Of a stretch of 63,288 bases of DNA, positions 1-63,288 are shown piece by piece. Position numbers and translations under genes: made by a program. A model generated the notes under the pieces. The model saw only the letters and a program-made list of their open reading frames with translations, was not told the DNA's origin and did no database searches. Source of the DNA: a virus (lineage: Duplodnaviria > Caudoviricetes); IMG/VR virus record IMGVR_UViG_3300027833_001748, positions 1 through 63,288 of that record. One strand, written 5' to 3'. Within the stretch, counting starts at the first letter, position 1; each line of letters starts with the position of its first letter.

Positions 1-1231
1 TAATTTTTTGGATAGCAGTTTCATTTAAATCATTAATTTGTGCAGTGTATGGATCTTCTTCATCTGCTCTAGTGTCTAATGCTTGTTTTAAATTTTCTAC
101 ATTGTTTCTATGTTCGTATGCTTCTTTAGCTGCGTCATAAAATGTAGTAGGCTTGCCGTTGATGTCACCAATTTGATCCAGTGCCGCCATAACGTCTTTT
201 ACTTTAACATCAATCTCGGATTGATACGCTACAGCATCATCAAGTTCTTTAGTTTTACGCTCTGCAATCTCTGCTTTTTTGTCTGCATGTAGTTCTTGTC
301 CGCAAGTATAACACGTTGCATCATCTAAATCTACAATGTCTTTAGTTGCTTTTGCAACAGACTTGTCAGCACGTTGTAGTGCAGGTTCGAGTGTACCTAG
401 TTCTTTTCTAAGTGCTAGTATGGCATTGTTGTGTTCAGTCCAGTTAGACAACTTTTCATGTGACTCAAGTTCACTTTCGATATCTAAATGTTCTAATTCA
501 TCAATTGCTTCACGTAACTTTATTGTATCAGTATTGCGTTTAGATAACCATGCTTTCTGTCTACCTTCAAGTGACGAAATGCTTGCTTCAATCTTTGAAT
601 TGGCAGTTTGTATTGCTTCAATCTTTAGTGTTTCTTCGGTAATAGCATCTTTAGTCTGACGAGTTGTCTCTTTAAGTGCTGTTGCCTTCTCACTTAGTAT
701 GGTAATACCTAACAACTGCTCAATAATAGCACGTTGGTCATTAACACGCATACTTAAAAACGGTTCGGTATAGGTGTTTAGTGCAACAATGTGCTTAAAC
801 ATATCATGACTCATACCTAACAACGTGTTTACATCGTCTTGTGTTTGTCTACTGTCACCCTGCGACTCGTCTACTAGTTTTTCTTGATTGTTAATATAAA
901 ATCTAAAGAATGTAGGAGATCTACCACGCTCAATGCGGTATTGATTACCGTCTTTTTCAAATTGTAATGTAACTAACATGCCTTTGCTGTTAGTTTTGTT
1001 AATTAGATTGTTGCGTTTGATATTTGTAAGTGCAGTACCATATAATGCATAACTTAGTGCATTAATGATAGTGGTCTTACCAGTACCGTTACGTGAACCA
1101 CTATCGTCTCCTCCTTGATCTAAGTTTTCACCTAGCACAAGTGTTAGTTGTTCACCTTCAAAATCTACTGCTTGAGTTTGGTTACCCACACTCATGAAGT
1201 TTTTTACGGTCATATCTTTAATCTTAATCAT
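1..1231 (-). CDS. gp46: SbcC/Rad50-like recombination exonuclease ATPase subunit (T4 gp46-like); 3' end runs off the window
   Basis: Not in the ORF track. Hand translation from ATG at 1231 gives MIKIKDMTVKNFMSVGN, Walker A GSRNGTGKTT, coiled coil and zinc hook CYTCG (~295-315). Directly downstream of gp47. Confidence 0.92.
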   Translation of the reverse strand, partial: MIKIKDMTVKNFMSVGNQTQAVDFEGEQLTLVLGENLDQGGDDSGSRNGTGKTTIINALSYALYGTALTNIKRNNLINKTNSKGMLVTLQFEKDGNQYRIERGRSPTFFRFYINNQEKLVDESQGDSRQTQDDVNTLLGMSHDMFKHIVALNTYTEPFLSMRVNDQRAIIEQLLGITILSEKATALKETTRQTKDAITEETLKIEAIQTANSKIEASISSLEGRQKAWLSKRNTDTIKLREAIDELEHLDIESELESHEKLSNWTEHNNAILALRKELGTLEPALQRADKSVAKATKDIVDLDDATCYTCGQELHADKKAEIAERKTKELDDAVAYQSEIDVKVKDVMAALDQIGDINGKPTTFYDAAKEAYEHRNNVENLKQALDTRADEEDPYTAQINDLNETAIQKI

Positions 1232-1232
1232 A

Positions 1233-2249
1233 TTAGTGTTCTAATCCGTTATATATTTGCAGTAATAAGCTCTTATCATAGTTATTAGTGTCTAGCTCTG
1301 CTATTTCATTACTTACAATTTGATCTACACTTTCAAAAACAGAAATATCTAATTCAGTAGTAATTTCTTCTAGTTGTTTTTGCGGTATCAAAGTAATTTC
1401 ACGACAATTGTATTGTCCAATAAAGGTTTCCTTAATAAAACTTGCTTCTTCGTAACTAATCGGTAAGTCTAATGTTACTCTAAGGTACATTTTACTTTTA
1501 ATTAATGTTTCTGCATTGTCGATCAAGTTACTAAGTGTTACAGTGCGATACTTAGGACAATTAGGCCAGTCAATAAACTCTGGCTCTTTGTTATTTTCCT
1601 TGTCAAGTATCATCATACCGCGTTCGTCATCACCTACGTCAGCATAGTTGTGCGGAAATGCATTACCAATGTAATGAATAGCACCTTGCTTCTGCCGTTT
1701 GTGGAAGTGTCCACTGAATACGTACTCTTGATGCTTAAAGTGTTCAGGCTTTAGGTCACCATGGTCGGGCATTCTAACTAATGCGTTCATATAGAAGCTA
1801 GGAAGTTCAAAGTGACCAAACAAATACTTTGTTTCGATGTCTTTCATCTTCTTCCATTCGTCGCCCACTAGCCACGGGACTAGAGCAACATCATCTTCTA
1901 TAAAGATCTCGTCTACGAATGTAATACCTGGAATGTGTTTTGCAAAAGCAGTACTGTTAACGTCACGTTTGTCTTTATAATACAAGTCGTGGTTGCCATC
2001 AAAGAAGTAAAACTTCTCAAATGCTTTGCCTAACTTTTCCATGCTCCTAATTGTAGCATCCATGGTTGTAAGATTAAGACTATTTCTGTTATGATGCCAG
2101 TCTCCGCAGAAGATACCAGTTTCACAACCGGCAGCTTGTGCTTGTTCTATGTACCAATCAATAAATTCTTCGCAATCATCGTTATGTACACGACTATTGC
2201 CCTTTAAACCAAAATGGATGTCTGTAAACACCGCAGCTTTCTTAAACAA
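1233..2249 (-). CDS. gp47: SbcD/Mre11-like metallophosphoesterase nuclease (T4 gp47-like)
   Basis: Motifs DIHFG, GDWHH, GNHD, GHFE, SGHFH; adjacent to gp46 and gp55 as in T4-like phages; TTG start with GGAGG upstream. Confidence 0.93.
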   Translation of the reverse strand: MFKKAAVFTDIHFGLKGNSRVHNDDCEEFIDWYIEQAQAAGCETGIFCGDWHHNRNSLNLTTMDATIRSMEKLGKAFEKFYFFDGNHDLYYKDKRDVNSTAFAKHIPGITFVDEIFIEDDVALVPWLVGDEWKKMKDIETKYLFGHFELPSFYMNALVRMPDHGDLKPEHFKHQEYVFSGHFHKRQKQGAIHYIGNAFPHNYADVGDDERGMMILDKENNKEPEFIDWPNCPKYRTVTLSNLIDNAETLIKSKMYLRVTLDLPISYEEASFIKETFIGQYNCREITLIPQKQLEEITTELDISVFESVDQIVSNEIAELDTNNYDKSLLLQIYNGLEH

Positions 2250-2276
2250 AGAGTATCCTCCATATATACATGTTAT

Positions 2277-2305
2277 AGTATATATTAATTATTAACACCT
2301 GTCAA
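2277..2305 (-). promoter_or_regulatory. sigma70-type promoter for gp47-gp46
   Basis: Minus strand TTGACA (2305-2300), 17-nt spacer, TATACT (2282-2277). Confidence 0.8.
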
Positions 2306-2306
2306 C

Positions 2307-3155
2307 CTATTTTTTGGGTTTTGTGTAAACTGTTTGAGCTGCATTTGCATTTCGTTGAACACTTGCTTCCCATTCGCCTTGATTTTGTCTTGTATAACTC
2401 GGGTTTAAGTCATTCATTTCTAAAATGTCGTCTCTAATGTTTTGATTACGCTTCTCTATATTAATTACACGAACAAAACTGTTAGTAACTGCGGCAGTGT
2501 AGTATGCAAACGGATTATCTGACTTAGACTCATCAAACTGCAACCCAATCTGCGCCAGTTGTAGTATTGCTTGTCCTTTCATCTCGTCATTGTATGTGTA
2601 GCCACGTACATTGCCTCTTGTTGCATAACGATCAACAAGTTTTAACCACATCATAGCAAGTTTATCTGTTGCTTTGCCGTGTTTATGACTAAAGTTGCCG
2701 TTTTCCATACCGCCTACCCAGTGGCTTTTGCCTACTAGTATAATTTCGCCTTCGTCATTGTACTTGTAATGTTTGAATGGCGGAAAAGGAAGTTTGACTC
2801 TTGTATCTGCAACTGTCTTTGGGTTCTTTTTACGTCCGGGCTCTTCTGGAATGTGATCAAATGTCATTACACGGAAGATTAATTCTTCTTTTGTAATTTC
2901 AGATGCAAGTGTTTCACATTCAGCTTGTTTAACTTTTTCACCTAAGCCTTTTCTACGTGCATATTCGTCAGCCGACATCTTTTTTGCTTTGTTGCGTTTT
3001 GCTTCTGCAACTGACAATCGGTTAATTTTGTCTACACTTTGCAAAATAATGTCATACTGACCATATTCTTCTGCTGTATAGCTGTTAAATCTATTTTTAG
3101 ATTTATGTATCTCTTTTAATATATCTTTATTGTTCAGATAATTCTTGGGGCGCAT
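2307..3155 (-). CDS. gp55: Late-transcription sigma factor (T4 gp55-like) with a large internal insertion
   Basis: N-terminal YLNNKDIL and C-terminal RGYTYNDEM...FDESKSDNPFAYYT...SFVRVINIEK match gp55-family motifs; gene order gp55-gp47-gp46. Confidence 0.88.
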   Translation of the reverse strand: MRPKNYLNNKDILKEIHKSKNRFNSYTAEEYGQYDIILQSVDKINRLSVAEAKRNKAKKMSADEYARRKGLGEKVKQAECETLASEITKEELIFRVMTFDHIPEEPGRKKNPKTVADTRVKLPFPPFKHYKYNDEGEIILVGKSHWVGGMENGNFSHKHGKATDKLAMMWLKLVDRYATRGNVRGYTYNDEMKGQAILQLAQIGLQFDESKSDNPFAYYTAAVTNSFVRVINIEKRNQNIRDDILEMNDLNPSYTRQNQGEWEASVQRNANAAQTVYTKPKK

Positions 3156-3179
3156 CGGTTTCTCCTATAGTTAACTTAT

Positions 3180-3208
3180 ATTATAATATACTATGTTAAT
3201 TTTGTCAA
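3180..3208 (-). promoter_or_regulatory. Perfect-consensus sigma70 promoter for gp55
   Basis: Minus strand TTGACA (3208-3203), 17-nt spacer, TATAAT (3185-3180); AGGAG Shine-Dalgarno before the ATG at 3155. Confidence 0.88.
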
Positions 3209-3209
3209 C

Positions 3210-3215
3210 TAAATA
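3210..3215 (+). promoter_or_regulatory. Putative gp55-dependent late promoter (TAAATA)
   Basis: CTAAATAGTAGT at the head of the structural operon; resembles the T4 late promoter TATAAATA; same hexamer recurs at five other structural gene junctions. Confidence 0.7.
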
Positions 3216-3239
3216 GTAGTGTAGGAGTGAAAATAAATT

Positions 3240-4094
3240 ATGGCGTTTAAAATTAACTTTAATGCAAGTAACTTTGTCAGTAGCATAGTAAGTGATGCAA
3301 AGGAAGCAGTTAAGGGTGCAATCGGTGATACTATCAACCAAAAACTTGGTAGTTTAGGCCCACTTGGCAAATTAGCAGCTAACTTTATCAATGAAACTGG
3401 CGGATTCGGTGCATCAAATAGAAACAGAACAATATCTCGTGCTATTATATCAGCTGATAATACCATATCTGATCCTGATGATTGGCGTGTTAGTATTAGT
3501 GTACCGTCTGTTATACTAGACGAGGGCGAAATACTTGCTCCACTAAGATCAGAAACAAATGGAAATAGTGCATTTAACACAGGAAACAGAATGATATTTC
3601 CGTTTAACCCAACAGTGTTGTTAAGCCATAGTGCAAACTATTCTCAAGTGCAGCCTACACATACAAACTATCCTTACAATGCTTATGAAAGCAGTCAAGT
3701 AGATGCAATTACACTTACTGGAGAATTTTATCAAGAAAATCAAAACGATGCGCTATATTGGATTGCGTGTTTGCACTTTTTAAGAAGTGCAACTAAAATG
3801 TTTTACGGAAACAGTAATCCATTAGGCAATCCGCCAGTTGTTTGCAGATTAAACGGTTATGGTAAGCATGTATTAAATAATATTCCGGTTGTAATAACAA
3901 ACTTTACAACAGATTTGCCAACAGATGTAGATTACATACAAACAACATGTGCAGGAAGAGTAAACTATGTTCCTACACAAAGTTCAATAACAGTTACGTT
4001 GCAACCACAATATGCAAGACGTTCGCAATCAGGATTTAGTTTAAATGAATTTGCAGGCGGTGGCCATGTTGGTGGTGATGAGGGCTTTGTATAA
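3240..4094 (+). CDS. Baseplate tail-tube initiator / tube-like protein (gp48/gp54-like)
   Basis: IFPFNP...ITLTGEF...LRSATKMFYG...PPVVCRLNGYG...PVVITNF pattern typical of contractile-tail tube initiators; precedes a gp53-like gene. Confidence 0.6.
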   Translation: MAFKINFNASNFVSSIVSDAKEAVKGAIGDTINQKLGSLGPLGKLAANFINETGGFGASNRNRTISRAIISADNTISDPDDWRVSISVPSVILDEGEILAPLRSETNGNSAFNTGNRMIFPFNPTVLLSHSANYSQVQPTHTNYPYNAYESSQVDAITLTGEFYQENQNDALYWIACLHFLRSATKMFYGNSNPLGNPPVVCRLNGYGKHVLNNIPVVITNFTTDLPTDVDYIQTTCAGRVNYVPTQSSITVTLQPQYARRSQSGFSLNEFAGGGHVGGDEGFV

Positions 4095-4393
4095 TGAGTA
4101 GTCCAAGTTTAAGTCCATATGGAAGAACGCCTATTAACCGAACTGGTTATTTAGATATTTTATCACCACGTCCTGTGCCAATTAACAAAGAAGATATATT
4201 ATTTGAAATTACATCTGAATATACATATCGTCCAGACTTACTTGCACACATTGTATATGGCAGAAAAGAGCTATGGTGGGTATTTGCTCAACGAAACCTA
4301 GATATATTAAAAGATCCAGTATTTGATTTTGTTGCAGGTACAAAAATATATCTACCAGATCCGTCAGCATTAAAAAATACTTTAGGATTCTAA
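4094..4393 (+). CDS. gp53: Baseplate wedge protein, LysM-like (T4 gp53-like)
   Basis: YRPDLLAHIVYGRKELWWVFAQRN...GTKIYLP motif. Confidence 0.8.
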   Translation: MSSPSLSPYGRTPINRTGYLDILSPRPVPINKEDILFEITSEYTYRPDLLAHIVYGRKELWWVFAQRNLDILKDPVFDFVAGTKIYLPDPSALKNTLGF

Positions 4394-4394
4394 T

Positions 4395-7300
4395 ATGGCA
4401 TTTAATTTAGGTGCATCATTAAAAAGTAGTTTAACGTCAGCAGTAGTAAGTTCTGTTAGCAATAGCATCAGTTCTAATATACCTGGCGTTAATTCTAGTT
4501 TAATGAAAAGTGCATTAGCAGGCGCTGATATTAAAAGTGCATCACTTGGGTCATTTTCAAGTCTAGGTGGCAATTTAAACTTAGGTTCAATAGGTAATAA
4601 TATATTAGGTGGATTTGGCAATGATTTAATTGGCGGCATATCAACTAAATTAGGCGGCTTAATTGCAAATGCTGATGAACTAGTTGGTCTAGCTAGTAAC
4701 CCATTAAAAATAATAGAACGCGGTGCAGCTGATTTAATGACACTTACTGGTGAGGAATATGGTTTTGCATTAGATCAATATCGTGAACTAAAAGATAAAA
4801 CTGTTATCACAGACAACTTAGTTGATGGTGCATTTGCTCCATCTTACAAAGGTGACGATACAGCAGCAAGTAAAATACCAAATCCTTTAAGAAACCATAA
4901 TGGTATGAGTTATGAAGTTACACTTGGAGTACTTAGTGCATCAGAATTTAATAATCCAGCAAGCTATAGAGACGGTGGCGGATTTAAAAATTACATAGTA
5001 AAAAGTTCCGGCGGCAGATTAGAAGAACGCTATCAAGTATTTGATGAAACAGGCGGCGGATCAAGTGACCATGCAGAATATTATATTGATGATATTGAAT
5101 TAGATGCAGTAATTTCGCCAAATAAAAATACTAGAGTAACAGCAGGTACAGCATTATCATTTACGGTTACGGAACCGTATAGTATGGGTAATTTTATACA
5201 AGCAATTATTGGATCGGCTAATGACGCAGGATATAGTGCATATAACGAAGCACCGTTTTGTTTAAAAATTGACTTTAAAGGTTGGAATTTAGACGGAACT
5301 ACAGATGCTAATTTTTACAATCAACCTTGTTTTATACCTATTAAATTTATTAATATGGAATTTAACATAACTGGACAAGGTAGTACATATAATGTAAAAG
5401 CAGTTCCTATGAGTGAGTCTGGGCTATCGGATAATATTAATAATATTGGAGCGCAAATTAGAACGTCAGGCACATTTTGCCACGAAGTGCTTGAAACTAA
5501 TGATAATTCTTTAACAGGTGCAATAAACAGACAAATTGAAGACTTAGAAGAATCGGGTGCAATTGCTCCCTTTGATAGATATGTTATTTGTTTTCCAAAA
5601 ACAAGAGGAACACTAAGAGATGTACTTAAAACAGGATCGGTTGTGCTCTCTGCATTTACAACATCACCTGAGGAACAAGAAGCTCAGCGTGTCGGCTCAG
5701 GAGTAACCAATCCTCAATTACGTGCAGCATACAATCCTACAATTGTTACAGTGTCACAGCCAAACAAAACATATTCAGTGTTAAAATCATTTGCTGAAAA
5801 TACTGCATTAATGAATGCTATTGGATTAAGTCCTCTAAATGAAGATACAAATGCTGCAGGCAACGCACAAGAAATGAATCCTACATCAGCAACTAATCCT
5901 GACACAGGATTAATAGAAACACAAAATGTAGCAGCACAACCAACAGACAAAGCAAGAGACTTTCAATATAGTCAAGGTGAACAAATTACTAGTATTATTG
6001 AAAAAACAATATTACAAACTACCTATGCTGCTGAAAAAGCAACTGAAGGTGCAACTAACGGAATGAACAAATGGTTTAGAATCGATACTCAAGTGTTTAT
6101 TGATGAAAGTCCGTTGACAGAAGCACAGTTAGGACGTAAGCCTAAAATTTATGTGTATAGTGTTATTCCTTACGAAGTTGACGAAGCAGTAACAGCAGCA
6201 GGAAACAAACGTCCAAAGAATACTAAAGGTCTTAGAGAACTTGCTCAAAAAGAATACAACTATATCTATAGTGGTAAAAATGAAGATGTGTTAAACTTTG
6301 ATATTAATTTTAATAATGCATTTTTAATGACAGCAAATGCAGACCTTGGAATGAACGCTGGCGGCCTACGAGATCCAAATGCAGGCGCAAATAATGCATC
6401 TGCCAATCAAAAAGATGGAGGTGCTGTTGCTTCAGTGCCAGGAGATTTAGAAACAGCAGACGATGCTGCTAATGGAATGGAATTTAATAACGGTGTTGCT
6501 AATCCTTCTGGAGGCGGCGGCTCTGATATTCGCAAGCAAATTGCAGAAATGTTCCATGATAGAATTACAAATATGACTATTGATATGGTTACAGCAGAAA
6601 TGGAAATTGTTGGAGATCCATATTTTATTCCACAACAAACTGGTAACTACGTTGCAGAAAACGGTAAAAGTCCTGCTATAACACAAGATGGTACTATGAA
6701 TTATTTAGATCAATCAGTATTTTGTATAGTAAACTTTAGAACACCATTTGATTATCAAGTAACAGGAGCAACAATGGAGTTTCCACAGATTGTTCCTGGA
6801 TTTAGTGGATTGTTCCAAGTATGGGCAGTAACTAACAGATTTTCAAAAGGACAATTTACACAAACACTTAAAATGATTAGACGTAAAGGTCAAGACGATA
6901 AAGAAACAACAGGAAGTAGTAATTTGATAAATGTTGATAATAGTGCAGCTCTAAATAAAGACGGAACACAGTCAGATGGCACAGTTGGACAAACAGGAGC
7001 CAATAGCCCAGATTGTATGCCAGCACCATTAACAGATGATGTTAGAAATATTGGACCTGCAATTGCCGATGATGTTGCTAACAAATTAGCAGCAGATGCA
7101 AAAGCACTTGAATCAAAATTAACAACAGTTATACCAGATGTTAGTCCATTAATTGAAGGTGTAGATTTTGGCGTAGCAAAAGCACCTGACTTATCTAAAG
7201 TTATACCAAAACTAGATGCTTTTGGTGGCGCAGGAGCAGCAATTGGTAATGCACAAGGTATTGTTAGTGGCGCAGGAGCAGCACTTGGTAATGCACAAGG

Positions 7301-7439
7301 TATTGTTGATAGCGCAGCCAGTAAAGCACAAAACGCTGCCGCAAATGCAGTAAATAATGCAAGTAATGCTGCTAATAATGCAATTAATAGTGCAAGCGGC
7401 GCAGCAAAATCAAAAGTTAGCAAGTTGTTAGGAGGTTAA
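4395..7439 (+). CDS. Baseplate hub protein (gp27/phage late control D-like) with low-complexity termini
   Basis: Between gp53 and gp5; C-terminal AEMEIVGDPY...FSGLFQVWAVTNRFSKGQFTQTL hub pattern; Gly/Ser/Ala/Asn-rich extensions at both ends. Confidence 0.6.
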   Translation: MAFNLGASLKSSLTSAVVSSVSNSISSNIPGVNSSLMKSALAGADIKSASLGSFSSLGGNLNLGSIGNNILGGFGNDLIGGISTKLGGLIANADELVGLASNPLKIIERGAADLMTLTGEEYGFALDQYRELKDKTVITDNLVDGAFAPSYKGDDTAASKIPNPLRNHNGMSYEVTLGVLSASEFNNPASYRDGGGFKNYIVKSSGGRLEERYQVFDETGGGSSDHAEYYIDDIELDAVISPNKNTRVTAGTALSFTVTEPYSMGNFIQAIIGSANDAGYSAYNEAPFCLKIDFKGWNLDGTTDANFYNQPCFIPIKFINMEFNITGQGSTYNVKAVPMSESGLSDNINNIGAQIRTSGTFCHEVLETNDNSLTGAINRQIEDLEESGAIAPFDRYVICFPKTRGTLRDVLKTGSVVLSAFTTSPEEQEAQRVGSGVTNPQLRAAYNPTIVTVSQPNKTYSVLKSFAENTALMNAIGLSPLNEDTNAAGNAQEMNPTSATNPDTGLIETQNVAAQPTDKARDFQYSQGEQITSIIEKTILQTTYAAEKATEGATNGMNKWFRIDTQVFIDESPLTEAQLGRKPKIYVYSVIPYEVDEAVTAAGNKRPKNTKGLRELAQKEYNYIYSGKNEDVLNFDINFNNAFLMTANADLGMNAGGLRDPNAGANNASANQKDGGAVASVPGDLETADDAANGMEFNNGVANPSGGGGSDIRKQIAEMFHDRITNMTIDMVTAEMEIVGDPYFIPQQTGNYVAENGKSPAITQDGTMNYLDQSVFCIVNFRTPFDYQVTGATMEFPQIVPGFSGLFQVWAVTNRFSKGQFTQTLKMIRRKGQDDKETTGSSNLINVDNSAALNKDGTQSDGTVGQTGANSPDCMPAPLTDDVRNIGPAIADDVANKLAADAKALESKLTTVIPDVSPLIEGVDFGVAKAPDLSKVIPKLDAFGGAGAAIGNAQGIVSGAGAALGNAQGIVDSAASKAQNAAANAVNNASNAANNAINSASGAAKSKVSKLLGG
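7225..7307 (+). repeat. Tandem duplication of a 42-bp unit encoding GAGAA(I/L)GNAQGIV
   Basis: gtggcgcaggagcagc(a/c)...ggtaatgcacaaggtattgtt at 7225 and 7267, with one internal mismatch. Confidence 0.9.
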
Positions 7440-7440
7440 T

Positions 7441-8790
7441 ATGTCAACAGAACACGATGACGATAGTGGCTTACCAGAAGAAAGTTCCGGCAAACTTGAA
7501 CAAGAAAATGCAGTTCCTGTAGAAGAAGTAGGCCCTTGGTACAAAGAAGAGTTAGGTATTGGCCGTGGCAGAGAAATTTTTAAAAATTGTTTTGACATGT
7601 GGGAATATGGTGAAAATGTTATTTTCAATGCAAGAAAACCGTATAAAATTGTTTGTGTAATTGATAATACTGATACAATTTGGGACGGATTATTATATCC
7701 AAAACAACCACATTGGTGGGTAGGAGAAAGAATTCCTGCACTACATCCTGAGAACATGCCAGAAGACTTTAAAGGTGATATTGACTTTATTCCCTTATAT
7801 GAAAAAATGATAGAATGGCGCGAAGAAAATATAAAGCAATCTATTAAACCAAGAGGTTCGGTAAGAGTTAGTAATTATAAAGGTGTTCCTGTTTACTTAC
7901 CAGATCCAATGTTAGATTACAGTCGTCCTCCTATACAAGTAGGACAAACAACTGGTGCTAAAACAAATGTAAAAACAATCACAACAACTAATACATCTGC
8001 AAGCGGTTCAACAACACAAGAGACTGTTGTAGGAAATGTAGCTATTGGCGAAGAGCAGCAAAAAGATATTGCTGCTAATCAAGCAAAACAGTATGACGAT
8101 GCTATATTAAGGAAAGCTAGAACTAAAACTAAAATTCCTCCATCGGCTAATACAGCTTCAAGAGAAGGATCTAATACAAATGATACCAGTGACTTCGGCG
8201 TTGGCGAAACTGTAACATCTGCTGCCACTGATCCACTTAATGCTTTTGGCGGCGCTGGCGCTGATGTTGGACAAAATAATACTGGAGGCGGTATACAAGT
8301 ACCAGATCAAATAAGTGGACAAGGACAAGCAGATCCTTGTTTGCCTAATAATCCTCAAACAACTAGTGCAGGCACAGCAACGGCTCCTGCATCAGAACCT
8401 TACCAAGACCGTATATTAAGACAATCACGTGATGCTGCCGCAGCACCAGAAACTCCGTTAGATGCTTTTGGCGGGCCTGGCCCGGTAACACCAACAGCAC
8501 CGACTACAGTTACAGGTCCTGATTCGGCTACTGCACAATCAGCTCCCGACCCAATAGTTCCAGGAAGTGTATACATATATGAACCACTCACTCCGGGCTT
8601 TGACAGATATGATTTTAATTCAGGAAAAAAAGTCTATACGCCTAACAGTGGAGCAAGTAGAACTAACCAAGGACAGCTAGTGACAAGCGGCGGAACAACA
8701 GAACCAACACCAACAGCAGCAGCACCAGTTCAAGATCCAGATGTAGACTTTGATGATGCATATGGCGGAAATTTTAGAGGACCCTTTTAA
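7441..8790 (+). CDS. Hypothetical protein: small globular N-domain plus long Thr/Pro/Ala/Gly-rich disordered region
   Basis: 449-aa ORF with AGGAGG upstream and TAATG coupling to gp5; no recognisable family motif. Confidence 0.75.
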   Translation: MSTEHDDDSGLPEESSGKLEQENAVPVEEVGPWYKEELGIGRGREIFKNCFDMWEYGENVIFNARKPYKIVCVIDNTDTIWDGLLYPKQPHWWVGERIPALHPENMPEDFKGDIDFIPLYEKMIEWREENIKQSIKPRGSVRVSNYKGVPVYLPDPMLDYSRPPIQVGQTTGAKTNVKTITTTNTSASGSTTQETVVGNVAIGEEQQKDIAANQAKQYDDAILRKARTKTKIPPSANTASREGSNTNDTSDFGVGETVTSAATDPLNAFGGAGADVGQNNTGGGIQVPDQISGQGQADPCLPNNPQTTSAGTATAPASEPYQDRILRQSRDAAAAPETPLDAFGGPGPVTPTAPTTVTGPDSATAQSAPDPIVPGSVYIYEPLTPGFDRYDFNSGKKVYTPNSGASRTNQGQLVTSGGTTEPTPTAAAPVQDPDVDFDDAYGGNFRGPF

Positions 8791-11267
8791 TGGCTAACGG
8801 AAATTATTCAAGAACAACTAGTGCTGCAAAAACTGGATTTAAAGATTCAGGACCGTATGAAGCAATTGTTGTTAATAATCTTGATAGTAAATATATGGGC
8901 GGATTAGTTGTAGAACTATTAAAATATACTAGTTCAGGAGGCTCGCCAGAGCGTAGTGGACAATTATTAAATGTAAAATATCTTTCACCATTTTACGGAG
9001 TAACTCCGCATTCAGCAGTTAGTGCTAACGATGGCTATGAACACACACAAAAAAGTTATGGTATGTGGATGGTACCGCCTGATGTAGGAACTAAAGTACT
9101 TGTAATATTTGCTGAAGGAAACACAAATTTTGGATATTGGATAGGTTGTATACCTGCAGATTATATGAACTTTATGGTTCCTGATGGTAGAGCGTCCACT
9201 GAAAATACAACTGGAATAACACCACCTACATTAGCAGGTAGAAAATTACCTGTAGGCGAATACAATAAAGCAATAGAAACTGGATCAAAAGTTGATCCTA
9301 CATTATTTACTAAACCTTATAATAAAGACTTCTCAGAAACATTAGAAATACAAGGTTTAATAAATGACGAAGTTAGAGGAACTACAACTACTAGTGCTAG
9401 AAGAGAAGTTCCAAGTATGGTATTTGGCCTAAGTACGCCTGGTCCTAAAGATAGAAGAGATCAAAGTCCGGTTACTGAAATTGGCACAAAAGGCGAAAAA
9501 ATAGTTACACCATCAAATAGACTAGGCGGTACAAGTTTTGTAATGGATGATGGTGATGAACGCTTTGTACGTGCTACACATGCAGAAGATGGTCCGCCAA
9601 TTTATAAAAATAAAGGCACAGGCGAAGAAGGTGGCGACAGAACTATTCCGCAAAATGAATTAATGCGTATTAGAACTAGAACAGGCCATCAACTGTTAAT
9701 GAACAACAGTGAAGATTTAATTTATATTGGTAATGCTCGTGGAACAACTTGGATAGAAATGACCAGTGATGGTAAAATTGATATCTATGCACATGATAGT
9801 GTTAGTGTTACAACTGATAATGATTTTAATATTGCAGCAGGTCGTGATATAAACATGGAAGCAGGCAGAAATGTTAATATCAAAGCCGCTGGAAAAGCTA
9901 GGGGTGCAGAGAGTGGCAGAGTACAAATTGAATCTAAAGGTAATTTTAATTTACATGTAGGTCAAACTAGTAAAATTACTGTAGGAAAAGACCAACATAT
10001 TAAGGTAGATAGATCGCAATATATAGATACAGGTAAAAACTTACATATTCGTACTAGTGCTGATAATAGATTAACAGCTGACGGCTCAACGCATATTACT
10101 AGTGCTAAAGAACATAGAGAAACAGCAACATATGTACATATGAACGGTCCAACAGCAGCACCTGCAAACAAAGCAGTTGCAGTTGAACCATTACAAACAG
10201 TTACATTGCCTAAAGTTAAGCCAGGCGGATTAATAACTAGTTTTGAAAGTATCCTTACAAGAGCACCACAACACGAACCGTGGCCACATCATGAAAACTC
10301 TAATCCGTTAGCATTTAAGAAAGTTGAAACAGATAGAGAATCACCAGGTCCGCTTCCTAGTTCAGACCGAGTACTTACTCCTGATACATTTAATAAAAAT
10401 ATGCAAGGAAGAACAGCTAGTGGTTATGTGCAAGGTAGTGGAGGAAACATTAGTACAGGACATATTACAAGAGGTCCGGGTAACGGGCAACCACCTGTGC
10501 CACCTGGCGATTATACTAGTGACTTTAACTTTGATCCAGAATTAGGTTCATTGAGTGCTAGATATGAATCAAGAGGAAATCCAGCAACTATTGGTTGGGA
10601 TAGTACAGGCGGCTTTAGTTATGGTACATATCAACTTGCAGCAAACGTAGGTGTAATGAATGAATTCCATGCTTGGTTAGGACGTAATCATGGAGAACTT
10701 GCATCACCGCTATTACAAGCAGGCGGACCAGCAGCAGCAAGAGCAGGCACACCGGCATATAAAGCAGCATGGGCGCAGGTAATGGCAACACCAGAAGGTG
10801 CAGAAGCACAACATCAATATGCAGTAGTTGCATATTATGCCCCAGGTGCAAGACTTATTAAAAATAGAACAAATCTTGATGTAAATGAACGTTCGCTAAC
10901 AGTGCAAAATGTTGTTTGGTCAACAGCTATTCAACATGGTCAAGGCGGCGCACGTAATATATTCCAGAGAGCGTTAGCTGCAATAGGATTTCCGCCAAAT
11001 GAAGTATCATTAACAGAACCAACTGATGCAGCAATAGTTAGAGCAGTATATAGTGAACGCCGTGCTAACAACGGAACTAAGTATTTTAGAAGCAGTACAG
11101 GTGCAGTTAGAACAAGCGTTGTTAACAGATTCCATAATGAAGAAGCAGATGCTCTTAGAAGTTTAGAACAAGAAATTGCAGAAGCACAAGCAAATCCACC
11201 AACGATGGAACCGACAGATAACAGCTCTACAATAAGACCTGTTACGCCACACACCAGCGCACAATAA
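8790..11267 (+). CDS. gp5: Baseplate central spike (gp5/VgrG-like) with C-terminal lysozyme-like muramidase domain
   Basis: OB-fold signature YGMWMVPPDVGTKVLVIF..G...YWIGC, then RTRTGHQLL..N, beta-helix repeats, and C-terminal LGSLSARYES...GGFSYGTYQL. Confidence 0.85.
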   Translation: MANGNYSRTTSAAKTGFKDSGPYEAIVVNNLDSKYMGGLVVELLKYTSSGGSPERSGQLLNVKYLSPFYGVTPHSAVSANDGYEHTQKSYGMWMVPPDVGTKVLVIFAEGNTNFGYWIGCIPADYMNFMVPDGRASTENTTGITPPTLAGRKLPVGEYNKAIETGSKVDPTLFTKPYNKDFSETLEIQGLINDEVRGTTTTSARREVPSMVFGLSTPGPKDRRDQSPVTEIGTKGEKIVTPSNRLGGTSFVMDDGDERFVRATHAEDGPPIYKNKGTGEEGGDRTIPQNELMRIRTRTGHQLLMNNSEDLIYIGNARGTTWIEMTSDGKIDIYAHDSVSVTTDNDFNIAAGRDINMEAGRNVNIKAAGKARGAESGRVQIESKGNFNLHVGQTSKITVGKDQHIKVDRSQYIDTGKNLHIRTSADNRLTADGSTHITSAKEHRETATYVHMNGPTAAPANKAVAVEPLQTVTLPKVKPGGLITSFESILTRAPQHEPWPHHENSNPLAFKKVETDRESPGPLPSSDRVLTPDTFNKNMQGRTASGYVQGSGGNISTGHITRGPGNGQPPVPPGDYTSDFNFDPELGSLSARYESRGNPATIGWDSTGGFSYGTYQLAANVGVMNEFHAWLGRNHGELASPLLQAGGPAAARAGTPAYKAAWAQVMATPEGAEAQHQYAVVAYYAPGARLIKNRTNLDVNERSLTVQNVVWSTAIQHGQGGARNIFQRALAAIGFPPNEVSLTEPTDAAIVRAVYSERRANNGTKYFRSSTGAVRTSVVNRFHNEEADALRSLEQEIAEAQANPPTMEPTDNSSTIRPVTPHTSAQ

Positions 11268-11271
11268 GGGG

Positions 11272-11277
11272 TAAATA
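11272..11277 (+). promoter_or_regulatory. Putative late promoter (TAAATA) before gp25
   Basis: GTAAATATAGT in a 14-nt intergenic gap; ATG starts 5 nt after the motif. Confidence 0.55.
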
Positions 11278-11281
11278 TAGT

Positions 11282-11716
11282 ATGAGCCAATTAGAAAAAA
11301 ATTTATATAAACGAGTAACTGTACAGCAACCTGTGCAAACAGCTAATACAGGTAGAAAATACAGAGGTTTTTCAACTATTGCAGACGCTAAAAGTTTTAG
11401 TGTTTACGACTTTGAGCTCATTAAACAAGACTTAATTAACCATTTTCATATCCGCCAAACAGAAAAACTAAGCGATCCTACGTTTGGTACTATTATTTGG
11501 GATATGCTCTACGAACCATTTACAGTTGATGTACAAGAAGCAATTATTGAAGATGTAACTAAAATTATCAATTACGATCCTAGAATCAAAGCAGATAATA
11601 TTGTAATTGATACTTATGAGCAAGGCATCCAAGTTGATTGTACTATAAGTGTTCTTCCATTTGGAATAACGGATCAATTGCGGTTCAAATTTGATAAAGA
11701 AAACGGACTTTTATAA
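11282..11716 (+). CDS. gp25: Baseplate wedge / sheath initiator (gp25-like)
   Basis: DLINHFHIRQTEKLSDPTFGTIIWDMLYEP...YDPRI, the gpW/gp25 family pattern. Confidence 0.9.
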   Translation: MSQLEKNLYKRVTVQQPVQTANTGRKYRGFSTIADAKSFSVYDFELIKQDLINHFHIRQTEKLSDPTFGTIIWDMLYEPFTVDVQEAIIEDVTKIINYDPRIKADNIVIDTYEQGIQVDCTISVLPFGITDQLRFKFDKENGLL

Positions 11717-11750
11717 GTACAGAATTAAATACGCACTTTTTCCTTTCAGC

Positions 11751-11756
11751 TAAATA
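11751..11756 (+). promoter_or_regulatory. Putative late promoter (TAAATA) before gp6
   Basis: CTAAATATTAGT; a second TAAATA at 11726-11731 in the same gap. Confidence 0.65.
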
Positions 11757-11779
11757 TTAGTATAAACAAGGAAACGCAT

Positions 11780-14700
11780 ATGTCTGCAAATGATAGACAG
11801 TCAAGGTTATTAGTAGCTGAGGACTGGAAAAGAATTTACCAATCATTCCGTAACGCTGATTTTCAAAGTTATGACTTTGATAATTTACGCCGTACGATGA
11901 TCAATTACCTACGTCAAAATTATCCAGAAGATTTTAATGATTATATTGAATCGAGTGAATATCTTGCGTTAATTGATATGATTGCTTTCCTTGGGCAAAA
12001 CCTATCATTCCGTATTGATTTAAATGCACGTGAAAACTTCCTTGAAACAGCAGAACGCAGAGAAAGTGTACTACGTCTAGCACGTATGTTATCATATAAC
12101 CCAAGACGTAATCAAGCAGCAAATGGTCTACTTAAATTTGATACAATCAAAACTACAGAAAATCTTCTAGATTCCAATGGGTTAAATTTAGCAGGACTTA
12201 CAATAAAATGGAATGATCAAACAAATTCATCTTATTTTGAGCAGTTTGTTAAAATTCTAAATTCAGCATTACCACTATCAAACTCAATTGGCAATCCTTT
12301 AAAGTCTGCATTAATTGCAGATGTACAAACACAAAAATATAGATTAAATGCTTCTAATACTGGACAAGCAATTTACCCGTTTACTAAAAGAGTTGAAGGC
12401 GTAAGCACCCGTTTTGAAGTAGTAAGTACTGATATAACTGGCGAAAGTATTTTAGAAGAAGCACCATTGCCGGGTAATAGCCCAGCATTTTTATTCCGTG
12501 ATGACGGATCCGGTGCCGGCAGTGCTAACACTGGTTTCTTTATGCATTTCCGTCAAGGTAAATTAGAAACAGGTAACTTTAATGTTGCAAATCCGACACC
12601 AAATCAGTCAGTACAGATTGATGCTGAAAACATTAATGATAGTGATATTTGGTTATTTGCTCTAAACAGTGCAGGATTTGAAAGTAATGAATGGACTAAA
12701 ATTGATGCTGTAGAAGGTAACAATGTTATCTACAATAGTTTGTTTAATAAAACTAGAGATGTATTTGCAGTAACAACACGTATTGGTGATAGAATTAACT
12801 TAGTGTTTAGTGACGGTGTATTTGGTAATTTACCAGCAGGAAACTTTAGATCATATTATAGAACTAGTAATAATATGCGTAGTGTAATTACTCCAAGTGC
12901 AATTAATACAGTAAGTATTGATATTCCTTATCAATCAAGAAACGGTTCGCAACAAACTCTTACTGTTGGACTTAAATTAAACTACACAGTTAGTAATGGT
13001 GCACCTGCAGAAACTAATACAGAAATTAAACAAAATGCTCCAGCAACATATTATACACAAAATAGATTAGTTACAGGCGAAGATTACAATATTGGACCTC
13101 TTGCAATTAGTCAAAATATTATTAAAACTAAAAGTTCAAATAGAATTTCAAGCGGTATCAGTAGATTCTTTGATCTAAAAGATGCTAGTGGAAAATATTC
13201 AAACACTAGTTTGTTTGCAGATGACGGAGTAATCTACAAAGAAGAATTTACTGAAAAACAGACATTTACATTCAATACTCAAACAGATATTGAAGGTGTT
13301 ATATACAATACTATTGAAAGTATTTTAGGCAATATTAATTCACAAAATTTCTATCTTGCAAAATATCCTAAAATTATTGTTAGTGACCTTAATGCAACAT
13401 GGACACAATCAGCTACAAGTACAAACCAAACATTAGGTTTGTTTAATGATATTGATAGTAATGCATATACTGTAGGGACGTTTACTGCTAATAGTTTAAG
13501 ATTATTAGAAGCAGGATCAATGTTGAAATTTGTTGCACCTGCTGGCAAACATTTTATGCCAAGCGGTATATTAATGGATGATGGTACCATCGGTGACCAT
13601 TTAGGTAAGACAAGTTACAAATGGTGCAAAGTTATATCTGTAACCGGCAACGGTACAATAATTGACGAAGCTGGATTAGCACCAATTGTGTTAAATGATG
13701 TTATACCGACAGGTGCTATATTAGAACAAATTGTGCCAAACTTTTCTAGAGCATTAATTAACGATATTAAAATAGAATTAATTGACCAAACATTTGAATA
13801 TAAAGATTTTGCTCTTAGATATGATCAATATGACAGACAGTGGAAAATGGTATTAGCAGAAGATATTAATACACTTAATAATTTTGCCACAGGTAAAGCA
13901 GGCGATAATACAGGTGAAAATCTAGATGCAAGTTGGATGTTATACTTTAAGACTGATGGCGAAAAATATACAATAACATATCGTAATTTACGCTATGTAA
14001 TGGAAAGTGCAGATGAAATTAGATTCTTCTTTGATGCTGCTGATAAAATTTATGATCCAGCGACTGGACAAATTGTTAGAGATAAAATCAATATTTTAAA
14101 CATTAACCGTAAACCAGGTGAGCTATCACCGTTCACAAGAGATTTTGGATGGACAATTACAGATGCATATAGAGATTCAGAAGGTTATTTAGACAGCCGT
14201 AAAATACAAGTTCAATTTATTGATCTTGACGATGATGGCATAGTTGACGATCCAACAATATTTGAACAAATTGTTGGTGAAGAAGATGCTACTATTGATA
14301 CAGAAGATAAACTAATATTTCAAAAGAAATATACAACCACAGACGGCGTAGAAGATTTTAAATATTTTTCAAATCCTATTACTAATACTGTTCCAGAAAT
14401 AGTTATAGTTCAAAACGAAGCTGCAATTGTACCTTATAGTTCACGTTTAGAAGGCCAAATATTTTACTTAATTGACGAAGACATTTTTAGAAAATTAAAT
14501 AAAGCACTAAACAATACAACAATCAATACTGATTATAAAGCCTACTTTGGTCGTGCGGATCTAAAATTCCATTATACGCATGTTGCAGATAGTGGTTATA
14601 GAATTGATCCAAGTGCAAGTAATATTATAGATACTTACATATTAACTAAAACTTATGATACACAAGTTAAACAATATATTGCAGGATCAATTAATGTTAA

Positions 14701-15322
14701 GCCAAAACCACCTAGCAACGACGAATTGTTTAGAAGTTACGGATCAGAAATAAACAAAATTAAAAGTTTAAGTGACGAATTAATATATCATCCTGTAAAG
14801 TATAAAATTTTATTTGGTGATAAAGCACCAGCAGATTTACAAGTTAAATTTAAAATTGTTAAAAATACTAATATGGTTATTAATGATAATGAGCTCAAAT
14901 CTAATATTATTGAAGCTATTAATAAATTCTTTGATATTGAAAACTGGGACTTTGGAGAAACTTTTTACTTCCAAGAACTTAGTGCCTATATCATAAACCA
15001 GCTGTCTCCAAAACTGGTAAGTATACTAATAGTACCGCGCCAAACTACACAATCGTTTGGTAGCTTATTTGAAATAAAGAGTGAACCAGATGAAATATTT
15101 GCAAGTGCTGCTAAAGTGACCGATATTGAAACAATTGATCAATTAACAGCAACTAACTTACAAGCAAGCGGCACAATAATAAATCAAGTGTCAACTAGTA
15201 CAATAGCAGGGATTACAAGCAGTGCATCAACAAGTACAAGTACAACAACTACCACTACACCAAGTAGTGGATCAAGTGGCAGTTCAAGCAGCAGTTCAAA
15301 CGGTGGAGGCTATAGTTACTAA
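11780..15322 (+). CDS. gp6: Baseplate wedge subunit (gp6-like)
   Basis: YDFDNLR...FNDYIESSE...ENFLETAERRESVLRLARMLSYNP; FSDGVFGNLP; APATYYTQNRLVTGEDY. Confidence 0.9.
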   Translation: MSANDRQSRLLVAEDWKRIYQSFRNADFQSYDFDNLRRTMINYLRQNYPEDFNDYIESSEYLALIDMIAFLGQNLSFRIDLNARENFLETAERRESVLRLARMLSYNPRRNQAANGLLKFDTIKTTENLLDSNGLNLAGLTIKWNDQTNSSYFEQFVKILNSALPLSNSIGNPLKSALIADVQTQKYRLNASNTGQAIYPFTKRVEGVSTRFEVVSTDITGESILEEAPLPGNSPAFLFRDDGSGAGSANTGFFMHFRQGKLETGNFNVANPTPNQSVQIDAENINDSDIWLFALNSAGFESNEWTKIDAVEGNNVIYNSLFNKTRDVFAVTTRIGDRINLVFSDGVFGNLPAGNFRSYYRTSNNMRSVITPSAINTVSIDIPYQSRNGSQQTLTVGLKLNYTVSNGAPAETNTEIKQNAPATYYTQNRLVTGEDYNIGPLAISQNIIKTKSSNRISSGISRFFDLKDASGKYSNTSLFADDGVIYKEEFTEKQTFTFNTQTDIEGVIYNTIESILGNINSQNFYLAKYPKIIVSDLNATWTQSATSTNQTLGLFNDIDSNAYTVGTFTANSLRLLEAGSMLKFVAPAGKHFMPSGILMDDGTIGDHLGKTSYKWCKVISVTGNGTIIDEAGLAPIVLNDVIPTGAILEQIVPNFSRALINDIKIELIDQTFEYKDFALRYDQYDRQWKMVLAEDINTLNNFATGKAGDNTGENLDASWMLYFKTDGEKYTITYRNLRYVMESADEIRFFFDAADKIYDPATGQIVRDKINILNINRKPGELSPFTRDFGWTITDAYRDSEGYLDSRKIQVQFIDLDDDGIVDDPTIFEQIVGEEDATIDTEDKLIFQKKYTTTDGVEDFKYFSNPITNTVPEIVIVQNEAAIVPYSSRLEGQIFYLIDEDIFRKLNKALNNTTINTDYKAYFGRADLKFHYTHVADSGYRIDPSASNIIDTYILTKTYDTQVKQYIAGSINVKPKPPSNDELFRSYGSEINKIKSLSDELIYHPVKYKILFGDKAPADLQVKFKIVKNTNMVINDNELKSNIIEAINKFFDIENWDFGETFYFQELSAYIINQLSPKLVSILIVPRQTTQSFGSLFEIKSEPDEIFASAAKVTDIETIDQLTATNLQASGTIINQVSTSTIAGITSSASTSTSTTTTTTPSSGSSGSSSSSSNGGGYSY

Positions 15323-18300
15323 TGGCTAAGAATGATCAAAACGAAAGTGCATTGCCAGTACCGGGGCAAAATAATAAAATTACATCAAGTGATTTTTTAC
15401 CTAAGTTCTTTAGAACACAGGCTAACAAAAAGTTTTTACAAGGTACACTTGATCAACTTATACAACCCGGCGTTGCTGAAAAGATTAATGGATATTATGG
15501 TAGAACAACTGCTAAAGCATTTAAAACTACAGACAATTATGTAAATGATGTAACAGCAGATAGAACTAATTATCAATTAGAGCCTTCTACTGTTATTAAA
15601 GATGTATACAACAACGTAACTTTTTATAAAGATTATAATGATTATGTTGGACAATTAAATGTATTTGGAGCAAACACTTCTAACCATAGTAGACTAAACG
15701 GTCAAGAAACATATGCATGGAACCCAAATATTGATTGGGATAAATTTGTAAACTTTCGTGAATATTACTGGATGCCAAATGGTCCTATTAGTATTCCTGT
15801 AAGAGGACAAAGCAGAGAAGTTGTTAGTACATATACTGTTACAACTGAAGACCAAGGCGATAATATTGCTTATGTATTTAATGATGGATTAACACGCAAT
15901 CCTAATTTAAAACTATACCGTGGACAAACATACCGCTTTGAAATTAATGCTCCTGGACACCCAATGGCAATTGCTATTAGTAGAACATTTACTCCTGGCA
16001 GTGCAATTTTAACAGCAGGTACACAAGGACTTAGAGCAAGTGGATTATTTGATGCAGTATTATACGGCAACGAATATGACCAAGGTGAATTTATTATTCT
16101 TCCAAGTGGCGGCAGTGTTACTTTTGCAGATGACGATAATGTTTCAACATTATATCCAGACGGAATTCGTAAGTTAGGTGAAGAAGGCGAAGAAGTAGCA
16201 ATTGCTTATATTGAAAAAGGCACTATTGAATTTACTATTCCTGTTAATGCACCTGACAGATTATATTATATTAGTAAGAATGCAGTAGATACTAGTGGTC
16301 AAATTAGAATCTATGACATTGAAGAAAATGCATTCCTAGATGTTGGTGAAGACATTTTAGGTAAAAAAACATACAAAAGTGCTAACGGCGTAGAATTATC
16401 AAATGGAATGAAAATTAAGTTCCAGGGCGATGTATTACCTAATGATTATGAACAAAATGATTGGTATGTAGAAGGCGTTGGAGATAAGATTAAATTAATT
16501 AAAGATAAAAATTTAATTATCCCAGCTGCATATAGTGATACAAAACGTATTGCATTTGATAGTGATAGTTTTGATACATTACCATTCTCAGATGCTACAG
16601 CAAATGCAACAAACAAAGATTACATTGTTGTTAATAGAGCATCTCCTGATAGAAATGCTTGGAGTCGTTATAACAGATGGCACCATAAAGATGTAATTCA
16701 AAAAAGTTTTGAACTTAACCATATACCGGTAGTAGTTGACGAGTCAACTAGAGCTAAACGTCCTATTATTGAATTTGAAGCAGGACTAAAATTAGATAAC
16801 TTTGGTGCTATTGCTAAACAAGATGTTGATTTAGTAGATACATTTACTAAAGACGTCTTTAGTACAATTGAAGGTCAAATTGGTTATAACATTGATGGTA
16901 TTAATCTAGCAGATAATATGCGTATCTTGTTTACAGCAGATACTGACGCATTAGTTAGTGGTAAAATTTATCAAGTTAAATTTGTTAAAATTGCAAACAA
17001 CAGACAGATTAGTTTAATTGAAACTACAGATACATTACCAATTGATTTAGAAACAGTATTAGTTACACAGGGTGTAAAAAATGCAGGTAAAAGTTATCAT
17101 TACCACGGTGATAAATGGACAGCAGCACAAGAAAAAACTGCACGTAACCAAGCACCGTCATTTGAAGTTTTTGACTCCAATACAAATAGTTTTAGTGATA
17201 TTGCATTTTATCCGTCAACAACATTTAAAGGTACTAAGTTATTTTCATATGCAGAAGGTGAAGGTACTGTAGATACTGAATTAGGTTTTCCATTAGCTTA
17301 TAAGTCTATTGAAAACTCGGGTGATATTGTTTTTGATTTTAATTTATTAAATGATACATTTACATACCAAAGTGAAACTGAGTTATTTTCACAAAGTATT
17401 TGTAGCGGATATTTAAAGAAATATTCAACACTTACAAAGTTTTCATATGTAAACGGTTTTAGTAGCACTCCGTCAAATAGTAAACAGTTTGTTATACAAG
17501 AATACGCAGCAACAGAAATTGAATTGCAAAAATTTAAAATTGATGTTTATGAAAACTCAAGTTCTGTAACTGATTTAAAAGTTGTTGTTTTTGTTAATAA
17601 TAAATTAAAGTTAATTGATACTGATTATACAATTGATAAAACTGCACAAGATGCTGTTGTTGTATTTAATACAGCATTAGAAGCAAATGATGTTGTTAAA
17701 ATTAAAACAGATTCTAAAACTAACAAAAATAAAAATGGATACTATGAATTTCCATATAACTTAGAACGCAATCCGTTAAATGACGATGTTAATCAATTTA
17801 CATTAGGCGAAGTAATTGACCACGTTGATAGTATGTTGGAAGATATACCAGGTTATACTGGTGAATACTTAGGTATAAGTAACTTGCGTGATTTAGGAGA
17901 TTTAGATCGCTTTGGTAAAAGATTTGTAAAACATAGTGGACCAATTAACTTACCATTGTACCATACTACAAATAAGTCATATAATATTGTAAAAGCAATA
18001 TCTTATTCACAAAAAGAATATTCAAGATATAAGAAAACATTTTTAGATACTGCTGCTAATTTAGGCTACGATGGCCCTACAAAGGCACACGTAGATCTTG
18101 TTATAAAAACTATCAATAGAGATAAAATAAAATCACAGCCGTTTTACTTCTCGGATATGATTGCAACTGGAGCATCTAACAAAATTGAATATACTGTTCT
18201 TGATGCAAGAACAACTGAATATCCAATTACTGATAATTTTAATTTATCAACACTAACATCACAAAGTGTAATTGTTTATTTAAATGGTGTGCAGTTAGTA

Positions 18301-21300
18301 CACCAAAAAGATTACAACTTCAATATTGCAGGATATGTTTCAATTGATGCTAACCAAGTTGAAAATGATAAAATTGAAATCCACGAGTATGCAAATACTG
18401 ACGGAAGTTTTATTGCTCCAACACCAACTAAATTAGGACTATATCCAAAGTATTATCCTGAACTAACAATAGATGATACTGTATTAGGTAAAGAGCCGGA
18501 AACATTTGGACCGTTTAAGATTTATGGACAAGATGATATCACTGGAAATAGAGGTTGGTTTTATCCTGTATACACAACTAAAAGTGCAGCAGGTACAGGG
18601 ACACTTTCGACATCACATACATTTACAGGATTTAATAAATTATTTTATATTCCTGTAGCAGATTCAACACTTGGTGGTATTGACGACATTGAAGTAGATG
18701 AATATCCAATTGGTGTTGCATTTATTAAAGGACATGATGGTAGCTATACTAGAGCATATCAAGACTTTAGAGATGAGTTATTATTAGAACTTGAAAAAAG
18801 AATATTTAATAATATTAAAGTAGAATACTCATCTGATAGATTAAATGTTGATACATTTACCGGCGGTGAATTTAGAGTTAATGAATTCTCTAAAGCTGAA
18901 GTAGATAACACATTGTTAGGAAATTTCCAAAGATGGTTAATAGAAAATTTAAATAATCAAACATATACTAATAACACATTTTATGACAGGACTAATAATT
19001 GGTCATTTAATTATGCAGATACTACATCACCAGATGGTAATACTAATCCAGGCTTCTGGAGAGGTATGTATGTTAGAGCATTTGACACAGATCGTCCACA
19101 TAGTCATCCTTGGGAAATGTTAGGAATAACATCTAAGCCAAATTGGTGGAATAAAGTTTATGGACCAGCACCGTATACAGGTGACAATTTAGTACTTTGG
19201 AAAGACCTTGAACAAGGAAAAATTGCAGACCCAACTAATACACGTATTGATCTTAACTATTCTCGCCCTGGTCTAACTAGCTTTATTCCAGTTGATAGTA
19301 ATGGTAAACTTTTATCACCATTAGATAGTAGATATGCAAAAAACTTTGATATAAGAAATGCAACTAGAAACTTTGCATTTGGAGATCATGCACCGATTGA
19401 AAATGCATGGCGTAGAAGTTCAGATTATCCTTTTGCAATATTAAATGCAATGTTGCTAAACAAGCCTGCAAAAACAATGAGCTTAGGTTTTGATGTTTCA
19501 AGAATTAAGAAAAATTTATCAAATCAATGGGTAGATGTAGATACAAATAAACCTATTGTTATTAAAGACCTAACATTACCAAATACTTTTGATGCTGCTA
19601 CAAGAACATCAACAGCTGGACTTGTAAACTACATTTACAACTTAACAGCAAGCGATATATTAACAGTATACAATGCTTACAAATCAGATTTATCTGCAAT
19701 ATCAAACCAAATAGGTATTAAAATTGCAGGATTTACAAGCAAAGAAAAATTTAATTTAATACTAGATAGTAGATCTCCGACACAGTCGTTAACACAAGAC
19801 GGCATATTTGTACCACAGGAAAATTATCAAGTATTTCTAAATACAAGTAGCCCAAATGAACTAGCAGTTTACAGCGGAATAGTTATAGAACGTGCTGAAC
19901 TAGGTTATATAATACGAGGTTATAATTTAGAAAAACCATACTTTGAATATTATGAAGCACTTGAAGGATCAACAGCAAGTACAGTAACAGTAGGCGGCAT
20001 TTCAGAAAAAGTAGTTCCGTGGGATACTAATAAAGATTACCTAAGCGGCGAAGTAATTATGCATAATAATGTATATTATAGAGTTATTAATTCGTTTAAA
20101 AGTAGTGTAGTTTTTGAAACAGATGACATAGTTAAATTACCAAACTTACCTTTAACCGGCGGCAGAACTGCTCAGTTTAAGAAGGATTTTGATAATAAAC
20201 TTAGAACGTTACAGTATGGAACACGCATTAATTCAGCACAAGAAGTAGTTGATTTTATTTTAGGATATGACCAAAGACAAAAAGAAATAGGCTTTGAATT
20301 TAACAATGTTATTGAAGGTTCAAACGAAGTTGAAAATTGGAACCAAGCAGCAAAACAGTTTTTATTCTGGACAACACAAGGTTGGGCAAACAGCTCAATA
20401 ATTGCAGTAAGTCCGGCAGCTAACTTATTAGAGTTTAAAAGAGACTTTTATATAGTAGATAATATAAAAGATGAATTTTACGGTTATAGTATTTTTAAAG
20501 CAGACGGTAATTTCTTAGATTCAGATTTTAACAGTTTATTAAGAGACCAAAATAGTTTTGGTATTGAAACAGTAGGTACTGATGAAGGATTATATCATGC
20601 ATCGTTACCGTTAGTCCAAAAAGAACATGTTGTTTTAATTGACAATACTACAGATTTTAACGATACAATTTACAATCCAAGTACTGGGTATAGACAAGAA
20701 CGTATAAAAGTAAACGGATACAGATCAGATAATTGGAATGGTGGATTAAACATTCCTGGGTTTGTTTATGATGATGCAACATTTACTGATTGGACTGCTT
20801 GGAAAGATTATAGTATTGGCGATATTGTAAAATACAAACAATTTTATTATGTAGCAACATCTAATTCTACAGGTACACAAACTTTTAATAGTAACCTTTG
20901 GTATAGACTAAATGAAAAACCAACATCGGAACTAGTAACTAACTTTGATTATAGAATTTCACAGTTTACTGATTTTTATGATTTAGATTCAGATAGTTTT
21001 GATATAGAACAGCAAAAAATGGCTCAGCATTTAATAGGCTATCAAAAACGCCAGTACCTTGCTAATATTATTAATGATGACGTAAGTCAATTTAAGTTCT
21101 ATAGAGGCGCTATTGCAGATAAAGGTACAATGAATGTGTTTACTAAGTTGTTTGATGCACTTGGTAATACTGCTGATAATTTAGAATTTTATGAAGAATG
21201 GGCAATACAAGTTGGTCGTTTTGGTGCAGTTGATGATGTACAACAAGTAGAATATAACTTAAAACAAGATAAAATGCAAGAGTCTCCACAATCAGTTGAG

Positions 21301-24300
21301 CTTGTAAAAACTTTACCTACAACTAACTTTGATAAAATTTATAGAATACTTCCAAATGAAGTATTTGATAGGCCTGCAGATTATGATCATACACCGTTTC
21401 CGATTAAAACAGTAACAAATGAATATATTAGAACAGCAGGATATACTAATGAAGGCGATGTTGATTATATTGTTAGCAATTATATTGATTTAGCAGGAGT
21501 TAACACTAATAGAATTAGTTTGGGAGACACAATTTGGGTAACTGATACTGATAATAAATCATGGTCAGTAGAACAACTAATAAACGGTAATGCATTTGTA
21601 ACAAAAATTGATACACTTATAAATGAAGTAGCAGACAACGGCTTAAACTTAATAGAAATAACACTAACACAATGGGGTAACAATATTTGTGCAGTAGGCG
21701 AATACATTGGTGTCCGCGGAGCAGAAACTTACAGCCTTAATGGGATATATGAAGTTGACAGTATTAGTCTTGACAAGATAAAATTGCGTGTTCCAGCAGC
21801 TAACGATATTACTGATTACGATCAAGAAGAAGATGGAATCAGCAATTTTCCAGTAGCTAAATTAAGAACTATAAGAGTTTCTGATGTAACAGGAATAAAT
21901 TCAGCTACACAACAGGTAATTTACCCAAACCAAAAACTATGGATAGATAATTATGATACAGAATGGGGAGTATTAGAAAATAACCCTGTATATTTAAATG
22001 CTCAAACAATAGTTAATACATCAGAATATGATAGCACAGATCAAGGATTTAGTGATAGTTTTGCAGTAACAAAAAATAATAATAATATATTTGTTTCAGC
22101 AGCTAATGACCAAAACGGTAAAGTTTCAGTTTATAGAAGAACTAGAGAGCAATCAAACTTAATATTAGATCAAGAAATTACATATGTTAATGATAATTTA
22201 TTTAATATTACTGACATCGATTTTGGCAAAAGTATTAGTGTATCGCCTGATGGTGAGTATCTTGTTGCAGGCTTACCAAAAGCAAGTAACATTAAAACTA
22301 GACTAGCTTATAAAACAGACGCAAATGGCCAAAGTACATTTGACTTTCAACCAGATGCAGATTATGTTAAAAATGATATTGTAAGATATAGAGAAAGTTT
22401 ATGGAAAGTTAATAGAGCAATTTTACCAGAAATTGCACATCAACCATTTAGTACGTTTGACACATATATTAATATTGCTTCTCAAGCAGATGCTGATAGT
22501 ACATCACTAAACTTATTAGTTGCAGGTGACCCTGGACTACCAGGAAACACTACTTCGCACTTCTTAGTTCGTGCTCCAAGAGATATGTATATTGGTACAA
22601 AACCTAACGATACTGTTAACTTGTTTTGGAATCAACGTAGCTTTGCATATCCTACATTAGATAACTTCCTTCCGTTTAATGGCGATATACCTGAATTATC
22701 AGGTGCATTTATATCACAAGAACATACAATTGTTGAAAAGATTGATTCAATACTGTTTGTTGACACATTTATTACATTACCTGTAGTAGGCTCAGTTGTA
22801 ACAACAGATACTGGTACAGCAGTTGTAGCATATGTAAGTACACGCAGAGATAGCGCAGTACTATATATAAAAGATACAAATGGTGTATTTGATACTACAG
22901 GTGAATTGTTTATTAATGAACTTGACTTTATAGGGTTTTATACAGAAGAATCAACATATAGTGAAAGTACTGCAATAGCTGGATACTGGATGTTTAACAC
23001 AGGATTTAATTATTCAAATAATTCTGTATATTATGATTCAGGACGAGGCATGGTATATGCTGATGTTAAGCCACAGGGTTCGGTAAGAACTACAAACGAT
23101 TACTACAACATTCAAAACACAGTTGGTGCAATTGGCACATATGTTACTAATAAAAATAATTCAAGTTATATCGAAAACTTGTCTTATAGAGGAGATCCTA
23201 GCGCAGCTGATGCACAAGACGGTGTAGAAGCAGATCAGTTATCTAATAGATTTGTAGTTAGAGTTGGTGCAGAATATAGCGATACATTATCAGTAGGATA
23301 TGCTACTGAAATGAGAGTGTACAATCTTGATAATAGAGTAATTGATCTACCAGGTGCAGGTTTAAGTTATGATATTTTAAATAAGCAACAAACTATTGTT
23401 GATCTATGGGACGGCTATATTGATATGGAACTCAGTGAGTTTGATTTCCAAGGTTTTGCATTCCAGCCACAAGTCGGTGATGTTGTTGAAGATGTACAAA
23501 TACCCAAAGATGGACAAAATGGATTAGCGTTGACATCTATTAGCACTAGTACTGCTGAAGTTGTATATTTACAGCGTAACTTTAATAGTGTAAGACTTTA
23601 TGTAAAAATATTAACAGGTGACTGGTTAGAACAATCAAATATTGGACGCTTCAACATACGTAGATTAGCAAATACTAGTTTGCGTGGCGCAACTGATGTT
23701 GATCGTGTAGTTGGTGTTATAACTGATATTAATAACAGTATAGTATTAGGTACTTCAATAATTGGTAAATTATTAGTATTTGAACATAGTACTAACCTTC
23801 CTGTTGCTGAAGCACCTAGAATAATTGATGAAGAATATTGGTTCTTTGATGAAAATACTGAAGCTGGTATAGAACGTTTACCTAATCCACCATTTAGTTT
23901 AAACAAAGACTATACACAAATTTATAATATAAAAGCATCTGAATTCGGCACAGCAACAACATTAGCAAATGAAGGTGCCATTGCAATTTATAGAAGACTG
24001 CGTGACGGTACTTATAGATATCAGCATACATTAGTATCAGAATATAGAGCAGCAAATAGATTCTTTGGATCTAAAGTTGCAATAGTACAAACAGGAAATT
24101 ATTATACATTGCTAGTTGGCAGTGACAGTATTGTTAGTACAGGAGAAACTGACAGTACTGGAAGAAGAGCGCATCCGGGAACAATTGAAATATTCCGCCA
24201 TGGTACAAAAGCAACAGATAGTTACCAAGGTGAATATAAATTAACAGCATATGCAATTGGTGACGTTGTAACATATAAAGACGATTACTATATTTGCCGT

Positions 24301-27300
24301 AAAGCAACAACAGCAACACAAAATGTTATCTTAGATCCAATTTATTGGGATATGATTAGTTGGAAGCACGGAAAAGATTCTAACTACCGCGGCGTATTTG
24401 ATAATACATACACTTACAAAAAAGGTAATATTGTTGTACAAAATAATGCACTATGGGAAGCAACAACAAACATAGCAACATTAGCAGCAATACCAAGTTC
24501 TTCAAATACTTCTTGGAAATCTATAAGCACAAGTGTTGATTATGTTGGTTATTTGCCAAATCTAACTGCAAATGCGTTCTATGATGAGGATGTATTTGAT
24601 CCTATTGAAAACATATTAGAGTTTAGTAAGAGTTTTGATATTAGTGATGATGCACAAGTATTAGTTGTAACAAGTAAGCAAACACTTGTTTCAAGTACAG
24701 TGGATACAAAATTAGCAATTTACCGTGCAGTAGGAGATAAGTTCTTATTAGACCAAACAATAACGGCACCTGATAATATTACAGCATGGGCAGATAAAGT
24801 TTCACTAAATCCTGCAGGAACACAGATCGCAATTAGTGCAATGTTAGTAGATACTAACAAAGTAAATCAAGGGGTTGTTTATGTTTATACACAAACAAGC
24901 GGCACATTTACTTTAACACAGACACTAACACCACCGCAAAATGAAGAAAGCGAAGGTTTTGGCTTTGGATTAGACTTTGGCGCTGATAACTTAGTAGTAT
25001 CAAGTTTAAATGGCGACCAAACTATTCCAACAACATTCGATGTTACTGTATATGCAGATACACAAAATACACAAACTACGTTTGATAGAGATTTTACAAA
25101 CTTTAGAAATGTTAAACTTGACAAAGGAGTTGTTTATGTATATGAATCAGTTAGAGACAATTTAATATATGCAGAACAATTTGTATATCCATTAACACAA
25201 ACTACATTCGGCGAGAACATTTATACTAATGACAACCATGTGTATATTGGAATGCCAGATCATGTGTCGGGTGATTATAAAGGTCAAGTAATTGACTTTA
25301 GAAAAAACAAAGGCACACTTGCATGGCAGAAAAGTAGTGAAGGTATTACTCCTGTAGATATTACTAAAATACGCGGCGCAATGTTATACGACAAGCGTAA
25401 AAATAAAATTATAAGTTATATTGATTATATTGATCCAATACAAGGTAAAATTGCAGGACCAGCTGATCAAGAAATTACATTCAAAACACAATGGGATCCA
25501 GCAGTATATAACACAGGTAATCAAGCAGAAAGCTCAATAGATCCAAATAGAGTATGGACTGAAAAACATGTTGGTCAAATATGGTGGAATATTGGTAGTG
25601 CTAAATTTGCACATGCGTATCAAGGTTCAACTACTTTCCAAAAAAATAATTGGAACAAGCTAGTTGCTGGCGCAAGGATAGATGTTTTTGAATGGGTCGA
25701 GAGTGATATTATTCCTAGTATTTGGGATAGCATTACAGACACAGCTGAAGGATTACCAAAAGGTATAAGTGGAAAAAGTTTATTTAGTGATGCTAGATAT
25801 TCAACTAGAATAATCTACGACGAAGTAACAAAAACATTTAGTAACAAATATTACTTCTGGGTAGTTGATAAAGTTACTGTTCCTGTAATGGAAAACAGAA
25901 AACTAAGCATTAGAGATATTGCAGCATTAATTGAAAATCCTAGAACACAAGGATATCCATTTGTAAGTTTACTTTCTAAAGATAGATTTGTTCTTAACAA
26001 CTTTGATAGTTTTGTTGATAACGATGATTTAGTGTTGAATATTAAGTATGCAACTTCTACTAAAGAAATACAAAATGTTCACAGTCAGTATAAATTAATA
26101 TCCGACGGATTAGATACAAGTAAGCCTGATCCAGATATTGAGCGTAAATGGTTTGATAGTTTAATTGGTTTTGATAGTAACAATAGAATTGTTCCTGATC
26201 CAACAATTACAGTTAAAAATCGTTACGGAGTACAAAATCGTCCAAGACAAAGTATGTTTGTTAACAGATTTGAAGCATTAAAACAAACAATTGAAAGAAT
26301 TAACATAAATTTAACAACTCACCTTATAGTAGATGAGTACGATATTTCTAAGTTAACAATGCAAGATGCAGCACCAACATTGATATCTCGAGATTATGAT
26401 TTAGCAGTTGATACGCTTGCTGATTTATCTTTTGTTAGTACAAATAAAATTACTCCTGCTGTACTAACTCCGACTATTACTAATGGTAGAATTTCAAGAA
26501 TTAACATTACTAATTCAGGACGTGGATATAAAGTTGCTCCTAGCTTTAAAATTAATGGCGAAGGTAATGCAGCAGAATTTAATATTACTATTAATAATTT
26601 AGGACAAATTACATCAGCAGAAATTACAAATGCTGGCGAAGGATATAATTCAAATACTACAATAACTACAAGACCATTTACAGTATTAGTTAATACAGAT
26701 GAAACTATTCAAGACAAGTGGGCTTTATATTCATGGAATGGTAGTACTTGGTATAGAAAGAAACTACAAAGTTATAATGTAAACTTATATTGGAACTATC
26801 AAGATTGGTATGCTGAAGGGTATAACCAGTTCACAAATATTAGAGATACTATCGCAGGATCATACTTGTTACCAAGTTTAGATAACTCAATTAATGATAT
26901 TGTAAAAATTGAAAATGTTGGCTCGGGCGGTTGGTTGCTATTAAAGAAAACTGACGAACAGGAAACTGAGGACTATACAGTTAACTATGATACAATTGGC
27001 AGACAAAATGGTACAATTCAATTTAAAGATACACTATATGATTACAGTAAAAATACTGTAGGGTTTGATAACCGTAGTTTTGACAGTAACTTTTATGATA
27101 ATAATCCAAATGTTGAATTAAGAACAATACTTGAAACATTAAGAGATGACATACTTGTAAATGACTTAGAAGTTGAATACAACCAATTGTTTATGTCTGC
27201 GTTACGATATGTAATGTCAGAACAGCAGTCAGTTGATTGGATGTTTAAAACAAGTTTTGTAAAATCTAAGCACAACAGAGAGTCACTAAGCCAGTCAGAT

Positions 27301-30300
27301 ATAACATTTAATAATGATAACTTAGTAAGTTACCAAAACTTTGTTGAAGAATTTAAACCTTACTCAACAAAAATAAGAGAATTTATTAGTGAATATACTG
27401 TAATAGATCCTACAAATAGTAGTGTTAGTGATTTTGACTTACAGCCTTCATATAATAAATTAACTGATGTAATTGAAGCAAGCACAGCAGTTATTAAAGA
27501 TAATGAAATATCAAACCAAAATTTAGATACTGATAATTACCCACGTAAGAATTGGGCTAACAATCATGGTTATGAAGTAACTGAAATTAAATTAGGTGAT
27601 GGCGGCACAGGATATACTTTTGAACCAGTTATTAAATTAACCGGAGGCGGCGGCACTGGTGCCAAAGCAAAAGCATATTTAGGCTACGGAAAAATTACTA
27701 GTATTAAAGTAACATATCCCGGCAGTGGTTATACTACTGCACCAACAGTTGTTATATCAGGATCACAAACAGATGCAGGAACACCTGCAAAAGCAACAGC
27801 AGTAATTGGTAACGGTGTTGTAAGAAGTCCTAGCGTTAAAATTAAGTTTAACAGAATATCAGGAACATTTACTTTTGACACATTGGCAAAATCACAATCA
27901 TTCACTGGTACAGGATTTGAAAACAGATACTTCTTAGAATGGCCAATGGATTTAGATAAGAAGAATGTAAAAGTTTATGTAGATGGTATACTACAATTGC
28001 GTAGTAAATATACGTTTACTAATATTGATAATACTGATAAAACTTATACTAGACAACAAGGTAAAGTCTTATTTACTACACCTCCTAAATTAAATGCAGT
28101 TGTAAAAATAGATTATAATATACCTTTAAGTGTACTAAGTGCAGAGGATAGAATTAATTTTGCATACAATCCTATTGCAGGAATGTACGGTAAAGATTTA
28201 GCACAGTTAATGTCAGGTGTTGATTATGGCGGAGTTGAAATACGTAGTTTTGATTTTGCAGGCCCAGCAGGCTTTGATACTGCACCGTGGTATACAGATA
28301 CATGGGATACTTTTGATAACACATTTGAAGATGAAGTATTTACAGCAGACGGATCTACTATTGCAGTACAACTTAGCACTCCATTAGAAGATGGCGTAGT
28401 ATATAACTTATATAAAAATGGTGTAAGAATTGATGACCCTAACTTTAGTTTAGGCTCGGCAACAAATGCTTATGCTATTACAGATAGTATTACAGGCGAT
28501 GGTGTAGCTGATACAATTTATGTACAAGATTTAGGTATTACATTAAACGATAATGATATATTTGTTGTAAGAAAAACTACAAGTGATGGTAGTGTACAAC
28601 CTGATAATGAAAGTTATGACACTGCACTAACAGGCGGCGACCTAGCATACACATCGGCACGTGGTATAGCAGCAGAAGAAATTATTGTTGATGGTGATGG
28701 ATTTGTTACACCTACTACATCTAGTGGTCCTGAAGAAGTTGTTCCAGGACAAGTATTAGATACTTTAGATATTAAAGTGTTTACAAGAGATAGCGAAGGC
28801 CAGGGTATAATATCTTCTAGAAACTATATTATAAATTCACAAAATACATTTGAATTAGGAAATACACCTGCTAGTGCTGATTCAGTACTTGTAAAAGTTA
28901 ATAATGTTGTTTTAGCACAAACTGAATATACAATTGACTGGGCAGCACTTACTGTAACATTAAACACATTAGTAGTAGGTGCTGAACTTAGTATTGTATC
29001 AGTTAGTCAAGGCACACAAAATATATTAGACTTTGGAAAACTAATAGGTGACGGTTCAACAACAGTATATGAAACTACAGTTGATTGGGTAGAAACTGCA
29101 AGCGTTTATGCAAATGTAAACGGTGTGCAAAAAAGTATTGATACATTTAAATCAGACGTAACACCTAAAATGGTTATTAGATTTGAGGAAGCTGTACCAG
29201 ACACTGCAACTATATATTACACAGTATTTTCAGATAACACAAAAGTAAATTACAGTCAAATGTCTAAAAACACATTTACAGGTGATGGTTCGGCAACAGC
29301 GTTTACATTAACAAATGCTCCGTTGTATAGTATTCCGTCAGAACACAATGTAATAGTTAAAGTTAACAATCGTATTTTAAATGCAGGTTATAATATACAA
29401 TATACAATTCCTGAAAATAATCAACGAGAGTTTCCGTTAGAGATATTCCAAATACCAGCAGGCAGTTTAGATGTTTCTGATATGAAAGTATTCTTAAACG
29501 GCTTACTAATTACAACTCCATTAGATTGGCGTTTAGATGCTAACAACAGTAGTATAATATTAACAGATGATTCTGGTACACCGGGCGACTTACTTGAAAT
29601 GTATGTAATTACAGACGGTGATTATAGAATTGACGGAACATCAGTTACGTTTGATACAGCACCAGCAGATAATGCAGTTATAGAAATAATACAATTTACT
29701 AATCACGATTTAATTGGTATTGAACGTATAAATTACGAAGTTCTAACAAGAACTACACTAATACCTGAAGATGTTGATTATATTACATATCGTAGAACAA
29801 CAGTTGGTGAAATTAAGTTACGCACTCCGGCAGTAGATGCAGAGTATGTTTGGGTGAGTCTAAATGGCGAATTGTTATCACCAAGTGCAGACTATTATGT
29901 TACAGATGATAGAATGAAAGTTAGATTAGTTACACCGCCGGATGCTAACGATGTTATTGATATTATTCACTTTACTAAACCTGTAAATGTACCAAAGTTT
30001 AGCTACAGACAGTTTAAAGATATGCTTAATAGAACACACTTTAAGCGTATTGATGCATCAGCAGCCAAACTAGCACAACCATTAAATTACTACGATTTAC
30101 GAATTGAATTAGACCAGAGTGGTACTACATTATCAGAACCAAACAAAGGACAAAATTTACCAGGTGTAGTGTTTATTGAAGGTGAGCGTATTGAATACTT
30201 TGTAAAAGAAGGTACTACATTACGCCAGCTACGTAGAGGAACATTAGGAACTGGAGTTAAAGATACATATACAGTAGGTACTAAAGTCTTTGATCAAAAC

Positions 30301-30690
30301 ATAAGTAAGACTGTTCCATATAAAGATAGAACAATGGCATATAACACAACAGCAGACGGCACTACAACACAATTTGAAGTTAGCTATCCAGTAACATCAA
30401 TTAATGAAATTGAAGTGTTTGTAGGCGGTGTACGTATGCGTAAGACGGCATTAGAAGTGTTTGATCCTACTGTAGCGTTAGATAGCCCAGAAGGTGATAG
30501 CACAGTAGCAGCAGACTTTACGTTTGATGCAAATACAATTACGTTGCTTGCAACACCACAAGAAAATACAAGGATAACAGTAGTGAAAAAAGTAGGTCAA
30601 AGTTGGACAGAATCAGGAAAAACGCTTAGTGATACACAAAATAGCATTGCTAGATTCTTACGTGCAGGTACTTCTGAGCTACCTGAATAA
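15322..30690 (+). CDS. Giant (5122 aa) multidomain baseplate/virion structural protein in the gp7 position
   Basis: One uninterrupted ORF coupled to gp6 by TAATG. Contains CBM5/12-like W..Y..G(D/E).V repeats, beta-propeller-like FG.S blades, G.GY..AP repeats and GDG.T..F repeats. Confidence 0.85.
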   Translation: MAKNDQNESALPVPGQNNKITSSDFLPKFFRTQANKKFLQGTLDQLIQPGVAEKINGYYGRTTAKAFKTTDNYVNDVTADRTNYQLEPSTVIKDVYNNVTFYKDYNDYVGQLNVFGANTSNHSRLNGQETYAWNPNIDWDKFVNFREYYWMPNGPISIPVRGQSREVVSTYTVTTEDQGDNIAYVFNDGLTRNPNLKLYRGQTYRFEINAPGHPMAIAISRTFTPGSAILTAGTQGLRASGLFDAVLYGNEYDQGEFIILPSGGSVTFADDDNVSTLYPDGIRKLGEEGEEVAIAYIEKGTIEFTIPVNAPDRLYYISKNAVDTSGQIRIYDIEENAFLDVGEDILGKKTYKSANGVELSNGMKIKFQGDVLPNDYEQNDWYVEGVGDKIKLIKDKNLIIPAAYSDTKRIAFDSDSFDTLPFSDATANATNKDYIVVNRASPDRNAWSRYNRWHHKDVIQKSFELNHIPVVVDESTRAKRPIIEFEAGLKLDNFGAIAKQDVDLVDTFTKDVFSTIEGQIGYNIDGINLADNMRILFTADTDALVSGKIYQVKFVKIANNRQISLIETTDTLPIDLETVLVTQGVKNAGKSYHYHGDKWTAAQEKTARNQAPSFEVFDSNTNSFSDIAFYPSTTFKGTKLFSYAEGEGTVDTELGFPLAYKSIENSGDIVFDFNLLNDTFTYQSETELFSQSICSGYLKKYSTLTKFSYVNGFSSTPSNSKQFVIQEYAATEIELQKFKIDVYENSSSVTDLKVVVFVNNKLKLIDTDYTIDKTAQDAVVVFNTALEANDVVKIKTDSKTNKNKNGYYEFPYNLERNPLNDDVNQFTLGEVIDHVDSMLEDIPGYTGEYLGISNLRDLGDLDRFGKRFVKHSGPINLPLYHTTNKSYNIVKAISYSQKEYSRYKKTFLDTAANLGYDGPTKAHVDLVIKTINRDKIKSQPFYFSDMIATGASNKIEYTVLDARTTEYPITDNFNLSTLTSQSVIVYLNGVQLVHQKDYNFNIAGYVSIDANQVENDKIEIHEYANTDGSFIAPTPTKLGLYPKYYPELTIDDTVLGKEPETFGPFKIYGQDDITGNRGWFYPVYTTKSAAGTGTLSTSHTFTGFNKLFYIPVADSTLGGIDDIEVDEYPIGVAFIKGHDGSYTRAYQDFRDELLLELEKRIFNNIKVEYSSDRLNVDTFTGGEFRVNEFSKAEVDNTLLGNFQRWLIENLNNQTYTNNTFYDRTNNWSFNYADTTSPDGNTNPGFWRGMYVRAFDTDRPHSHPWEMLGITSKPNWWNKVYGPAPYTGDNLVLWKDLEQGKIADPTNTRIDLNYSRPGLTSFIPVDSNGKLLSPLDSRYAKNFDIRNATRNFAFGDHAPIENAWRRSSDYPFAILNAMLLNKPAKTMSLGFDVSRIKKNLSNQWVDVDTNKPIVIKDLTLPNTFDAATRTSTAGLVNYIYNLTASDILTVYNAYKSDLSAISNQIGIKIAGFTSKEKFNLILDSRSPTQSLTQDGIFVPQENYQVFLNTSSPNELAVYSGIVIERAELGYIIRGYNLEKPYFEYYEALEGSTASTVTVGGISEKVVPWDTNKDYLSGEVIMHNNVYYRVINSFKSSVVFETDDIVKLPNLPLTGGRTAQFKKDFDNKLRTLQYGTRINSAQEVVDFILGYDQRQKEIGFEFNNVIEGSNEVENWNQAAKQFLFWTTQGWANSSIIAVSPAANLLEFKRDFYIVDNIKDEFYGYSIFKADGNFLDSDFNSLLRDQNSFGIETVGTDEGLYHASLPLVQKEHVVLIDNTTDFNDTIYNPSTGYRQERIKVNGYRSDNWNGGLNIPGFVYDDATFTDWTAWKDYSIGDIVKYKQFYYVATSNSTGTQTFNSNLWYRLNEKPTSELVTNFDYRISQFTDFYDLDSDSFDIEQQKMAQHLIGYQKRQYLANIINDDVSQFKFYRGAIADKGTMNVFTKLFDALGNTADNLEFYEEWAIQVGRFGAVDDVQQVEYNLKQDKMQESPQSVELVKTLPTTNFDKIYRILPNEVFDRPADYDHTPFPIKTVTNEYIRTAGYTNEGDVDYIVSNYIDLAGVNTNRISLGDTIWVTDTDNKSWSVEQLINGNAFVTKIDTLINEVADNGLNLIEITLTQWGNNICAVGEYIGVRGAETYSLNGIYEVDSISLDKIKLRVPAANDITDYDQEEDGISNFPVAKLRTIRVSDVTGINSATQQVIYPNQKLWIDNYDTEWGVLENNPVYLNAQTIVNTSEYDSTDQGFSDSFAVTKNNNNIFVSAANDQNGKVSVYRRTREQSNLILDQEITYVNDNLFNITDIDFGKSISVSPDGEYLVAGLPKASNIKTRLAYKTDANGQSTFDFQPDADYVKNDIVRYRESLWKVNRAILPEIAHQPFSTFDTYINIASQADADSTSLNLLVAGDPGLPGNTTSHFLVRAPRDMYIGTKPNDTVNLFWNQRSFAYPTLDNFLPFNGDIPELSGAFISQEHTIVEKIDSILFVDTFITLPVVGSVVTTDTGTAVVAYVSTRRDSAVLYIKDTNGVFDTTGELFINELDFIGFYTEESTYSESTAIAGYWMFNTGFNYSNNSVYYDSGRGMVYADVKPQGSVRTTNDYYNIQNTVGAIGTYVTNKNNSSYIENLSYRGDPSAADAQDGVEADQLSNRFVVRVGAEYSDTLSVGYATEMRVYNLDNRVIDLPGAGLSYDILNKQQTIVDLWDGYIDMELSEFDFQGFAFQPQVGDVVEDVQIPKDGQNGLALTSISTSTAEVVYLQRNFNSVRLYVKILTGDWLEQSNIGRFNIRRLANTSLRGATDVDRVVGVITDINNSIVLGTSIIGKLLVFEHSTNLPVAEAPRIIDEEYWFFDENTEAGIERLPNPPFSLNKDYTQIYNIKASEFGTATTLANEGAIAIYRRLRDGTYRYQHTLVSEYRAANRFFGSKVAIVQTGNYYTLLVGSDSIVSTGETDSTGRRAHPGTIEIFRHGTKATDSYQGEYKLTAYAIGDVVTYKDDYYICRKATTATQNVILDPIYWDMISWKHGKDSNYRGVFDNTYTYKKGNIVVQNNALWEATTNIATLAAIPSSSNTSWKSISTSVDYVGYLPNLTANAFYDEDVFDPIENILEFSKSFDISDDAQVLVVTSKQTLVSSTVDTKLAIYRAVGDKFLLDQTITAPDNITAWADKVSLNPAGTQIAISAMLVDTNKVNQGVVYVYTQTSGTFTLTQTLTPPQNEESEGFGFGLDFGADNLVVSSLNGDQTIPTTFDVTVYADTQNTQTTFDRDFTNFRNVKLDKGVVYVYESVRDNLIYAEQFVYPLTQTTFGENIYTNDNHVYIGMPDHVSGDYKGQVIDFRKNKGTLAWQKSSEGITPVDITKIRGAMLYDKRKNKIISYIDYIDPIQGKIAGPADQEITFKTQWDPAVYNTGNQAESSIDPNRVWTEKHVGQIWWNIGSAKFAHAYQGSTTFQKNNWNKLVAGARIDVFEWVESDIIPSIWDSITDTAEGLPKGISGKSLFSDARYSTRIIYDEVTKTFSNKYYFWVVDKVTVPVMENRKLSIRDIAALIENPRTQGYPFVSLLSKDRFVLNNFDSFVDNDDLVLNIKYATSTKEIQNVHSQYKLISDGLDTSKPDPDIERKWFDSLIGFDSNNRIVPDPTITVKNRYGVQNRPRQSMFVNRFEALKQTIERININLTTHLIVDEYDISKLTMQDAAPTLISRDYDLAVDTLADLSFVSTNKITPAVLTPTITNGRISRINITNSGRGYKVAPSFKINGEGNAAEFNITINNLGQITSAEITNAGEGYNSNTTITTRPFTVLVNTDETIQDKWALYSWNGSTWYRKKLQSYNVNLYWNYQDWYAEGYNQFTNIRDTIAGSYLLPSLDNSINDIVKIENVGSGGWLLLKKTDEQETEDYTVNYDTIGRQNGTIQFKDTLYDYSKNTVGFDNRSFDSNFYDNNPNVELRTILETLRDDILVNDLEVEYNQLFMSALRYVMSEQQSVDWMFKTSFVKSKHNRESLSQSDITFNNDNLVSYQNFVEEFKPYSTKIREFISEYTVIDPTNSSVSDFDLQPSYNKLTDVIEASTAVIKDNEISNQNLDTDNYPRKNWANNHGYEVTEIKLGDGGTGYTFEPVIKLTGGGGTGAKAKAYLGYGKITSIKVTYPGSGYTTAPTVVISGSQTDAGTPAKATAVIGNGVVRSPSVKIKFNRISGTFTFDTLAKSQSFTGTGFENRYFLEWPMDLDKKNVKVYVDGILQLRSKYTFTNIDNTDKTYTRQQGKVLFTTPPKLNAVVKIDYNIPLSVLSAEDRINFAYNPIAGMYGKDLAQLMSGVDYGGVEIRSFDFAGPAGFDTAPWYTDTWDTFDNTFEDEVFTADGSTIAVQLSTPLEDGVVYNLYKNGVRIDDPNFSLGSATNAYAITDSITGDGVADTIYVQDLGITLNDNDIFVVRKTTSDGSVQPDNESYDTALTGGDLAYTSARGIAAEEIIVDGDGFVTPTTSSGPEEVVPGQVLDTLDIKVFTRDSEGQGIISSRNYIINSQNTFELGNTPASADSVLVKVNNVVLAQTEYTIDWAALTVTLNTLVVGAELSIVSVSQGTQNILDFGKLIGDGSTTVYETTVDWVETASVYANVNGVQKSIDTFKSDVTPKMVIRFEEAVPDTATIYYTVFSDNTKVNYSQMSKNTFTGDGSATAFTLTNAPLYSIPSEHNVIVKVNNRILNAGYNIQYTIPENNQREFPLEIFQIPAGSLDVSDMKVFLNGLLITTPLDWRLDANNSSIILTDDSGTPGDLLEMYVITDGDYRIDGTSVTFDTAPADNAVIEIIQFTNHDLIGIERINYEVLTRTTLIPEDVDYITYRRTTVGEIKLRTPAVDAEYVWVSLNGELLSPSADYYVTDDRMKVRLVTPPDANDVIDIIHFTKPVNVPKFSYRQFKDMLNRTHFKRIDASAAKLAQPLNYYDLRIELDQSGTTLSEPNKGQNLPGVVFIEGERIEYFVKEGTTLRQLRRGTLGTGVKDTYTVGTKVFDQNISKTVPYKDRTMAYNTTADGTTTQFEVSYPVTSINEIEVFVGGVRMRKTALEVFDPTVALDSPEGDSTVAADFTFDANTITLLATPQENTRITVVKKVGQSWTESGKTLSDTQNSIARFLRAGTSELPE

Positions 30691-30693
30691 ATA
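30688..30693 (+). promoter_or_regulatory. Putative late promoter (TAAATA) overlapping the stop codon of the giant gene
   Basis: ATAAATACAGTA, 17 nt upstream of the ATG at 30711. Confidence 0.6.
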
Positions 30694-30710
30694 CAGTATA
30701 GGAAAATTAA

Positions 30711-31313
30711 ATGAGCGAACACATGCAAGATAAAAACGGAGTACTAGTGCAAGGGCATATTAAGATATTTGACCCTGAATCACAAAAAGTATACATTGAT
30801 AAACGTAATGCAATTCACTACGAAAATATGAGTATTGCAATGGCTGAAAGTTTAGCAAATGCTGGCCAAGGTTATATTTACGAAATGAGCTTTGGTAATG
30901 GTGGCACAAGTGTTGACCCAACAGGTATTATTACATATCTAACACCAAACAGCACAGGCACAAATGCTAGTTTATACAACCAAACCTATACTAAGGTTGT
31001 TGATGACAGAAGCGTAAACAATACAGATCCTGCACGTAACAAATTAGAAACAAGACACGTTGCTGGCACAAATTATACAGATATTGTTGTTAGTTGCTTA
31101 CTTGATTATGGTGAACCAAATGGACAAGATGCATTTGATACTGCAAGTGCAACTGATAGCCCATATGTATTTGATGAATTAGGCTTGCGTAGTTATAGCT
31201 CAAGTGGTACAGGACGCCTAATTACACATGTTATTTTTCACCCAGTACAAAAGTCACTTAACAGATTAATACAAATTGACTATACTGTGCGTGTACAGAG
31301 TTTAGCAGGGTAA
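30711..31313 (+). CDS. Virion structural protein (baseplate/fibre junction, putative)
   Basis: 200-aa beta-rich ORF between the baseplate giant and the fibres; FDELGL...LITHVIFHPVQK. Confidence 0.6.
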   Translation: MSEHMQDKNGVLVQGHIKIFDPESQKVYIDKRNAIHYENMSIAMAESLANAGQGYIYEMSFGNGGTSVDPTGIITYLTPNSTGTNASLYNQTYTKVVDDRSVNNTDPARNKLETRHVAGTNYTDIVVSCLLDYGEPNGQDAFDTASATDSPYVFDELGLRSYSSSGTGRLITHVIFHPVQKSLNRLIQIDYTVRVQSLAG

Positions 31314-31323
31314 GGAGTAGAAT

Positions 31324-33378
31324 ATGCCATATACAATAAGCTACACTGATGCTGTTAATAAAGGAACAATTACTGTTGAAGATAATACACTTAACAGTGA
31401 GACAAGTTTAAACTATCCCGGTAGAGGAACAACAGCATACGGTCAAGCAGTAAATGAAAACTTTTTACATTTACTAGAAAATTTTGCAAATACAACAGCA
31501 CCTGAACGTCCTGTAGAAGGACAGTTATGGTATGACTCTACACAAGGTGTAGATCAACTTAAAGTATACGATGGTACAAATTGGGTAGCAAGTGGCGGAC
31601 TTAAAAAAGCTAGTGCTGCTCCTGCTGTAGCAAACTCTAGTGCAGGCGACTTGTGGGTTAATACAGAAAGCCAGCAACTATACTTGTTTACAGGTAGTGC
31701 ATGGGTATTAGTAGGACCGGACTTTAGTGACGGACTACTAACAGGCGCACAAGCACAAGCAATTGTAGGCACAGACGACATAACTTATAATGTACTTGCA
31801 ATTAAAGTTGAAGATCAACCAGTAATTATTATTAGCAGTCAAAGTTTTATTCCAAAAGTAGCAATTAAAGGATTTAGAACAGGAATTAATCCTGGTATGA
31901 ATATTGCCGACGAAGCAATTGTTGGCGTACAAGCATTAAAATATTACGGTACAGCAGAAAAAGCAGAAGCATTAGTTGTTGGAAATACATCTGTACCTGC
32001 AAGTAACTTCCTAAGAGGAAATGCAGCAAGTAGTACAGATTTCCAACTAAGTGTTAAGAGTAATGACGGTATTAAAGTTGGTACAGGCGGCCAATTAAGT
32101 TTAGGTATTGACGGTGAAACTGGTGTTATACAACATAACACAAGTGGTTCTAGCATTGATGTTAGAATGCGTAACGGAAACTTAACACCAACTGTAATGA
32201 GTATTAATAGTGATGGTAATATAGGTTTTAATAATGCTGCACCTGAACAAACAGTTGATATTAAAGGTAATCTTAAAATATCACCTAAAACAGGTGAAGC
32301 AGAAACTGGCGTATTAAACATTACAAGTACTGAAAACTCTACATCAATTGGCACAGGTAGTATTACTACAACTGGCGGTATTGGTGTTTCACAAAATGCA
32401 TACATTGGCGGCGATGTAGATGTAGGCGGCTTATTAATAACAGGAAATATTGCTCCAGATAGTAATAGTTCAAGAAATATTGGTACTTCAATTAATAAAT
32501 TTGATCAAATATATGCTACTACGTTCTTTGGAAACATACAAGGTAACGTTAGTGGTACAGTTAGTGGTCGAGCAGGTTCTGCAGATAGACTTGCTAGTGC
32601 TACAACATTTGCATTAAGTGGTGATGTTGAACCAAATAGTTTTGAATTTGATGGGCAAACTGGCGGCAGCACAAAAACATTTGCAGTAAATATTGCAAAC
32701 AGTTTTATTAGTAACAAGACTACTACATATGATGCAGGAAATGCAGACGAATTACTGTTAAATGTAACTACAGGAACAACCGGCGTATATAAAATTACAA
32801 AACGTAATTTCTTAAAAACAATTCCACTAGTACCGGCAGGCGCAATGATGCCATTTGGTGGAGTTGAAGCACCTACTGGTTGGCTACTATGTGACGGACA
32901 AGAAATTAATAAGTCTGATTACAATGAATTATGGATAGCAATTCAACATAACTTTAAAGATGCTAGTTTAGTTAGTGACAACGGTGTAAGTAAATTTACA
33001 TTACCAGACTTTAGAGGAAGATTTGCATTAGGACTTGACAACATGGGCGGACCAAGTGCAAACAGAGTTACAAATTTAGCTGCTGATGCTATTGGTGGTA
33101 ACGCAGGTGGCGAAGCAGCAACACTAACTACAGATAATTTGCCAGAACACGAGCATGATTTAGAAGGTGCAAGTGGTACACAGTTTTATGGTGTTAGAGT
33201 TGGTGCTGGGGTACCAGTAGATGATAATGCTATTGAACTTCCAATTGAGCCAGGCTTAGGTGGAACACAGGGTATTGCATCAAGTGGTGGCATTAAAACT
33301 GAAGCAACACTTGGTACACCATTAGATGTTATGAATCCATTCTTAGCAGTCAATTACATAATTTATACGGGACAATAA
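31324..33378 (+). CDS. Tail fibre 1 with C-terminal tail-collar domain
   Basis: Shared N-domain YG...NENFLHLLENFA...P..GQLWYD; collar motif PAGAMMPFGG..APTGWLLCDG...FTLPDFRGR; HEH motif; PFLAVNYII end. Confidence 0.85.
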   Translation: MPYTISYTDAVNKGTITVEDNTLNSETSLNYPGRGTTAYGQAVNENFLHLLENFANTTAPERPVEGQLWYDSTQGVDQLKVYDGTNWVASGGLKKASAAPAVANSSAGDLWVNTESQQLYLFTGSAWVLVGPDFSDGLLTGAQAQAIVGTDDITYNVLAIKVEDQPVIIISSQSFIPKVAIKGFRTGINPGMNIADEAIVGVQALKYYGTAEKAEALVVGNTSVPASNFLRGNAASSTDFQLSVKSNDGIKVGTGGQLSLGIDGETGVIQHNTSGSSIDVRMRNGNLTPTVMSINSDGNIGFNNAAPEQTVDIKGNLKISPKTGEAETGVLNITSTENSTSIGTGSITTTGGIGVSQNAYIGGDVDVGGLLITGNIAPDSNSSRNIGTSINKFDQIYATTFFGNIQGNVSGTVSGRAGSADRLASATTFALSGDVEPNSFEFDGQTGGSTKTFAVNIANSFISNKTTTYDAGNADELLLNVTTGTTGVYKITKRNFLKTIPLVPAGAMMPFGGVEAPTGWLLCDGQEINKSDYNELWIAIQHNFKDASLVSDNGVSKFTLPDFRGRFALGLDNMGGPSANRVTNLAADAIGGNAGGEAATLTTDNLPEHEHDLEGASGTQFYGVRVGAGVPVDDNAIELPIEPGLGGTQGIASSGGIKTEATLGTPLDVMNPFLAVNYIIYTGQ

Positions 33379-33381
33379 TAG

Positions 33382-35292
33382 ATGAGTTATCAACTAAACA
33401 AAACAGACGGCACACTGCTACTAGACTTAATTGACGGTCAAATTGATACGGCTAGTACAAACCTTACATTAGTTGGTAGAAACTATACTGGTTACGGTGA
33501 GTATTTTAATGAAAATTTTATTAAATTACTTGAAAATTTTAGTAATACAGCAGCACCAAGTAATCCTGTAACAGGACAACTTTGGTGGGATAGCACAGAG
33601 CAGCGTTTAAAAGTATTTGACGGTACAGTTTGGAAGTCAAGCGGTGGCCCAATTGTACAAAACACTAGACCACAAATGGTTGCAGGTGATTTATGGATTG
33701 ATAACCTAAACAACCAAGTTTATGCTTATGATGGCACAGACTTAATGTTAATGGGCCCACAGTATACTGAATCTCAAGGTAAGAGCGGATTTGAAATTGG
33801 CAGTATACTTGACTCACAAAGTAGATCACGTACAGTTGCAAATTTATATGTAGGTGGAACACTTACAGCAGTAATTAGTAGTATTGAATTTACTCCAATT
33901 TATGCACAAAGAGTATTAGGACTAGTAACAGCATCAAACCCAGATGGTATTATTAAAGTTGGTATGAATGTTATTGACACTGCTAACTTTAAATACAGAG
34001 GTATTGCAGATTCTGCAAACGCACTTGTTACAGCAGGCGGCATAGTTAGAACTGCTGATAGTTTCCTACCATCAACAGCAAGTGGTATTACAACAGGTAC
34101 ACTGACAATTCAAAACTCAGGTGGTTTAACAATTGGACTATCACAAAACAACGTACAAAAAGTTGTTGGCCCACGTTTTTATATTGAAAATCAACTTACA
34201 GACCACGATTTAAGTTTGCGTGTTAAGTCAACTACATTCGGATCTATCTCAGTAGATGCAATTTATGTAGATGCAAGCGCAGCTAAAGTTGGTATTTTTA
34301 CAACTAACAGATTACCAGAATACACATTAGATGTAGAAGGTGACTTACGAGTTACTGGAGACTTAATTGTTGAAGGCGACAGAGTTGCATTAGATGTACA
34401 AACTCTAAGAGTTGAAGATAAAATTATTGAAATTGGTATACTAAACGATAGTACTGAACTTACTGATGCACAAGCAGATGAATCGGGTATTAGTGTTAAC
34501 AGTAGTAATGGTAGTAAAGATATACTTTGGAAAAATGCTACAAATGCATTTACATCAAATGTAAACATTGACTTACTAGGCACAGATAAAACTTACAAAA
34601 TTGGCGGGGTTGATAAACTTACAAATACTTCATTAATTAATATTACTTCTGCACCAGACTTACAACTAGTTGGCACACTTACTGAAATACAAATTGATGA
34701 AATTAATATTAATGGTAAGACTATTAGTTCAACAAATGATATGGCATTAATATCAACAAATGGTATTGCTATAACAGGCGGCGGCAACATTAATATTACT
34801 GATGCACAAAAAATTACTGGTGTAGGTAAAGCAATTAGTGCAAGAGAAGCAGCACGTTTAAGTGTAACTGAATCTACAGCAGGCACAGTTACAACTAAAG
34901 AATATGTAGACCAAGAAATTGCTACAGATCCATTAGTATTCAGTATGGATATTACAGGTATGGGAACAGGAACTACACTACAGAATGCATTAGCAGCGTA
35001 TTTGAATGATTTATACCCAGCTGTAACATTAAATTCTAACAAAATTGCACGTATACATACAACATCTTATGCTGGAGCAACAGTTCAAGGTGTGGATGTT
35101 GAAAGTGCTAAAAACAATAGCTATATAGCTGTTGATTCAAACGGAACACAGAATGAGTCTGTGGTACAAGACATTAGTTTTGATGCTGGGGGTGCAAGTG
35201 GTAGTGTTATCCTTACACCAGCAAGAGGGTTAATGACATATACTTCAAATGGAACAGCTTGGACTTATCAGTCAACAAGTGTGTATCCTTAA
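33382..35292 (+). CDS. Tail fibre 2
   Basis: Same N-domain (GRNYTGYGEYFNENFIKLLENFS...GQLWWD); shaft repeats; TTKEYVD motif. Confidence 0.8.
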   Translation: MSYQLNKTDGTLLLDLIDGQIDTASTNLTLVGRNYTGYGEYFNENFIKLLENFSNTAAPSNPVTGQLWWDSTEQRLKVFDGTVWKSSGGPIVQNTRPQMVAGDLWIDNLNNQVYAYDGTDLMLMGPQYTESQGKSGFEIGSILDSQSRSRTVANLYVGGTLTAVISSIEFTPIYAQRVLGLVTASNPDGIIKVGMNVIDTANFKYRGIADSANALVTAGGIVRTADSFLPSTASGITTGTLTIQNSGGLTIGLSQNNVQKVVGPRFYIENQLTDHDLSLRVKSTTFGSISVDAIYVDASAAKVGIFTTNRLPEYTLDVEGDLRVTGDLIVEGDRVALDVQTLRVEDKIIEIGILNDSTELTDAQADESGISVNSSNGSKDILWKNATNAFTSNVNIDLLGTDKTYKIGGVDKLTNTSLINITSAPDLQLVGTLTEIQIDEININGKTISSTNDMALISTNGIAITGGGNINITDAQKITGVGKAISAREAARLSVTESTAGTVTTKEYVDQEIATDPLVFSMDITGMGTGTTLQNALAAYLNDLYPAVTLNSNKIARIHTTSYAGATVQGVDVESAKNNSYIAVDSNGTQNESVVQDISFDAGGASGSVILTPARGLMTYTSNGTAWTYQSTSVYP

Positions 35293-35298
35293 AAACGA

Positions 35299-35304
35299 TA
35301 AATA
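35299..35304 (+). promoter_or_regulatory. Putative late promoter (TAAATA) before tail fibre 3
   Basis: GATAAATAATAT in a 40-nt intergenic gap. Confidence 0.6.
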
Positions 35305-35332
35305 ATATAATAGCACTAGGGGTTACACAATA

Positions 35333-36808
35333 ATGGCATATGCAATAGACAGATATAACAACACACTGTTAACTACAGTGGAAGATGGTACAGTTGATCA
35401 AACAACTGACCTTAAATTCATCGGAAAAAACTACGCAGGATACGGCGAAATACAAAATGAAAACTTTTTGTTTTTGCTAGAAAACTTTAGCGGAGCAAAT
35501 CAACCAGCAAGACCAATAAGTGGTCAAGTTTGGTTTGATAGTGGTTCAAGCAAATTAAAGTTTTATGATGGTACACAGTGGCGTACTACAGGCGGAGCAG
35601 AAATTTCAGGAACACAACCAACAGGATTAGCTAATGGCGACTTTTGGTGGGATACTGGCAATGATCAACTATATGTTTATAACGGTACTAACTTTATACT
35701 TATAGGACCACAGAACGCAGGCGAAGGCGTAACCCAGATGCAAAGCCTAGAAGTTCTTGATACTACAAGTGCTACAAGAGGAATTATTGCTGCTGTCATC
35801 GAAGATGAAACAACAATGGTTATAAGTCCAACACAGTTTGATCTAAATGCAAGCCAAACAGCATTAATTACACAAGGCTTTGATAGAATTAACAAAGGTG
35901 TTACTCTAAGAAATACTAAACTAGCAACAGACGGTGTTACTAGTACAGCTGATAGATTCCACGGTACAGCTACAAACGCTGAAAAACTAGGCGGAATATC
36001 AGCAGCTAATTTTGTTCAAACAGGTATTGGCAACACAGTATTTACAAGTGCAGTAGAAACACCAGATTCTGGTATTTTAGTTGGTGACTCAAATGATTTC
36101 CAATTTAAAATTGATGACAATGGCTTTGATGGTGTAATACAAAATATTACAAATAACGGCGTAATAAAATTTAAAGTTACTAGTGGCGCAGGCGTACTAA
36201 CACACGTAGGTACAGTTACAGCAACAGGAATTGTTCCAGCAGCTGACAACACATTTACATTAGGTACAGCAGCATTAGGATTTTCAAATGTACATGCAGC
36301 GACATTTACAGGTGAAGCAACTAAAGCAGCTACGCTAAGAGTTGGCACAGACTTCCGTTCAGCTAGTTCTAGTGCTACAAATAATACAATTGCAGTTAGA
36401 GATGCAACAGGAAATATTGCTGCAAACTTATTCCAAGGTACTGCAACACAAGCACGTTATGCTGACTTAGCAGAAAAATACACAACAGAAGAAGAATTAC
36501 CAGCAGGCACAGCAGTTGCAGTTGGCGGCGAAGCAGAAGTTCGTCCAGCAAAAGCAAGTGATCACAGTATTGGTGTTGTTTCAACTGATCCAGCATATAT
36601 GATGAATAGCGAAGCAGAAGGTCAATACATTGGTCTTAAAGGACGTTTACCAGTAAGAGTAAAAGGTCCAGTTTCAAAAGGTCAAGTAGTATATGCATGG
36701 GAAGACGGCGTAAGTACAACTATTGCTTCAACAGCGATGGTAGGAATTGCACTTGAAAGTAACAGTGATGAGGGCGAAAAACTAGTAGAATGTGTACTAA
36801 AGGTATAA
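35333..36808 (+). CDS. Tail fibre 3 with C-terminal intramolecular-chaperone (peptidase G2-like) domain
   Basis: Same N-domain; C-terminal ARYADLAEKY...GVVSTDPAYMMN...GLKGRLPVRVKGPVSKG. Confidence 0.8.
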   Translation: MAYAIDRYNNTLLTTVEDGTVDQTTDLKFIGKNYAGYGEIQNENFLFLLENFSGANQPARPISGQVWFDSGSSKLKFYDGTQWRTTGGAEISGTQPTGLANGDFWWDTGNDQLYVYNGTNFILIGPQNAGEGVTQMQSLEVLDTTSATRGIIAAVIEDETTMVISPTQFDLNASQTALITQGFDRINKGVTLRNTKLATDGVTSTADRFHGTATNAEKLGGISAANFVQTGIGNTVFTSAVETPDSGILVGDSNDFQFKIDDNGFDGVIQNITNNGVIKFKVTSGAGVLTHVGTVTATGIVPAADNTFTLGTAALGFSNVHAATFTGEATKAATLRVGTDFRSASSSATNNTIAVRDATGNIAANLFQGTATQARYADLAEKYTTEEELPAGTAVAVGGEAEVRPAKASDHSIGVVSTDPAYMMNSEAEGQYIGLKGRLPVRVKGPVSKGQVVYAWEDGVSTTIASTAMVGIALESNSDEGEKLVECVLKV

Positions 36809-36817
36809 GGAACCCCA

Positions 36818-37741
36818 ATGGCAGATATAACAGCAGCACGAATTAACAACTTACAATCTAGTATTGGTTTAATATTAGGTAATGGTTCGGGCCAAAACGG
36901 ATACGGACAGACAGTAGTAAGTACTCCAGTTAATAATACTGGTGACATTATAGAAGCTGCTGATATGAATGCAATTTATGCAGACATACTTAAAGCAAGA
37001 GTACACCAAGTTGGTACTGGTGACATTAGTATTGCTGAAGTTGTACAAAATCTAAACATAGTCGCAGAACAAACAAGTAACTTTATTAACAACCAAGGTA
37101 TTGGTTCAATTGATCCAGATGGCTTTAAGAAAGGTATTGAAGATTTTGAAGGCTTAATGAGTCAAGTGCAAGCAGATAAAGCACTTTTGCATCCAAGTCA
37201 AGCAGCATTAGAGCCTGGCATAACAAGTTCTAGATCAAGCACATGGAACGGCTTAATTGTACATGAAGTAGCTGTTACATTTAGCTCAGCTGAAGCAAAG
37301 CGTTTCTTTTTTAATACAGGCGGCGAAATTAGACTAAGTGCAAATAATACAGGCGCAAGCACTCCAAAAGGACTAGACTGGAATCAGTTATGTTCACAAG
37401 CAGGAACAATTAAATTTAATTCAGAAACTACAACATCTACAAATGGTGGCGGATCAACAATTGGTAACTACGATTTAACAAGTGCTTTCCAAGACATATA
37501 CCAAAAAGTTGGTAGCGGAACATATAGTGCTGTATATGCAGGTAACATTTATACACTTAAAGCAAGATCCGATATTGATACACGTATTATTTTTAGAGCA
37601 GAATTCAATGATGTAGTATTTGACAACAATATTGACAATAACGTCGATGGCACACTTTCAAGTGTTGTACAGCATTATCGTGCAGACGGCGATGTAAATA
37701 CTCTAGCACCATCATACTTTAATACTACTACACTAGCATAA
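36818..37741 (+). CDS. Virion structural protein (paralog of 37804-38796)
   Basis: ITAARINNLQ...GYGQ...FSSAEAKRFFFNTGGEI...DW pattern shared with the next ORF. Confidence 0.7.
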   Translation: MADITAARINNLQSSIGLILGNGSGQNGYGQTVVSTPVNNTGDIIEAADMNAIYADILKARVHQVGTGDISIAEVVQNLNIVAEQTSNFINNQGIGSIDPDGFKKGIEDFEGLMSQVQADKALLHPSQAALEPGITSSRSSTWNGLIVHEVAVTFSSAEAKRFFFNTGGEIRLSANNTGASTPKGLDWNQLCSQAGTIKFNSETTTSTNGGGSTIGNYDLTSAFQDIYQKVGSGTYSAVYAGNIYTLKARSDIDTRIIFRAEFNDVVFDNNIDNNVDGTLSSVVQHYRADGDVNTLAPSYFNTTTLA

Positions 37742-37773
37742 CCAAACACTTTAGCAATGCTAGTATTTTCTAA

Positions 37774-37779
37774 TAAATA
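37774..37779 (+). promoter_or_regulatory. Putative late promoter (TAAATA)
   Basis: AATAAATACTTG in the gap before ATG 37804. Confidence 0.55.
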
Positions 37780-37803
37780 CTTGATAGCAAAAAGAGATCA
37801 CAT

Positions 37804-38796
37804 ATGCCCAATACTGTATTAGCGAGTAGATATAATAATTTAAGAAACCAAGTAAATTTAGTGCTTGGAACTTCTAGCGGCGCAACTCCGCAATATGGGT
37901 ATGGACAATCATTTAGTACTAACAGCAAAGTTGGAACACGTTCAGTTGCTGATCCGTCCAATGCAGAAAAAGTAGCAGCGCAAGATTACAGAGATTTGTA
38001 TATTGACCTTATAAGAGCAAAAGCACACCAAGAAGGTGCATCAACACTTTCGGTTGATCCTTTTATTGTTGGTGATTATGAAACAAATACTAGCAATACA
38101 GATAAAATCGAAGAAGCGTATATACAAAATTTAGAAACACTAGCAACTGGATTAGAAACTAATAGATTTAGTGTTGCTGCATCAAATTTAACTACAGAAG
38201 CTAATAGTGCAGCTAGTAGCAGTCGAATTAACGGCCTTCCTTTTACATCAGAGATTAATCATATTTTTACAATGACGTGGGATACAGCTGAAGCAAGACG
38301 TCATTACTTTAATGCAGGCGGCCAAATTAAATTCGGTGCATCAGTGTCGTACACTGGAAGTCAAGCAAAAACAGTTGACTGGCAGCAAACATTATCTGCA
38401 ATGGGTACTACTAGTTTTACTGGTGTTGGTACAACAAATAATAACAGCATTGGTACTAATAGTTCCATCGGTAACTATAATTTAAGCAATGCATATCAAA
38501 TTGTTTATAGACAGGATAATGGTGCAGTTTATAGCAGAAGTAGTTATAACATTTATGCAAAAGAACAAGTTACAGGCGATACGACATCTGCTATAAGATT
38601 TAAAGTACAATTTTATGATGGCCGTCCTAATGATTTAACATACGGCGTTGACGAATTAGCATACGGCGATTGGTACAGTACTATACAAACAGCATATGCA
38701 GAAAGTACAGTTGCTATTAACGGAACAACATATGATGCCGTTATAATTCCAAGCAGCCAACGCCCTACAGGGTCTGTACAATCACCCCTAGGATAA
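37804..38796 (+). CDS. Virion structural protein (paralog of 36818-37741)
   Basis: VLASRYNNLR...GYGQ...WDTAEARRHYFNAGGQI...DW. Confidence 0.7.
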   Translation: MPNTVLASRYNNLRNQVNLVLGTSSGATPQYGYGQSFSTNSKVGTRSVADPSNAEKVAAQDYRDLYIDLIRAKAHQEGASTLSVDPFIVGDYETNTSNTDKIEEAYIQNLETLATGLETNRFSVAASNLTTEANSAASSSRINGLPFTSEINHIFTMTWDTAEARRHYFNAGGQIKFGASVSYTGSQAKTVDWQQTLSAMGTTSFTGVGTTNNNSIGTNSSIGNYNLSNAYQIVYRQDNGAVYSRSSYNIYAKEQVTGDTTSAIRFKVQFYDGRPNDLTYGVDELAYGDWYSTIQTAYAESTVAINGTTYDAVIIPSSQRPTGSVQSPLG

Positions 38797-38808
38797 CCAA
38801 CTTTATAG

Positions 38809-38837
38809 TTGACAAACTCTAAAATCTAATATATACT
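38809..38837 (+). promoter_or_regulatory. sigma70-type promoter opening the modification cluster
   Basis: TTGACA (38809-38814), 17-nt spacer, TATACT (38832-38837); AGGAG before ATG 38864. Confidence 0.82.
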
Positions 38838-38863
38838 AGTACTAATTAACTAGGAGTTTAACT

Positions 38864-39214
38864 ATGGATGAACGTTTAGAAAAAGCATTAGACTTTTCTA
38901 ATTATATGCTAACACTCAGTAATCAAAAACGATTATTATCTGAAAAATATCAGCAAGATTTAATTCATTTTTATAGTGGATCTCAATTTACAATTACACG
39001 AGAATTAATTACATTTGTAAGCGCAATGGTAGATGCTGAACAAGACGAAGTTGTAATTATTGATGATAATAGTATTCCTTGTATGGTAAGCGATATTAGT
39101 GATTTTCATATTAATATTTTAAACAAATACGCAACAGCGTCAAATGATTATTATACAGAATATGCAAGTCTAAAAACAAACAGAAGCGTAGAGAAATTAG
39201 TCGAGCATGAATAA
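38864..39214 (+). CDS. Hypothetical protein, first gene of the cluster
   Basis: 116-aa ORF with strong SD and 8-nt overlap with the next gene. Confidence 0.8.
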   Translation: MDERLEKALDFSNYMLTLSNQKRLLSEKYQQDLIHFYSGSQFTITRELITFVSAMVDAEQDEVVIIDDNSIPCMVSDISDFHINILNKYATASNDYYTEYASLKTNRSVEKLVEHE

Positions 39215-40058
39215 AGGTGCATTTGTAATTGCACGAAATAATGGCCATATTGATTATGTAAAACAAGCTGTTTTCCTTGCAAAAAGAATAAAGAAATATC
39301 TAGACATACCAGTTACAATAGCGACTGATAGTGCAGACTATCTAAAAAATACGTTTGATGTAAACATATTTGATAATGTAATTGAGTTACCATATACTGA
39401 CGAAAAAAACTTGCGATACTTTTTTGATGGAACATTGTCAAAAAAGACAGCTAGTTTTAAAAATGCTAATAGAGCAAATGTATATAATCTAACTCCTTAT
39501 GATGAAACATTATTAATGGATACTGACTATATCATTTCAAATGATTTGCTTAAAAGTTGTTTTGACTCAGTATCTGATTTTATGTTATATAAAAAATCAG
39601 ATGATATTGCAAAAGTACGTGCTGAAGACGAGTTTGATACAATAAGCAATACTAGTGTTGATTTTTATTGGGCTACTTGCGTATTTTTTAGAAAAACAGA
39701 AACTAATAAAACATTTTTTGATCTTGTTAGTCACATAGAAGATGAATGGAATCATTATAGACGAGTGTATCAAATTAAATCATCATTATTTAGAAATGAT
39801 TTTGCATTTAGTATAGCCGTACACATAATGAATGGATTTCAAACAGGAACATTTGCTCAACAACTTCCAGGAAGTATGATGTATACTACTGATAAAGATA
39901 TATTGTGGAGCATGAAAGATGATAAAATGATGTTCTTAGTTGAAAAGAAAGATTACTTAGGTGAATATACTGCTATAAAAACTAAAGGACAAACTATTCA
40001 TGTAATGAACAAAAGTAGTCTTAATAGAATTATTGATGAGGAGTTTGCAAATGACTAA
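39207..40058 (+). CDS. GT-A fold glycosyltransferase (GT8-like), paralog A1
   Basis: YNLTPYDETLLMDTD (DxD), RNDFAFSIA, C-terminal HVMNK. Confidence 0.7.
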   Translation: MNKGAFVIARNNGHIDYVKQAVFLAKRIKKYLDIPVTIATDSADYLKNTFDVNIFDNVIELPYTDEKNLRYFFDGTLSKKTASFKNANRANVYNLTPYDETLLMDTDYIISNDLLKSCFDSVSDFMLYKKSDDIAKVRAEDEFDTISNTSVDFYWATCVFFRKTETNKTFFDLVSHIEDEWNHYRRVYQIKSSLFRNDFAFSIAVHIMNGFQTGTFAQQLPGSMMYTTDKDILWSMKDDKMMFLVEKKDYLGEYTAIKTKGQTIHVMNKSSLNRIIDEEFAND

Positions 40059-40893
40059 AGGTATTGTATTGCTTGCTCAAAATAACGAAACTGATGATTA
40101 TGTATTACAAGCATGTTTGTTAGCAATGAGTGCAAAGGTTCATAATAAGGTACAGATAAGTGTAATAACTAATGACGATGTACCACAAGAATATGTAGAT
40201 CTTTTTGATCAAATTATTCCTATTCCGTTTGGAGATGCAGCAGACGATAGTGAATGGAAAGTTGAAAACCGTTGGAAAATTTATCATGCTAGTCCGTATG
40301 ATGAAACTATTGTAATGGATACAGATATGTTGGTATTACAAAATATTGATGTATGGTGGGAGTTCTTATCTAACTATGAAATATTTTATACAAATAATGT
40401 ACTAACATACAAAGGTGAAACTGCTAATACAGAATATTACAGACAAACATTTATTGATAATAACTTGCCTAATTTATTTTGTGGATTGCATTACTTCAAA
40501 AAATGTGATAACGCAAAAGAATTCTATACTTGGTTAGAACTAGTAGTTAATAATTGGCAAACCTTTTATGAACAGCATCTTGTAGCGTCTAGTCGCCCTA
40601 AGCATGTTAGTATAGATGTATGTACTGCTATTGTAGCAAAAATATTAGATTGCGAATCTAACATAACCAATAAAATTTCTAAGTTTCCAAGTTTTACACA
40701 CATGAAGCCATATTGTCAAGGATGGGTAGATGTACAAGTTAGTTGGCAAGCTCAAGTAGGTGTATATATGTCTAAAAATACTGATTTAAAAATTGGCAAC
40801 TATGTACAGTCTGGAATATTACATTATACTGAAAAAGATTTTGTAGAGAAATCTCCCGCATTAGAACGATATAGGAGTTTATTAAATGTCTAA
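40051..40893 (+). CDS. GT-A fold glycosyltransferase (GT8-like), paralog A2
   Basis: YHASPYDETIVMDTD, FTHMK, LHY. Start moved from 40033 to ATG 40051 (GAGGAG SD, 8-nt overlap). Confidence 0.7.
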   Translation: MTKGIVLLAQNNETDDYVLQACLLAMSAKVHNKVQISVITNDDVPQEYVDLFDQIIPIPFGDAADDSEWKVENRWKIYHASPYDETIVMDTDMLVLQNIDVWWEFLSNYEIFYTNNVLTYKGETANTEYYRQTFIDNNLPNLFCGLHYFKKCDNAKEFYTWLELVVNNWQTFYEQHLVASSRPKHVSIDVCTAIVAKILDCESNITNKISKFPSFTHMKPYCQGWVDVQVSWQAQVGVYMSKNTDLKIGNYVQSGILHYTEKDFVEKSPALERYRSLLNV

Positions 40894-42217
40894 TTTACAG
40901 CTATTAGTTGAAAAGTTTGCACCAACTACGCAACCTAATGAATCCTTTGTATATTACAATAAAGAAGATGGCAAGATACATAAGATAAGCGGAATAAACC
41001 GTTTTGATGAAAAATATTTAATTTTCCCAGTTGCTACAGATGAAGTAATGCCAATATTGTCCGGACAAAAGAAAACTGATGACTTTGTTATACGTTATGA
41101 TATAAGTTCTAAACAGGTTGTTCTAAAAGAAGTTCAATACGAAGATGAATTTAGTACAGCATCAACAATGACATACCAGTTACCGGTAATTAAGAATGCC
41201 CAAGAAGGTCATTATTCATTACACGAAGTTTATCAAGGTATCAATGTATATCTTTGGTCTAACGATACTAGATATCTTAAAGGTGAATGTATATGGCATA
41301 ATGATAATGTATACAAACTACAATCCGATGTTGATAAAAACTTTAATGTACTTGATCATAAATTGTTAGCAGAAAATGTATTAATAACAAATATTCCAAC
41401 ACAAGACCATAGCACAAATGGAATTAGATTTGAACCTGAATATGTTGGAGTACATATTGACATTTGGTATAAAGAATTAAAACATGTAAAAGGACAACAC
41501 GTTTTTATAAAAAACAATGTATATAAATTTATAAAAAATGTTAAATTAGATACTGAATTTAATATGAAAAATGTAGAATTAATTGTTAGTAACGTAAAAC
41601 TATTCCAAGACAAAAACAAGAGCTTAACTACAGATGACAATCTACATTACGGTGATGTAATATTAAAAAATAATAGTTTATATAGTGTTGTAAAAACTGA
41701 ACAACAATATAAAAAAGATAAAAAGAGTATATTCTTTTACTATAATAATGATACAGTATTATTTTATCAAGATGAAGACAATGTAATTGTTGTAGATACA
41801 TTAACTAACAATACTAAAGAAAATATTGATTCATTCTCAGTAGTAGACAGCAGTAATTTATCAAATGGACAAATAATACTTTGTGGTAATCGTTTGTATC
41901 AACTACAGACATCTAAAGATTATGATATTATTGTTAAACAAAATACTATTAATAGAACATGGTGTATGAATCTTAATCCGTATACTAAAAAATTCTTAAA
42001 GTCTAGCGGGCAATTAGCCAACGAAAAATTATACTTTAGTGTTACTTCAAAATATGATCCTAATATTCTTTACAGAAGTTTAGAATTTACAATAGGTGAT
42101 TTATTAGATGAAACTTCATCTATAATTCCGTTCATATATGAGTCAGAAAACAGTGTTGATGATGTAAGTATATACACAGCAAAGTATTTTGATAGTTACG
42201 CACATGAGGTTATTTAA
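40886..42217 (+). CDS. Hypothetical protein with CBM5/12-like internal repeats
   Basis: WSNDTRYLKGECIWHNDNVY and WYKELKHVKGQHVFIKNNVY 70 aa apart, plus two degenerate copies. Confidence 0.7.
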   Translation: MSNLQLLVEKFAPTTQPNESFVYYNKEDGKIHKISGINRFDEKYLIFPVATDEVMPILSGQKKTDDFVIRYDISSKQVVLKEVQYEDEFSTASTMTYQLPVIKNAQEGHYSLHEVYQGINVYLWSNDTRYLKGECIWHNDNVYKLQSDVDKNFNVLDHKLLAENVLITNIPTQDHSTNGIRFEPEYVGVHIDIWYKELKHVKGQHVFIKNNVYKFIKNVKLDTEFNMKNVELIVSNVKLFQDKNKSLTTDDNLHYGDVILKNNSLYSVVKTEQQYKKDKKSIFFYYNNDTVLFYQDEDNVIVVDTLTNNTKENIDSFSVVDSSNLSNGQIILCGNRLYQLQTSKDYDIIVKQNTINRTWCMNLNPYTKKFLKSSGQLANEKLYFSVTSKYDPNILYRSLEFTIGDLLDETSSIIPFIYESENSVDDVSIYTAKYFDSYAHEVI

Positions 42218-43149
42218 TGGCAAAGTTTAAACCTATAGATTACGATATAATCTATTTGTCCTATGACGAACCGAACGCAGAAAAAAATTACGCAGACTTA
42301 TGTAAAATAGTTCCCTGGGCAAAACGTGTCCACGGTGTAGACGGAAGTGATGCTGCACATAAAGCCTGTGCAGAATTAAGTGAAACTGACCGGTTTATTA
42401 CTGTAGATGGTGACAACCGCATACGAGAAGATTTTCTTAACCAAGAAATTGATTTTGATGAACACGCAGATTTGCAAAGCACAGTGATTAGCTGGTGCGG
42501 ACGTAATGAAATAAACGGACTAATGTATGGCAACGGCGGACTTAAATGTTGGCCCAAACAGTATGTTCTAAACATGCGTACACATGAAAATGCAGATCCT
42601 AATAATGCACATGCACAAGTAGACTTTTGCTGGGACGCAAAATATATTCAAATGAACAGTTGCTATTCAGATGTGTATAATAATGAAACTGCTGGTCAAG
42701 CATGGAGAGCAGGCTTTAGAGAAGGTGTAAAACTTGCTACTGATCGCGGAGTAAGGATTGAAAAAGAAGAATTTAAAAACAATCATTGGCGCTGCTTACA
42801 TTGGTTGTATATTTGGAGCATGGTAGGTGCAGATGTTGAAAATGGTCTGTGGGCAATCTATGGCGCACGAGAAGGACTGTATAAAACAATGTGTACAGAT
42901 TGGGATTATGTACAAGTTAGAGACTTTAAATACCTAAACAGTCTTTGGGAAGAAGTTGAACCAAGGGTATCAATGGAAGGACTACAAGACTCTATTGAAG
43001 ACTTAGGCAACAAAATTCTAACTGAATTAGATATACCTATCTCAGCAAAACCGTTAGATGCGCAACAAAGCAAGTTTTTTAAAGCAGTATATCAACACCC
43101 TTCAAGAACTGATCATCAACAGTTTATAGAAGAATTAAAGGACGTATAA
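42217..43149 (+). CDS. Glycosyltransferase-like protein, paralog B1
   Basis: YDIIYLSYDEP.A..NY...RVHGV.G...AHKA.A...VDGDN (DxD)...NGLMYGNGGLK...AWRAGFRE. Confidence 0.6.
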   Translation: MAKFKPIDYDIIYLSYDEPNAEKNYADLCKIVPWAKRVHGVDGSDAAHKACAELSETDRFITVDGDNRIREDFLNQEIDFDEHADLQSTVISWCGRNEINGLMYGNGGLKCWPKQYVLNMRTHENADPNNAHAQVDFCWDAKYIQMNSCYSDVYNNETAGQAWRAGFREGVKLATDRGVRIEKEEFKNNHWRCLHWLYIWSMVGADVENGLWAIYGAREGLYKTMCTDWDYVQVRDFKYLNSLWEEVEPRVSMEGLQDSIEDLGNKILTELDIPISAKPLDAQQSKFFKAVYQHPSRTDHQQFIEELKDV

Positions 43150-44534
43150 TGGATATTATTAAATTTAAAGAGGAAGTAATGGAACCAGTTAGTTGTACTT
43201 TTTGTACTGCTAAATGGAAGCAAGTTACTTTGCATTTACAAACAGGCCATACTCACAGTTGCCATCATCCAACTTCGCATAAAATTCCACTTGAAGAATT
43301 AAAAGATAATCCAAGCGCATTACATAACACTAAGTTTAAAAAAGAACAACGTAAACTTATGCTTGAAGGCAAGCGTCCTGAAGAATGTGATTACTGTTGG
43401 AGAGTTGAAGATAGTGGAAGTAATGTACTAAGTGATAGAACATATAAATCTTTTGAGCCTTGGGCCCGACCTTATGTAGATGAAATTGTATCAAAGCCAT
43501 GGGACGACAATGTTAACCCAAGTTATTTAGAAGTTAGTTTTAGCAGTGTGTGTAATTTTAAATGTAGTTATTGTTCACCGCAAGTAAGTTCTAAATGGAT
43601 GGAAGAAATTAAAGAACACGGCCCGTATAAAACATCACAATCATTTAATGACTTACAACATTTAATTGCTACTGATGCAATGCCTATACCAAATAAAGAA
43701 CATAATCCTTATGTAGAAGCGTTTTGGAAATGGTGGCCTGATGTAAGTAAAGATCTAAAACATTTTAGAATAACAGGCGGCGAACCATTATTAACTAAAG
43801 ATACATTTAAAGTACTTGATGACTTAATTGAAAACCCAAAACCTAATCTTGAGTTTTCTGTTAACAGTAACATGTGTGTACCTGATGCAGTATTTGAAAA
43901 ATTTATTAGTAAAATGAAGATTATTGGCTCTCAAGGAAAAGTTAAAAAACTTAAAATATTTACAAGTGCTGAAGCATACGGTTCACAGGCAGAATATATA
44001 CGCCACGGTTTAGACTACGACATGTGGATATCTAATATACGCAGAGTATTACAAGAAGTGCCTAACTGTACATTTACATGTATGAGTACGTATAATGTAC
44101 TAAGCATATTTTCGTTTGATAAAATGTTAAAGGATTTATTAGATCTTAAATTAGAATTTGGTGGTGCAGGCAGACAAATTCCTATAATACTTGATACACC
44201 ATATTTAAGATACCCGCCACATCAAGCAATGTTTATTGCAAACCCTGAGTGGAAAGAAAAATATTTAAAACCGCAATTAGATTTCATGCTTAATAATTTA
44301 GAAGACATGCATGTACGTGGTAAAGAAAATATGGGTTTCTTTAAATGGGAAGCTGATAAGTTTCAGCGGTTGTATGATATTATTGACCAAGAACAGCAAG
44401 ATGAATGGACTGTAACAAACAATAGAAAGGACTTTATTACTTTTGTTAACGAACATGATAAGCGCAGAGGAACAGACTTTTTAAAGACTTTCCCTGAAAT
44501 GGAAAAAGAATATCATCAATGGTCAAATCTTTGA
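43149..44534 (+). CDS. Radical SAM enzyme 1, N-terminal twitch-type Fe-S domain
   Basis: CNFKCSYC, TGGEP; N-terminal FC..KW...SCHH...ECDYCW. Confidence 0.92.
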   Translation: MDIIKFKEEVMEPVSCTFCTAKWKQVTLHLQTGHTHSCHHPTSHKIPLEELKDNPSALHNTKFKKEQRKLMLEGKRPEECDYCWRVEDSGSNVLSDRTYKSFEPWARPYVDEIVSKPWDDNVNPSYLEVSFSSVCNFKCSYCSPQVSSKWMEEIKEHGPYKTSQSFNDLQHLIATDAMPIPNKEHNPYVEAFWKWWPDVSKDLKHFRITGGEPLLTKDTFKVLDDLIENPKPNLEFSVNSNMCVPDAVFEKFISKMKIIGSQGKVKKLKIFTSAEAYGSQAEYIRHGLDYDMWISNIRRVLQEVPNCTFTCMSTYNVLSIFSFDKMLKDLLDLKLEFGGAGRQIPIILDTPYLRYPPHQAMFIANPEWKEKYLKPQLDFMLNNLEDMHVRGKENMGFFKWEADKFQRLYDIIDQEQQDEWTVTNNRKDFITFVNEHDKRRGTDFLKTFPEMEKEYHQWSNL

Positions 44535-45502
44535 ATACAGAATTAACTGATCGAGAATTAAAAGCTGCTCGAAAAGCAGCTAAACGTGAGCGCAAAGAAA
44601 GAAACAGGCGCAACAGCGTAAAACCTGTACGAGAGTTAAAATCCTATAGTAACAAAAAGAAAAAACTTGCATTTTGTTTTAGTGGCCAACTTAGAACTTG
44701 GAATAGCAGCATAGGCACATGGCAAATATTATTTGATGAATTAAAAGAAAAACATAACGTATCTGTCATTGATGTGTTTTGTCATATCTGGGATCATAAT
44801 ACTGTACAACAAGGAATAAAGCATGCCACAGAATCTGAAGTTATTACTACATCAGTTCCAGATGATGAAATAACTAGATATATTGAACAACTTAAACCTG
44901 TATCTTATAAAATTGACGACATTATTGCATCTAAAAAAGCTATGAAAGACACTCAGTTCCAAACAGTAATTGATTCTAATGCTGTTTCTAGAGGCAAATA
45001 TAATGCATGGCTGTCTCCACAATTTTATTCAGTTATGTATGCAGCACATTTAAAAAGAAGATATGAAATAGAAAATGATTTTCATTATGATGCATGTGTG
45101 CGTATGAGAAATGATTTATTTTTAAATGATAGATTTAGAGAATGCTTACCTATTGAAACATTTTTAAATCCAGAGTTTAACACAATGTATTCTTGTCATT
45201 CTGGAATAGATGAATCTGTATGGTTTAGAAAAAGATTAGGCGATGTATTTTGGTATGCTGATAGTCCGACATTTGATAAACTATCAAATTTTTATCATTG
45301 GTTTCCAAACATGCCATTAGAAATGACGATATCACACGATGCGCCTCCAGAGCATTTACTTTACTATTATACAAGAATGTGTAATATATCAATAGATCCA
45401 AATATTGTACATTATGTTTCTGTATGCAGAGATGCTGATTATGCTAAAAAGAAGGAAGCTGCCGGCCTCGGTCCATTGGGGGAGCATGAAGTACAATGTT
45501 AA
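44519..45502 (+). CDS. Glycosyltransferase-like protein, paralog C1, with basic N-terminal extension
   Basis: AFCFSGQLR...VFCHIWD...QFYS...YDACVRMRND...PEHLL. Confidence 0.55.
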   Translation: MVKSLNTELTDRELKAARKAAKRERKERNRRNSVKPVRELKSYSNKKKKLAFCFSGQLRTWNSSIGTWQILFDELKEKHNVSVIDVFCHIWDHNTVQQGIKHATESEVITTSVPDDEITRYIEQLKPVSYKIDDIIASKKAMKDTQFQTVIDSNAVSRGKYNAWLSPQFYSVMYAAHLKRRYEIENDFHYDACVRMRNDLFLNDRFRECLPIETFLNPEFNTMYSCHSGIDESVWFRKRLGDVFWYADSPTFDKLSNFYHWFPNMPLEMTISHDAPPEHLLYYYTRMCNISIDPNIVHYVSVCRDADYAKKKEAAGLGPLGEHEVQC

Positions 45503-46284
45503 GCAAAAGAGTTGCAGTTTGTTTTAGCGGACAAATACGAGATTGGCACACTGCTACAAAAAATATTTTACACTATTTTTCGACAGATCATATAGCTAAT
45601 GTAACAGTAGATTTTTTCATACACACATGGGATATAAACACGTGGCGAAAACCAAAACAACACCACCATGTATTTAAAAATAAACCTCATAAAGATTTAA
45701 AAAAAATAGTAGAAGCATACAATCCTAAAAAATATCATATGTCTTCTTATGATGAAACACGTTGGCCAAATAGCGAACCTTGGGATCCATTATTTTATAG
45801 TTTTGAATATAGTGTATTATTAAAACAACAATACGAATTAGAAAATAATTTTACATACGATGTTGTTGTAAAGGCTCGTCCTGATACAGTATACGAACCG
45901 CAGCAACGGTTTCCGTTTGAACATAGAATGCCCGCAGGAACTTGTTATACAACAACTACTGTTTCTAAATTTCCTAGAGAATTTAATAAACATTGTTTTG
46001 ATGATGTTATGTTTTTTGGTGATAGTAAAACAATGGATGTTATGGCAGGATTGTACAAGTACTATGCAGTAAAAAGAAAAAACAACAAAGACGCAATGCA
46101 GCAGTATGAATATCATTTAGGCCCTGGAACATTATTATACGAATATGCAGTAAAAAACAATATTCATCCAGGTAGCTGGCCTACTAGCTATGCTGTTATA
46201 CGGAGTACTATGCGAGATCATGAGCTTGACTCGATAGACGATTATGAAAAAATAAAAAGACTTTGGCAGGAGTGGTATATATAA
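45496..46284 (+). CDS. Glycosyltransferase-like protein, paralog C2
   Basis: AVCFSGQIR...FFIHTWD...LFYS...YDVVVKARPD...DDVMFFG. Confidence 0.55.
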   Translation: MLSKRVAVCFSGQIRDWHTATKNILHYFSTDHIANVTVDFFIHTWDINTWRKPKQHHHVFKNKPHKDLKKIVEAYNPKKYHMSSYDETRWPNSEPWDPLFYSFEYSVLLKQQYELENNFTYDVVVKARPDTVYEPQQRFPFEHRMPAGTCYTTTTVSKFPREFNKHCFDDVMFFGDSKTMDVMAGLYKYYAVKRKNNKDAMQQYEYHLGPGTLLYEYAVKNNIHPGSWPTSYAVIRSTMRDHELDSIDDYEKIKRLWQEWYI

Positions 46285-47144
46285 TGAAATTAATTTTTGA
46301 TGGTGACAGTTGGGCGTTTGGATCTGAAATTGCAGATCCTAAATTAGCTGCACAGTACGATAAACACGCACATCCTGGTGTTTATGATTTTTTACCTGTA
46401 AATGACCGTTATAGAGTTCCTAAAATCTATCCACACAAAATGGCAAATTTATTAGGTTGTGATTACGTCAATCTGGGTTGGCCAGCTGATGATAATAAAA
46501 CTATAATAGAGCGAACAATGACATATATTACTTCGGAATATATAAGTCAAAATAAATCAACTGATGAACTATTTGTAATTATAGGATGGACAAGTCCTGA
46601 AAGAAATAGCTTTTGGTGGAAAAATGGAGACTTTTCTAACAAGTTTAGATTATGGCCACAGGTTCAGCACTTTGATGACAAGAAGCAGAAAAAATTATGG
46701 GACATGTATGTTCAGTATATGTGGCACCCAGAAGAATATATACCTCGGCATGTATCAACAGTGGTGCAGTTCCAAAATTTTTGTAATGCCCATAATATTA
46801 AATGGTTATCATATAATGCGTTTTACCAAACGCCGCATCAAGGACCCGACGGCTGGAAAGATCTTGATATGTTATCAGAAGTAAAAAGTGCTGATAAAAA
46901 TTTAGGCATTTATGATTATTGTAAAAATGGTACAAGAAGACAAAAACAAATACAATTTGAGACCTTATGGGAAACAGTTGATCCAGTAAGATTTTATAAA
47001 AAAGATCAACCTATTAGTACGTTCAAGAGTTTTATTACAGAAACTATAGATGATCCGTGGGTAGGATGGCATCCTAATCCAGAAGCACATGAAGCATGGG
47101 CATTAGAATTAACAAGATATATTAAGAAGAATAAGTTGATATGA
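46284..47144 (+). CDS. SGNH/GDSL hydrolase-like protein 1
   Basis: FDGDSWAFG, NLG...N, C-terminal HPNPEAH. Start moved to ATG 46284 (TAATG coupling). Confidence 0.65.
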   Translation: MKLIFDGDSWAFGSEIADPKLAAQYDKHAHPGVYDFLPVNDRYRVPKIYPHKMANLLGCDYVNLGWPADDNKTIIERTMTYITSEYISQNKSTDELFVIIGWTSPERNSFWWKNGDFSNKFRLWPQVQHFDDKKQKKLWDMYVQYMWHPEEYIPRHVSTVVQFQNFCNAHNIKWLSYNAFYQTPHQGPDGWKDLDMLSEVKSADKNLGIYDYCKNGTRRQKQIQFETLWETVDPVRFYKKDQPISTFKSFITETIDDPWVGWHPNPEAHEAWALELTRYIKKNKLI

Positions 47145-47968
47145 AAAAATTAGTAGTATGTGGCGACAGTTTTGCAAAAGGAATAGGTTGCCGAAACCTT
47201 GAAACCGAACCATACGGAAGTTTGGTAGCTAAAAGCCTAGGATTAGAACTTGTAAATATTGCCAAAGGATCTAGTACAAATTATAGTATATTTGCACAAG
47301 TATTGTATGCAATAGAGAATATTGATGATATTGATATGATATTAGTTACTAGTACTAGTTATGATAGAGTAGAATGGTTTAAACACAATGAAAATCCAAC
47401 TAACCATCAAAAGGAATACCTTACTAATTATGATATAAATTATCACGAGTATCCGCCATATATGCCAACTAGTTATACTGAAAAAATAGAAGGTGAACAA
47501 CACATAATGTCTGAAGACCTGTATAACGGAAATGTTTTTACAGAAAACTTATTAGGCATAATTGATTACTTTGATAACGTAGTTGATAAAGGTATAGACA
47601 CTCCGGATGGATATTATAAAAGATTTAATGATGAGCCTAAACGTAGGACTAGAATATTATATGACTACGCTCAACAGATACACGATCCTCGTATAAACAA
47701 AATGCATAGTTTAGGAGCAATGGCAATGTGTCATATAGCTTTAAAAAATGCAAACATAAAACATCTAATTGGAACTGATCCTATAGATAGTTGTAAAAAC
47801 TTTGTATTCATTAACGATAATAACCACATAGATCTTAGTTGGGCAGGTCTTGCACTTAAATACCCTGACGATCTTCCTAGTATGCATACTAGCGCAAAAG
47901 GTCATAGAGTTGCAGCAAAAACTGCACTTAGAAGAATATATGAACTAGATAAAAAGAATGGGTGGTAA
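47141..47968 (+). CDS. SGNH/GDSL hydrolase-like protein 2
   Basis: VCGDSFAKG, NIAKGSSTN, HTSAKGH. Confidence 0.65.
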   Translation: MKKLVVCGDSFAKGIGCRNLETEPYGSLVAKSLGLELVNIAKGSSTNYSIFAQVLYAIENIDDIDMILVTSTSYDRVEWFKHNENPTNHQKEYLTNYDINYHEYPPYMPTSYTEKIEGEQHIMSEDLYNGNVFTENLLGIIDYFDNVVDKGIDTPDGYYKRFNDEPKRRTRILYDYAQQIHDPRINKMHSLGAMAMCHIALKNANIKHLIGTDPIDSCKNFVFINDNNHIDLSWAGLALKYPDDLPSMHTSAKGHRVAAKTALRRIYELDKKNGW

Positions 47969-47971
47969 TTG

Positions 47972-48652
47972 ATGTCAAAGCTAATAGTTGCAGGATGTTC
48001 GGTTAGTGACTATACTGAAGTCGATCGCGTCTGGGGAGATTATCTAGCTGAACATTTAGGACTTGAATATAAACATCTAGCTGCTGCTTGCGGATCAAAC
48101 GACAGGTCATTTCGATTGCTAACAAACGATATACGTAATAATGTTATTAAATCAGATGACATTGTAATAGTACAATACACTACAACAGAACGGACTGAAT
48201 TTTGGTCAAGTATTCCGCCATTAGAAGCTGATCATTCTGAGATAGATTTTAGAGATCCTTACGACGGCGGCAGCATAATTAAATTTAAGATTAGATCACA
48301 TGAAACATTTAAAGGCACCGATGCTAAATTTACAAAACTGTACGAACGATTTATTAATCAAAATTTTGAATTAGACAAATTTATTAATAATCATATTTCT
48401 TTTCAATGTTTAGCAAAGGAATATAACATACATAATTTATACTTTGTAAAAGTAGGAATATATGGATGGGACGAAACAGCACACGGTAATATGCCGTCAA
48501 TACCTAAATATAAAGATAATTTTTTAAATTATAGAGATTTACTAGAAGAACGAAAATGGCGTTTATCAAGAGACAATCTTCATCTAAATGACAAAGGTCA
48601 TAAAGAGTTAGCAAGTAGAGTCTTTGATAGATTAAAACTAAACAAAGGATAA
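47972..48652 (+). CDS. SGNH/GDSL hydrolase-like protein 3
   Basis: VAGCSVSD, ACGSN, DNLHLNDKGH (DxxH). ATG 47972 chosen; TTG 47969 also possible. Confidence 0.65.
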   Translation: MSKLIVAGCSVSDYTEVDRVWGDYLAEHLGLEYKHLAAACGSNDRSFRLLTNDIRNNVIKSDDIVIVQYTTTERTEFWSSIPPLEADHSEIDFRDPYDGGSIIKFKIRSHETFKGTDAKFTKLYERFINQNFELDKFINNHISFQCLAKEYNIHNLYFVKVGIYGWDETAHGNMPSIPKYKDNFLNYRDLLEERKWRLSRDNLHLNDKGHKELASRVFDRLKLNKG

Positions 48653-48658
48653 GTTAAA

Positions 48659-49099
48659 ATGGAAATTAAAAAAGTTACAAAACATTGGGGACAAGAGCTT
48701 TGGATAGCAGATGGTTCGCATACTCCTTATGCATGTAAGCGTATTTTATTTAAAGCAGGCAATAGAACAAGTTTACAAGTTCATGAATACAAAATTGAAA
48801 CCAACTATGTATTATCAGGTACAGGTATACTATTGCGTAGTAAAGAACCATTAGATATTGCAGAGTTCCTTAAAAATGGAATGACGCCAGATGAAGTTCT
48901 TGAATACGAATCTACTTTTGAACGTATTGAATTAAAAGAAGATGTAGTATTTCATATTACTCCAGGGTGGGTACACCGAGTTATAGCAACTACTGATTTA
49001 ACATTTATGGAAACAAGTACAACCGAGTTAGATGATGTAATTCGTTTACAAGATGACACAGGGCGTACACATGGACGCATTAACTACGAACATGAGTAA
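48659..49099 (+). CDS. Cupin, mannose-6-phosphate isomerase type II-like
   Basis: KHWGQE, TSLQVHEYKIETNYVLSG, PGWVHR, DDVIRLQDDTGR. Confidence 0.85.
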   Translation: MEIKKVTKHWGQELWIADGSHTPYACKRILFKAGNRTSLQVHEYKIETNYVLSGTGILLRSKEPLDIAEFLKNGMTPDEVLEYESTFERIELKEDVVFHITPGWVHRVIATTDLTFMETSTTELDDVIRLQDDTGRTHGRINYEHE

Positions 49100-50636
49100 T
49101 CATACAGTTATATTACCTACAGCTGGCACCGGCACCCGTATGGGAGATTATACTAAGCATCTAAACAAAGGTTTGTTACCGTATAAAGAAAAACCGGCCA
49201 TTGCACATATTATAGATCAATTTCCTGTAGACACACATTTTATTATGCCAGTGGGCTACTTGGCAAATCAAATTAAAGATTTTTGTGCTGTTACGTATAA
49301 CAACAGGAATATTACATTTGTAGAAGTTGACTGGCAAAGCGATATAGCTGGCACCGGATATACCTTGCTACAATGTAGAGATTATATTACTGGACCGTTT
49401 TGGTATATTCCGTGTGATACGTTTTTTGATGAACCTGTAGTTACTGATACACCCAAACACGATTGTTATTATGTAAAAGACATTCCACAAAAAGATAGTC
49501 ATCTATATACTATGTTTGGCACAAACGGTAGTATAATACAAGAAATTACATTTAAAAAAGAAGCACCAAGTGATTGGAAAGCATTTACAGGACTAATGTA
49601 TATTAATGAATGGAATAATTTCTTTGACAGATTAAGTAAATTAAATGACAATGAGTTTATACAAGTAATACAATCAGGAAATAGATATAAAGAATTAGAT
49701 AGTTGGATAGATTTTGGTAATCCTATAAGTTATAAAACAGCAGTATCAAAAAGTCAAAAATTTGATTTTAGTAAGAACGACGAAGTAACATATATCTGTA
49801 ATGACCGTGTAGTAAAATGGTGGTTAGATAAATCAGTACCGCAAAAGAAGATGCGTAAAACACAAATTAATCCTAAAGTATTTCCTGCTAATTGTTTAGT
49901 TAGAGGAAACTTTATGGCATATGATTTCTTTCTAGGAGAAACTTTATATAAATTTAATGATCCAGTAATGTTTAAAGATCTATTAGCATGGCTTGATAAG
50001 AATGTATGGAATATTGCAGATTACGATTTAGATGAAGCAGCAATGTTATTCTACAAAGATAAAACACTTGGCCGTATTAATTTATTTTTAGACAAGTATC
50101 CTGCACTACAAAACATTACTCATGTAAACGGAACAAAAATAAAACCTTACTCAGAATATTTAGAAAATATTAATTGGGAAAATATTGCATCTAATAATTT
50201 GTCAGGATTTGTACACGGAGACTTACAGTTTGACAATATTATTATAAATTCAACTGGTGACTTTTTACTTATTGATTGGCGACATGAATTTGCCAATGTA
50301 GTTGATTACGGTGATATATATTATGATCTAGCAAAAATGGCGGGCGGCTTCATAATAAACTATGCAAATATTAAACAACATAATTTTGACATTGAAATCC
50401 AAGGAACTGAAGTCACGCTCAGTGTGCCTAACATAGATAGTATAGACACTTATCAAACTATACTAAAAGAATTTGTAATTTCAAAAGGCTGGGACTATAA
50501 AAAAGTTCAACAATTAATACCTATCATATTTTGGAATATGAGTCCTCTACACACTGCTCCGTTTGATATATTTTTATGGTACCTTGGAATGAAACTATTT
50601 CAGGAGGCAGAAGATGAGTCTACAAAAGTACATTAG
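49092..50636 (+). CDS. Nucleotidyltransferase fused to an APH/choline-kinase-like phosphotransferase
   Basis: N-terminal PTAGTGTRM...NKGLLP; C-terminal HGDLQFDNI, LIDWR, GDIYYDLAK. Start moved to ATG 49092 (8-nt overlap). Confidence 0.85.
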   Translation: MSNHTVILPTAGTGTRMGDYTKHLNKGLLPYKEKPAIAHIIDQFPVDTHFIMPVGYLANQIKDFCAVTYNNRNITFVEVDWQSDIAGTGYTLLQCRDYITGPFWYIPCDTFFDEPVVTDTPKHDCYYVKDIPQKDSHLYTMFGTNGSIIQEITFKKEAPSDWKAFTGLMYINEWNNFFDRLSKLNDNEFIQVIQSGNRYKELDSWIDFGNPISYKTAVSKSQKFDFSKNDEVTYICNDRVVKWWLDKSVPQKKMRKTQINPKVFPANCLVRGNFMAYDFFLGETLYKFNDPVMFKDLLAWLDKNVWNIADYDLDEAAMLFYKDKTLGRINLFLDKYPALQNITHVNGTKIKPYSEYLENINWENIASNNLSGFVHGDLQFDNIIINSTGDFLLIDWRHEFANVVDYGDIYYDLAKMAGGFIINYANIKQHNFDIEIQGTEVTLSVPNIDSIDTYQTILKEFVISKGWDYKKVQQLIPIIFWNMSPLHTAPFDIFLWYLGMKLFQEAEDESTKVH

Positions 50637-51330
50637 TGTAAGTAAGTATCCTGGCAAAACAGGAGAACACTACTACACAAACTTTTTTAGACATTATGAT
50701 CTAAATGCAACTTATACTGCGATGGGTACTGACAACTTAAAAAGCATTGTATCTTGGGCATTAGATAATAATATTTGTGGAATAAGTGTAAGTATGCCGT
50801 ATAAGGCAGAAATAATATCATTACTTGATAATGCATCATCTGAATGTATTGATTACAATACTTGTAACACTGTTAAAATTATTGACGGAAAACTTTTTGG
50901 ATATAATTGCGACTTTTACGGCATGGTAGAAGTTACTAAAAATATAAACAAATCTGACACTATTACTATTTTAGGTAATGGAGCAATGGGTAGTATGTTT
51001 GCAAAATATCTAAGTAATTATAATGTTACAGTTTGTGCAAGGAACAACGGAACATGGAAGAATCGACATAATAATGCTGATGTTATAATAAATTGTACAG
51101 GATTAGGAACTAGCACACCTTCTAGTCCGTTTGATGAAATACCAAAGCAATGCAAACGTGTAATTGATCTAGCAGTAGCAGAAAACCAGCTTCAACAACA
51201 ATGTAGTATATCAGGGATTAAATACAATAGTGGTAAAGAATTTTATAAGAATCAGTTTCTTAACCAATTCAAAATATATACCGGAATAGAATCCAAAGGA
51301 TTAATATATGATCGATATGAAAAAATTTAA
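50614..51330 (+). CDS. Shikimate dehydrogenase-family oxidoreductase (SdhL-like)
   Basis: GISVSMPYK, CNTV, GYNCD, ILGNGAMG, IINCT, QFKIYTG; lacks the AroE SxSP.MH motif. Confidence 0.8.
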   Translation: MSLQKYISVSKYPGKTGEHYYTNFFRHYDLNATYTAMGTDNLKSIVSWALDNNICGISVSMPYKAEIISLLDNASSECIDYNTCNTVKIIDGKLFGYNCDFYGMVEVTKNINKSDTITILGNGAMGSMFAKYLSNYNVTVCARNNGTWKNRHNNADVIINCTGLGTSTPSSPFDEIPKQCKRVIDLAVAENQLQQQCSISGIKYNSGKEFYKNQFLNQFKIYTGIESKGLIYDRYEKI

Positions 51331-52390
51331 ACTTGGTGTTGGACCAATGAGCTTAGAGTCTATTGATATAATGACTAATTGGTCAAAGCAAAATGCTACA
51401 CCACTAATGCTAATTGCAAGCCGAAATCAAGTTGACAGTGATACAGGATATGTATGTCGTACATCAGAACTAGTAGAACGTGTACAAAAAAACAAGACTG
51501 TAAATTTATTAGTTTGTAGAGATCACTGCGGACCTTATTTTACTGATTTAGATAAAGGTCTAACAGTTGATGAAGCAATTGTTCGTTGTAAAGATACTAT
51601 TGATGCAGATATTAACAACGGCTTTGATTTAATACATATTGATGTATCACGCATACACACTAATCAATTAGAGTACGGAAAAGAATTAATTGAATATGCT
51701 ATTAGTAAAAACCCCAATATAAAACTTGAATTTGGTAGTGAAGATAATACAGGTATTGATATTGAAAGTAGCATAGGAAGGTTAGATCCTCAATTAGAAT
51801 TTTTGCAAGCATATAAAGATAACATAATTTATTTTGTAACACAAACAGGTAGTCTAACAAAGGGAACACAAGCTGGCGGATTTAATGTAGCTCGTAATAA
51901 AAAGAATGTAAAACTTGTACATGATGCAGGATTTTTATTTAAAGAACATAATGCTGATTACTTTAGTAAATCTGATATAGAAAAAAGATCTTCTGTTGGT
52001 ATTGATAGTTTAAATATTGCTCCACAAATTGGAACAGTACATACTACGGTATTAAAAGAATTTGCATCAGATGAACAATGGAATAAATTTAGCGATTATG
52101 TTTACAGTAAAAACTATTGGCAAAGATGGTCAGAAGATCAAGAAGCAAATAAAGACACTGCAACTATCCTTAGTGGACACTATTGTTTTAATAGTGAAAT
52201 ATATAAAGACATAATTAAAAATATTGATTATGATAGTTTTCTATATAGACTTGATACTAGAATTACATCTGTTTTAGATCATTATACTACATTTATAGAT
52301 AACGATAATACTGCATCGTATTATCAAAAATTAAAAGACAAGATATCGTTAGCAAGTTTAAAAAAACGTGATCCGTTTATATACAAGTAA
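51308..52390 (+). CDS. GatZ/KbaZ-like ketose-phosphate epimerase/aldolase (TIM barrel)
   Basis: LIASRNQVD..GY, RDHCGP, GFDLIHID, KEHNADY, NIAPQIG parallel the GatZ/KbaZ motifs. Confidence 0.75.
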   Translation: MIDMKKFKLGVGPMSLESIDIMTNWSKQNATPLMLIASRNQVDSDTGYVCRTSELVERVQKNKTVNLLVCRDHCGPYFTDLDKGLTVDEAIVRCKDTIDADINNGFDLIHIDVSRIHTNQLEYGKELIEYAISKNPNIKLEFGSEDNTGIDIESSIGRLDPQLEFLQAYKDNIIYFVTQTGSLTKGTQAGGFNVARNKKNVKLVHDAGFLFKEHNADYFSKSDIEKRSSVGIDSLNIAPQIGTVHTTVLKEFASDEQWNKFSDYVYSKNYWQRWSEDQEANKDTATILSGHYCFNSEIYKDIIKNIDYDSFLYRLDTRITSVLDHYTTFIDNDNTASYYQKLKDKISLASLKKRDPFIYK

Positions 52391-52401
52391 GTGAGGTAGT
52401 T

Positions 52402-52899
52402 ATGATACTATATTTAGATATGGACGGTGTAATTGCAAATTGGTACGATGCATTTGCAAAGCACAATGGAGTTGATCATTGGACAAAAGTGCCTAACAAA
52501 GACAAAGCAGTATTTGAATTAAAGTCTACAGATTTTTTTAATACTATTGACTTATATCCATCAACTAAAAAATTAGTATCAGCAGTTAAACAAATTGCAG
52601 GTGATGATTATGGAATATGCTCAAGTCCATTAACTGAAGATCAACACAATAGTAGCTATTGGAAAAGAGTATGGTTAGAACGTCACGGATTTATGCCGAT
52701 AATTCCTAACTTAATCTTTACAAGAAACAAAGAAAAATATGCAGTTGATAGGATAGATGGCTCGCCAAATATCCTTGTTGATGATAAAATTAACAATGTT
52801 TCACAATGGTCTGCTGCTGGCGGCATTGGTATACACTATTTTGCTGACAAAGATAATGTTGATGATTTAATAACTGCATTAAAACAATCATATAAGTAA
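52402..52899 (+). CDS. HAD-superfamily 5'(3')-nucleotidase-like phosphatase
   Basis: YLDMDGV, ICSSP, KRVWL, ILVDD...W...GGIGI. Confidence 0.85.
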   Translation: MILYLDMDGVIANWYDAFAKHNGVDHWTKVPNKDKAVFELKSTDFFNTIDLYPSTKKLVSAVKQIAGDDYGICSSPLTEDQHNSSYWKRVWLERHGFMPIIPNLIFTRNKEKYAVDRIDGSPNILVDDKINNVSQWSAAGGIGIHYFADKDNVDDLITALKQSYK

Positions 52900-52900
52900 T

Positions 52901-52929
52901 TTGACAAATATGTCAAAAGGTGTTATAAT
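52901..52929 (+). promoter_or_regulatory. Perfect sigma70 promoter with extended -10; probably a leaderless transcript
   Basis: TTGACA (52901-52906), 17-nt spacer, TGnTATAAT (-10 at 52924-52929); ATG at 52935 with no SD. Confidence 0.85.
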
Positions 52930-52934
52930 AAAGC

Positions 52935-53609
52935 ATGTATGATATCGTATTCATAAGTTACCAGGAGCCTTCTGCAGATGAAAACTACGCTGCACTAAAG
53001 GCACGATTTCCTATGGCTAAACGTGTACACGGAGTTAAAGGAATACATCAAGCACACATAAAGGCAGCAAAGAAATGCTTTACTAAGATGTTTTGGATTG
53101 TAGATGCAGACGCACTTATATTAGATACATTTAATTTTAACTACGAAACACCAGAACATCAATTAGATCATGTGCATGTATGGAGAGCAAAGAATCCTAT
53201 TAATGGATTAGAATATGGTTATGGAGGAGTAAAGTTATTTCCTCGCAACCTTACAATAGGAATGGATACAACTAAATCAGATATGACTACAAGCATAAGC
53301 GAACATTTTATTGCTGTAGATGAAGTTGCAAATATTACAAAATTTAATACAAGTCCATTTGAAACGTGGAAAGGTGCATTTAGAGAATGTGCTAAACTAA
53401 GCAGTAAGACAATTACGAGACAAAACAATGACGAAACAGATGATAGACTCAATACGTGGTGTACAAAAGGCTCTGAGGAACGCTATGGCAGCTACGCTCT
53501 TAATGGTGCTAATGCTGGCAGGGAGTTTGGGATTTCTAATAGGAGCAATATTGGTCTTATAAATGATTTTGATTGGCTAAAGGAACAGTTTGATGCAGAA
53601 TGTAGCTGA
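52935..53609 (+). CDS. Glycosyltransferase-like protein, paralog B2
   Basis: YDIVFISYQEP.A..NY...RVHGVKG...AHIKAA...VDADA...NGLEYGYGGVK...TWKGAFRE, homologous to 42217-43149. Confidence 0.6.
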   Translation: MYDIVFISYQEPSADENYAALKARFPMAKRVHGVKGIHQAHIKAAKKCFTKMFWIVDADALILDTFNFNYETPEHQLDHVHVWRAKNPINGLEYGYGGVKLFPRNLTIGMDTTKSDMTTSISEHFIAVDEVANITKFNTSPFETWKGAFRECAKLSSKTITRQNNDETDDRLNTWCTKGSEERYGSYALNGANAGREFGISNRSNIGLINDFDWLKEQFDAECS

Positions 53610-54648
53610 CATCAAAACAGTTCATATCGAGCTTACAGATAAGTGTCAAGCACAATGTCCAATGTGTGCTAGAAACTTTCATGGCGGCGCAACACGCCCA
53701 TTCATACGCAATGGTGATATTAGCATTGAACAATTTAAAGAATGGTTCCCTCGAGACTTCTTAGCTCAATTAAATAATTTTTACAGTTGCGGTAACTACG
53801 GTGATCCTTGCTTTGCAATAAATTGTTTAGAAATATATTCATATGTGCGTGAATGCAATCCAACAGCAAGATTAGGAATACATACTAATGGCGGTATGCG
53901 TAATCCAGCATGGTGGGCAAAGTTAGCACAACATAATATTGATGTTATATTTGCTGTTGACGGATTTAAAGGTAAACATGAATTATATCGCAAGAATACA
54001 AAGTTTGACAAAGTAATAGAAAATTTAAAAGCGTTTATTGATGCTGGCGGCAATGCATCAGTTGATAGTTTAGTATTTGCACATAATGAACACGAAGTAG
54101 ATGAACTTGAAACATATTTACTAAACATTGGCGTACAAAAAGTAAACTTTGTTAGTACAACACGATTCTATGAAATGAAAGAATACGAAGTACACGATAA
54201 TAACGGTAATGTAGAATATACTATTTCGCCTGCGCAAACAGAAAGATTTAAGAAAACACCGTCAAAGTCATTAACAGCGTTGTTGGATAAATCATATAGA
54301 GACGCTTCATTAGAACAAAGTATAATTACTCCTAAGTGCGAAACAGAAAACGGCATCTATGTAGATCCATATGGTGATATATTTCCTTGTTGTTGGCTTG
54401 GCGGAGATTATTTAGAACAGCCGATACAAGAAGTACTGCCAATACACGAACTACGTAATCTAAGTGTTGAAAATACCAAACAAGTTTTAGCAGATGTTGG
54501 CATTCCTAATTGTAAAGACAGTGTACTATCCAAAAACACAACACTATTTGAAAAATTATCTAATTACTGGAATGGTGCAGACAAGTGTATGACATGTTCT
54601 CGTCAATGTAGTAACCTAATGTATGAGAGTAATAACAAGTATGAATAA
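53593..54648 (+). CDS. Radical SAM enzyme 2, C-terminal SPASM/twitch-like domain
   Basis: CQAQCPMC, GNYGDP, HTNGG; C-terminal C...YVDPYGDIFPCCW...CMTCSRQC. Confidence 0.92.
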   Translation: MQNVADIKTVHIELTDKCQAQCPMCARNFHGGATRPFIRNGDISIEQFKEWFPRDFLAQLNNFYSCGNYGDPCFAINCLEIYSYVRECNPTARLGIHTNGGMRNPAWWAKLAQHNIDVIFAVDGFKGKHELYRKNTKFDKVIENLKAFIDAGGNASVDSLVFAHNEHEVDELETYLLNIGVQKVNFVSTTRFYEMKEYEVHDNNGNVEYTISPAQTERFKKTPSKSLTALLDKSYRDASLEQSIITPKCETENGIYVDPYGDIFPCCWLGGDYLEQPIQEVLPIHELRNLSVENTKQVLADVGIPNCKDSVLSKNTTLFEKLSNYWNGADKCMTCSRQCSNLMYESNNKYE

Positions 54649-55639
54649 CTTTCAACAAATACCTTGGGATGATATTACAGAGTTTGGACAAAAAACTCTT
54701 TTAAACACTGATCTTTTTACTGTGTCATGGATACTTGCTAGATTTTGTAATTATAACTGCTCGTATTGTTGGCCGTACGCTAGATCTAGTACTCCTGATC
54801 ACCAGGATTTAGAGGTATATACACGTACAATAGATAATATTAAAGCACAGGCTCGTGATAACGGATTTACTGACTTCCATTTTAGTTTTAGCGGAGGCGA
54901 ACCAACTGCTTATAAATACTTTGGGGAGGTTATAGACCATTACTGTAGTGATACAGCACCCAAGTACCAGAGTATCCACATGACGACCAATCTAAGCCCA
55001 GGAAGCAAATGGTGGAACAGATGGTTAGAGTCAACTAGTACTCTACAACGTAGAAGTATTACAGCAAGCTATCATGCAGAGTTTGCAAACGAACAAGAAT
55101 TTGGAGATAAATGTCTCCAATTAATGAAAGGAGGAACATTTGTTACAATTAATCAAGTCATGGTACCGGAAATGTTCGAAGAATTATACGGACGCCTTGA
55201 ACGATTTGCCGCCAGAGGTATTAACGTCACTCTCAAGCCCCAATCCGATCCTACCGCCTCCTACGTGGTACATGGATACACTGAAGGCCAGATCACAAGA
55301 ATGCAAACCGGATTTCCACAAAGAATCCCAGAAGAATTCGAGCAACTAATACCTATTTTAGGAGTAGAGCTTATTGACAAAAATGGCAATAAACACCTAT
55401 TAGATCAAGCAGAACGGTTTAATGCTTTTGGATTTAACAAGTTTAAGGGTTGGGAATGTAATGCAGGATATCAAGGTTGCGTTATACGTGAGAATGAAGT
55501 TAAACGCAGTTATAGTTGTAAAGATCAACCCTTAGGCACGTTAAACGAAGGATTTGAGCTGTTTAAAGCACCATCTAAGTGCATTACTCCTACTTGTGTA
55601 AGTAGTGCAGATAGCAAAATACCAAAGAGGAAAGTATGA
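54641..55639 (+). CDS. Radical SAM enzyme 3, C-terminal twitch-like domain (FKGWxCN type)
   Basis: CNYNCSYC, FSGGEPT, FKGWECNAG...SC...CITPTC. Start moved to ATG 54641 (8-nt overlap). Confidence 0.92.
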   Translation: MNNFQQIPWDDITEFGQKTLLNTDLFTVSWILARFCNYNCSYCWPYARSSTPDHQDLEVYTRTIDNIKAQARDNGFTDFHFSFSGGEPTAYKYFGEVIDHYCSDTAPKYQSIHMTTNLSPGSKWWNRWLESTSTLQRRSITASYHAEFANEQEFGDKCLQLMKGGTFVTINQVMVPEMFEELYGRLERFAARGINVTLKPQSDPTASYVVHGYTEGQITRMQTGFPQRIPEEFEQLIPILGVELIDKNGNKHLLDQAERFNAFGFNKFKGWECNAGYQGCVIRENEVKRSYSCKDQPLGTLNEGFELFKAPSKCITPTCVSSADSKIPKRKV

Positions 55640-56370
55640 ATAAGTTTGGAATACTAGGTTATGGCTATGTAGGTAAAGCTACACACAAAGGTTTGCTTAA
55701 AGATGCAAAGGCCATTGTGTATGATATAATGTTTGACATGCCAAAAGAAGTTATATATGAAGCAGATACCGTTTTTATTTGTATACCTACAATTACTGAA
55801 ACAGATATTGATATAGTAATTAATGAAATTAAAGATTTAAAACAGCATAATGCAAATGTAGAAATTGTAATTCGTAGTACATTACCATTAGGAGCATGTG
55901 AACAAATACAAAAAGAAGCAGGTAACATTATCTATATGCCAGAGTTCTTGCGTGAAAGATATTGGGATACAGATTGCTTTAAACGTCCGTTAGTTGTGGG
56001 TAGCGACAATAGTATACCGCAATGGCTACAAGACGAAGAAATTAAAACATGTTCTACTAAAGAAGCAGAGCTAGTTAAAATGTATTCTAATAATTTTGCA
56101 GTAATGCGTATTGCATTTGCAAATGTGTTTTATGATTTAGCAGAAAATGTTGGCGCTGATTATAATAAAGTATTAGATATGTACTTAGACATACAACAAG
56201 ACCAAACATATATGGAAGTTCCTGGACACGATGGAACACGAGGCTTTGGAGGCAAGTGTTTACCTAAGGATTTAGATTTCCTTATTGAAACACTTGACGA
56301 AAAAGGTATTGATCAAAATTGGTTCAAACATATTAGAGAGTTAAATAAAAGATGGCAAAAAAAGTTTTAG
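55636..56370 (+). CDS. ugd: UDP-glucose/GDP-mannose 6-dehydrogenase family, short form
   Basis: GYGYVG, ICIPT, IRST, PEFLRE, AELVK..SN, GFGGKCLPKD. Confidence 0.88.
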   Translation: MNKFGILGYGYVGKATHKGLLKDAKAIVYDIMFDMPKEVIYEADTVFICIPTITETDIDIVINEIKDLKQHNANVEIVIRSTLPLGACEQIQKEAGNIIYMPEFLRERYWDTDCFKRPLVVGSDNSIPQWLQDEEIKTCSTKEAELVKMYSNNFAVMRIAFANVFYDLAENVGADYNKVLDMYLDIQQDQTYMEVPGHDGTRGFGGKCLPKDLDFLIETLDEKGIDQNWFKHIRELNKRWQKKF

Positions 56371-57230
56371 TAACAGGAGCATCAGGAATGATTGGTAGAG
56401 AGCTGTGTAATCAGCTAAATGCCGACGACTACTATGTAGTTGCAATTGATAATCATTTTAGATATTCACATAGACCTGGTTGTGCAGAGTATGTAACAGC
56501 AAATATACAAACATATCTTCCTAAAATAGATAACGATTTTGATTATATATTTCATATGGGTGCAATAAACGGTACAAAGTATTTTTATGATATACCTAAT
56601 CAATTACTTGAAAATAATATTACAACAGATTTTTCAGTATTTAATTTTTGCAAACGTAATCCTAAATGCAAATTAATCTACGCAAGTTCTAGTGAAGTAG
56701 TAGCAGGTACGGAAGTGTTTCCGACGCCCGAACTAATAGATGTTTCCATCAAAGACATACACAATCCTCGTTGGAGTTATAGACTAAGCAAAATGGTTAG
56801 TGAAAATTATTTAACAAATTGTGAAAGTATTGATTGTTTAATTGTAAGATTCTTTAATGCATTTAGTCCTGCATCGGGCTCGGGTCATTTTGTAAGAGAT
56901 ATATTAGATAAAATAGATAATGAAGACTTTACATTAATAGGAGCAGATGAAACACGTTGTTTTATTAGAGTTGAAGATACAGTTGATGCATTATTAAATA
57001 TATTTAAAGATGTATCCTTTGAAGTTGTTAATATTGGCAGCGATGAAGAAATAACCGTATTAGAAGCAGCAACTATACTTGCTAAACACAAAGGTGTAAA
57101 TCCTTTTTGGAAACATGTAGATGGTAATATAGGCAGTGTTAAACGCAGACGTCCTGATATTAGTAAATTAAAAGAATTTTATCCATTATTTAAACCAGCA
57201 AAGTTTGCAGATTCGGTAGGCGACCTATGA
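56352..57230 (+). CDS. NAD-dependent epimerase/decarboxylase (extended SDR; UDP-glucuronate decarboxylase-like)
   Basis: VTGASGMIG, ASSSEV, PRWSYRLSK (YxxxK), RFFN, ETRCF..VED, RRRPDI. Confidence 0.85.
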   Translation: MAKKVLVTGASGMIGRELCNQLNADDYYVVAIDNHFRYSHRPGCAEYVTANIQTYLPKIDNDFDYIFHMGAINGTKYFYDIPNQLLENNITTDFSVFNFCKRNPKCKLIYASSSEVVAGTEVFPTPELIDVSIKDIHNPRWSYRLSKMVSENYLTNCESIDCLIVRFFNAFSPASGSGHFVRDILDKIDNEDFTLIGADETRCFIRVEDTVDALLNIFKDVSFEVVNIGSDEEITVLEAATILAKHKGVNPFWKHVDGNIGSVKRRRPDISKLKEFYPLFKPAKFADSVGDL

Positions 57231-57835
57231 AGATAGATATACAAGACGTATTATTTTGGATGGATGCTATCCGCAATAGTGATGATAGTTATCGTACACT
57301 TGAAAGTTTTTGGAAGGGACAAGTTAATAGTAAGCTATGGCTTGTAGAGCAGTTAGCTCTTGCACGAAGAACAGAATATACTCAACACACTATTACTATA
57401 CACGGAGGATGGCATGGCGTTTTAGCAAGTTTATTGTTTAGTAGTGACATACCGATATTACATATTACAAGTGTTGACATTGATCCTACATGTGAACCAA
57501 TTGCATATACTATGAATAAACGGCAAGAGATAGATAACAAATTTGTTGCAGTCACAGAAGACATGTGTAAATTTAGATATTTTTCTGATATTGTTATTAA
57601 TACTAGTTGTGAGCATATAACACAAGAAGATTACGACAAGTGGTTAGATAACGTACCTACAGATGCCCAGATAGTATTACAAAGTAATAATTATTTTGAT
57701 CACGAGGAACATATACGTTGCAGTACTGATCTAGATGATTTTGTAAAGATGAGTAATATTCACGTTCAGTACAAAGGTGAACTTAAAACGCCTAAATACA
57801 CACGTTATATGATTATTGGACAAAAGTATGAATAA
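57227..57835 (+). CDS. Class I SAM-dependent methyltransferase-like protein
   Basis: IHGGWHGVL, SVDID, DM, INTSCEH Rossmann pattern. Confidence 0.65.
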   Translation: MKIDIQDVLFWMDAIRNSDDSYRTLESFWKGQVNSKLWLVEQLALARRTEYTQHTITIHGGWHGVLASLLFSSDIPILHITSVDIDPTCEPIAYTMNKRQEIDNKFVAVTEDMCKFRYFSDIVINTSCEHITQEDYDKWLDNVPTDAQIVLQSNNYFDHEEHIRCSTDLDDFVKMSNIHVQYKGELKTPKYTRYMIIGQKYE

Positions 57836-59210
57836 CTTAGACAAATATATATCAGCAATAACTAAAGAAGCTGGTAGCGAAACATTTTGTGTTTTGCCTT
57901 GGATACACTTTGCTACTAGACCTAATGGCGATATGAGATTATGTTGTTCATCTAATGCAAGCGGAGCCGGCGGAGATCACACAGTTGGCCTCGTTAAAAT
58001 GGAAGACGGAGAGCCTGCAAACTTTGGTAGAGAAACTCCAATGGAAGCATGGAATAACGACTACATGAAAAGTGTACGTACAACTATGCTTGAAGGTAAG
58101 ATACCTGCTAGTTGTCGAAAATGTTTTGAAGAAGAATCTCGCGGAGTTGCAAGTAAACGTGTTTGGGAAAGTTATACTTGGATGGAAGATGGTGTAGACA
58201 TTCCTGAATTAATACGCCAAACTAAAGAAGATGGCACAGTTCCTGAACAGTTACAGTATTTAGACTTGCGACTAGGTCATACCTGTAATATTAAGTGTGT
58301 AATGTGCAGTCCGCATGATTCGAGCAAGTGGGTAGTAGATCATAAAAAATTAATGCCACAGTTAGAAGATCCTGAAGTTATACGACAAATGCAGTGGGAT
58401 AAGAAACAGTTTAATAATAAGTGGCACGAAAAAGATACGTTCTGGGAAGAAATGAATGCACAGATACCCAATCTAAAACAAGTATACTTTGCAGGCGGTG
58501 AGCCTCTAATGATTAAAGAACACAAGCTGTTTATTGAAGAAATTATTAGACAAGGTTATCAAGACAAAATATTGTTACGTTACAATTCAAATGGGCTGTT
58601 AGTAGACCAAGATTTAATTGAAATGTGGAGTAAGTTTAAAAAAGTAAAGTTTGCTATTAGTATGGATGCTAGTCACGGACGTGATGAATATATACGTTAT
58701 CCTACAAACTTTGATACTGTAGAAAAAACTTTGCATATGCTTGACAACACACCTGACAATATACAAACAAGTTTAGCAACAGCAATACAGATATTCAACA
58801 TAAAGCACCTGCCTGATTTTATGAAGTGGAAACTTGAAAGCGGATTTAAAAAGTTAAATGTAGGCGAAGTTCCAGGCGGCATACAAATGGGCGGCGGACT
58901 AGTTAATATGCACTTGTTGTATATTCCAACATTCCTTAGTATACAAATACTACCTGAAGAAGATAAGCAAGAAGTTAAAGAACGCTTTATGGACTTTAAA
59001 GATTGGTTATGGAATAACTATAGACAAGATGACGAATATTGGAAACATAATCCATATGGTTGGAAACGTTGGGAAGCAGTTCTTAATCATATGAATGCAC
59101 AAGACAACAGTCATTTACTACCAGGCTTCAAAGAATACACAAACAAACTTGATGCTATACGCGGATTGTCAGCAGCCAAAGTATTTCCAGAGTTAGCACA
59201 CTTGTTATGA
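57828..59210 (+). CDS. Radical SAM enzyme 4, N-terminal twitch-type domain
   Basis: FCVLPW...GDMRLCC...SCRKCF; CNIKCVMC; AGGEP. Start moved to ATG 57828 (8-nt overlap). Confidence 0.92.
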   Translation: MNNLDKYISAITKEAGSETFCVLPWIHFATRPNGDMRLCCSSNASGAGGDHTVGLVKMEDGEPANFGRETPMEAWNNDYMKSVRTTMLEGKIPASCRKCFEEESRGVASKRVWESYTWMEDGVDIPELIRQTKEDGTVPEQLQYLDLRLGHTCNIKCVMCSPHDSSKWVVDHKKLMPQLEDPEVIRQMQWDKKQFNNKWHEKDTFWEEMNAQIPNLKQVYFAGGEPLMIKEHKLFIEEIIRQGYQDKILLRYNSNGLLVDQDLIEMWSKFKKVKFAISMDASHGRDEYIRYPTNFDTVEKTLHMLDNTPDNIQTSLATAIQIFNIKHLPDFMKWKLESGFKKLNVGEVPGGIQMGGGLVNMHLLYIPTFLSIQILPEEDKQEVKERFMDFKDWLWNNYRQDDEYWKHNPYGWKRWEAVLNHMNAQDNSHLLPGFKEYTNKLDAIRGLSAAKVFPELAHLL

Positions 59211-60172
59211 TTAAACAAGTAATAAACTCTCAAGATCCTAAAACACTTCGTATTGAATACATGATTGGCAATACTTGTAATCACAAGTGTTGGTATTGTT
59301 TTAAAGGTTCAAATGAAGGTGAGTTTAGATGGACTGATGATTTTGATGCTACTACTAAAAACTTTTTTCATCTATTAGATCATTATAAAAAATATGGTAA
59401 AGAAAGATTTGAAATACATATTGTAGGCGGCGAACCTACACTATGGCCTGAATTAGGTAAGTTTACAAAACTTCTTAAGGAAAAATATAACTCTTGGGTT
59501 AGTATTAGTACTAACGGTTCTCGTACTTTAAGATGGTGGGAACAGTACGGACAATATTTTGATGATGTAATGATTAGTGTACATCACGAATATGCTGATA
59601 TAGAACATTTAAAAAAAGTAGCTGACATAGTTTACAAGCAAGGACCTGTTGTAAATGCAATGGTACTAATGGATCCTTTTGCTTGGGGTAAATGTATAGA
59701 CATAGTAAAGCAACTACGTACTAGTAAATATAGATGGTTTATAAATGCAATGGAAGTTATGCACACTACTATTGATTATACGCCAAAACAATTAAAATAT
59801 ATAAGCAAACCAGTAAAGAGATTTCCTAATCCTATATGGATATTAAAAAAATTAAAAAACTTAAAACGTGATCCTAAAGTTGTATTAGATAATGGCAAAA
59901 CAAAAACTGTAAATAGAAATTGGATAGGATTAAACAAGCAAACTAATTTTAAAGGTTGGCTGTGTAACATTGGCGTAGACAATCTTTATATTGACAAAGA
60001 CGGTAGAGTTACTGGTGCATGTAGAACAGTACTATTTGAAAATTACAACATTAATGATGTAGATTTTATACAAAAATTTAATCCAGTAATTAAACCTAAG
60101 ATTTGCGATATAACTTTTTGCGGATGTCAGCCTGAACAGTTATTAAATAAGATTAAACAAGACTACCAATAG
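59207..60172 (+). CDS. Radical SAM enzyme 5, C-terminal twitch-like domain (FKGWxCN type)
   Basis: CNHKCWYC, VGGEPT, STNGSR, FKGWLCNIG...GAC...CDITFCGC. Confidence 0.92.
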   Translation: MIKQVINSQDPKTLRIEYMIGNTCNHKCWYCFKGSNEGEFRWTDDFDATTKNFFHLLDHYKKYGKERFEIHIVGGEPTLWPELGKFTKLLKEKYNSWVSISTNGSRTLRWWEQYGQYFDDVMISVHHEYADIEHLKKVADIVYKQGPVVNAMVLMDPFAWGKCIDIVKQLRTSKYRWFINAMEVMHTTIDYTPKQLKYISKPVKRFPNPIWILKKLKNLKRDPKVVLDNGKTKTVNRNWIGLNKQTNFKGWLCNIGVDNLYIDKDGRVTGACRTVLFENYNINDVDFIQKFNPVIKPKICDITFCGCQPEQLLNKIKQDYQ

Positions 60173-61286
60173 TTTCGTCAGGATGCCAACTAGCTTTTAA
60201 TAATATTTTACGATCTGCTTTTTGGGTAAAGTTTAATCTTACAACATCAATATGTTTTTCTAAGTTAGATACTAACTTATCTTGTGCTGATATTCTTTTT
60301 CTTAATGAATACTTTGCAACAGTACCTTCATAACAAAATACATTTGACAAGTTAACAAACGTTTTTAGTTTAGGATCTATGTGATCTAGTAAATTTAAAT
60401 CTTCAAGCAAGTTTGTTTTAACAAATTTGTAATTTACATTTGCTTTGCGAGGACAGTTTTCTCTCCAGTAATCTAAAGCCTTTTGATTATAATCATAAAA
60501 TATAACAGTGCCTTCGTTAACTAGATCCGAGTACAGTGTACCACTAGCAGGAATAACAACTTGTTGGTATTCACCGTAATTACCAGTAGACCATTCTGTA
60601 TTATCTGTATGTACAAATTCTTCTTGGCAATAATTAAATTTTTCGTCTATATATTTTACATGTTCGTAATAGTCTTTTTCGCTTTCTGGATAATAATGTT
60701 TTTTACTATTACGGATAGCTTCATTAAACACAACAATAGGTAAATTCTTCTCAAATGCTCTGTTTAAAATTTGCCACCCATGTTGTAAATCATTATAGGT
60801 CTTTTTCTCTGTACCTTTGCTTACTGACATAGGCGTATAATCATCATGATAGTTATCTTCACTTCTAATAGGTTCTAATAGAGTATGTGGCATATTCCTT
60901 TCTTGAGATCCAATTTTAGGCATTCCTGCTTTCATCCAATGCTTCATGTTAATTACATAACACTGTCGATGTAACTCGTAATATGCATTATGCATTGTTC
61001 TATCTAGTATATGCCCGGCTATAAAAAAGTCTGTTTTTACAAGTTCGTCTAACGCATCAAAAAAAGCAGTACCATTAATAAATTCTGTACCTGGACTTAT
61101 AACAACACAATAATCATAAATGCGTTGAGACTGTATCACATCGTCGATGTTATCGGTAATTTTTACTACGTATCCCTTAGTCATAAGATTTGATGCTGTG
61201 TAATCAGCAAGATTTATTATTGTATTTCTAATGTCATCATTAGCATATGTTTTAGTATCGTCATGAATTACAAATGATATTTTCAT
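60153..61286 (-). CDS. Hypothetical protein (possible GT-A-like N-domain plus Rossmann-like C-domain)
   Basis: 377-aa ORF downstream of rSAM 6; AGHILD...YELHRQC.VIN; IFYDYN...NLSNVF. The domain call is weak. Confidence 0.7.
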   Translation of the reverse strand: MKISFVIHDDTKTYANDDIRNTIINLADYTASNLMTKGYVVKITDNIDDVIQSQRIYDYCVVISPGTEFINGTAFFDALDELVKTDFFIAGHILDRTMHNAYYELHRQCYVINMKHWMKAGMPKIGSQERNMPHTLLEPIRSEDNYHDDYTPMSVSKGTEKKTYNDLQHGWQILNRAFEKNLPIVVFNEAIRNSKKHYYPESEKDYYEHVKYIDEKFNYCQEEFVHTDNTEWSTGNYGEYQQVVIPASGTLYSDLVNEGTVIFYDYNQKALDYWRENCPRKANVNYKFVKTNLLEDLNLLDHIDPKLKTFVNLSNVFCYEGTVAKYSLRKRISAQDKLVSNLEKHIDVVRLNFTQKADRKILLKASWHPDETIGSLV

Positions 61287-62190
61287 CTTTTATTTCCTTC
61301 GTTAATGGTATGTCTGCAACACACGTACAAAATTTACGTGTGCAAATAATTGCTTCACTTGGCGGTTCAAATGTATTGTTATATATGTTACCTAAACTAC
61401 CGCCTACTCTGCAAGTGGCACGATGTACTTCACCGTCCCAATTAATCATCAAACTTTCTAATCCTGCATTACAACTCCAACCTTTAAACTGATTTAGTTT
61501 ATGTTTAATAACATCATTGGCGTGAATCAAAGTTTCTCCGTCAACAACACAATTTGCCTTTACAGTTGCAGTTTTGCTTAGTATCCATTTTAAGTCTTTT
61601 TCCTTGTAGCGCATATCATCAAACCAATCACGGTCTTCTGCTTCTGTCCATCTAATACGTCTACAAACATACGGAACGTTATGACCATCTAATAGATTTG
61701 CAGCAGCTCTAACTTCATCCATGTGTTCGTGATGACACATTAGGTTAACTTGTAATAGCGTATCCTTGCTTTCCATTTCAAGTAACTGTGTATATCTAAC
61801 AACATTTTCTGCTGCTCTTCGAGAATGTTCGTTATCAAAATGCAAACTAAACACCCATTGGTCTACTGGTTGTTTAATATACCATTCAGGAGAACGTAGT
61901 GCATTAGTTGTAACACTTAGCCAATGCAGCCTAGCATTAGCACATTCTAATATATCATTAATTTTAGGATGTACAGTAGGCTCGCCACCTGTTAAACTTA
62001 ACCGTATAGGTTTATTAAACTTTTCTAATTCGTAAATAGTATTAACCATTGTATCTAAGTCAGTATGTGGTGAAAAGTTATCGTGTATTTCTGCAGGGCA
62101 ATATGCACAATCTAAGTTACAGCGTTTACCTATATTCCATTCAACATGAATACTAGTATGATGACCCCATCGACTTTCTACTTTAAACAT
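61261..62190 (-). CDS. Radical SAM enzyme 6, C-terminal twitch-like domain (FKGWxCN type)
   Basis: CNLDCAYC, TGGEPT, FKGWSCNAG...ATC...CTRKFCTC. Start moved to ATG 62190 (8-nt overlap). Confidence 0.92.
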   Translation of the reverse strand: MFKVESRWGHHTSIHVEWNIGKRCNLDCAYCPAEIHDNFSPHTDLDTMVNTIYELEKFNKPIRLSLTGGEPTVHPKINDILECANARLHWLSVTTNALRSPEWYIKQPVDQWVFSLHFDNEHSRRAAENVVRYTQLLEMESKDTLLQVNLMCHHEHMDEVRAAANLLDGHNVPYVCRRIRWTEAEDRDWFDDMRYKEKDLKWILSKTATVKANCVVDGETLIHANDVIKHKLNQFKGWSCNAGLESLMINWDGEVHRATCRVGGSLGNIYNNTFEPPSEAIICTRKFCTCVADIPLTKEIKDENIICNS

Positions 62191-63288
62191 ATGAAGTGAA
62201 CTCTGGGTTAGCAGCAAGAAAATCTTGTCCACGAGTTTTATCTAACCGCTTGTTAAACTCTATACAGTCTTGCCAATGTGATTTATACATGCATTTTGCT
62301 TGTAAGAAATTTATATTGTCTTGTATTTGCTGTAGTGTAACTTTTTTAAGCAATTCATTTTCTTGTACTAGTGAATATGTTAATACAGTTTCTTTCATTG
62401 CTTCAAGTTTAGTAATAACTTGTTGTTTTAATTCTGGAGGCAATACTTGTGCAGATAATGCCATTGGATAGTTTACTCTATGTGAATAAAATATAATACC
62501 CATGTCTTGTAAAAAGTATTCAATAACTTTATCTATTTGCATAATATTGTTTGCTTGTACAGTAAACGCACCTACAACCCTGCTTACATTAGGAAAGCTC
62601 TTAAATATTTTTACATTTTTTTCTATTTCACTAAACTTGCCGTTGCCTCTAATGTACTCGTAAATGTCATGTACACCGTCTATGCTTACGTTTACTGCTA
62701 CACTTTTAAACTTAGGCCAATAGTCGTGTATAGTACGTCCGCCTTTAATACCTAGTGTAGTGCCGTTTGTAGCATACTTAATTTCGATGTTGTCACCATA
62801 CTCTGCAAGTTTGTCTAGTATTTTGTAGTGGTATGGATCCATTAACGGCTCGCCACCTGCAAACTCTACACGTCTAAAGTACGGTAACAGTTTTTCAAAA
62901 CTTGTCCACCAGTTGTCTGAATTATCAAACGGACCAATATACTGTCCTGGTTTGTTTACTAAGTTTTCAACTGTAGGTACAAGGTAGTTATTTTCTTTTT
63001 TATAAAATTCTGTAACTTCGTCCCAATCTTTCCAACTAGTACTATCTAGCGGGTTACACATGCGACACTTTAAGTTACATAGATTGTTAAGTTTAATTTC
63101 CATAGTAGGAAATTCAAATGGCATTTTGTAATCGTCGCCTAACGTATCAAGTGCATCAGGATACAAGTTTATACGTGCTTCTGGTATAACACCTGCTGTA
63201 TGACGCTGTCGTAAGCTCTCTACACCCTGATCTTCAAGGTCGAAGCACGGCTTACATACATCAGGACGCTCGTCATTAAGTACTTGTC
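62183..63288 (-). CDS. Radical SAM enzyme 7, N-terminal twitch type; 5' end lies beyond the window
   Basis: CNLKCRMC, AGGEP. The frame stays open to the window edge (QVLNDERPDVCKPCFDLEDQGVESLR), matching the CxxC of rSAM 1 and 4. Confidence 0.92.
   Translation of the reverse strand, partial: QVLNDERPDVCKPCFDLEDQGVESLRQRHTAGVIPEARINLYPDALDTLGDDYKMPFEFPTMEIKLNNLCNLKCRMCNPLDSTSWKDWDEVTEFYKKENNYLVPTVENLVNKPGQYIGPFDNSDNWWTSFEKLLPYFRRVEFAGGEPLMDPYHYKILDKLAEYGDNIEIKYATNGTTLGIKGGRTIHDYWPKFKSVAVNVSIDGVHDIYEYIRGNGKFSEIEKNVKIFKSFPNVSRVVGAFTVQANNIMQIDKVIEYFLQDMGIIFYSHRVNYPMALSAQVLPPELKQQVITKLEAMKETVLTYSLVQENELLKKVTLQQIQDNINFLQAKCMYKSHWQDCIEFNKRLDKTRGQDFLAANPEFTSYV

Follow-up and report, generated by a model that had tools for sequence, protein, structure and literature searches.

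We describe a compact island of 27 genes that runs from position 38864 to the end of a 63,288-nt stretch of viral DNA (the window), directly behind the tail-fibre genes. The source is an uncultured marine giant phage, and the likeliest role of the island is the building and editing of an unusual sugar decoration. The gene inventory that a first-pass annotation had given for 38809-63288 was confirmed overall using the ORF list, Pfam, motifs and models, and its features are as follows.

38809..38837, + strand: putative promoter P1, sigma-70 type (TTGACA-17-TATACT), in the 67-nt gap after the last fibre-like gene
38864..39214, +: small conserved protein, 116 aa, first island gene, conserved position
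39207..40058, +: GT8/glycogenin-like GT-A glycosyltransferase, first of a pair (family profile A5)
40033..40893, +: GT8/glycogenin-like GT-A glycosyltransferase, second of the pair (family profile A5)
40886..42217, +: 443-aa protein, possibly carbohydrate-binding, with four G-x-hydrophobic-N-x-Y motif copies (residues 133, 203, 256 and 328)
42217..43149, +: GT-A-fold transferase, unnamed family, C-terminal helical extension, paralogue of 52935
43149..44534, +: radical SAM, N-terminal-twitch NF033640 (342.7 bits, cut-off 170), backbone member
44519..45502, +: GT-A-fold protein, DUF7796-related, accessory (phrog_13607)
45496..46284, +: GT-A-fold protein, DUF7796-related, GT6-like model, accessory (AF2 and Foldseek)
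46263..47144, +: SGNH-like, DUF6071 (PF19547 46.5 bits, cut-off 27), GDS motif near the N-terminus
47141..47968, +: SGNH-like by motif alone (N-terminal CGDSFAKG), no family match
47969..48652, +: SGNH-like, DUF6071/GDSL below cut-off (PF19547 25.0 bits, cut-off 27; weak Lipase_GDSL)
48659..49099, +: small cupin, mannose-6-P-isomerase-type C-terminal domain-like (Cupin_2, MannoseP_isomer below cut-off; phrog_7851 E 5e-13)
49053..50636, +: sugar-1-P nucleotidyltransferase-like N-domain (TIGR03992 E 1.4e-14, residues 18-226) fused to an APH-type kinase C-domain (APH 25.2 bits, cut-off 23.2, residues 380-430)
50614..51330, +: shikimate-dehydrogenase-like NAD(P) oxidoreductase (Shikimate_dh_N 42 bits, cut-off 27)
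51308..52390, +: GatZ/KbaZ / class II aldolase-like TIM-barrel protein (PF08013 28.0 bits, cut-off 26.7)
52402..52899, +: HAD phosphatase, NT5C type (PF06941 29.1 bits, cut-off 24.8; phrog_2643 E 3e-22)
52901..52929, +: putative promoter P2, perfect sigma-70 consensus with extended -10 (TTGACA-17-TG-TATAAT)
52935..53609, +: GT-A-fold transferase, unnamed family, first gene of the radical-SAM operon (AF2 and Foldseek)
53590..54648, +: radical SAM (PF04055), Cys-rich C-terminal (SPASM-like) region, distant BlsE relative
54623..55639, +: radical SAM (PF04055), subgroup with C-terminal FKGW-x-CN-x-G ... C ... CxxC motif
55636..56370, +: short UGD-like NDP-sugar dehydrogenase, 244 aa (UDPG_MGDP_dh 67.7 bits, N-domain 35 bits)
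56352..57230, +: SDR, NDP-sugar epimerase/dehydratase type (PF01370 99.5 bits)
57227..57835, +: probable class I SAM-binding (methyltransferase-fold) protein, backbone member (Atlas neighbours)
57816..59210, +: radical SAM, N-terminal-twitch NF033640 (392.1 bits, cut-off 170)
59207..60172, +: radical SAM, C-terminal Cys-motif subgroup (PF04055, motif)
60153..61286, - strand: conserved protein, 377 aa, in 22/80 related loci
61261..62232, -: radical SAM, C-terminal Cys-motif subgroup (PF04055, motif)
62183..63286, -: radical SAM NF033640, N-terminus lost at the window end (272.4 bits, cut-off 170)

Twenty-four genes lie on the + strand (38864-60172) and three on the - strand (60153-63286), the final one (62183) being cut by the window edge. 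At 25 of the 26 internal junctions neighbouring genes either overlap or leave no more than 11 nt between them; the sole wider junction measures 35 nt (52900-52934), and the first gene is preceded by a 67-nt gap. The adjacency to tail genes claimed at first was borne out, with collar and fibre ORFs at 31324-36808 followed by two fibre-like paralogues to 38796. Predicted promoters P1 and P2 occupy the island's only two intergenic gaps (67 and 35 nt), and relatives carry both as well. P1 agrees with the consensus at 11 of 12 positions, and TTGAC(A/T)-N16-18-TAnnnT was found upstream of the 38864 homologue in 5/5 related viral loci; the cultured Ralstonia phage RsoM2USA has no P1-like promoter at the same place and carries a hairpin there instead. 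P2, the only 12/12 sigma-70 match within 20 kb, has a -10 box ending 5 nt upstream of the ATG of 52935, and among 28 related gene starts examined, 14 show its pattern immediately before the first GT-A gene. The island is predicted to form two operons transcribed from sigma-70-consensus promoters, separate from the late tail-fibre operon; it has putative sigma-70-type promoters of its own and is not coupled to the tail operon. Virion decoration explains promoters of this host sigma-70 (early) type no better than DNA modification or host takeover would. No membrane segment was detected in any of the 27 ORFs (criterion, a 19-residue window with a Kyte-Doolittle mean >1.6) and none matched flippase or polymerase Pfam families, which agrees with the absence reported earlier; all 27 proteins are predicted to be soluble.

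All six proteins that had been called GT-like do model or align as GT-A, by family profile or by AF2 and Foldseek, and the island holds four to six GT-A-fold transferases. Profile A5 of the 39207/40033 family matches glycogenin-1 (E 2e-6, residues 13-104, including the invariant DxD), while 39207 has no Pfam match of its own. For 40033, 1265 homologues were found at E<=1e-3; the best 120 of the 1265 are 68-99% identical and no Pfam family was found on any of these 120. Its true start is probably 6 codons further downstream, the relatives being 280 aa long. For the 42217/52935 family, one AF2 model (pLDDT 91.6) gave GT-A enzymes as Foldseek matches, with Z 9-11.5 against GT-A structures over residues 1-140, where IspD-type nucleotidyltransferases fit about equally (Z 10-11); D57/D59 (VDxD) are invariant in alignment A1 of the 42217 family. 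The accessory pair 44519 and 45496 share 25% identity in alignment A4 and are covered by one AF2 model (pLDDT 88.3). Among 320 Foldseek matches of 45496 at E<=1e-3, BoGT6a, GTA/GTB, a3GalT and glycogenin ranked at the top; PF25072 is present in 9/81 of its homologues, and no match to it was found in 5/5 long relatives.

The seven radical-SAM proteins counted earlier are all intact, each exceeding the PF04055 cut-off and carrying CxxxCxxC (five on the + and two on the - strand). They represent three old subfamilies, and three of them belong to NF033640, an uncharacterised family with an N-terminal twitch domain; the truncated 62183 matches NF033640 model positions 57-397, full-length relatives being 421-437 aa. 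Known cofactor or nucleotide families had been named as a possible destination for these enzymes, and none of the seven reached a curated cofactor, nucleotide or RiPP family cut-off, NF033640 being the only one reached. The most conserved island gene is 57816, with 271 IMG/VR matches (the best 80 of the 271 at 78-99% identity) and homologues in Bdellovibrionota MAGs at 43-45% identity. Homologues of 43149 are found at the same position in RsoM2USA (40% identical) and in Bdellovibrio-type MAGs (44-46%), one of them between flagellin genes; relatives of 54623 in related loci are 62-85% identical. The only PDB sequence match of 53590 is BlsE (E 6e-7), a sugar-acid decarboxylase and its only solved relative; TIGR04466 scored 37.5 bits against a cut-off of 400. 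A UGD-like gene stands two genes downstream of 53590, and both points favour the glycan reading.

The remaining genes matched the first-pass annotation to differing degrees. UGD and SDR genes are both present; the UGD-like ORF is short, without a Pfam match to the UGD C-terminal domain, retains the GGKCLPKD motif and occurs in 17/80 related loci. The methyltransferase stands as a fold-level lead from Atlas neighbours of 57227 that carry Methyltransf_31/PCMT/NAS (a lead only) and gained no Pfam or PDB match; the gene occurs in 79/80 related loci, with 54 invariant columns in 22 sequences, and its RsoM2USA homologue is 34% identical. Of three SGNH-like proteins, 46263 passed the family cut-off, 47969 fell below it and 47141 is recognised by motif only. 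The cupin, NTP-transferase-kinase and dehydrogenase of the proposed cassette were recovered together with an NT5C-type HAD; the 'epimerase' is presumably the GatZ/KbaZ aldolase-like 51308. GalU-type PDB matches of 49053 are confined to the N-terminal motif, aroE models match 50614 at E 1e-25, far below the aroE cut-offs, and for 51308 F_bP_aldolase is below cut-off and the PDB matches are weak. No match was obtained for 38864 in Pfam, PHROG or NCBIfam, nor for 60153 in Pfam, PHROGs, NCBIfam or PDB. The repeat protein 40886, with an insignificant CBM_5_12 hint (E 0.8), was present in 0/80 related loci and lies outside the conserved backbone.

This type of island recurs in hundreds of phages. 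The backbone order (small protein, two GT8-like genes, GT-A, N-twitch radical SAM, GT-A, methyltransferase fold) is kept behind fibre genes in 4/4 long relatives, and RsoM2USA has a minimal form in the same order at 33-46% identity. The 38864 homologue (30-46% identity) precedes the GT8-like pair in 4/4 long relatives, in locus L078 and in RsoM2USA; the 52935 homologue of RsoM2USA is 46% identical. In 3/3 contigs holding both, 35-39 kb separate a gp6-like wedge gene from the N-twitch radical-SAM gene. Linkage to tail genes was kept. GT and radical-SAM counts, whose co-variation had been proposed as a check, do not co-vary, GT content being nearly constant among relatives and radical-SAM matches varying from 6 to 15. 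The NDP-sugar cassette, SGNH trio and DUF7796-type GTs occur in 1-2 or 0 of 80 related loci and in 0/5 long relatives, and are lineage accessories outside the conserved system. Related loci also carry Asp/Arg-hydroxylase-family and fatty-acid-desaturase genes.

Among 15 annotated bacterial loci with a radical-SAM-family homologue, eight have a GT or sugar-specific gene within 7-10 kb (a raw count, not set against GT frequency near random genes), five show no sugar gene nearby and two are ambiguous. In L104 two flagellin genes flank the gene of a fused N-twitch protein, with fliD, fliS and GT9 alongside; in L098 four N-twitch genes adjoin four GT2 genes; and L107 has GT7-like genes, SDR and RmlC near the homologue. 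In Bdellovibrionota MAGs this core of five families is found again, 30-54% identical. A glycosylated-polyketide cluster of Poseidonocella (L093) has NDP-hexose 2,3-dehydratase, N-twitch, EryCIII-like GT and PKS genes in that order, which suggests that some radical-SAM enzymes may act on NDP-sugars rather than on a finished glycan.

Other products and targets have to be weighed. GT8-like enzymes are typical LPS-core transferases, so the GT8-like pair with its glycogenin-type match would suit remodelling of the host envelope, in which lipid-linked precursors of the host's LPS core, O-antigen or capsule are modified on the cytoplasmic side by the soluble GTs and tailoring enzymes. Host transporters would export the altered glycan, and the cell surface would change while the long latent period lasts, which might, for instance, prevent superinfection or keep progeny from binding to infected cells. 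The early sigma-70-type promoters agree with this, the hydroxylase- and desaturase-family genes of related loci could act on lipids, and the same function was proposed, in the relevant passage of one paper, for GTs of the pelagimyophage host recognition cluster (PMC7029224). We nevertheless regard it as unlikely: a Ralstonia phage from soil shares the backbone with marine phages at 33-46% identity, although the surface glycans of their hosts should differ; the island has no priming transferase, lipid-carrier enzyme, flippase or membrane segment; and one bacterial homologue is found in a flagellin locus, flagellin being a protein target. Rather improbable is a soluble small molecule modelled on aminoglycoside or nucleoside-antibiotic pathways, such as a tailored pseudo-oligosaccharide, nucleoside-sugar or other glycoside acting inside or outside the infected cell. 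The nearest characterised radical-SAM relatives are small-molecule enzymes (BlsE, E 6e-7; the BtrN twitch region against the N-twitch profile, E 0.079, insignificant), N-twitch genes occur in the Poseidonocella polyketide-glycoside cluster, and the cassette joins kinase/nucleotidyltransferase, shikimate-dehydrogenase-like and aldolase-like proteins. However, this cassette is found in only 1-2/80 related loci, the four to six GT-A enzymes belong to protein- or LPS-type families, exporter and resistance genes are absent from the island, and its position beside fibre genes is fixed.

DNA hypermodification, with GTs placing sugar on a modified base, radical-SAM and other enzymes editing it, and the genome shielded from host nucleases, we consider quite improbable. 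T4 DNA-modification genes have early-type promoters, as predicted here, an NT5C-type deoxyribonucleotidase-like HAD lies within the island and all its enzymes would be cytoplasmic; against this, the window has no base-hydroxymethylase, kinase or pyrophosphorylase of known hypermodification routes, a PF00303 search found nothing in five partial relatives (weak evidence, the fragments being 60-160 kb), and bacterial homologues occur in glycan, flagellin and polyketide contexts, not DNA-modification islands. It is very improbable that the radical-SAM enzymes work in RiPP-like fashion without any sugar, introducing cross-links or epimerisations into a phage peptide or a structural protein. Most characterised SPASM/twitch enzymes are peptide maturases, many of which gave weak NCBIfam matches, and when the N-twitch profile was compared with PDB sequences a RiPP cyclopropyl synthase ranked first (8vpo, E 8e-9). 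However, no RiPP family scored anywhere near its cut-off; no precursor-sized ORF fits, the sole gaps (67 and 35 nt) holding predicted promoters; no RRE/PqqD, protease or exporter family was matched in Pfam or NCBIfam; and the linkage to GT-A genes is constant.

For the glycan building and editing proposed at first, the GT-A folds, radical-SAM family status, solubility and bacterial sugar and flagellin contexts held up; corrections concern the tail operon, to which the island is not coupled, the cassette, which is accessory, and the GT and radical-SAM counts, which do not co-vary. Its statement that no characterised pathway has this composition is fair, yet a similar gene set was noticed in print, in passing remarks of two papers (PMC7029224, PMC5332604). 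In the section available of the RsoM2USA study, virion analysis is confined to the ten most abundant gel bands and glycosylation is unmentioned (PMC8504454).

In conclusion, the island probably makes or edits a sugar-based product, and a phage-encoded, soluble, cytoplasmic system that builds and tailors a glycan is our tentative reading at close to even chances. The backbone would transfer host- or phage-made NDP-sugars onto a cytoplasmic acceptor, building a short glycan that is then heavily tailored. By abstracting H atoms, the radical-SAM enzymes would alter carbons of the sugar in reactions of the oxidation, epimerisation, decarboxylation or C-methylation type; their substrate would be the NDP-sugar prior to transfer, the glycan once attached, or both. 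Since the backbone is also found in a phage of a very different host (Ralstonia), a phage-encoded acceptor suits better than a host-specific one; a virion protein is a possible acceptor, somewhat short of an even chance, and the likeliest candidate would be a phage structural protein, probably a fibre protein encoded just upstream. Such a process would resemble cytoplasmic flagellin glycosylation, and the variable number of radical-SAM genes may diversify its product.

The island comprises 27 ORFs, named here by their start coordinates, running from 38864 to the window edge, and the window ends inside it. The first-pass annotation had described about 24.5 kb of tightly coupled genes reaching that edge, which was borne out: 25 of the 26 junctions within the island overlap or are at most 11 nt long. 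No membrane segment was predicted in any of the 27 proteins. Within and directly before the island there are just two gaps (67 and 35 nt), both occupied by sigma-70-consensus promoters:

38809 to 38837: promoter P1, TTGACA-17-TATACT, sigma-70 consensus, in the gap before the island
52901 to 52929: promoter P2, TTGACA-17-(TG)TATAAT, sigma-70 consensus, the sole 12/12 match in 20 kb

A P1-like sequence was found upstream of the first-gene homologue in all five related viral loci, while in the cultured Ralstonia phage RsoM2USA (MG752970) P1 was absent and a hairpin stands in its place. P2-like sequences precede the ATG of the first GT-A glycosyltransferase (GT) gene by 5–8 nt in 14 of the 28 related gene starts examined, several of the 14 having near-identical upstream DNA and therefore representing fewer independent cases; among the 14 starts without one, seven belong to genes translationally coupled to an upstream paralogue. 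In the window, 5 nt separate the −10 box of P2 from the ATG of 52935 (52901–52937; 5–8 nt in relatives), so the first mRNA of this operon may be leaderless. Motifs resembling (C/G)TAAATA were read ahead of the upstream structural genes. The TAAATA-type motifs on the structural genes and the island's own sigma-70 promoters argue that the island is a separate unit rather than an extension of the late fibre operon, and it is probably transcribed early; by analogy with T4-type biology, P1 and P2 would fire early in infection. The T4 late-promoter octamer TATAAATA was ruled out as a late-promoter marker, with one match in the whole window against 15.0 ± 3.8 expected from shuffles and none upstream of a gene. 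A terminator scan found 8 candidates against 7.9 expected, no more than chance would give.

The window is the full IMG/VR record of 63,288 bp, classed as linear, with a CheckV completeness estimate of 16%, from which we infer a genome of several hundred kb. A T4-type structural region fills its left 38 kb. After the nuclease and sigma factor genes listed first below, the order is virion proteins, baseplate hub, gp25-like gene, gp6-like wedge, a 5122-aa ORF and tail-collar/fibre ORFs.

2 to 3155, minus strand: genes for a gp46/gp47-type SbcCD nuclease and a gp55-type late sigma factor
15322 to 30690, plus strand: giant 5122-aa ORF flanked by the gp6-like wedge and the fibre genes, phrog_10938 (virion structural protein), E 1e-303
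36818 to 37741 and 37804 to 38796: two paralogous fibre-like ORFs with no family match and a common N-terminal A-x-R-x-N-N-L motif

The gp6-like wedge gene matches phrog_10646 (E 1e-296), and its protein is 32–36% identical to those of Atu_ph07, SCTP-2 and Rak2-like jumbo phages; by sequence, the phage is a Rak2/Atu_ph07-type jumbo phage. The 5122-aa ORF gave weak CBM_5_12 and FG-GAP hints, and its counterpart in RsoM2USA, of more than 288 kDa, was detected in virions according to the text of PMC8504454. The fibre-like ORFs 36818 and 37804 directly precede the island and are candidate acceptors; relatives have homologues in this position, as does RsoM2USA with gene 355. Megablast of the whole 24.5-kb island against 50,697 phage records gave no match, so no cultured phage was found by this search. 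Near-identical DNA turned up in 14 runs of marine DNA across 7 studies, the source itself possibly among them. Contigs of 150–300 nt with 0–5 differences, spread across 44.7–62.6 kb, were also found in four metatranscriptome-labelled runs; these are assembled, may include DNA, and are not a readout of transcription or transcript starts.

The radical-SAM (rSAM) ORF 57816 gave 271 confirmed IMG/VR matches, of which the best 80 are 78–99% identical.

Occurrence of island genes in the best 80 of 271 related loci (tblastn, at least 50% coverage; rough figures, given short loci in many cases and cross-hits between paralogues)
62183 (rSAM): 80/80
57227 (methyltransferase-fold protein): 79/80
54623 (rSAM): 77/80
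61261 (rSAM): 76/80
59207 (rSAM): 75/80
53590 (rSAM): 71/80
52935 (GT-A): 50/80
42217 (GT-A): 48/80
60153: 22/80
55636 (UGD-like): 17/80
56352 (SDR): 13/80
48659–52899 (sugar cassette): 1–2/80
SGNH genes: 0–1/80
DUF7796-type GTs: 0/80

The flanks of the relatives also hold full-length UGD, SDRs, 2OG oxygenases, Asp/Arg hydroxylases, an aminotransferase, fatty-acid desaturases and further rSAMs. Five long relatives (60–160 kb, one record being cut) carry 15, 10, 10, 6 and 12 rSAM matches, and each has the GT8-like pair with 2–4 domains of the unnamed GT-A family, so that GT content is nearly constant while rSAM number varies from 6 to 15. The co-variation of GT and rSAM counts for which the first-pass annotation proposed to look was thus not seen. 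Its companion question, whether the genes stay linked to tail genes, was answered positively: in all four regions fetched the giant protein and the fibres are followed by a fibre-like protein, the small protein, the GT8-like pair, a small ORF, GT-A and the rSAM of the N-twitch family NF033640. The distance from the wedge to the N-twitch gene is 35–39 kb in the three contigs holding both and 42.5 kb in the window. The DUF7796-type profile found nothing in the five long relatives. In G001, at 159.6 kb the longest related contig, five weaker rSAM matches form another cluster at about 115–122 kb, far from the main island.

The same order follows the fibre-like gene in RsoM2USA genes 355–347, at 33–46% identity: small protein, two GT8-like, small ORF, GT-A, N-twitch rSAM, 52935-type GT-A and 57227-type protein. 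Unlike the present island, that block has one rSAM only and is without the sugar cassette, the SGNH genes and the upstream sigma-70 promoter. All eight of its backbone genes are annotated as hypothetical, and the word "radical" is absent from the RsoM2USA paper text (Ahmad et al. 2021, PMC8504454). A match in the Campylobacter phage CP21 reached only 21.7% identity. To this backbone our phage adds a cassette of its own, the UGD-like/SDR pair, three SGNH-like genes, two GTs and six rSAMs.

All six ORFs that the first-pass annotation had called GT-like gained GT-A support, from fold models and Foldseek for two pairs and from a profile for the third. The profile of 39207 and 40033 matched glycogenin-1 in the PDB (E 2e-6) over residues 13–104, including the DxD region, with D96 and D98 invariant. 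Neither ORF had a Pfam match even at E up to 5 or reached full-length Glyco_transf_8, and they are therefore named GT8-like and not GT8 members. For 42217 and 52935 a Rossmann-like GT-A fold with DxD after strand 4 is predicted. The AF2 model of this family (pLDDT 91.6) had RmlT, SunS, WrtF and ppGalNAcT as top Foldseek matches, with VIA Z scores of 9–11.5 over residues 1–140 and an invariant VDxD; IspD/IspDF and CDP-glucose pyrophosphorylase scored equally to the GTs (Z 10–11). Its profile found nothing significant among PDB sequences, and the Atlas neighbours of 52935 were unnamed viral clusters, apart from one GT2 cluster (0.87) that amounts to no more than a lead. In some relatives, two or three copies of the 52935-type domain stand in tandem within one protein of 445–848 aa (for example in the related loci L020, 3832–5766, and L039, 1596–4142). 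The model of the 44519/45496 family (pLDDT 88.3, pTM 0.90) matched GT6 enzymes and glycogenin, with 320 Foldseek matches at E ≤ 1e-3, the top matches listed being almost all GT6/GT8. Models were made for one member of each of these two pairs, not for all four ORFs. By sequence, 45496 is a relative of DUF7796 (PF25072) and not a member by score (13.8 bits, cut-off 27); in a precomputed table PF25072 is carried by 9 of 81 homologues of 45496. An hhalign comparison of the GT8-like with the DUF7796-like family gave a probability of 0.2%, that is, no detectable sequence kinship.

All seven rSAM ORFs scored above the PF04055 gathering cut-off and have an intact CxxxCxxC motif. They form three old subfamilies with at most 26% identity between them:

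NF033640 (N_Twi_rSAM, twitch domain-containing radical SAM): 43149 (342.7 bits), 57816 (392.1 bits) and 62183, truncated by the window end (272.4 bits)
C-terminal FKGW-x-CN-x-G...C...CxxC motif: 54623, 59207 and 61261
Lone Cys-rich rSAM: 53590

The three NF033640 members (272–392 bits) lie well apart from the other four rSAMs, which score 33–38 bits against a cut-off of 170 and are not members; since the family has a sequence definition only, membership gives the protein a name but says nothing of its chemistry. In an alignment of 12 NF033640 sequences C157, C161 and C164 are invariant, as are the N-terminal C25, C44, C100 and C103, four residues predicted to form the auxiliary-cluster set. 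The only solved sequence relative of 53590 is BlsE (PDB 7vob, E 6e-7), yet it is not a member of the BlsE equivalog (TIGR04466, cytosylglucuronate decarboxylase; 37.5 bits, cut-off 400), and a match to the twitch dehydrogenase BtrN (PDB 4m7s) was insignificant (E 0.079). BlsE and BtrN, which contain auxiliary clusters, are rSAMs that work on carbons of sugars or cyclitols, and the likeness is an analogy of mechanism, not membership. On whether the rSAMs fall into known cofactor or nucleotide families, a point on which the first-pass annotation had staked its reading, none of the seven reaches a curated cofactor, nucleotide or peptide-maturase cut-off, which leaves that reading unrefuted on this point. 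As to RiPP biosynthesis, no RRE, protease or exporter family was matched, and the 67- and 35-nt gaps leave no precursor-gene space within the island; a precursor might be encoded elsewhere.

Among the three SGNH-like ORFs, 46263 is the best supported (GDS motif, DUF6071 above cut-off), 47969 falls just below the cut-off (25.0 against 27 bits) with GCS replacing GDS, and 47141 has the GDS motif alone. The methyltransferase assignment of 57227 survives as a fold-level lead, from Atlas neighbours with Methyltransf_31/PCMT/NAS (scores 0.87–0.96), and found no Pfam, NCBIfam or PDB-profile match; the profiles of the 57227 and 60153 families gave nothing significant against PDB sequences. The supposed UGD matched in its central domain and part of its N-domain and turned out to be a short form:

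55636 to 56370: UGD-like dehydrogenase of 244 aa with a GGKCLPKD motif, without the C-terminal UDP-binding domain

It thus lacks the full set of NAD-binding, central and C-terminal UDP-binding domains of a UDP-glucose/GDP-mannose dehydrogenase; the GGKCLPKD motif presumably holds the catalytic Cys. The short form is 56–77% identical in related loci, and other relatives have full-length (382–414 aa) UGD-like genes. The cassette encodes isomerase-like cupin, kinase-nucleotidyltransferase fusion, HAD phosphatase, reductase-like and aldolase-like enzymes, and by analogy with established pathway knowledge its logic would resemble the GDP-heptose route. PDB sequence searches with 49053 and 51308 gave weak N-terminal-motif or aldolase hints only, and Pfam at E up to 5 gave chance-level hints only for 13 unassigned ORFs, the DUF7796 lead excepted.

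With one genome scanned per species, 67 cellular loci were recovered. The close ones, at 43–45% identity, are Bdellovibrionota MAGs, which also have homologues of 57227, 42217/52935, 53590 and 54623; near these loci are a fatty-acid desaturase, Asp/Arg hydroxylase, SIS domain and methyltransferase. A GT or sugar-specific gene lies within 7–10 kb in 8 of 15 annotated cellular loci, two are ambiguous and five have none; the enrichment in 8/15 loci is an impression and not a statistic.

Sugar-gene context of 15 annotated cellular loci
L090: GT-A homologue
L093 (Poseidonocella sedimentorum): NDP-hexose 2,3-dehydratase and EryCIII-like GT, beside PKS
L094: GT4, GT87, GT2
L098: four GT2 genes
L102: PMT_2, TylF
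L104 (Bdellovibrio sp. MAG): GT9; rSAM between two flagellin genes
L107: two GT7-like genes, SDR, RmlC
L108: two GT2 genes
Ambiguous: L099, L100
No sugar gene near: L095, L096, L097, L105, L109

L093 is a natural-product cluster, with the order (1468–17579) two B12-binding rSAMs, N-twitch rSAM, NDP-hexose 2,3-dehydratase, unknown ORF, N-twitch rSAM, EryCIII-like GT and PKS. L097 and L099, on one Bdellovibrionales chromosome, hold tandem N-twitch arrays of about 6 and 5 copies, one beside an AsnB-type amidotransferase. In L104 (8698–13517) an 834-aa N-twitch rSAM fused to a second rSAM domain, 46% identical to 43149, is flanked by the flagellin genes and adjoins fliD, fliS and GT9. In cytoplasmic flagellin glycosylation, soluble enzymes glycosylate a structural protein before assembly. 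L104 differs from the island in being cellular and in having only one gene family in common with it.

Chlorovirus PBCV-1 and mycobacteriophages encode soluble GT-A enzymes of their own, with which they glycosylate capsid or tail proteins while these are still in the cytoplasm; the mycobacteriophage virion glycosylation was reportedly described by Freeman et al. in 2023. Fold comparison with the 52935 model returned, among others, A64R (PDB 2p72), a PBCV-1 capsid GT, at Z 9.3. We know of no radical-SAM enzymes in these systems. A close published arrangement is the host recognition cluster (HRC) of pelagimyophages and cyanomyophages. According to the text of PMC7029224 it lies in the structural region of T4-like marine myophages, where it follows a giant structural gene; it is large and variable, includes tail fibres, GTs and rSAM cassettes, and stops at gp14, the neck gene. 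In the window a giant protein (5122 aa) is followed by fibres and these by the GT/rSAM island, and a gp14 boundary would lie outside the window. The present case differs in being a Rak2/Atu_ph07-type jumbo phage with a defined backbone, own promoters and seven rSAMs. In that text the rSAM cassettes are given no function and the GTs are suggested to change the host O-chain (Zaragoza-Solas et al. 2020, PMC7029224), and the text of Nishimura et al. 2017 (PMC5332604) treats the 12 rSAM genes of a marine T4-like genome as Fe-S cluster clients. No paper was found that joins radical SAM, jumbo phage and glycosyltransferase, nor one on virion glycosylation with rSAM that assigns a function; supplements of the cited papers may list these genes.

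Taken together, the island is quite likely a cytoplasmic glycan build-and-tailor system. The backbone would supply four GT-A transferases, one N-twitch rSAM, a SAM-binding-fold protein and a small protein, and as it has no sugar-nucleotide genes it would have to use host NDP-sugars. As acceptor we lean, at somewhat short of even confidence, to a phage protein, because the backbone travels with fibre genes across phages of very different hosts, because all island proteins are soluble, and because a homologue sits in a flagellin locus. The main rival is remodelling of the host envelope, the view in print in the text of PMC7029224, and the early-type promoters speak for it. They speak also for modification of DNA as the island's function; a search for PF00303 (thymidylate synthase/hydroxymethylase) in five related partial contigs found none, which shows nothing as the contigs are fragments.

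Carrying the phage-protein reading furthest, we consider it possible, with doubt outweighing confidence, that the N-twitch rSAMs and their two companion subfamilies are new sugar-editing radical enzymes which, with dedicated GT-As, put an unprecedented, rapidly diversifying glycan on the phage's own tail fibres. Such a viral counterpart of flagellin glycosylation would tune host recognition or shield the fibres, with rSAM number (6–15 per phage) setting the degree of editing.

The occurrence in 14 marine runs from 7 studies, with the 271 IMG/VR matches, indicates that the island is a common investment of abundant ocean viruses and not a curiosity. A function for one rSAM subfamily, for the unnamed GT-A family or for the leading small protein would name thousands of database entries, and solving one such family would probably uncover radical reactions on sugars that are new. 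Experiments could start from the cultured phage that has the minimal form and from the homologue found in the Bdellovibrio flagellin locus. Should the host surface or phage DNA be the target, the island would represent a new kind of takeover or protection; if the tail fibre is, it would add a new layer of phage host-range determination.
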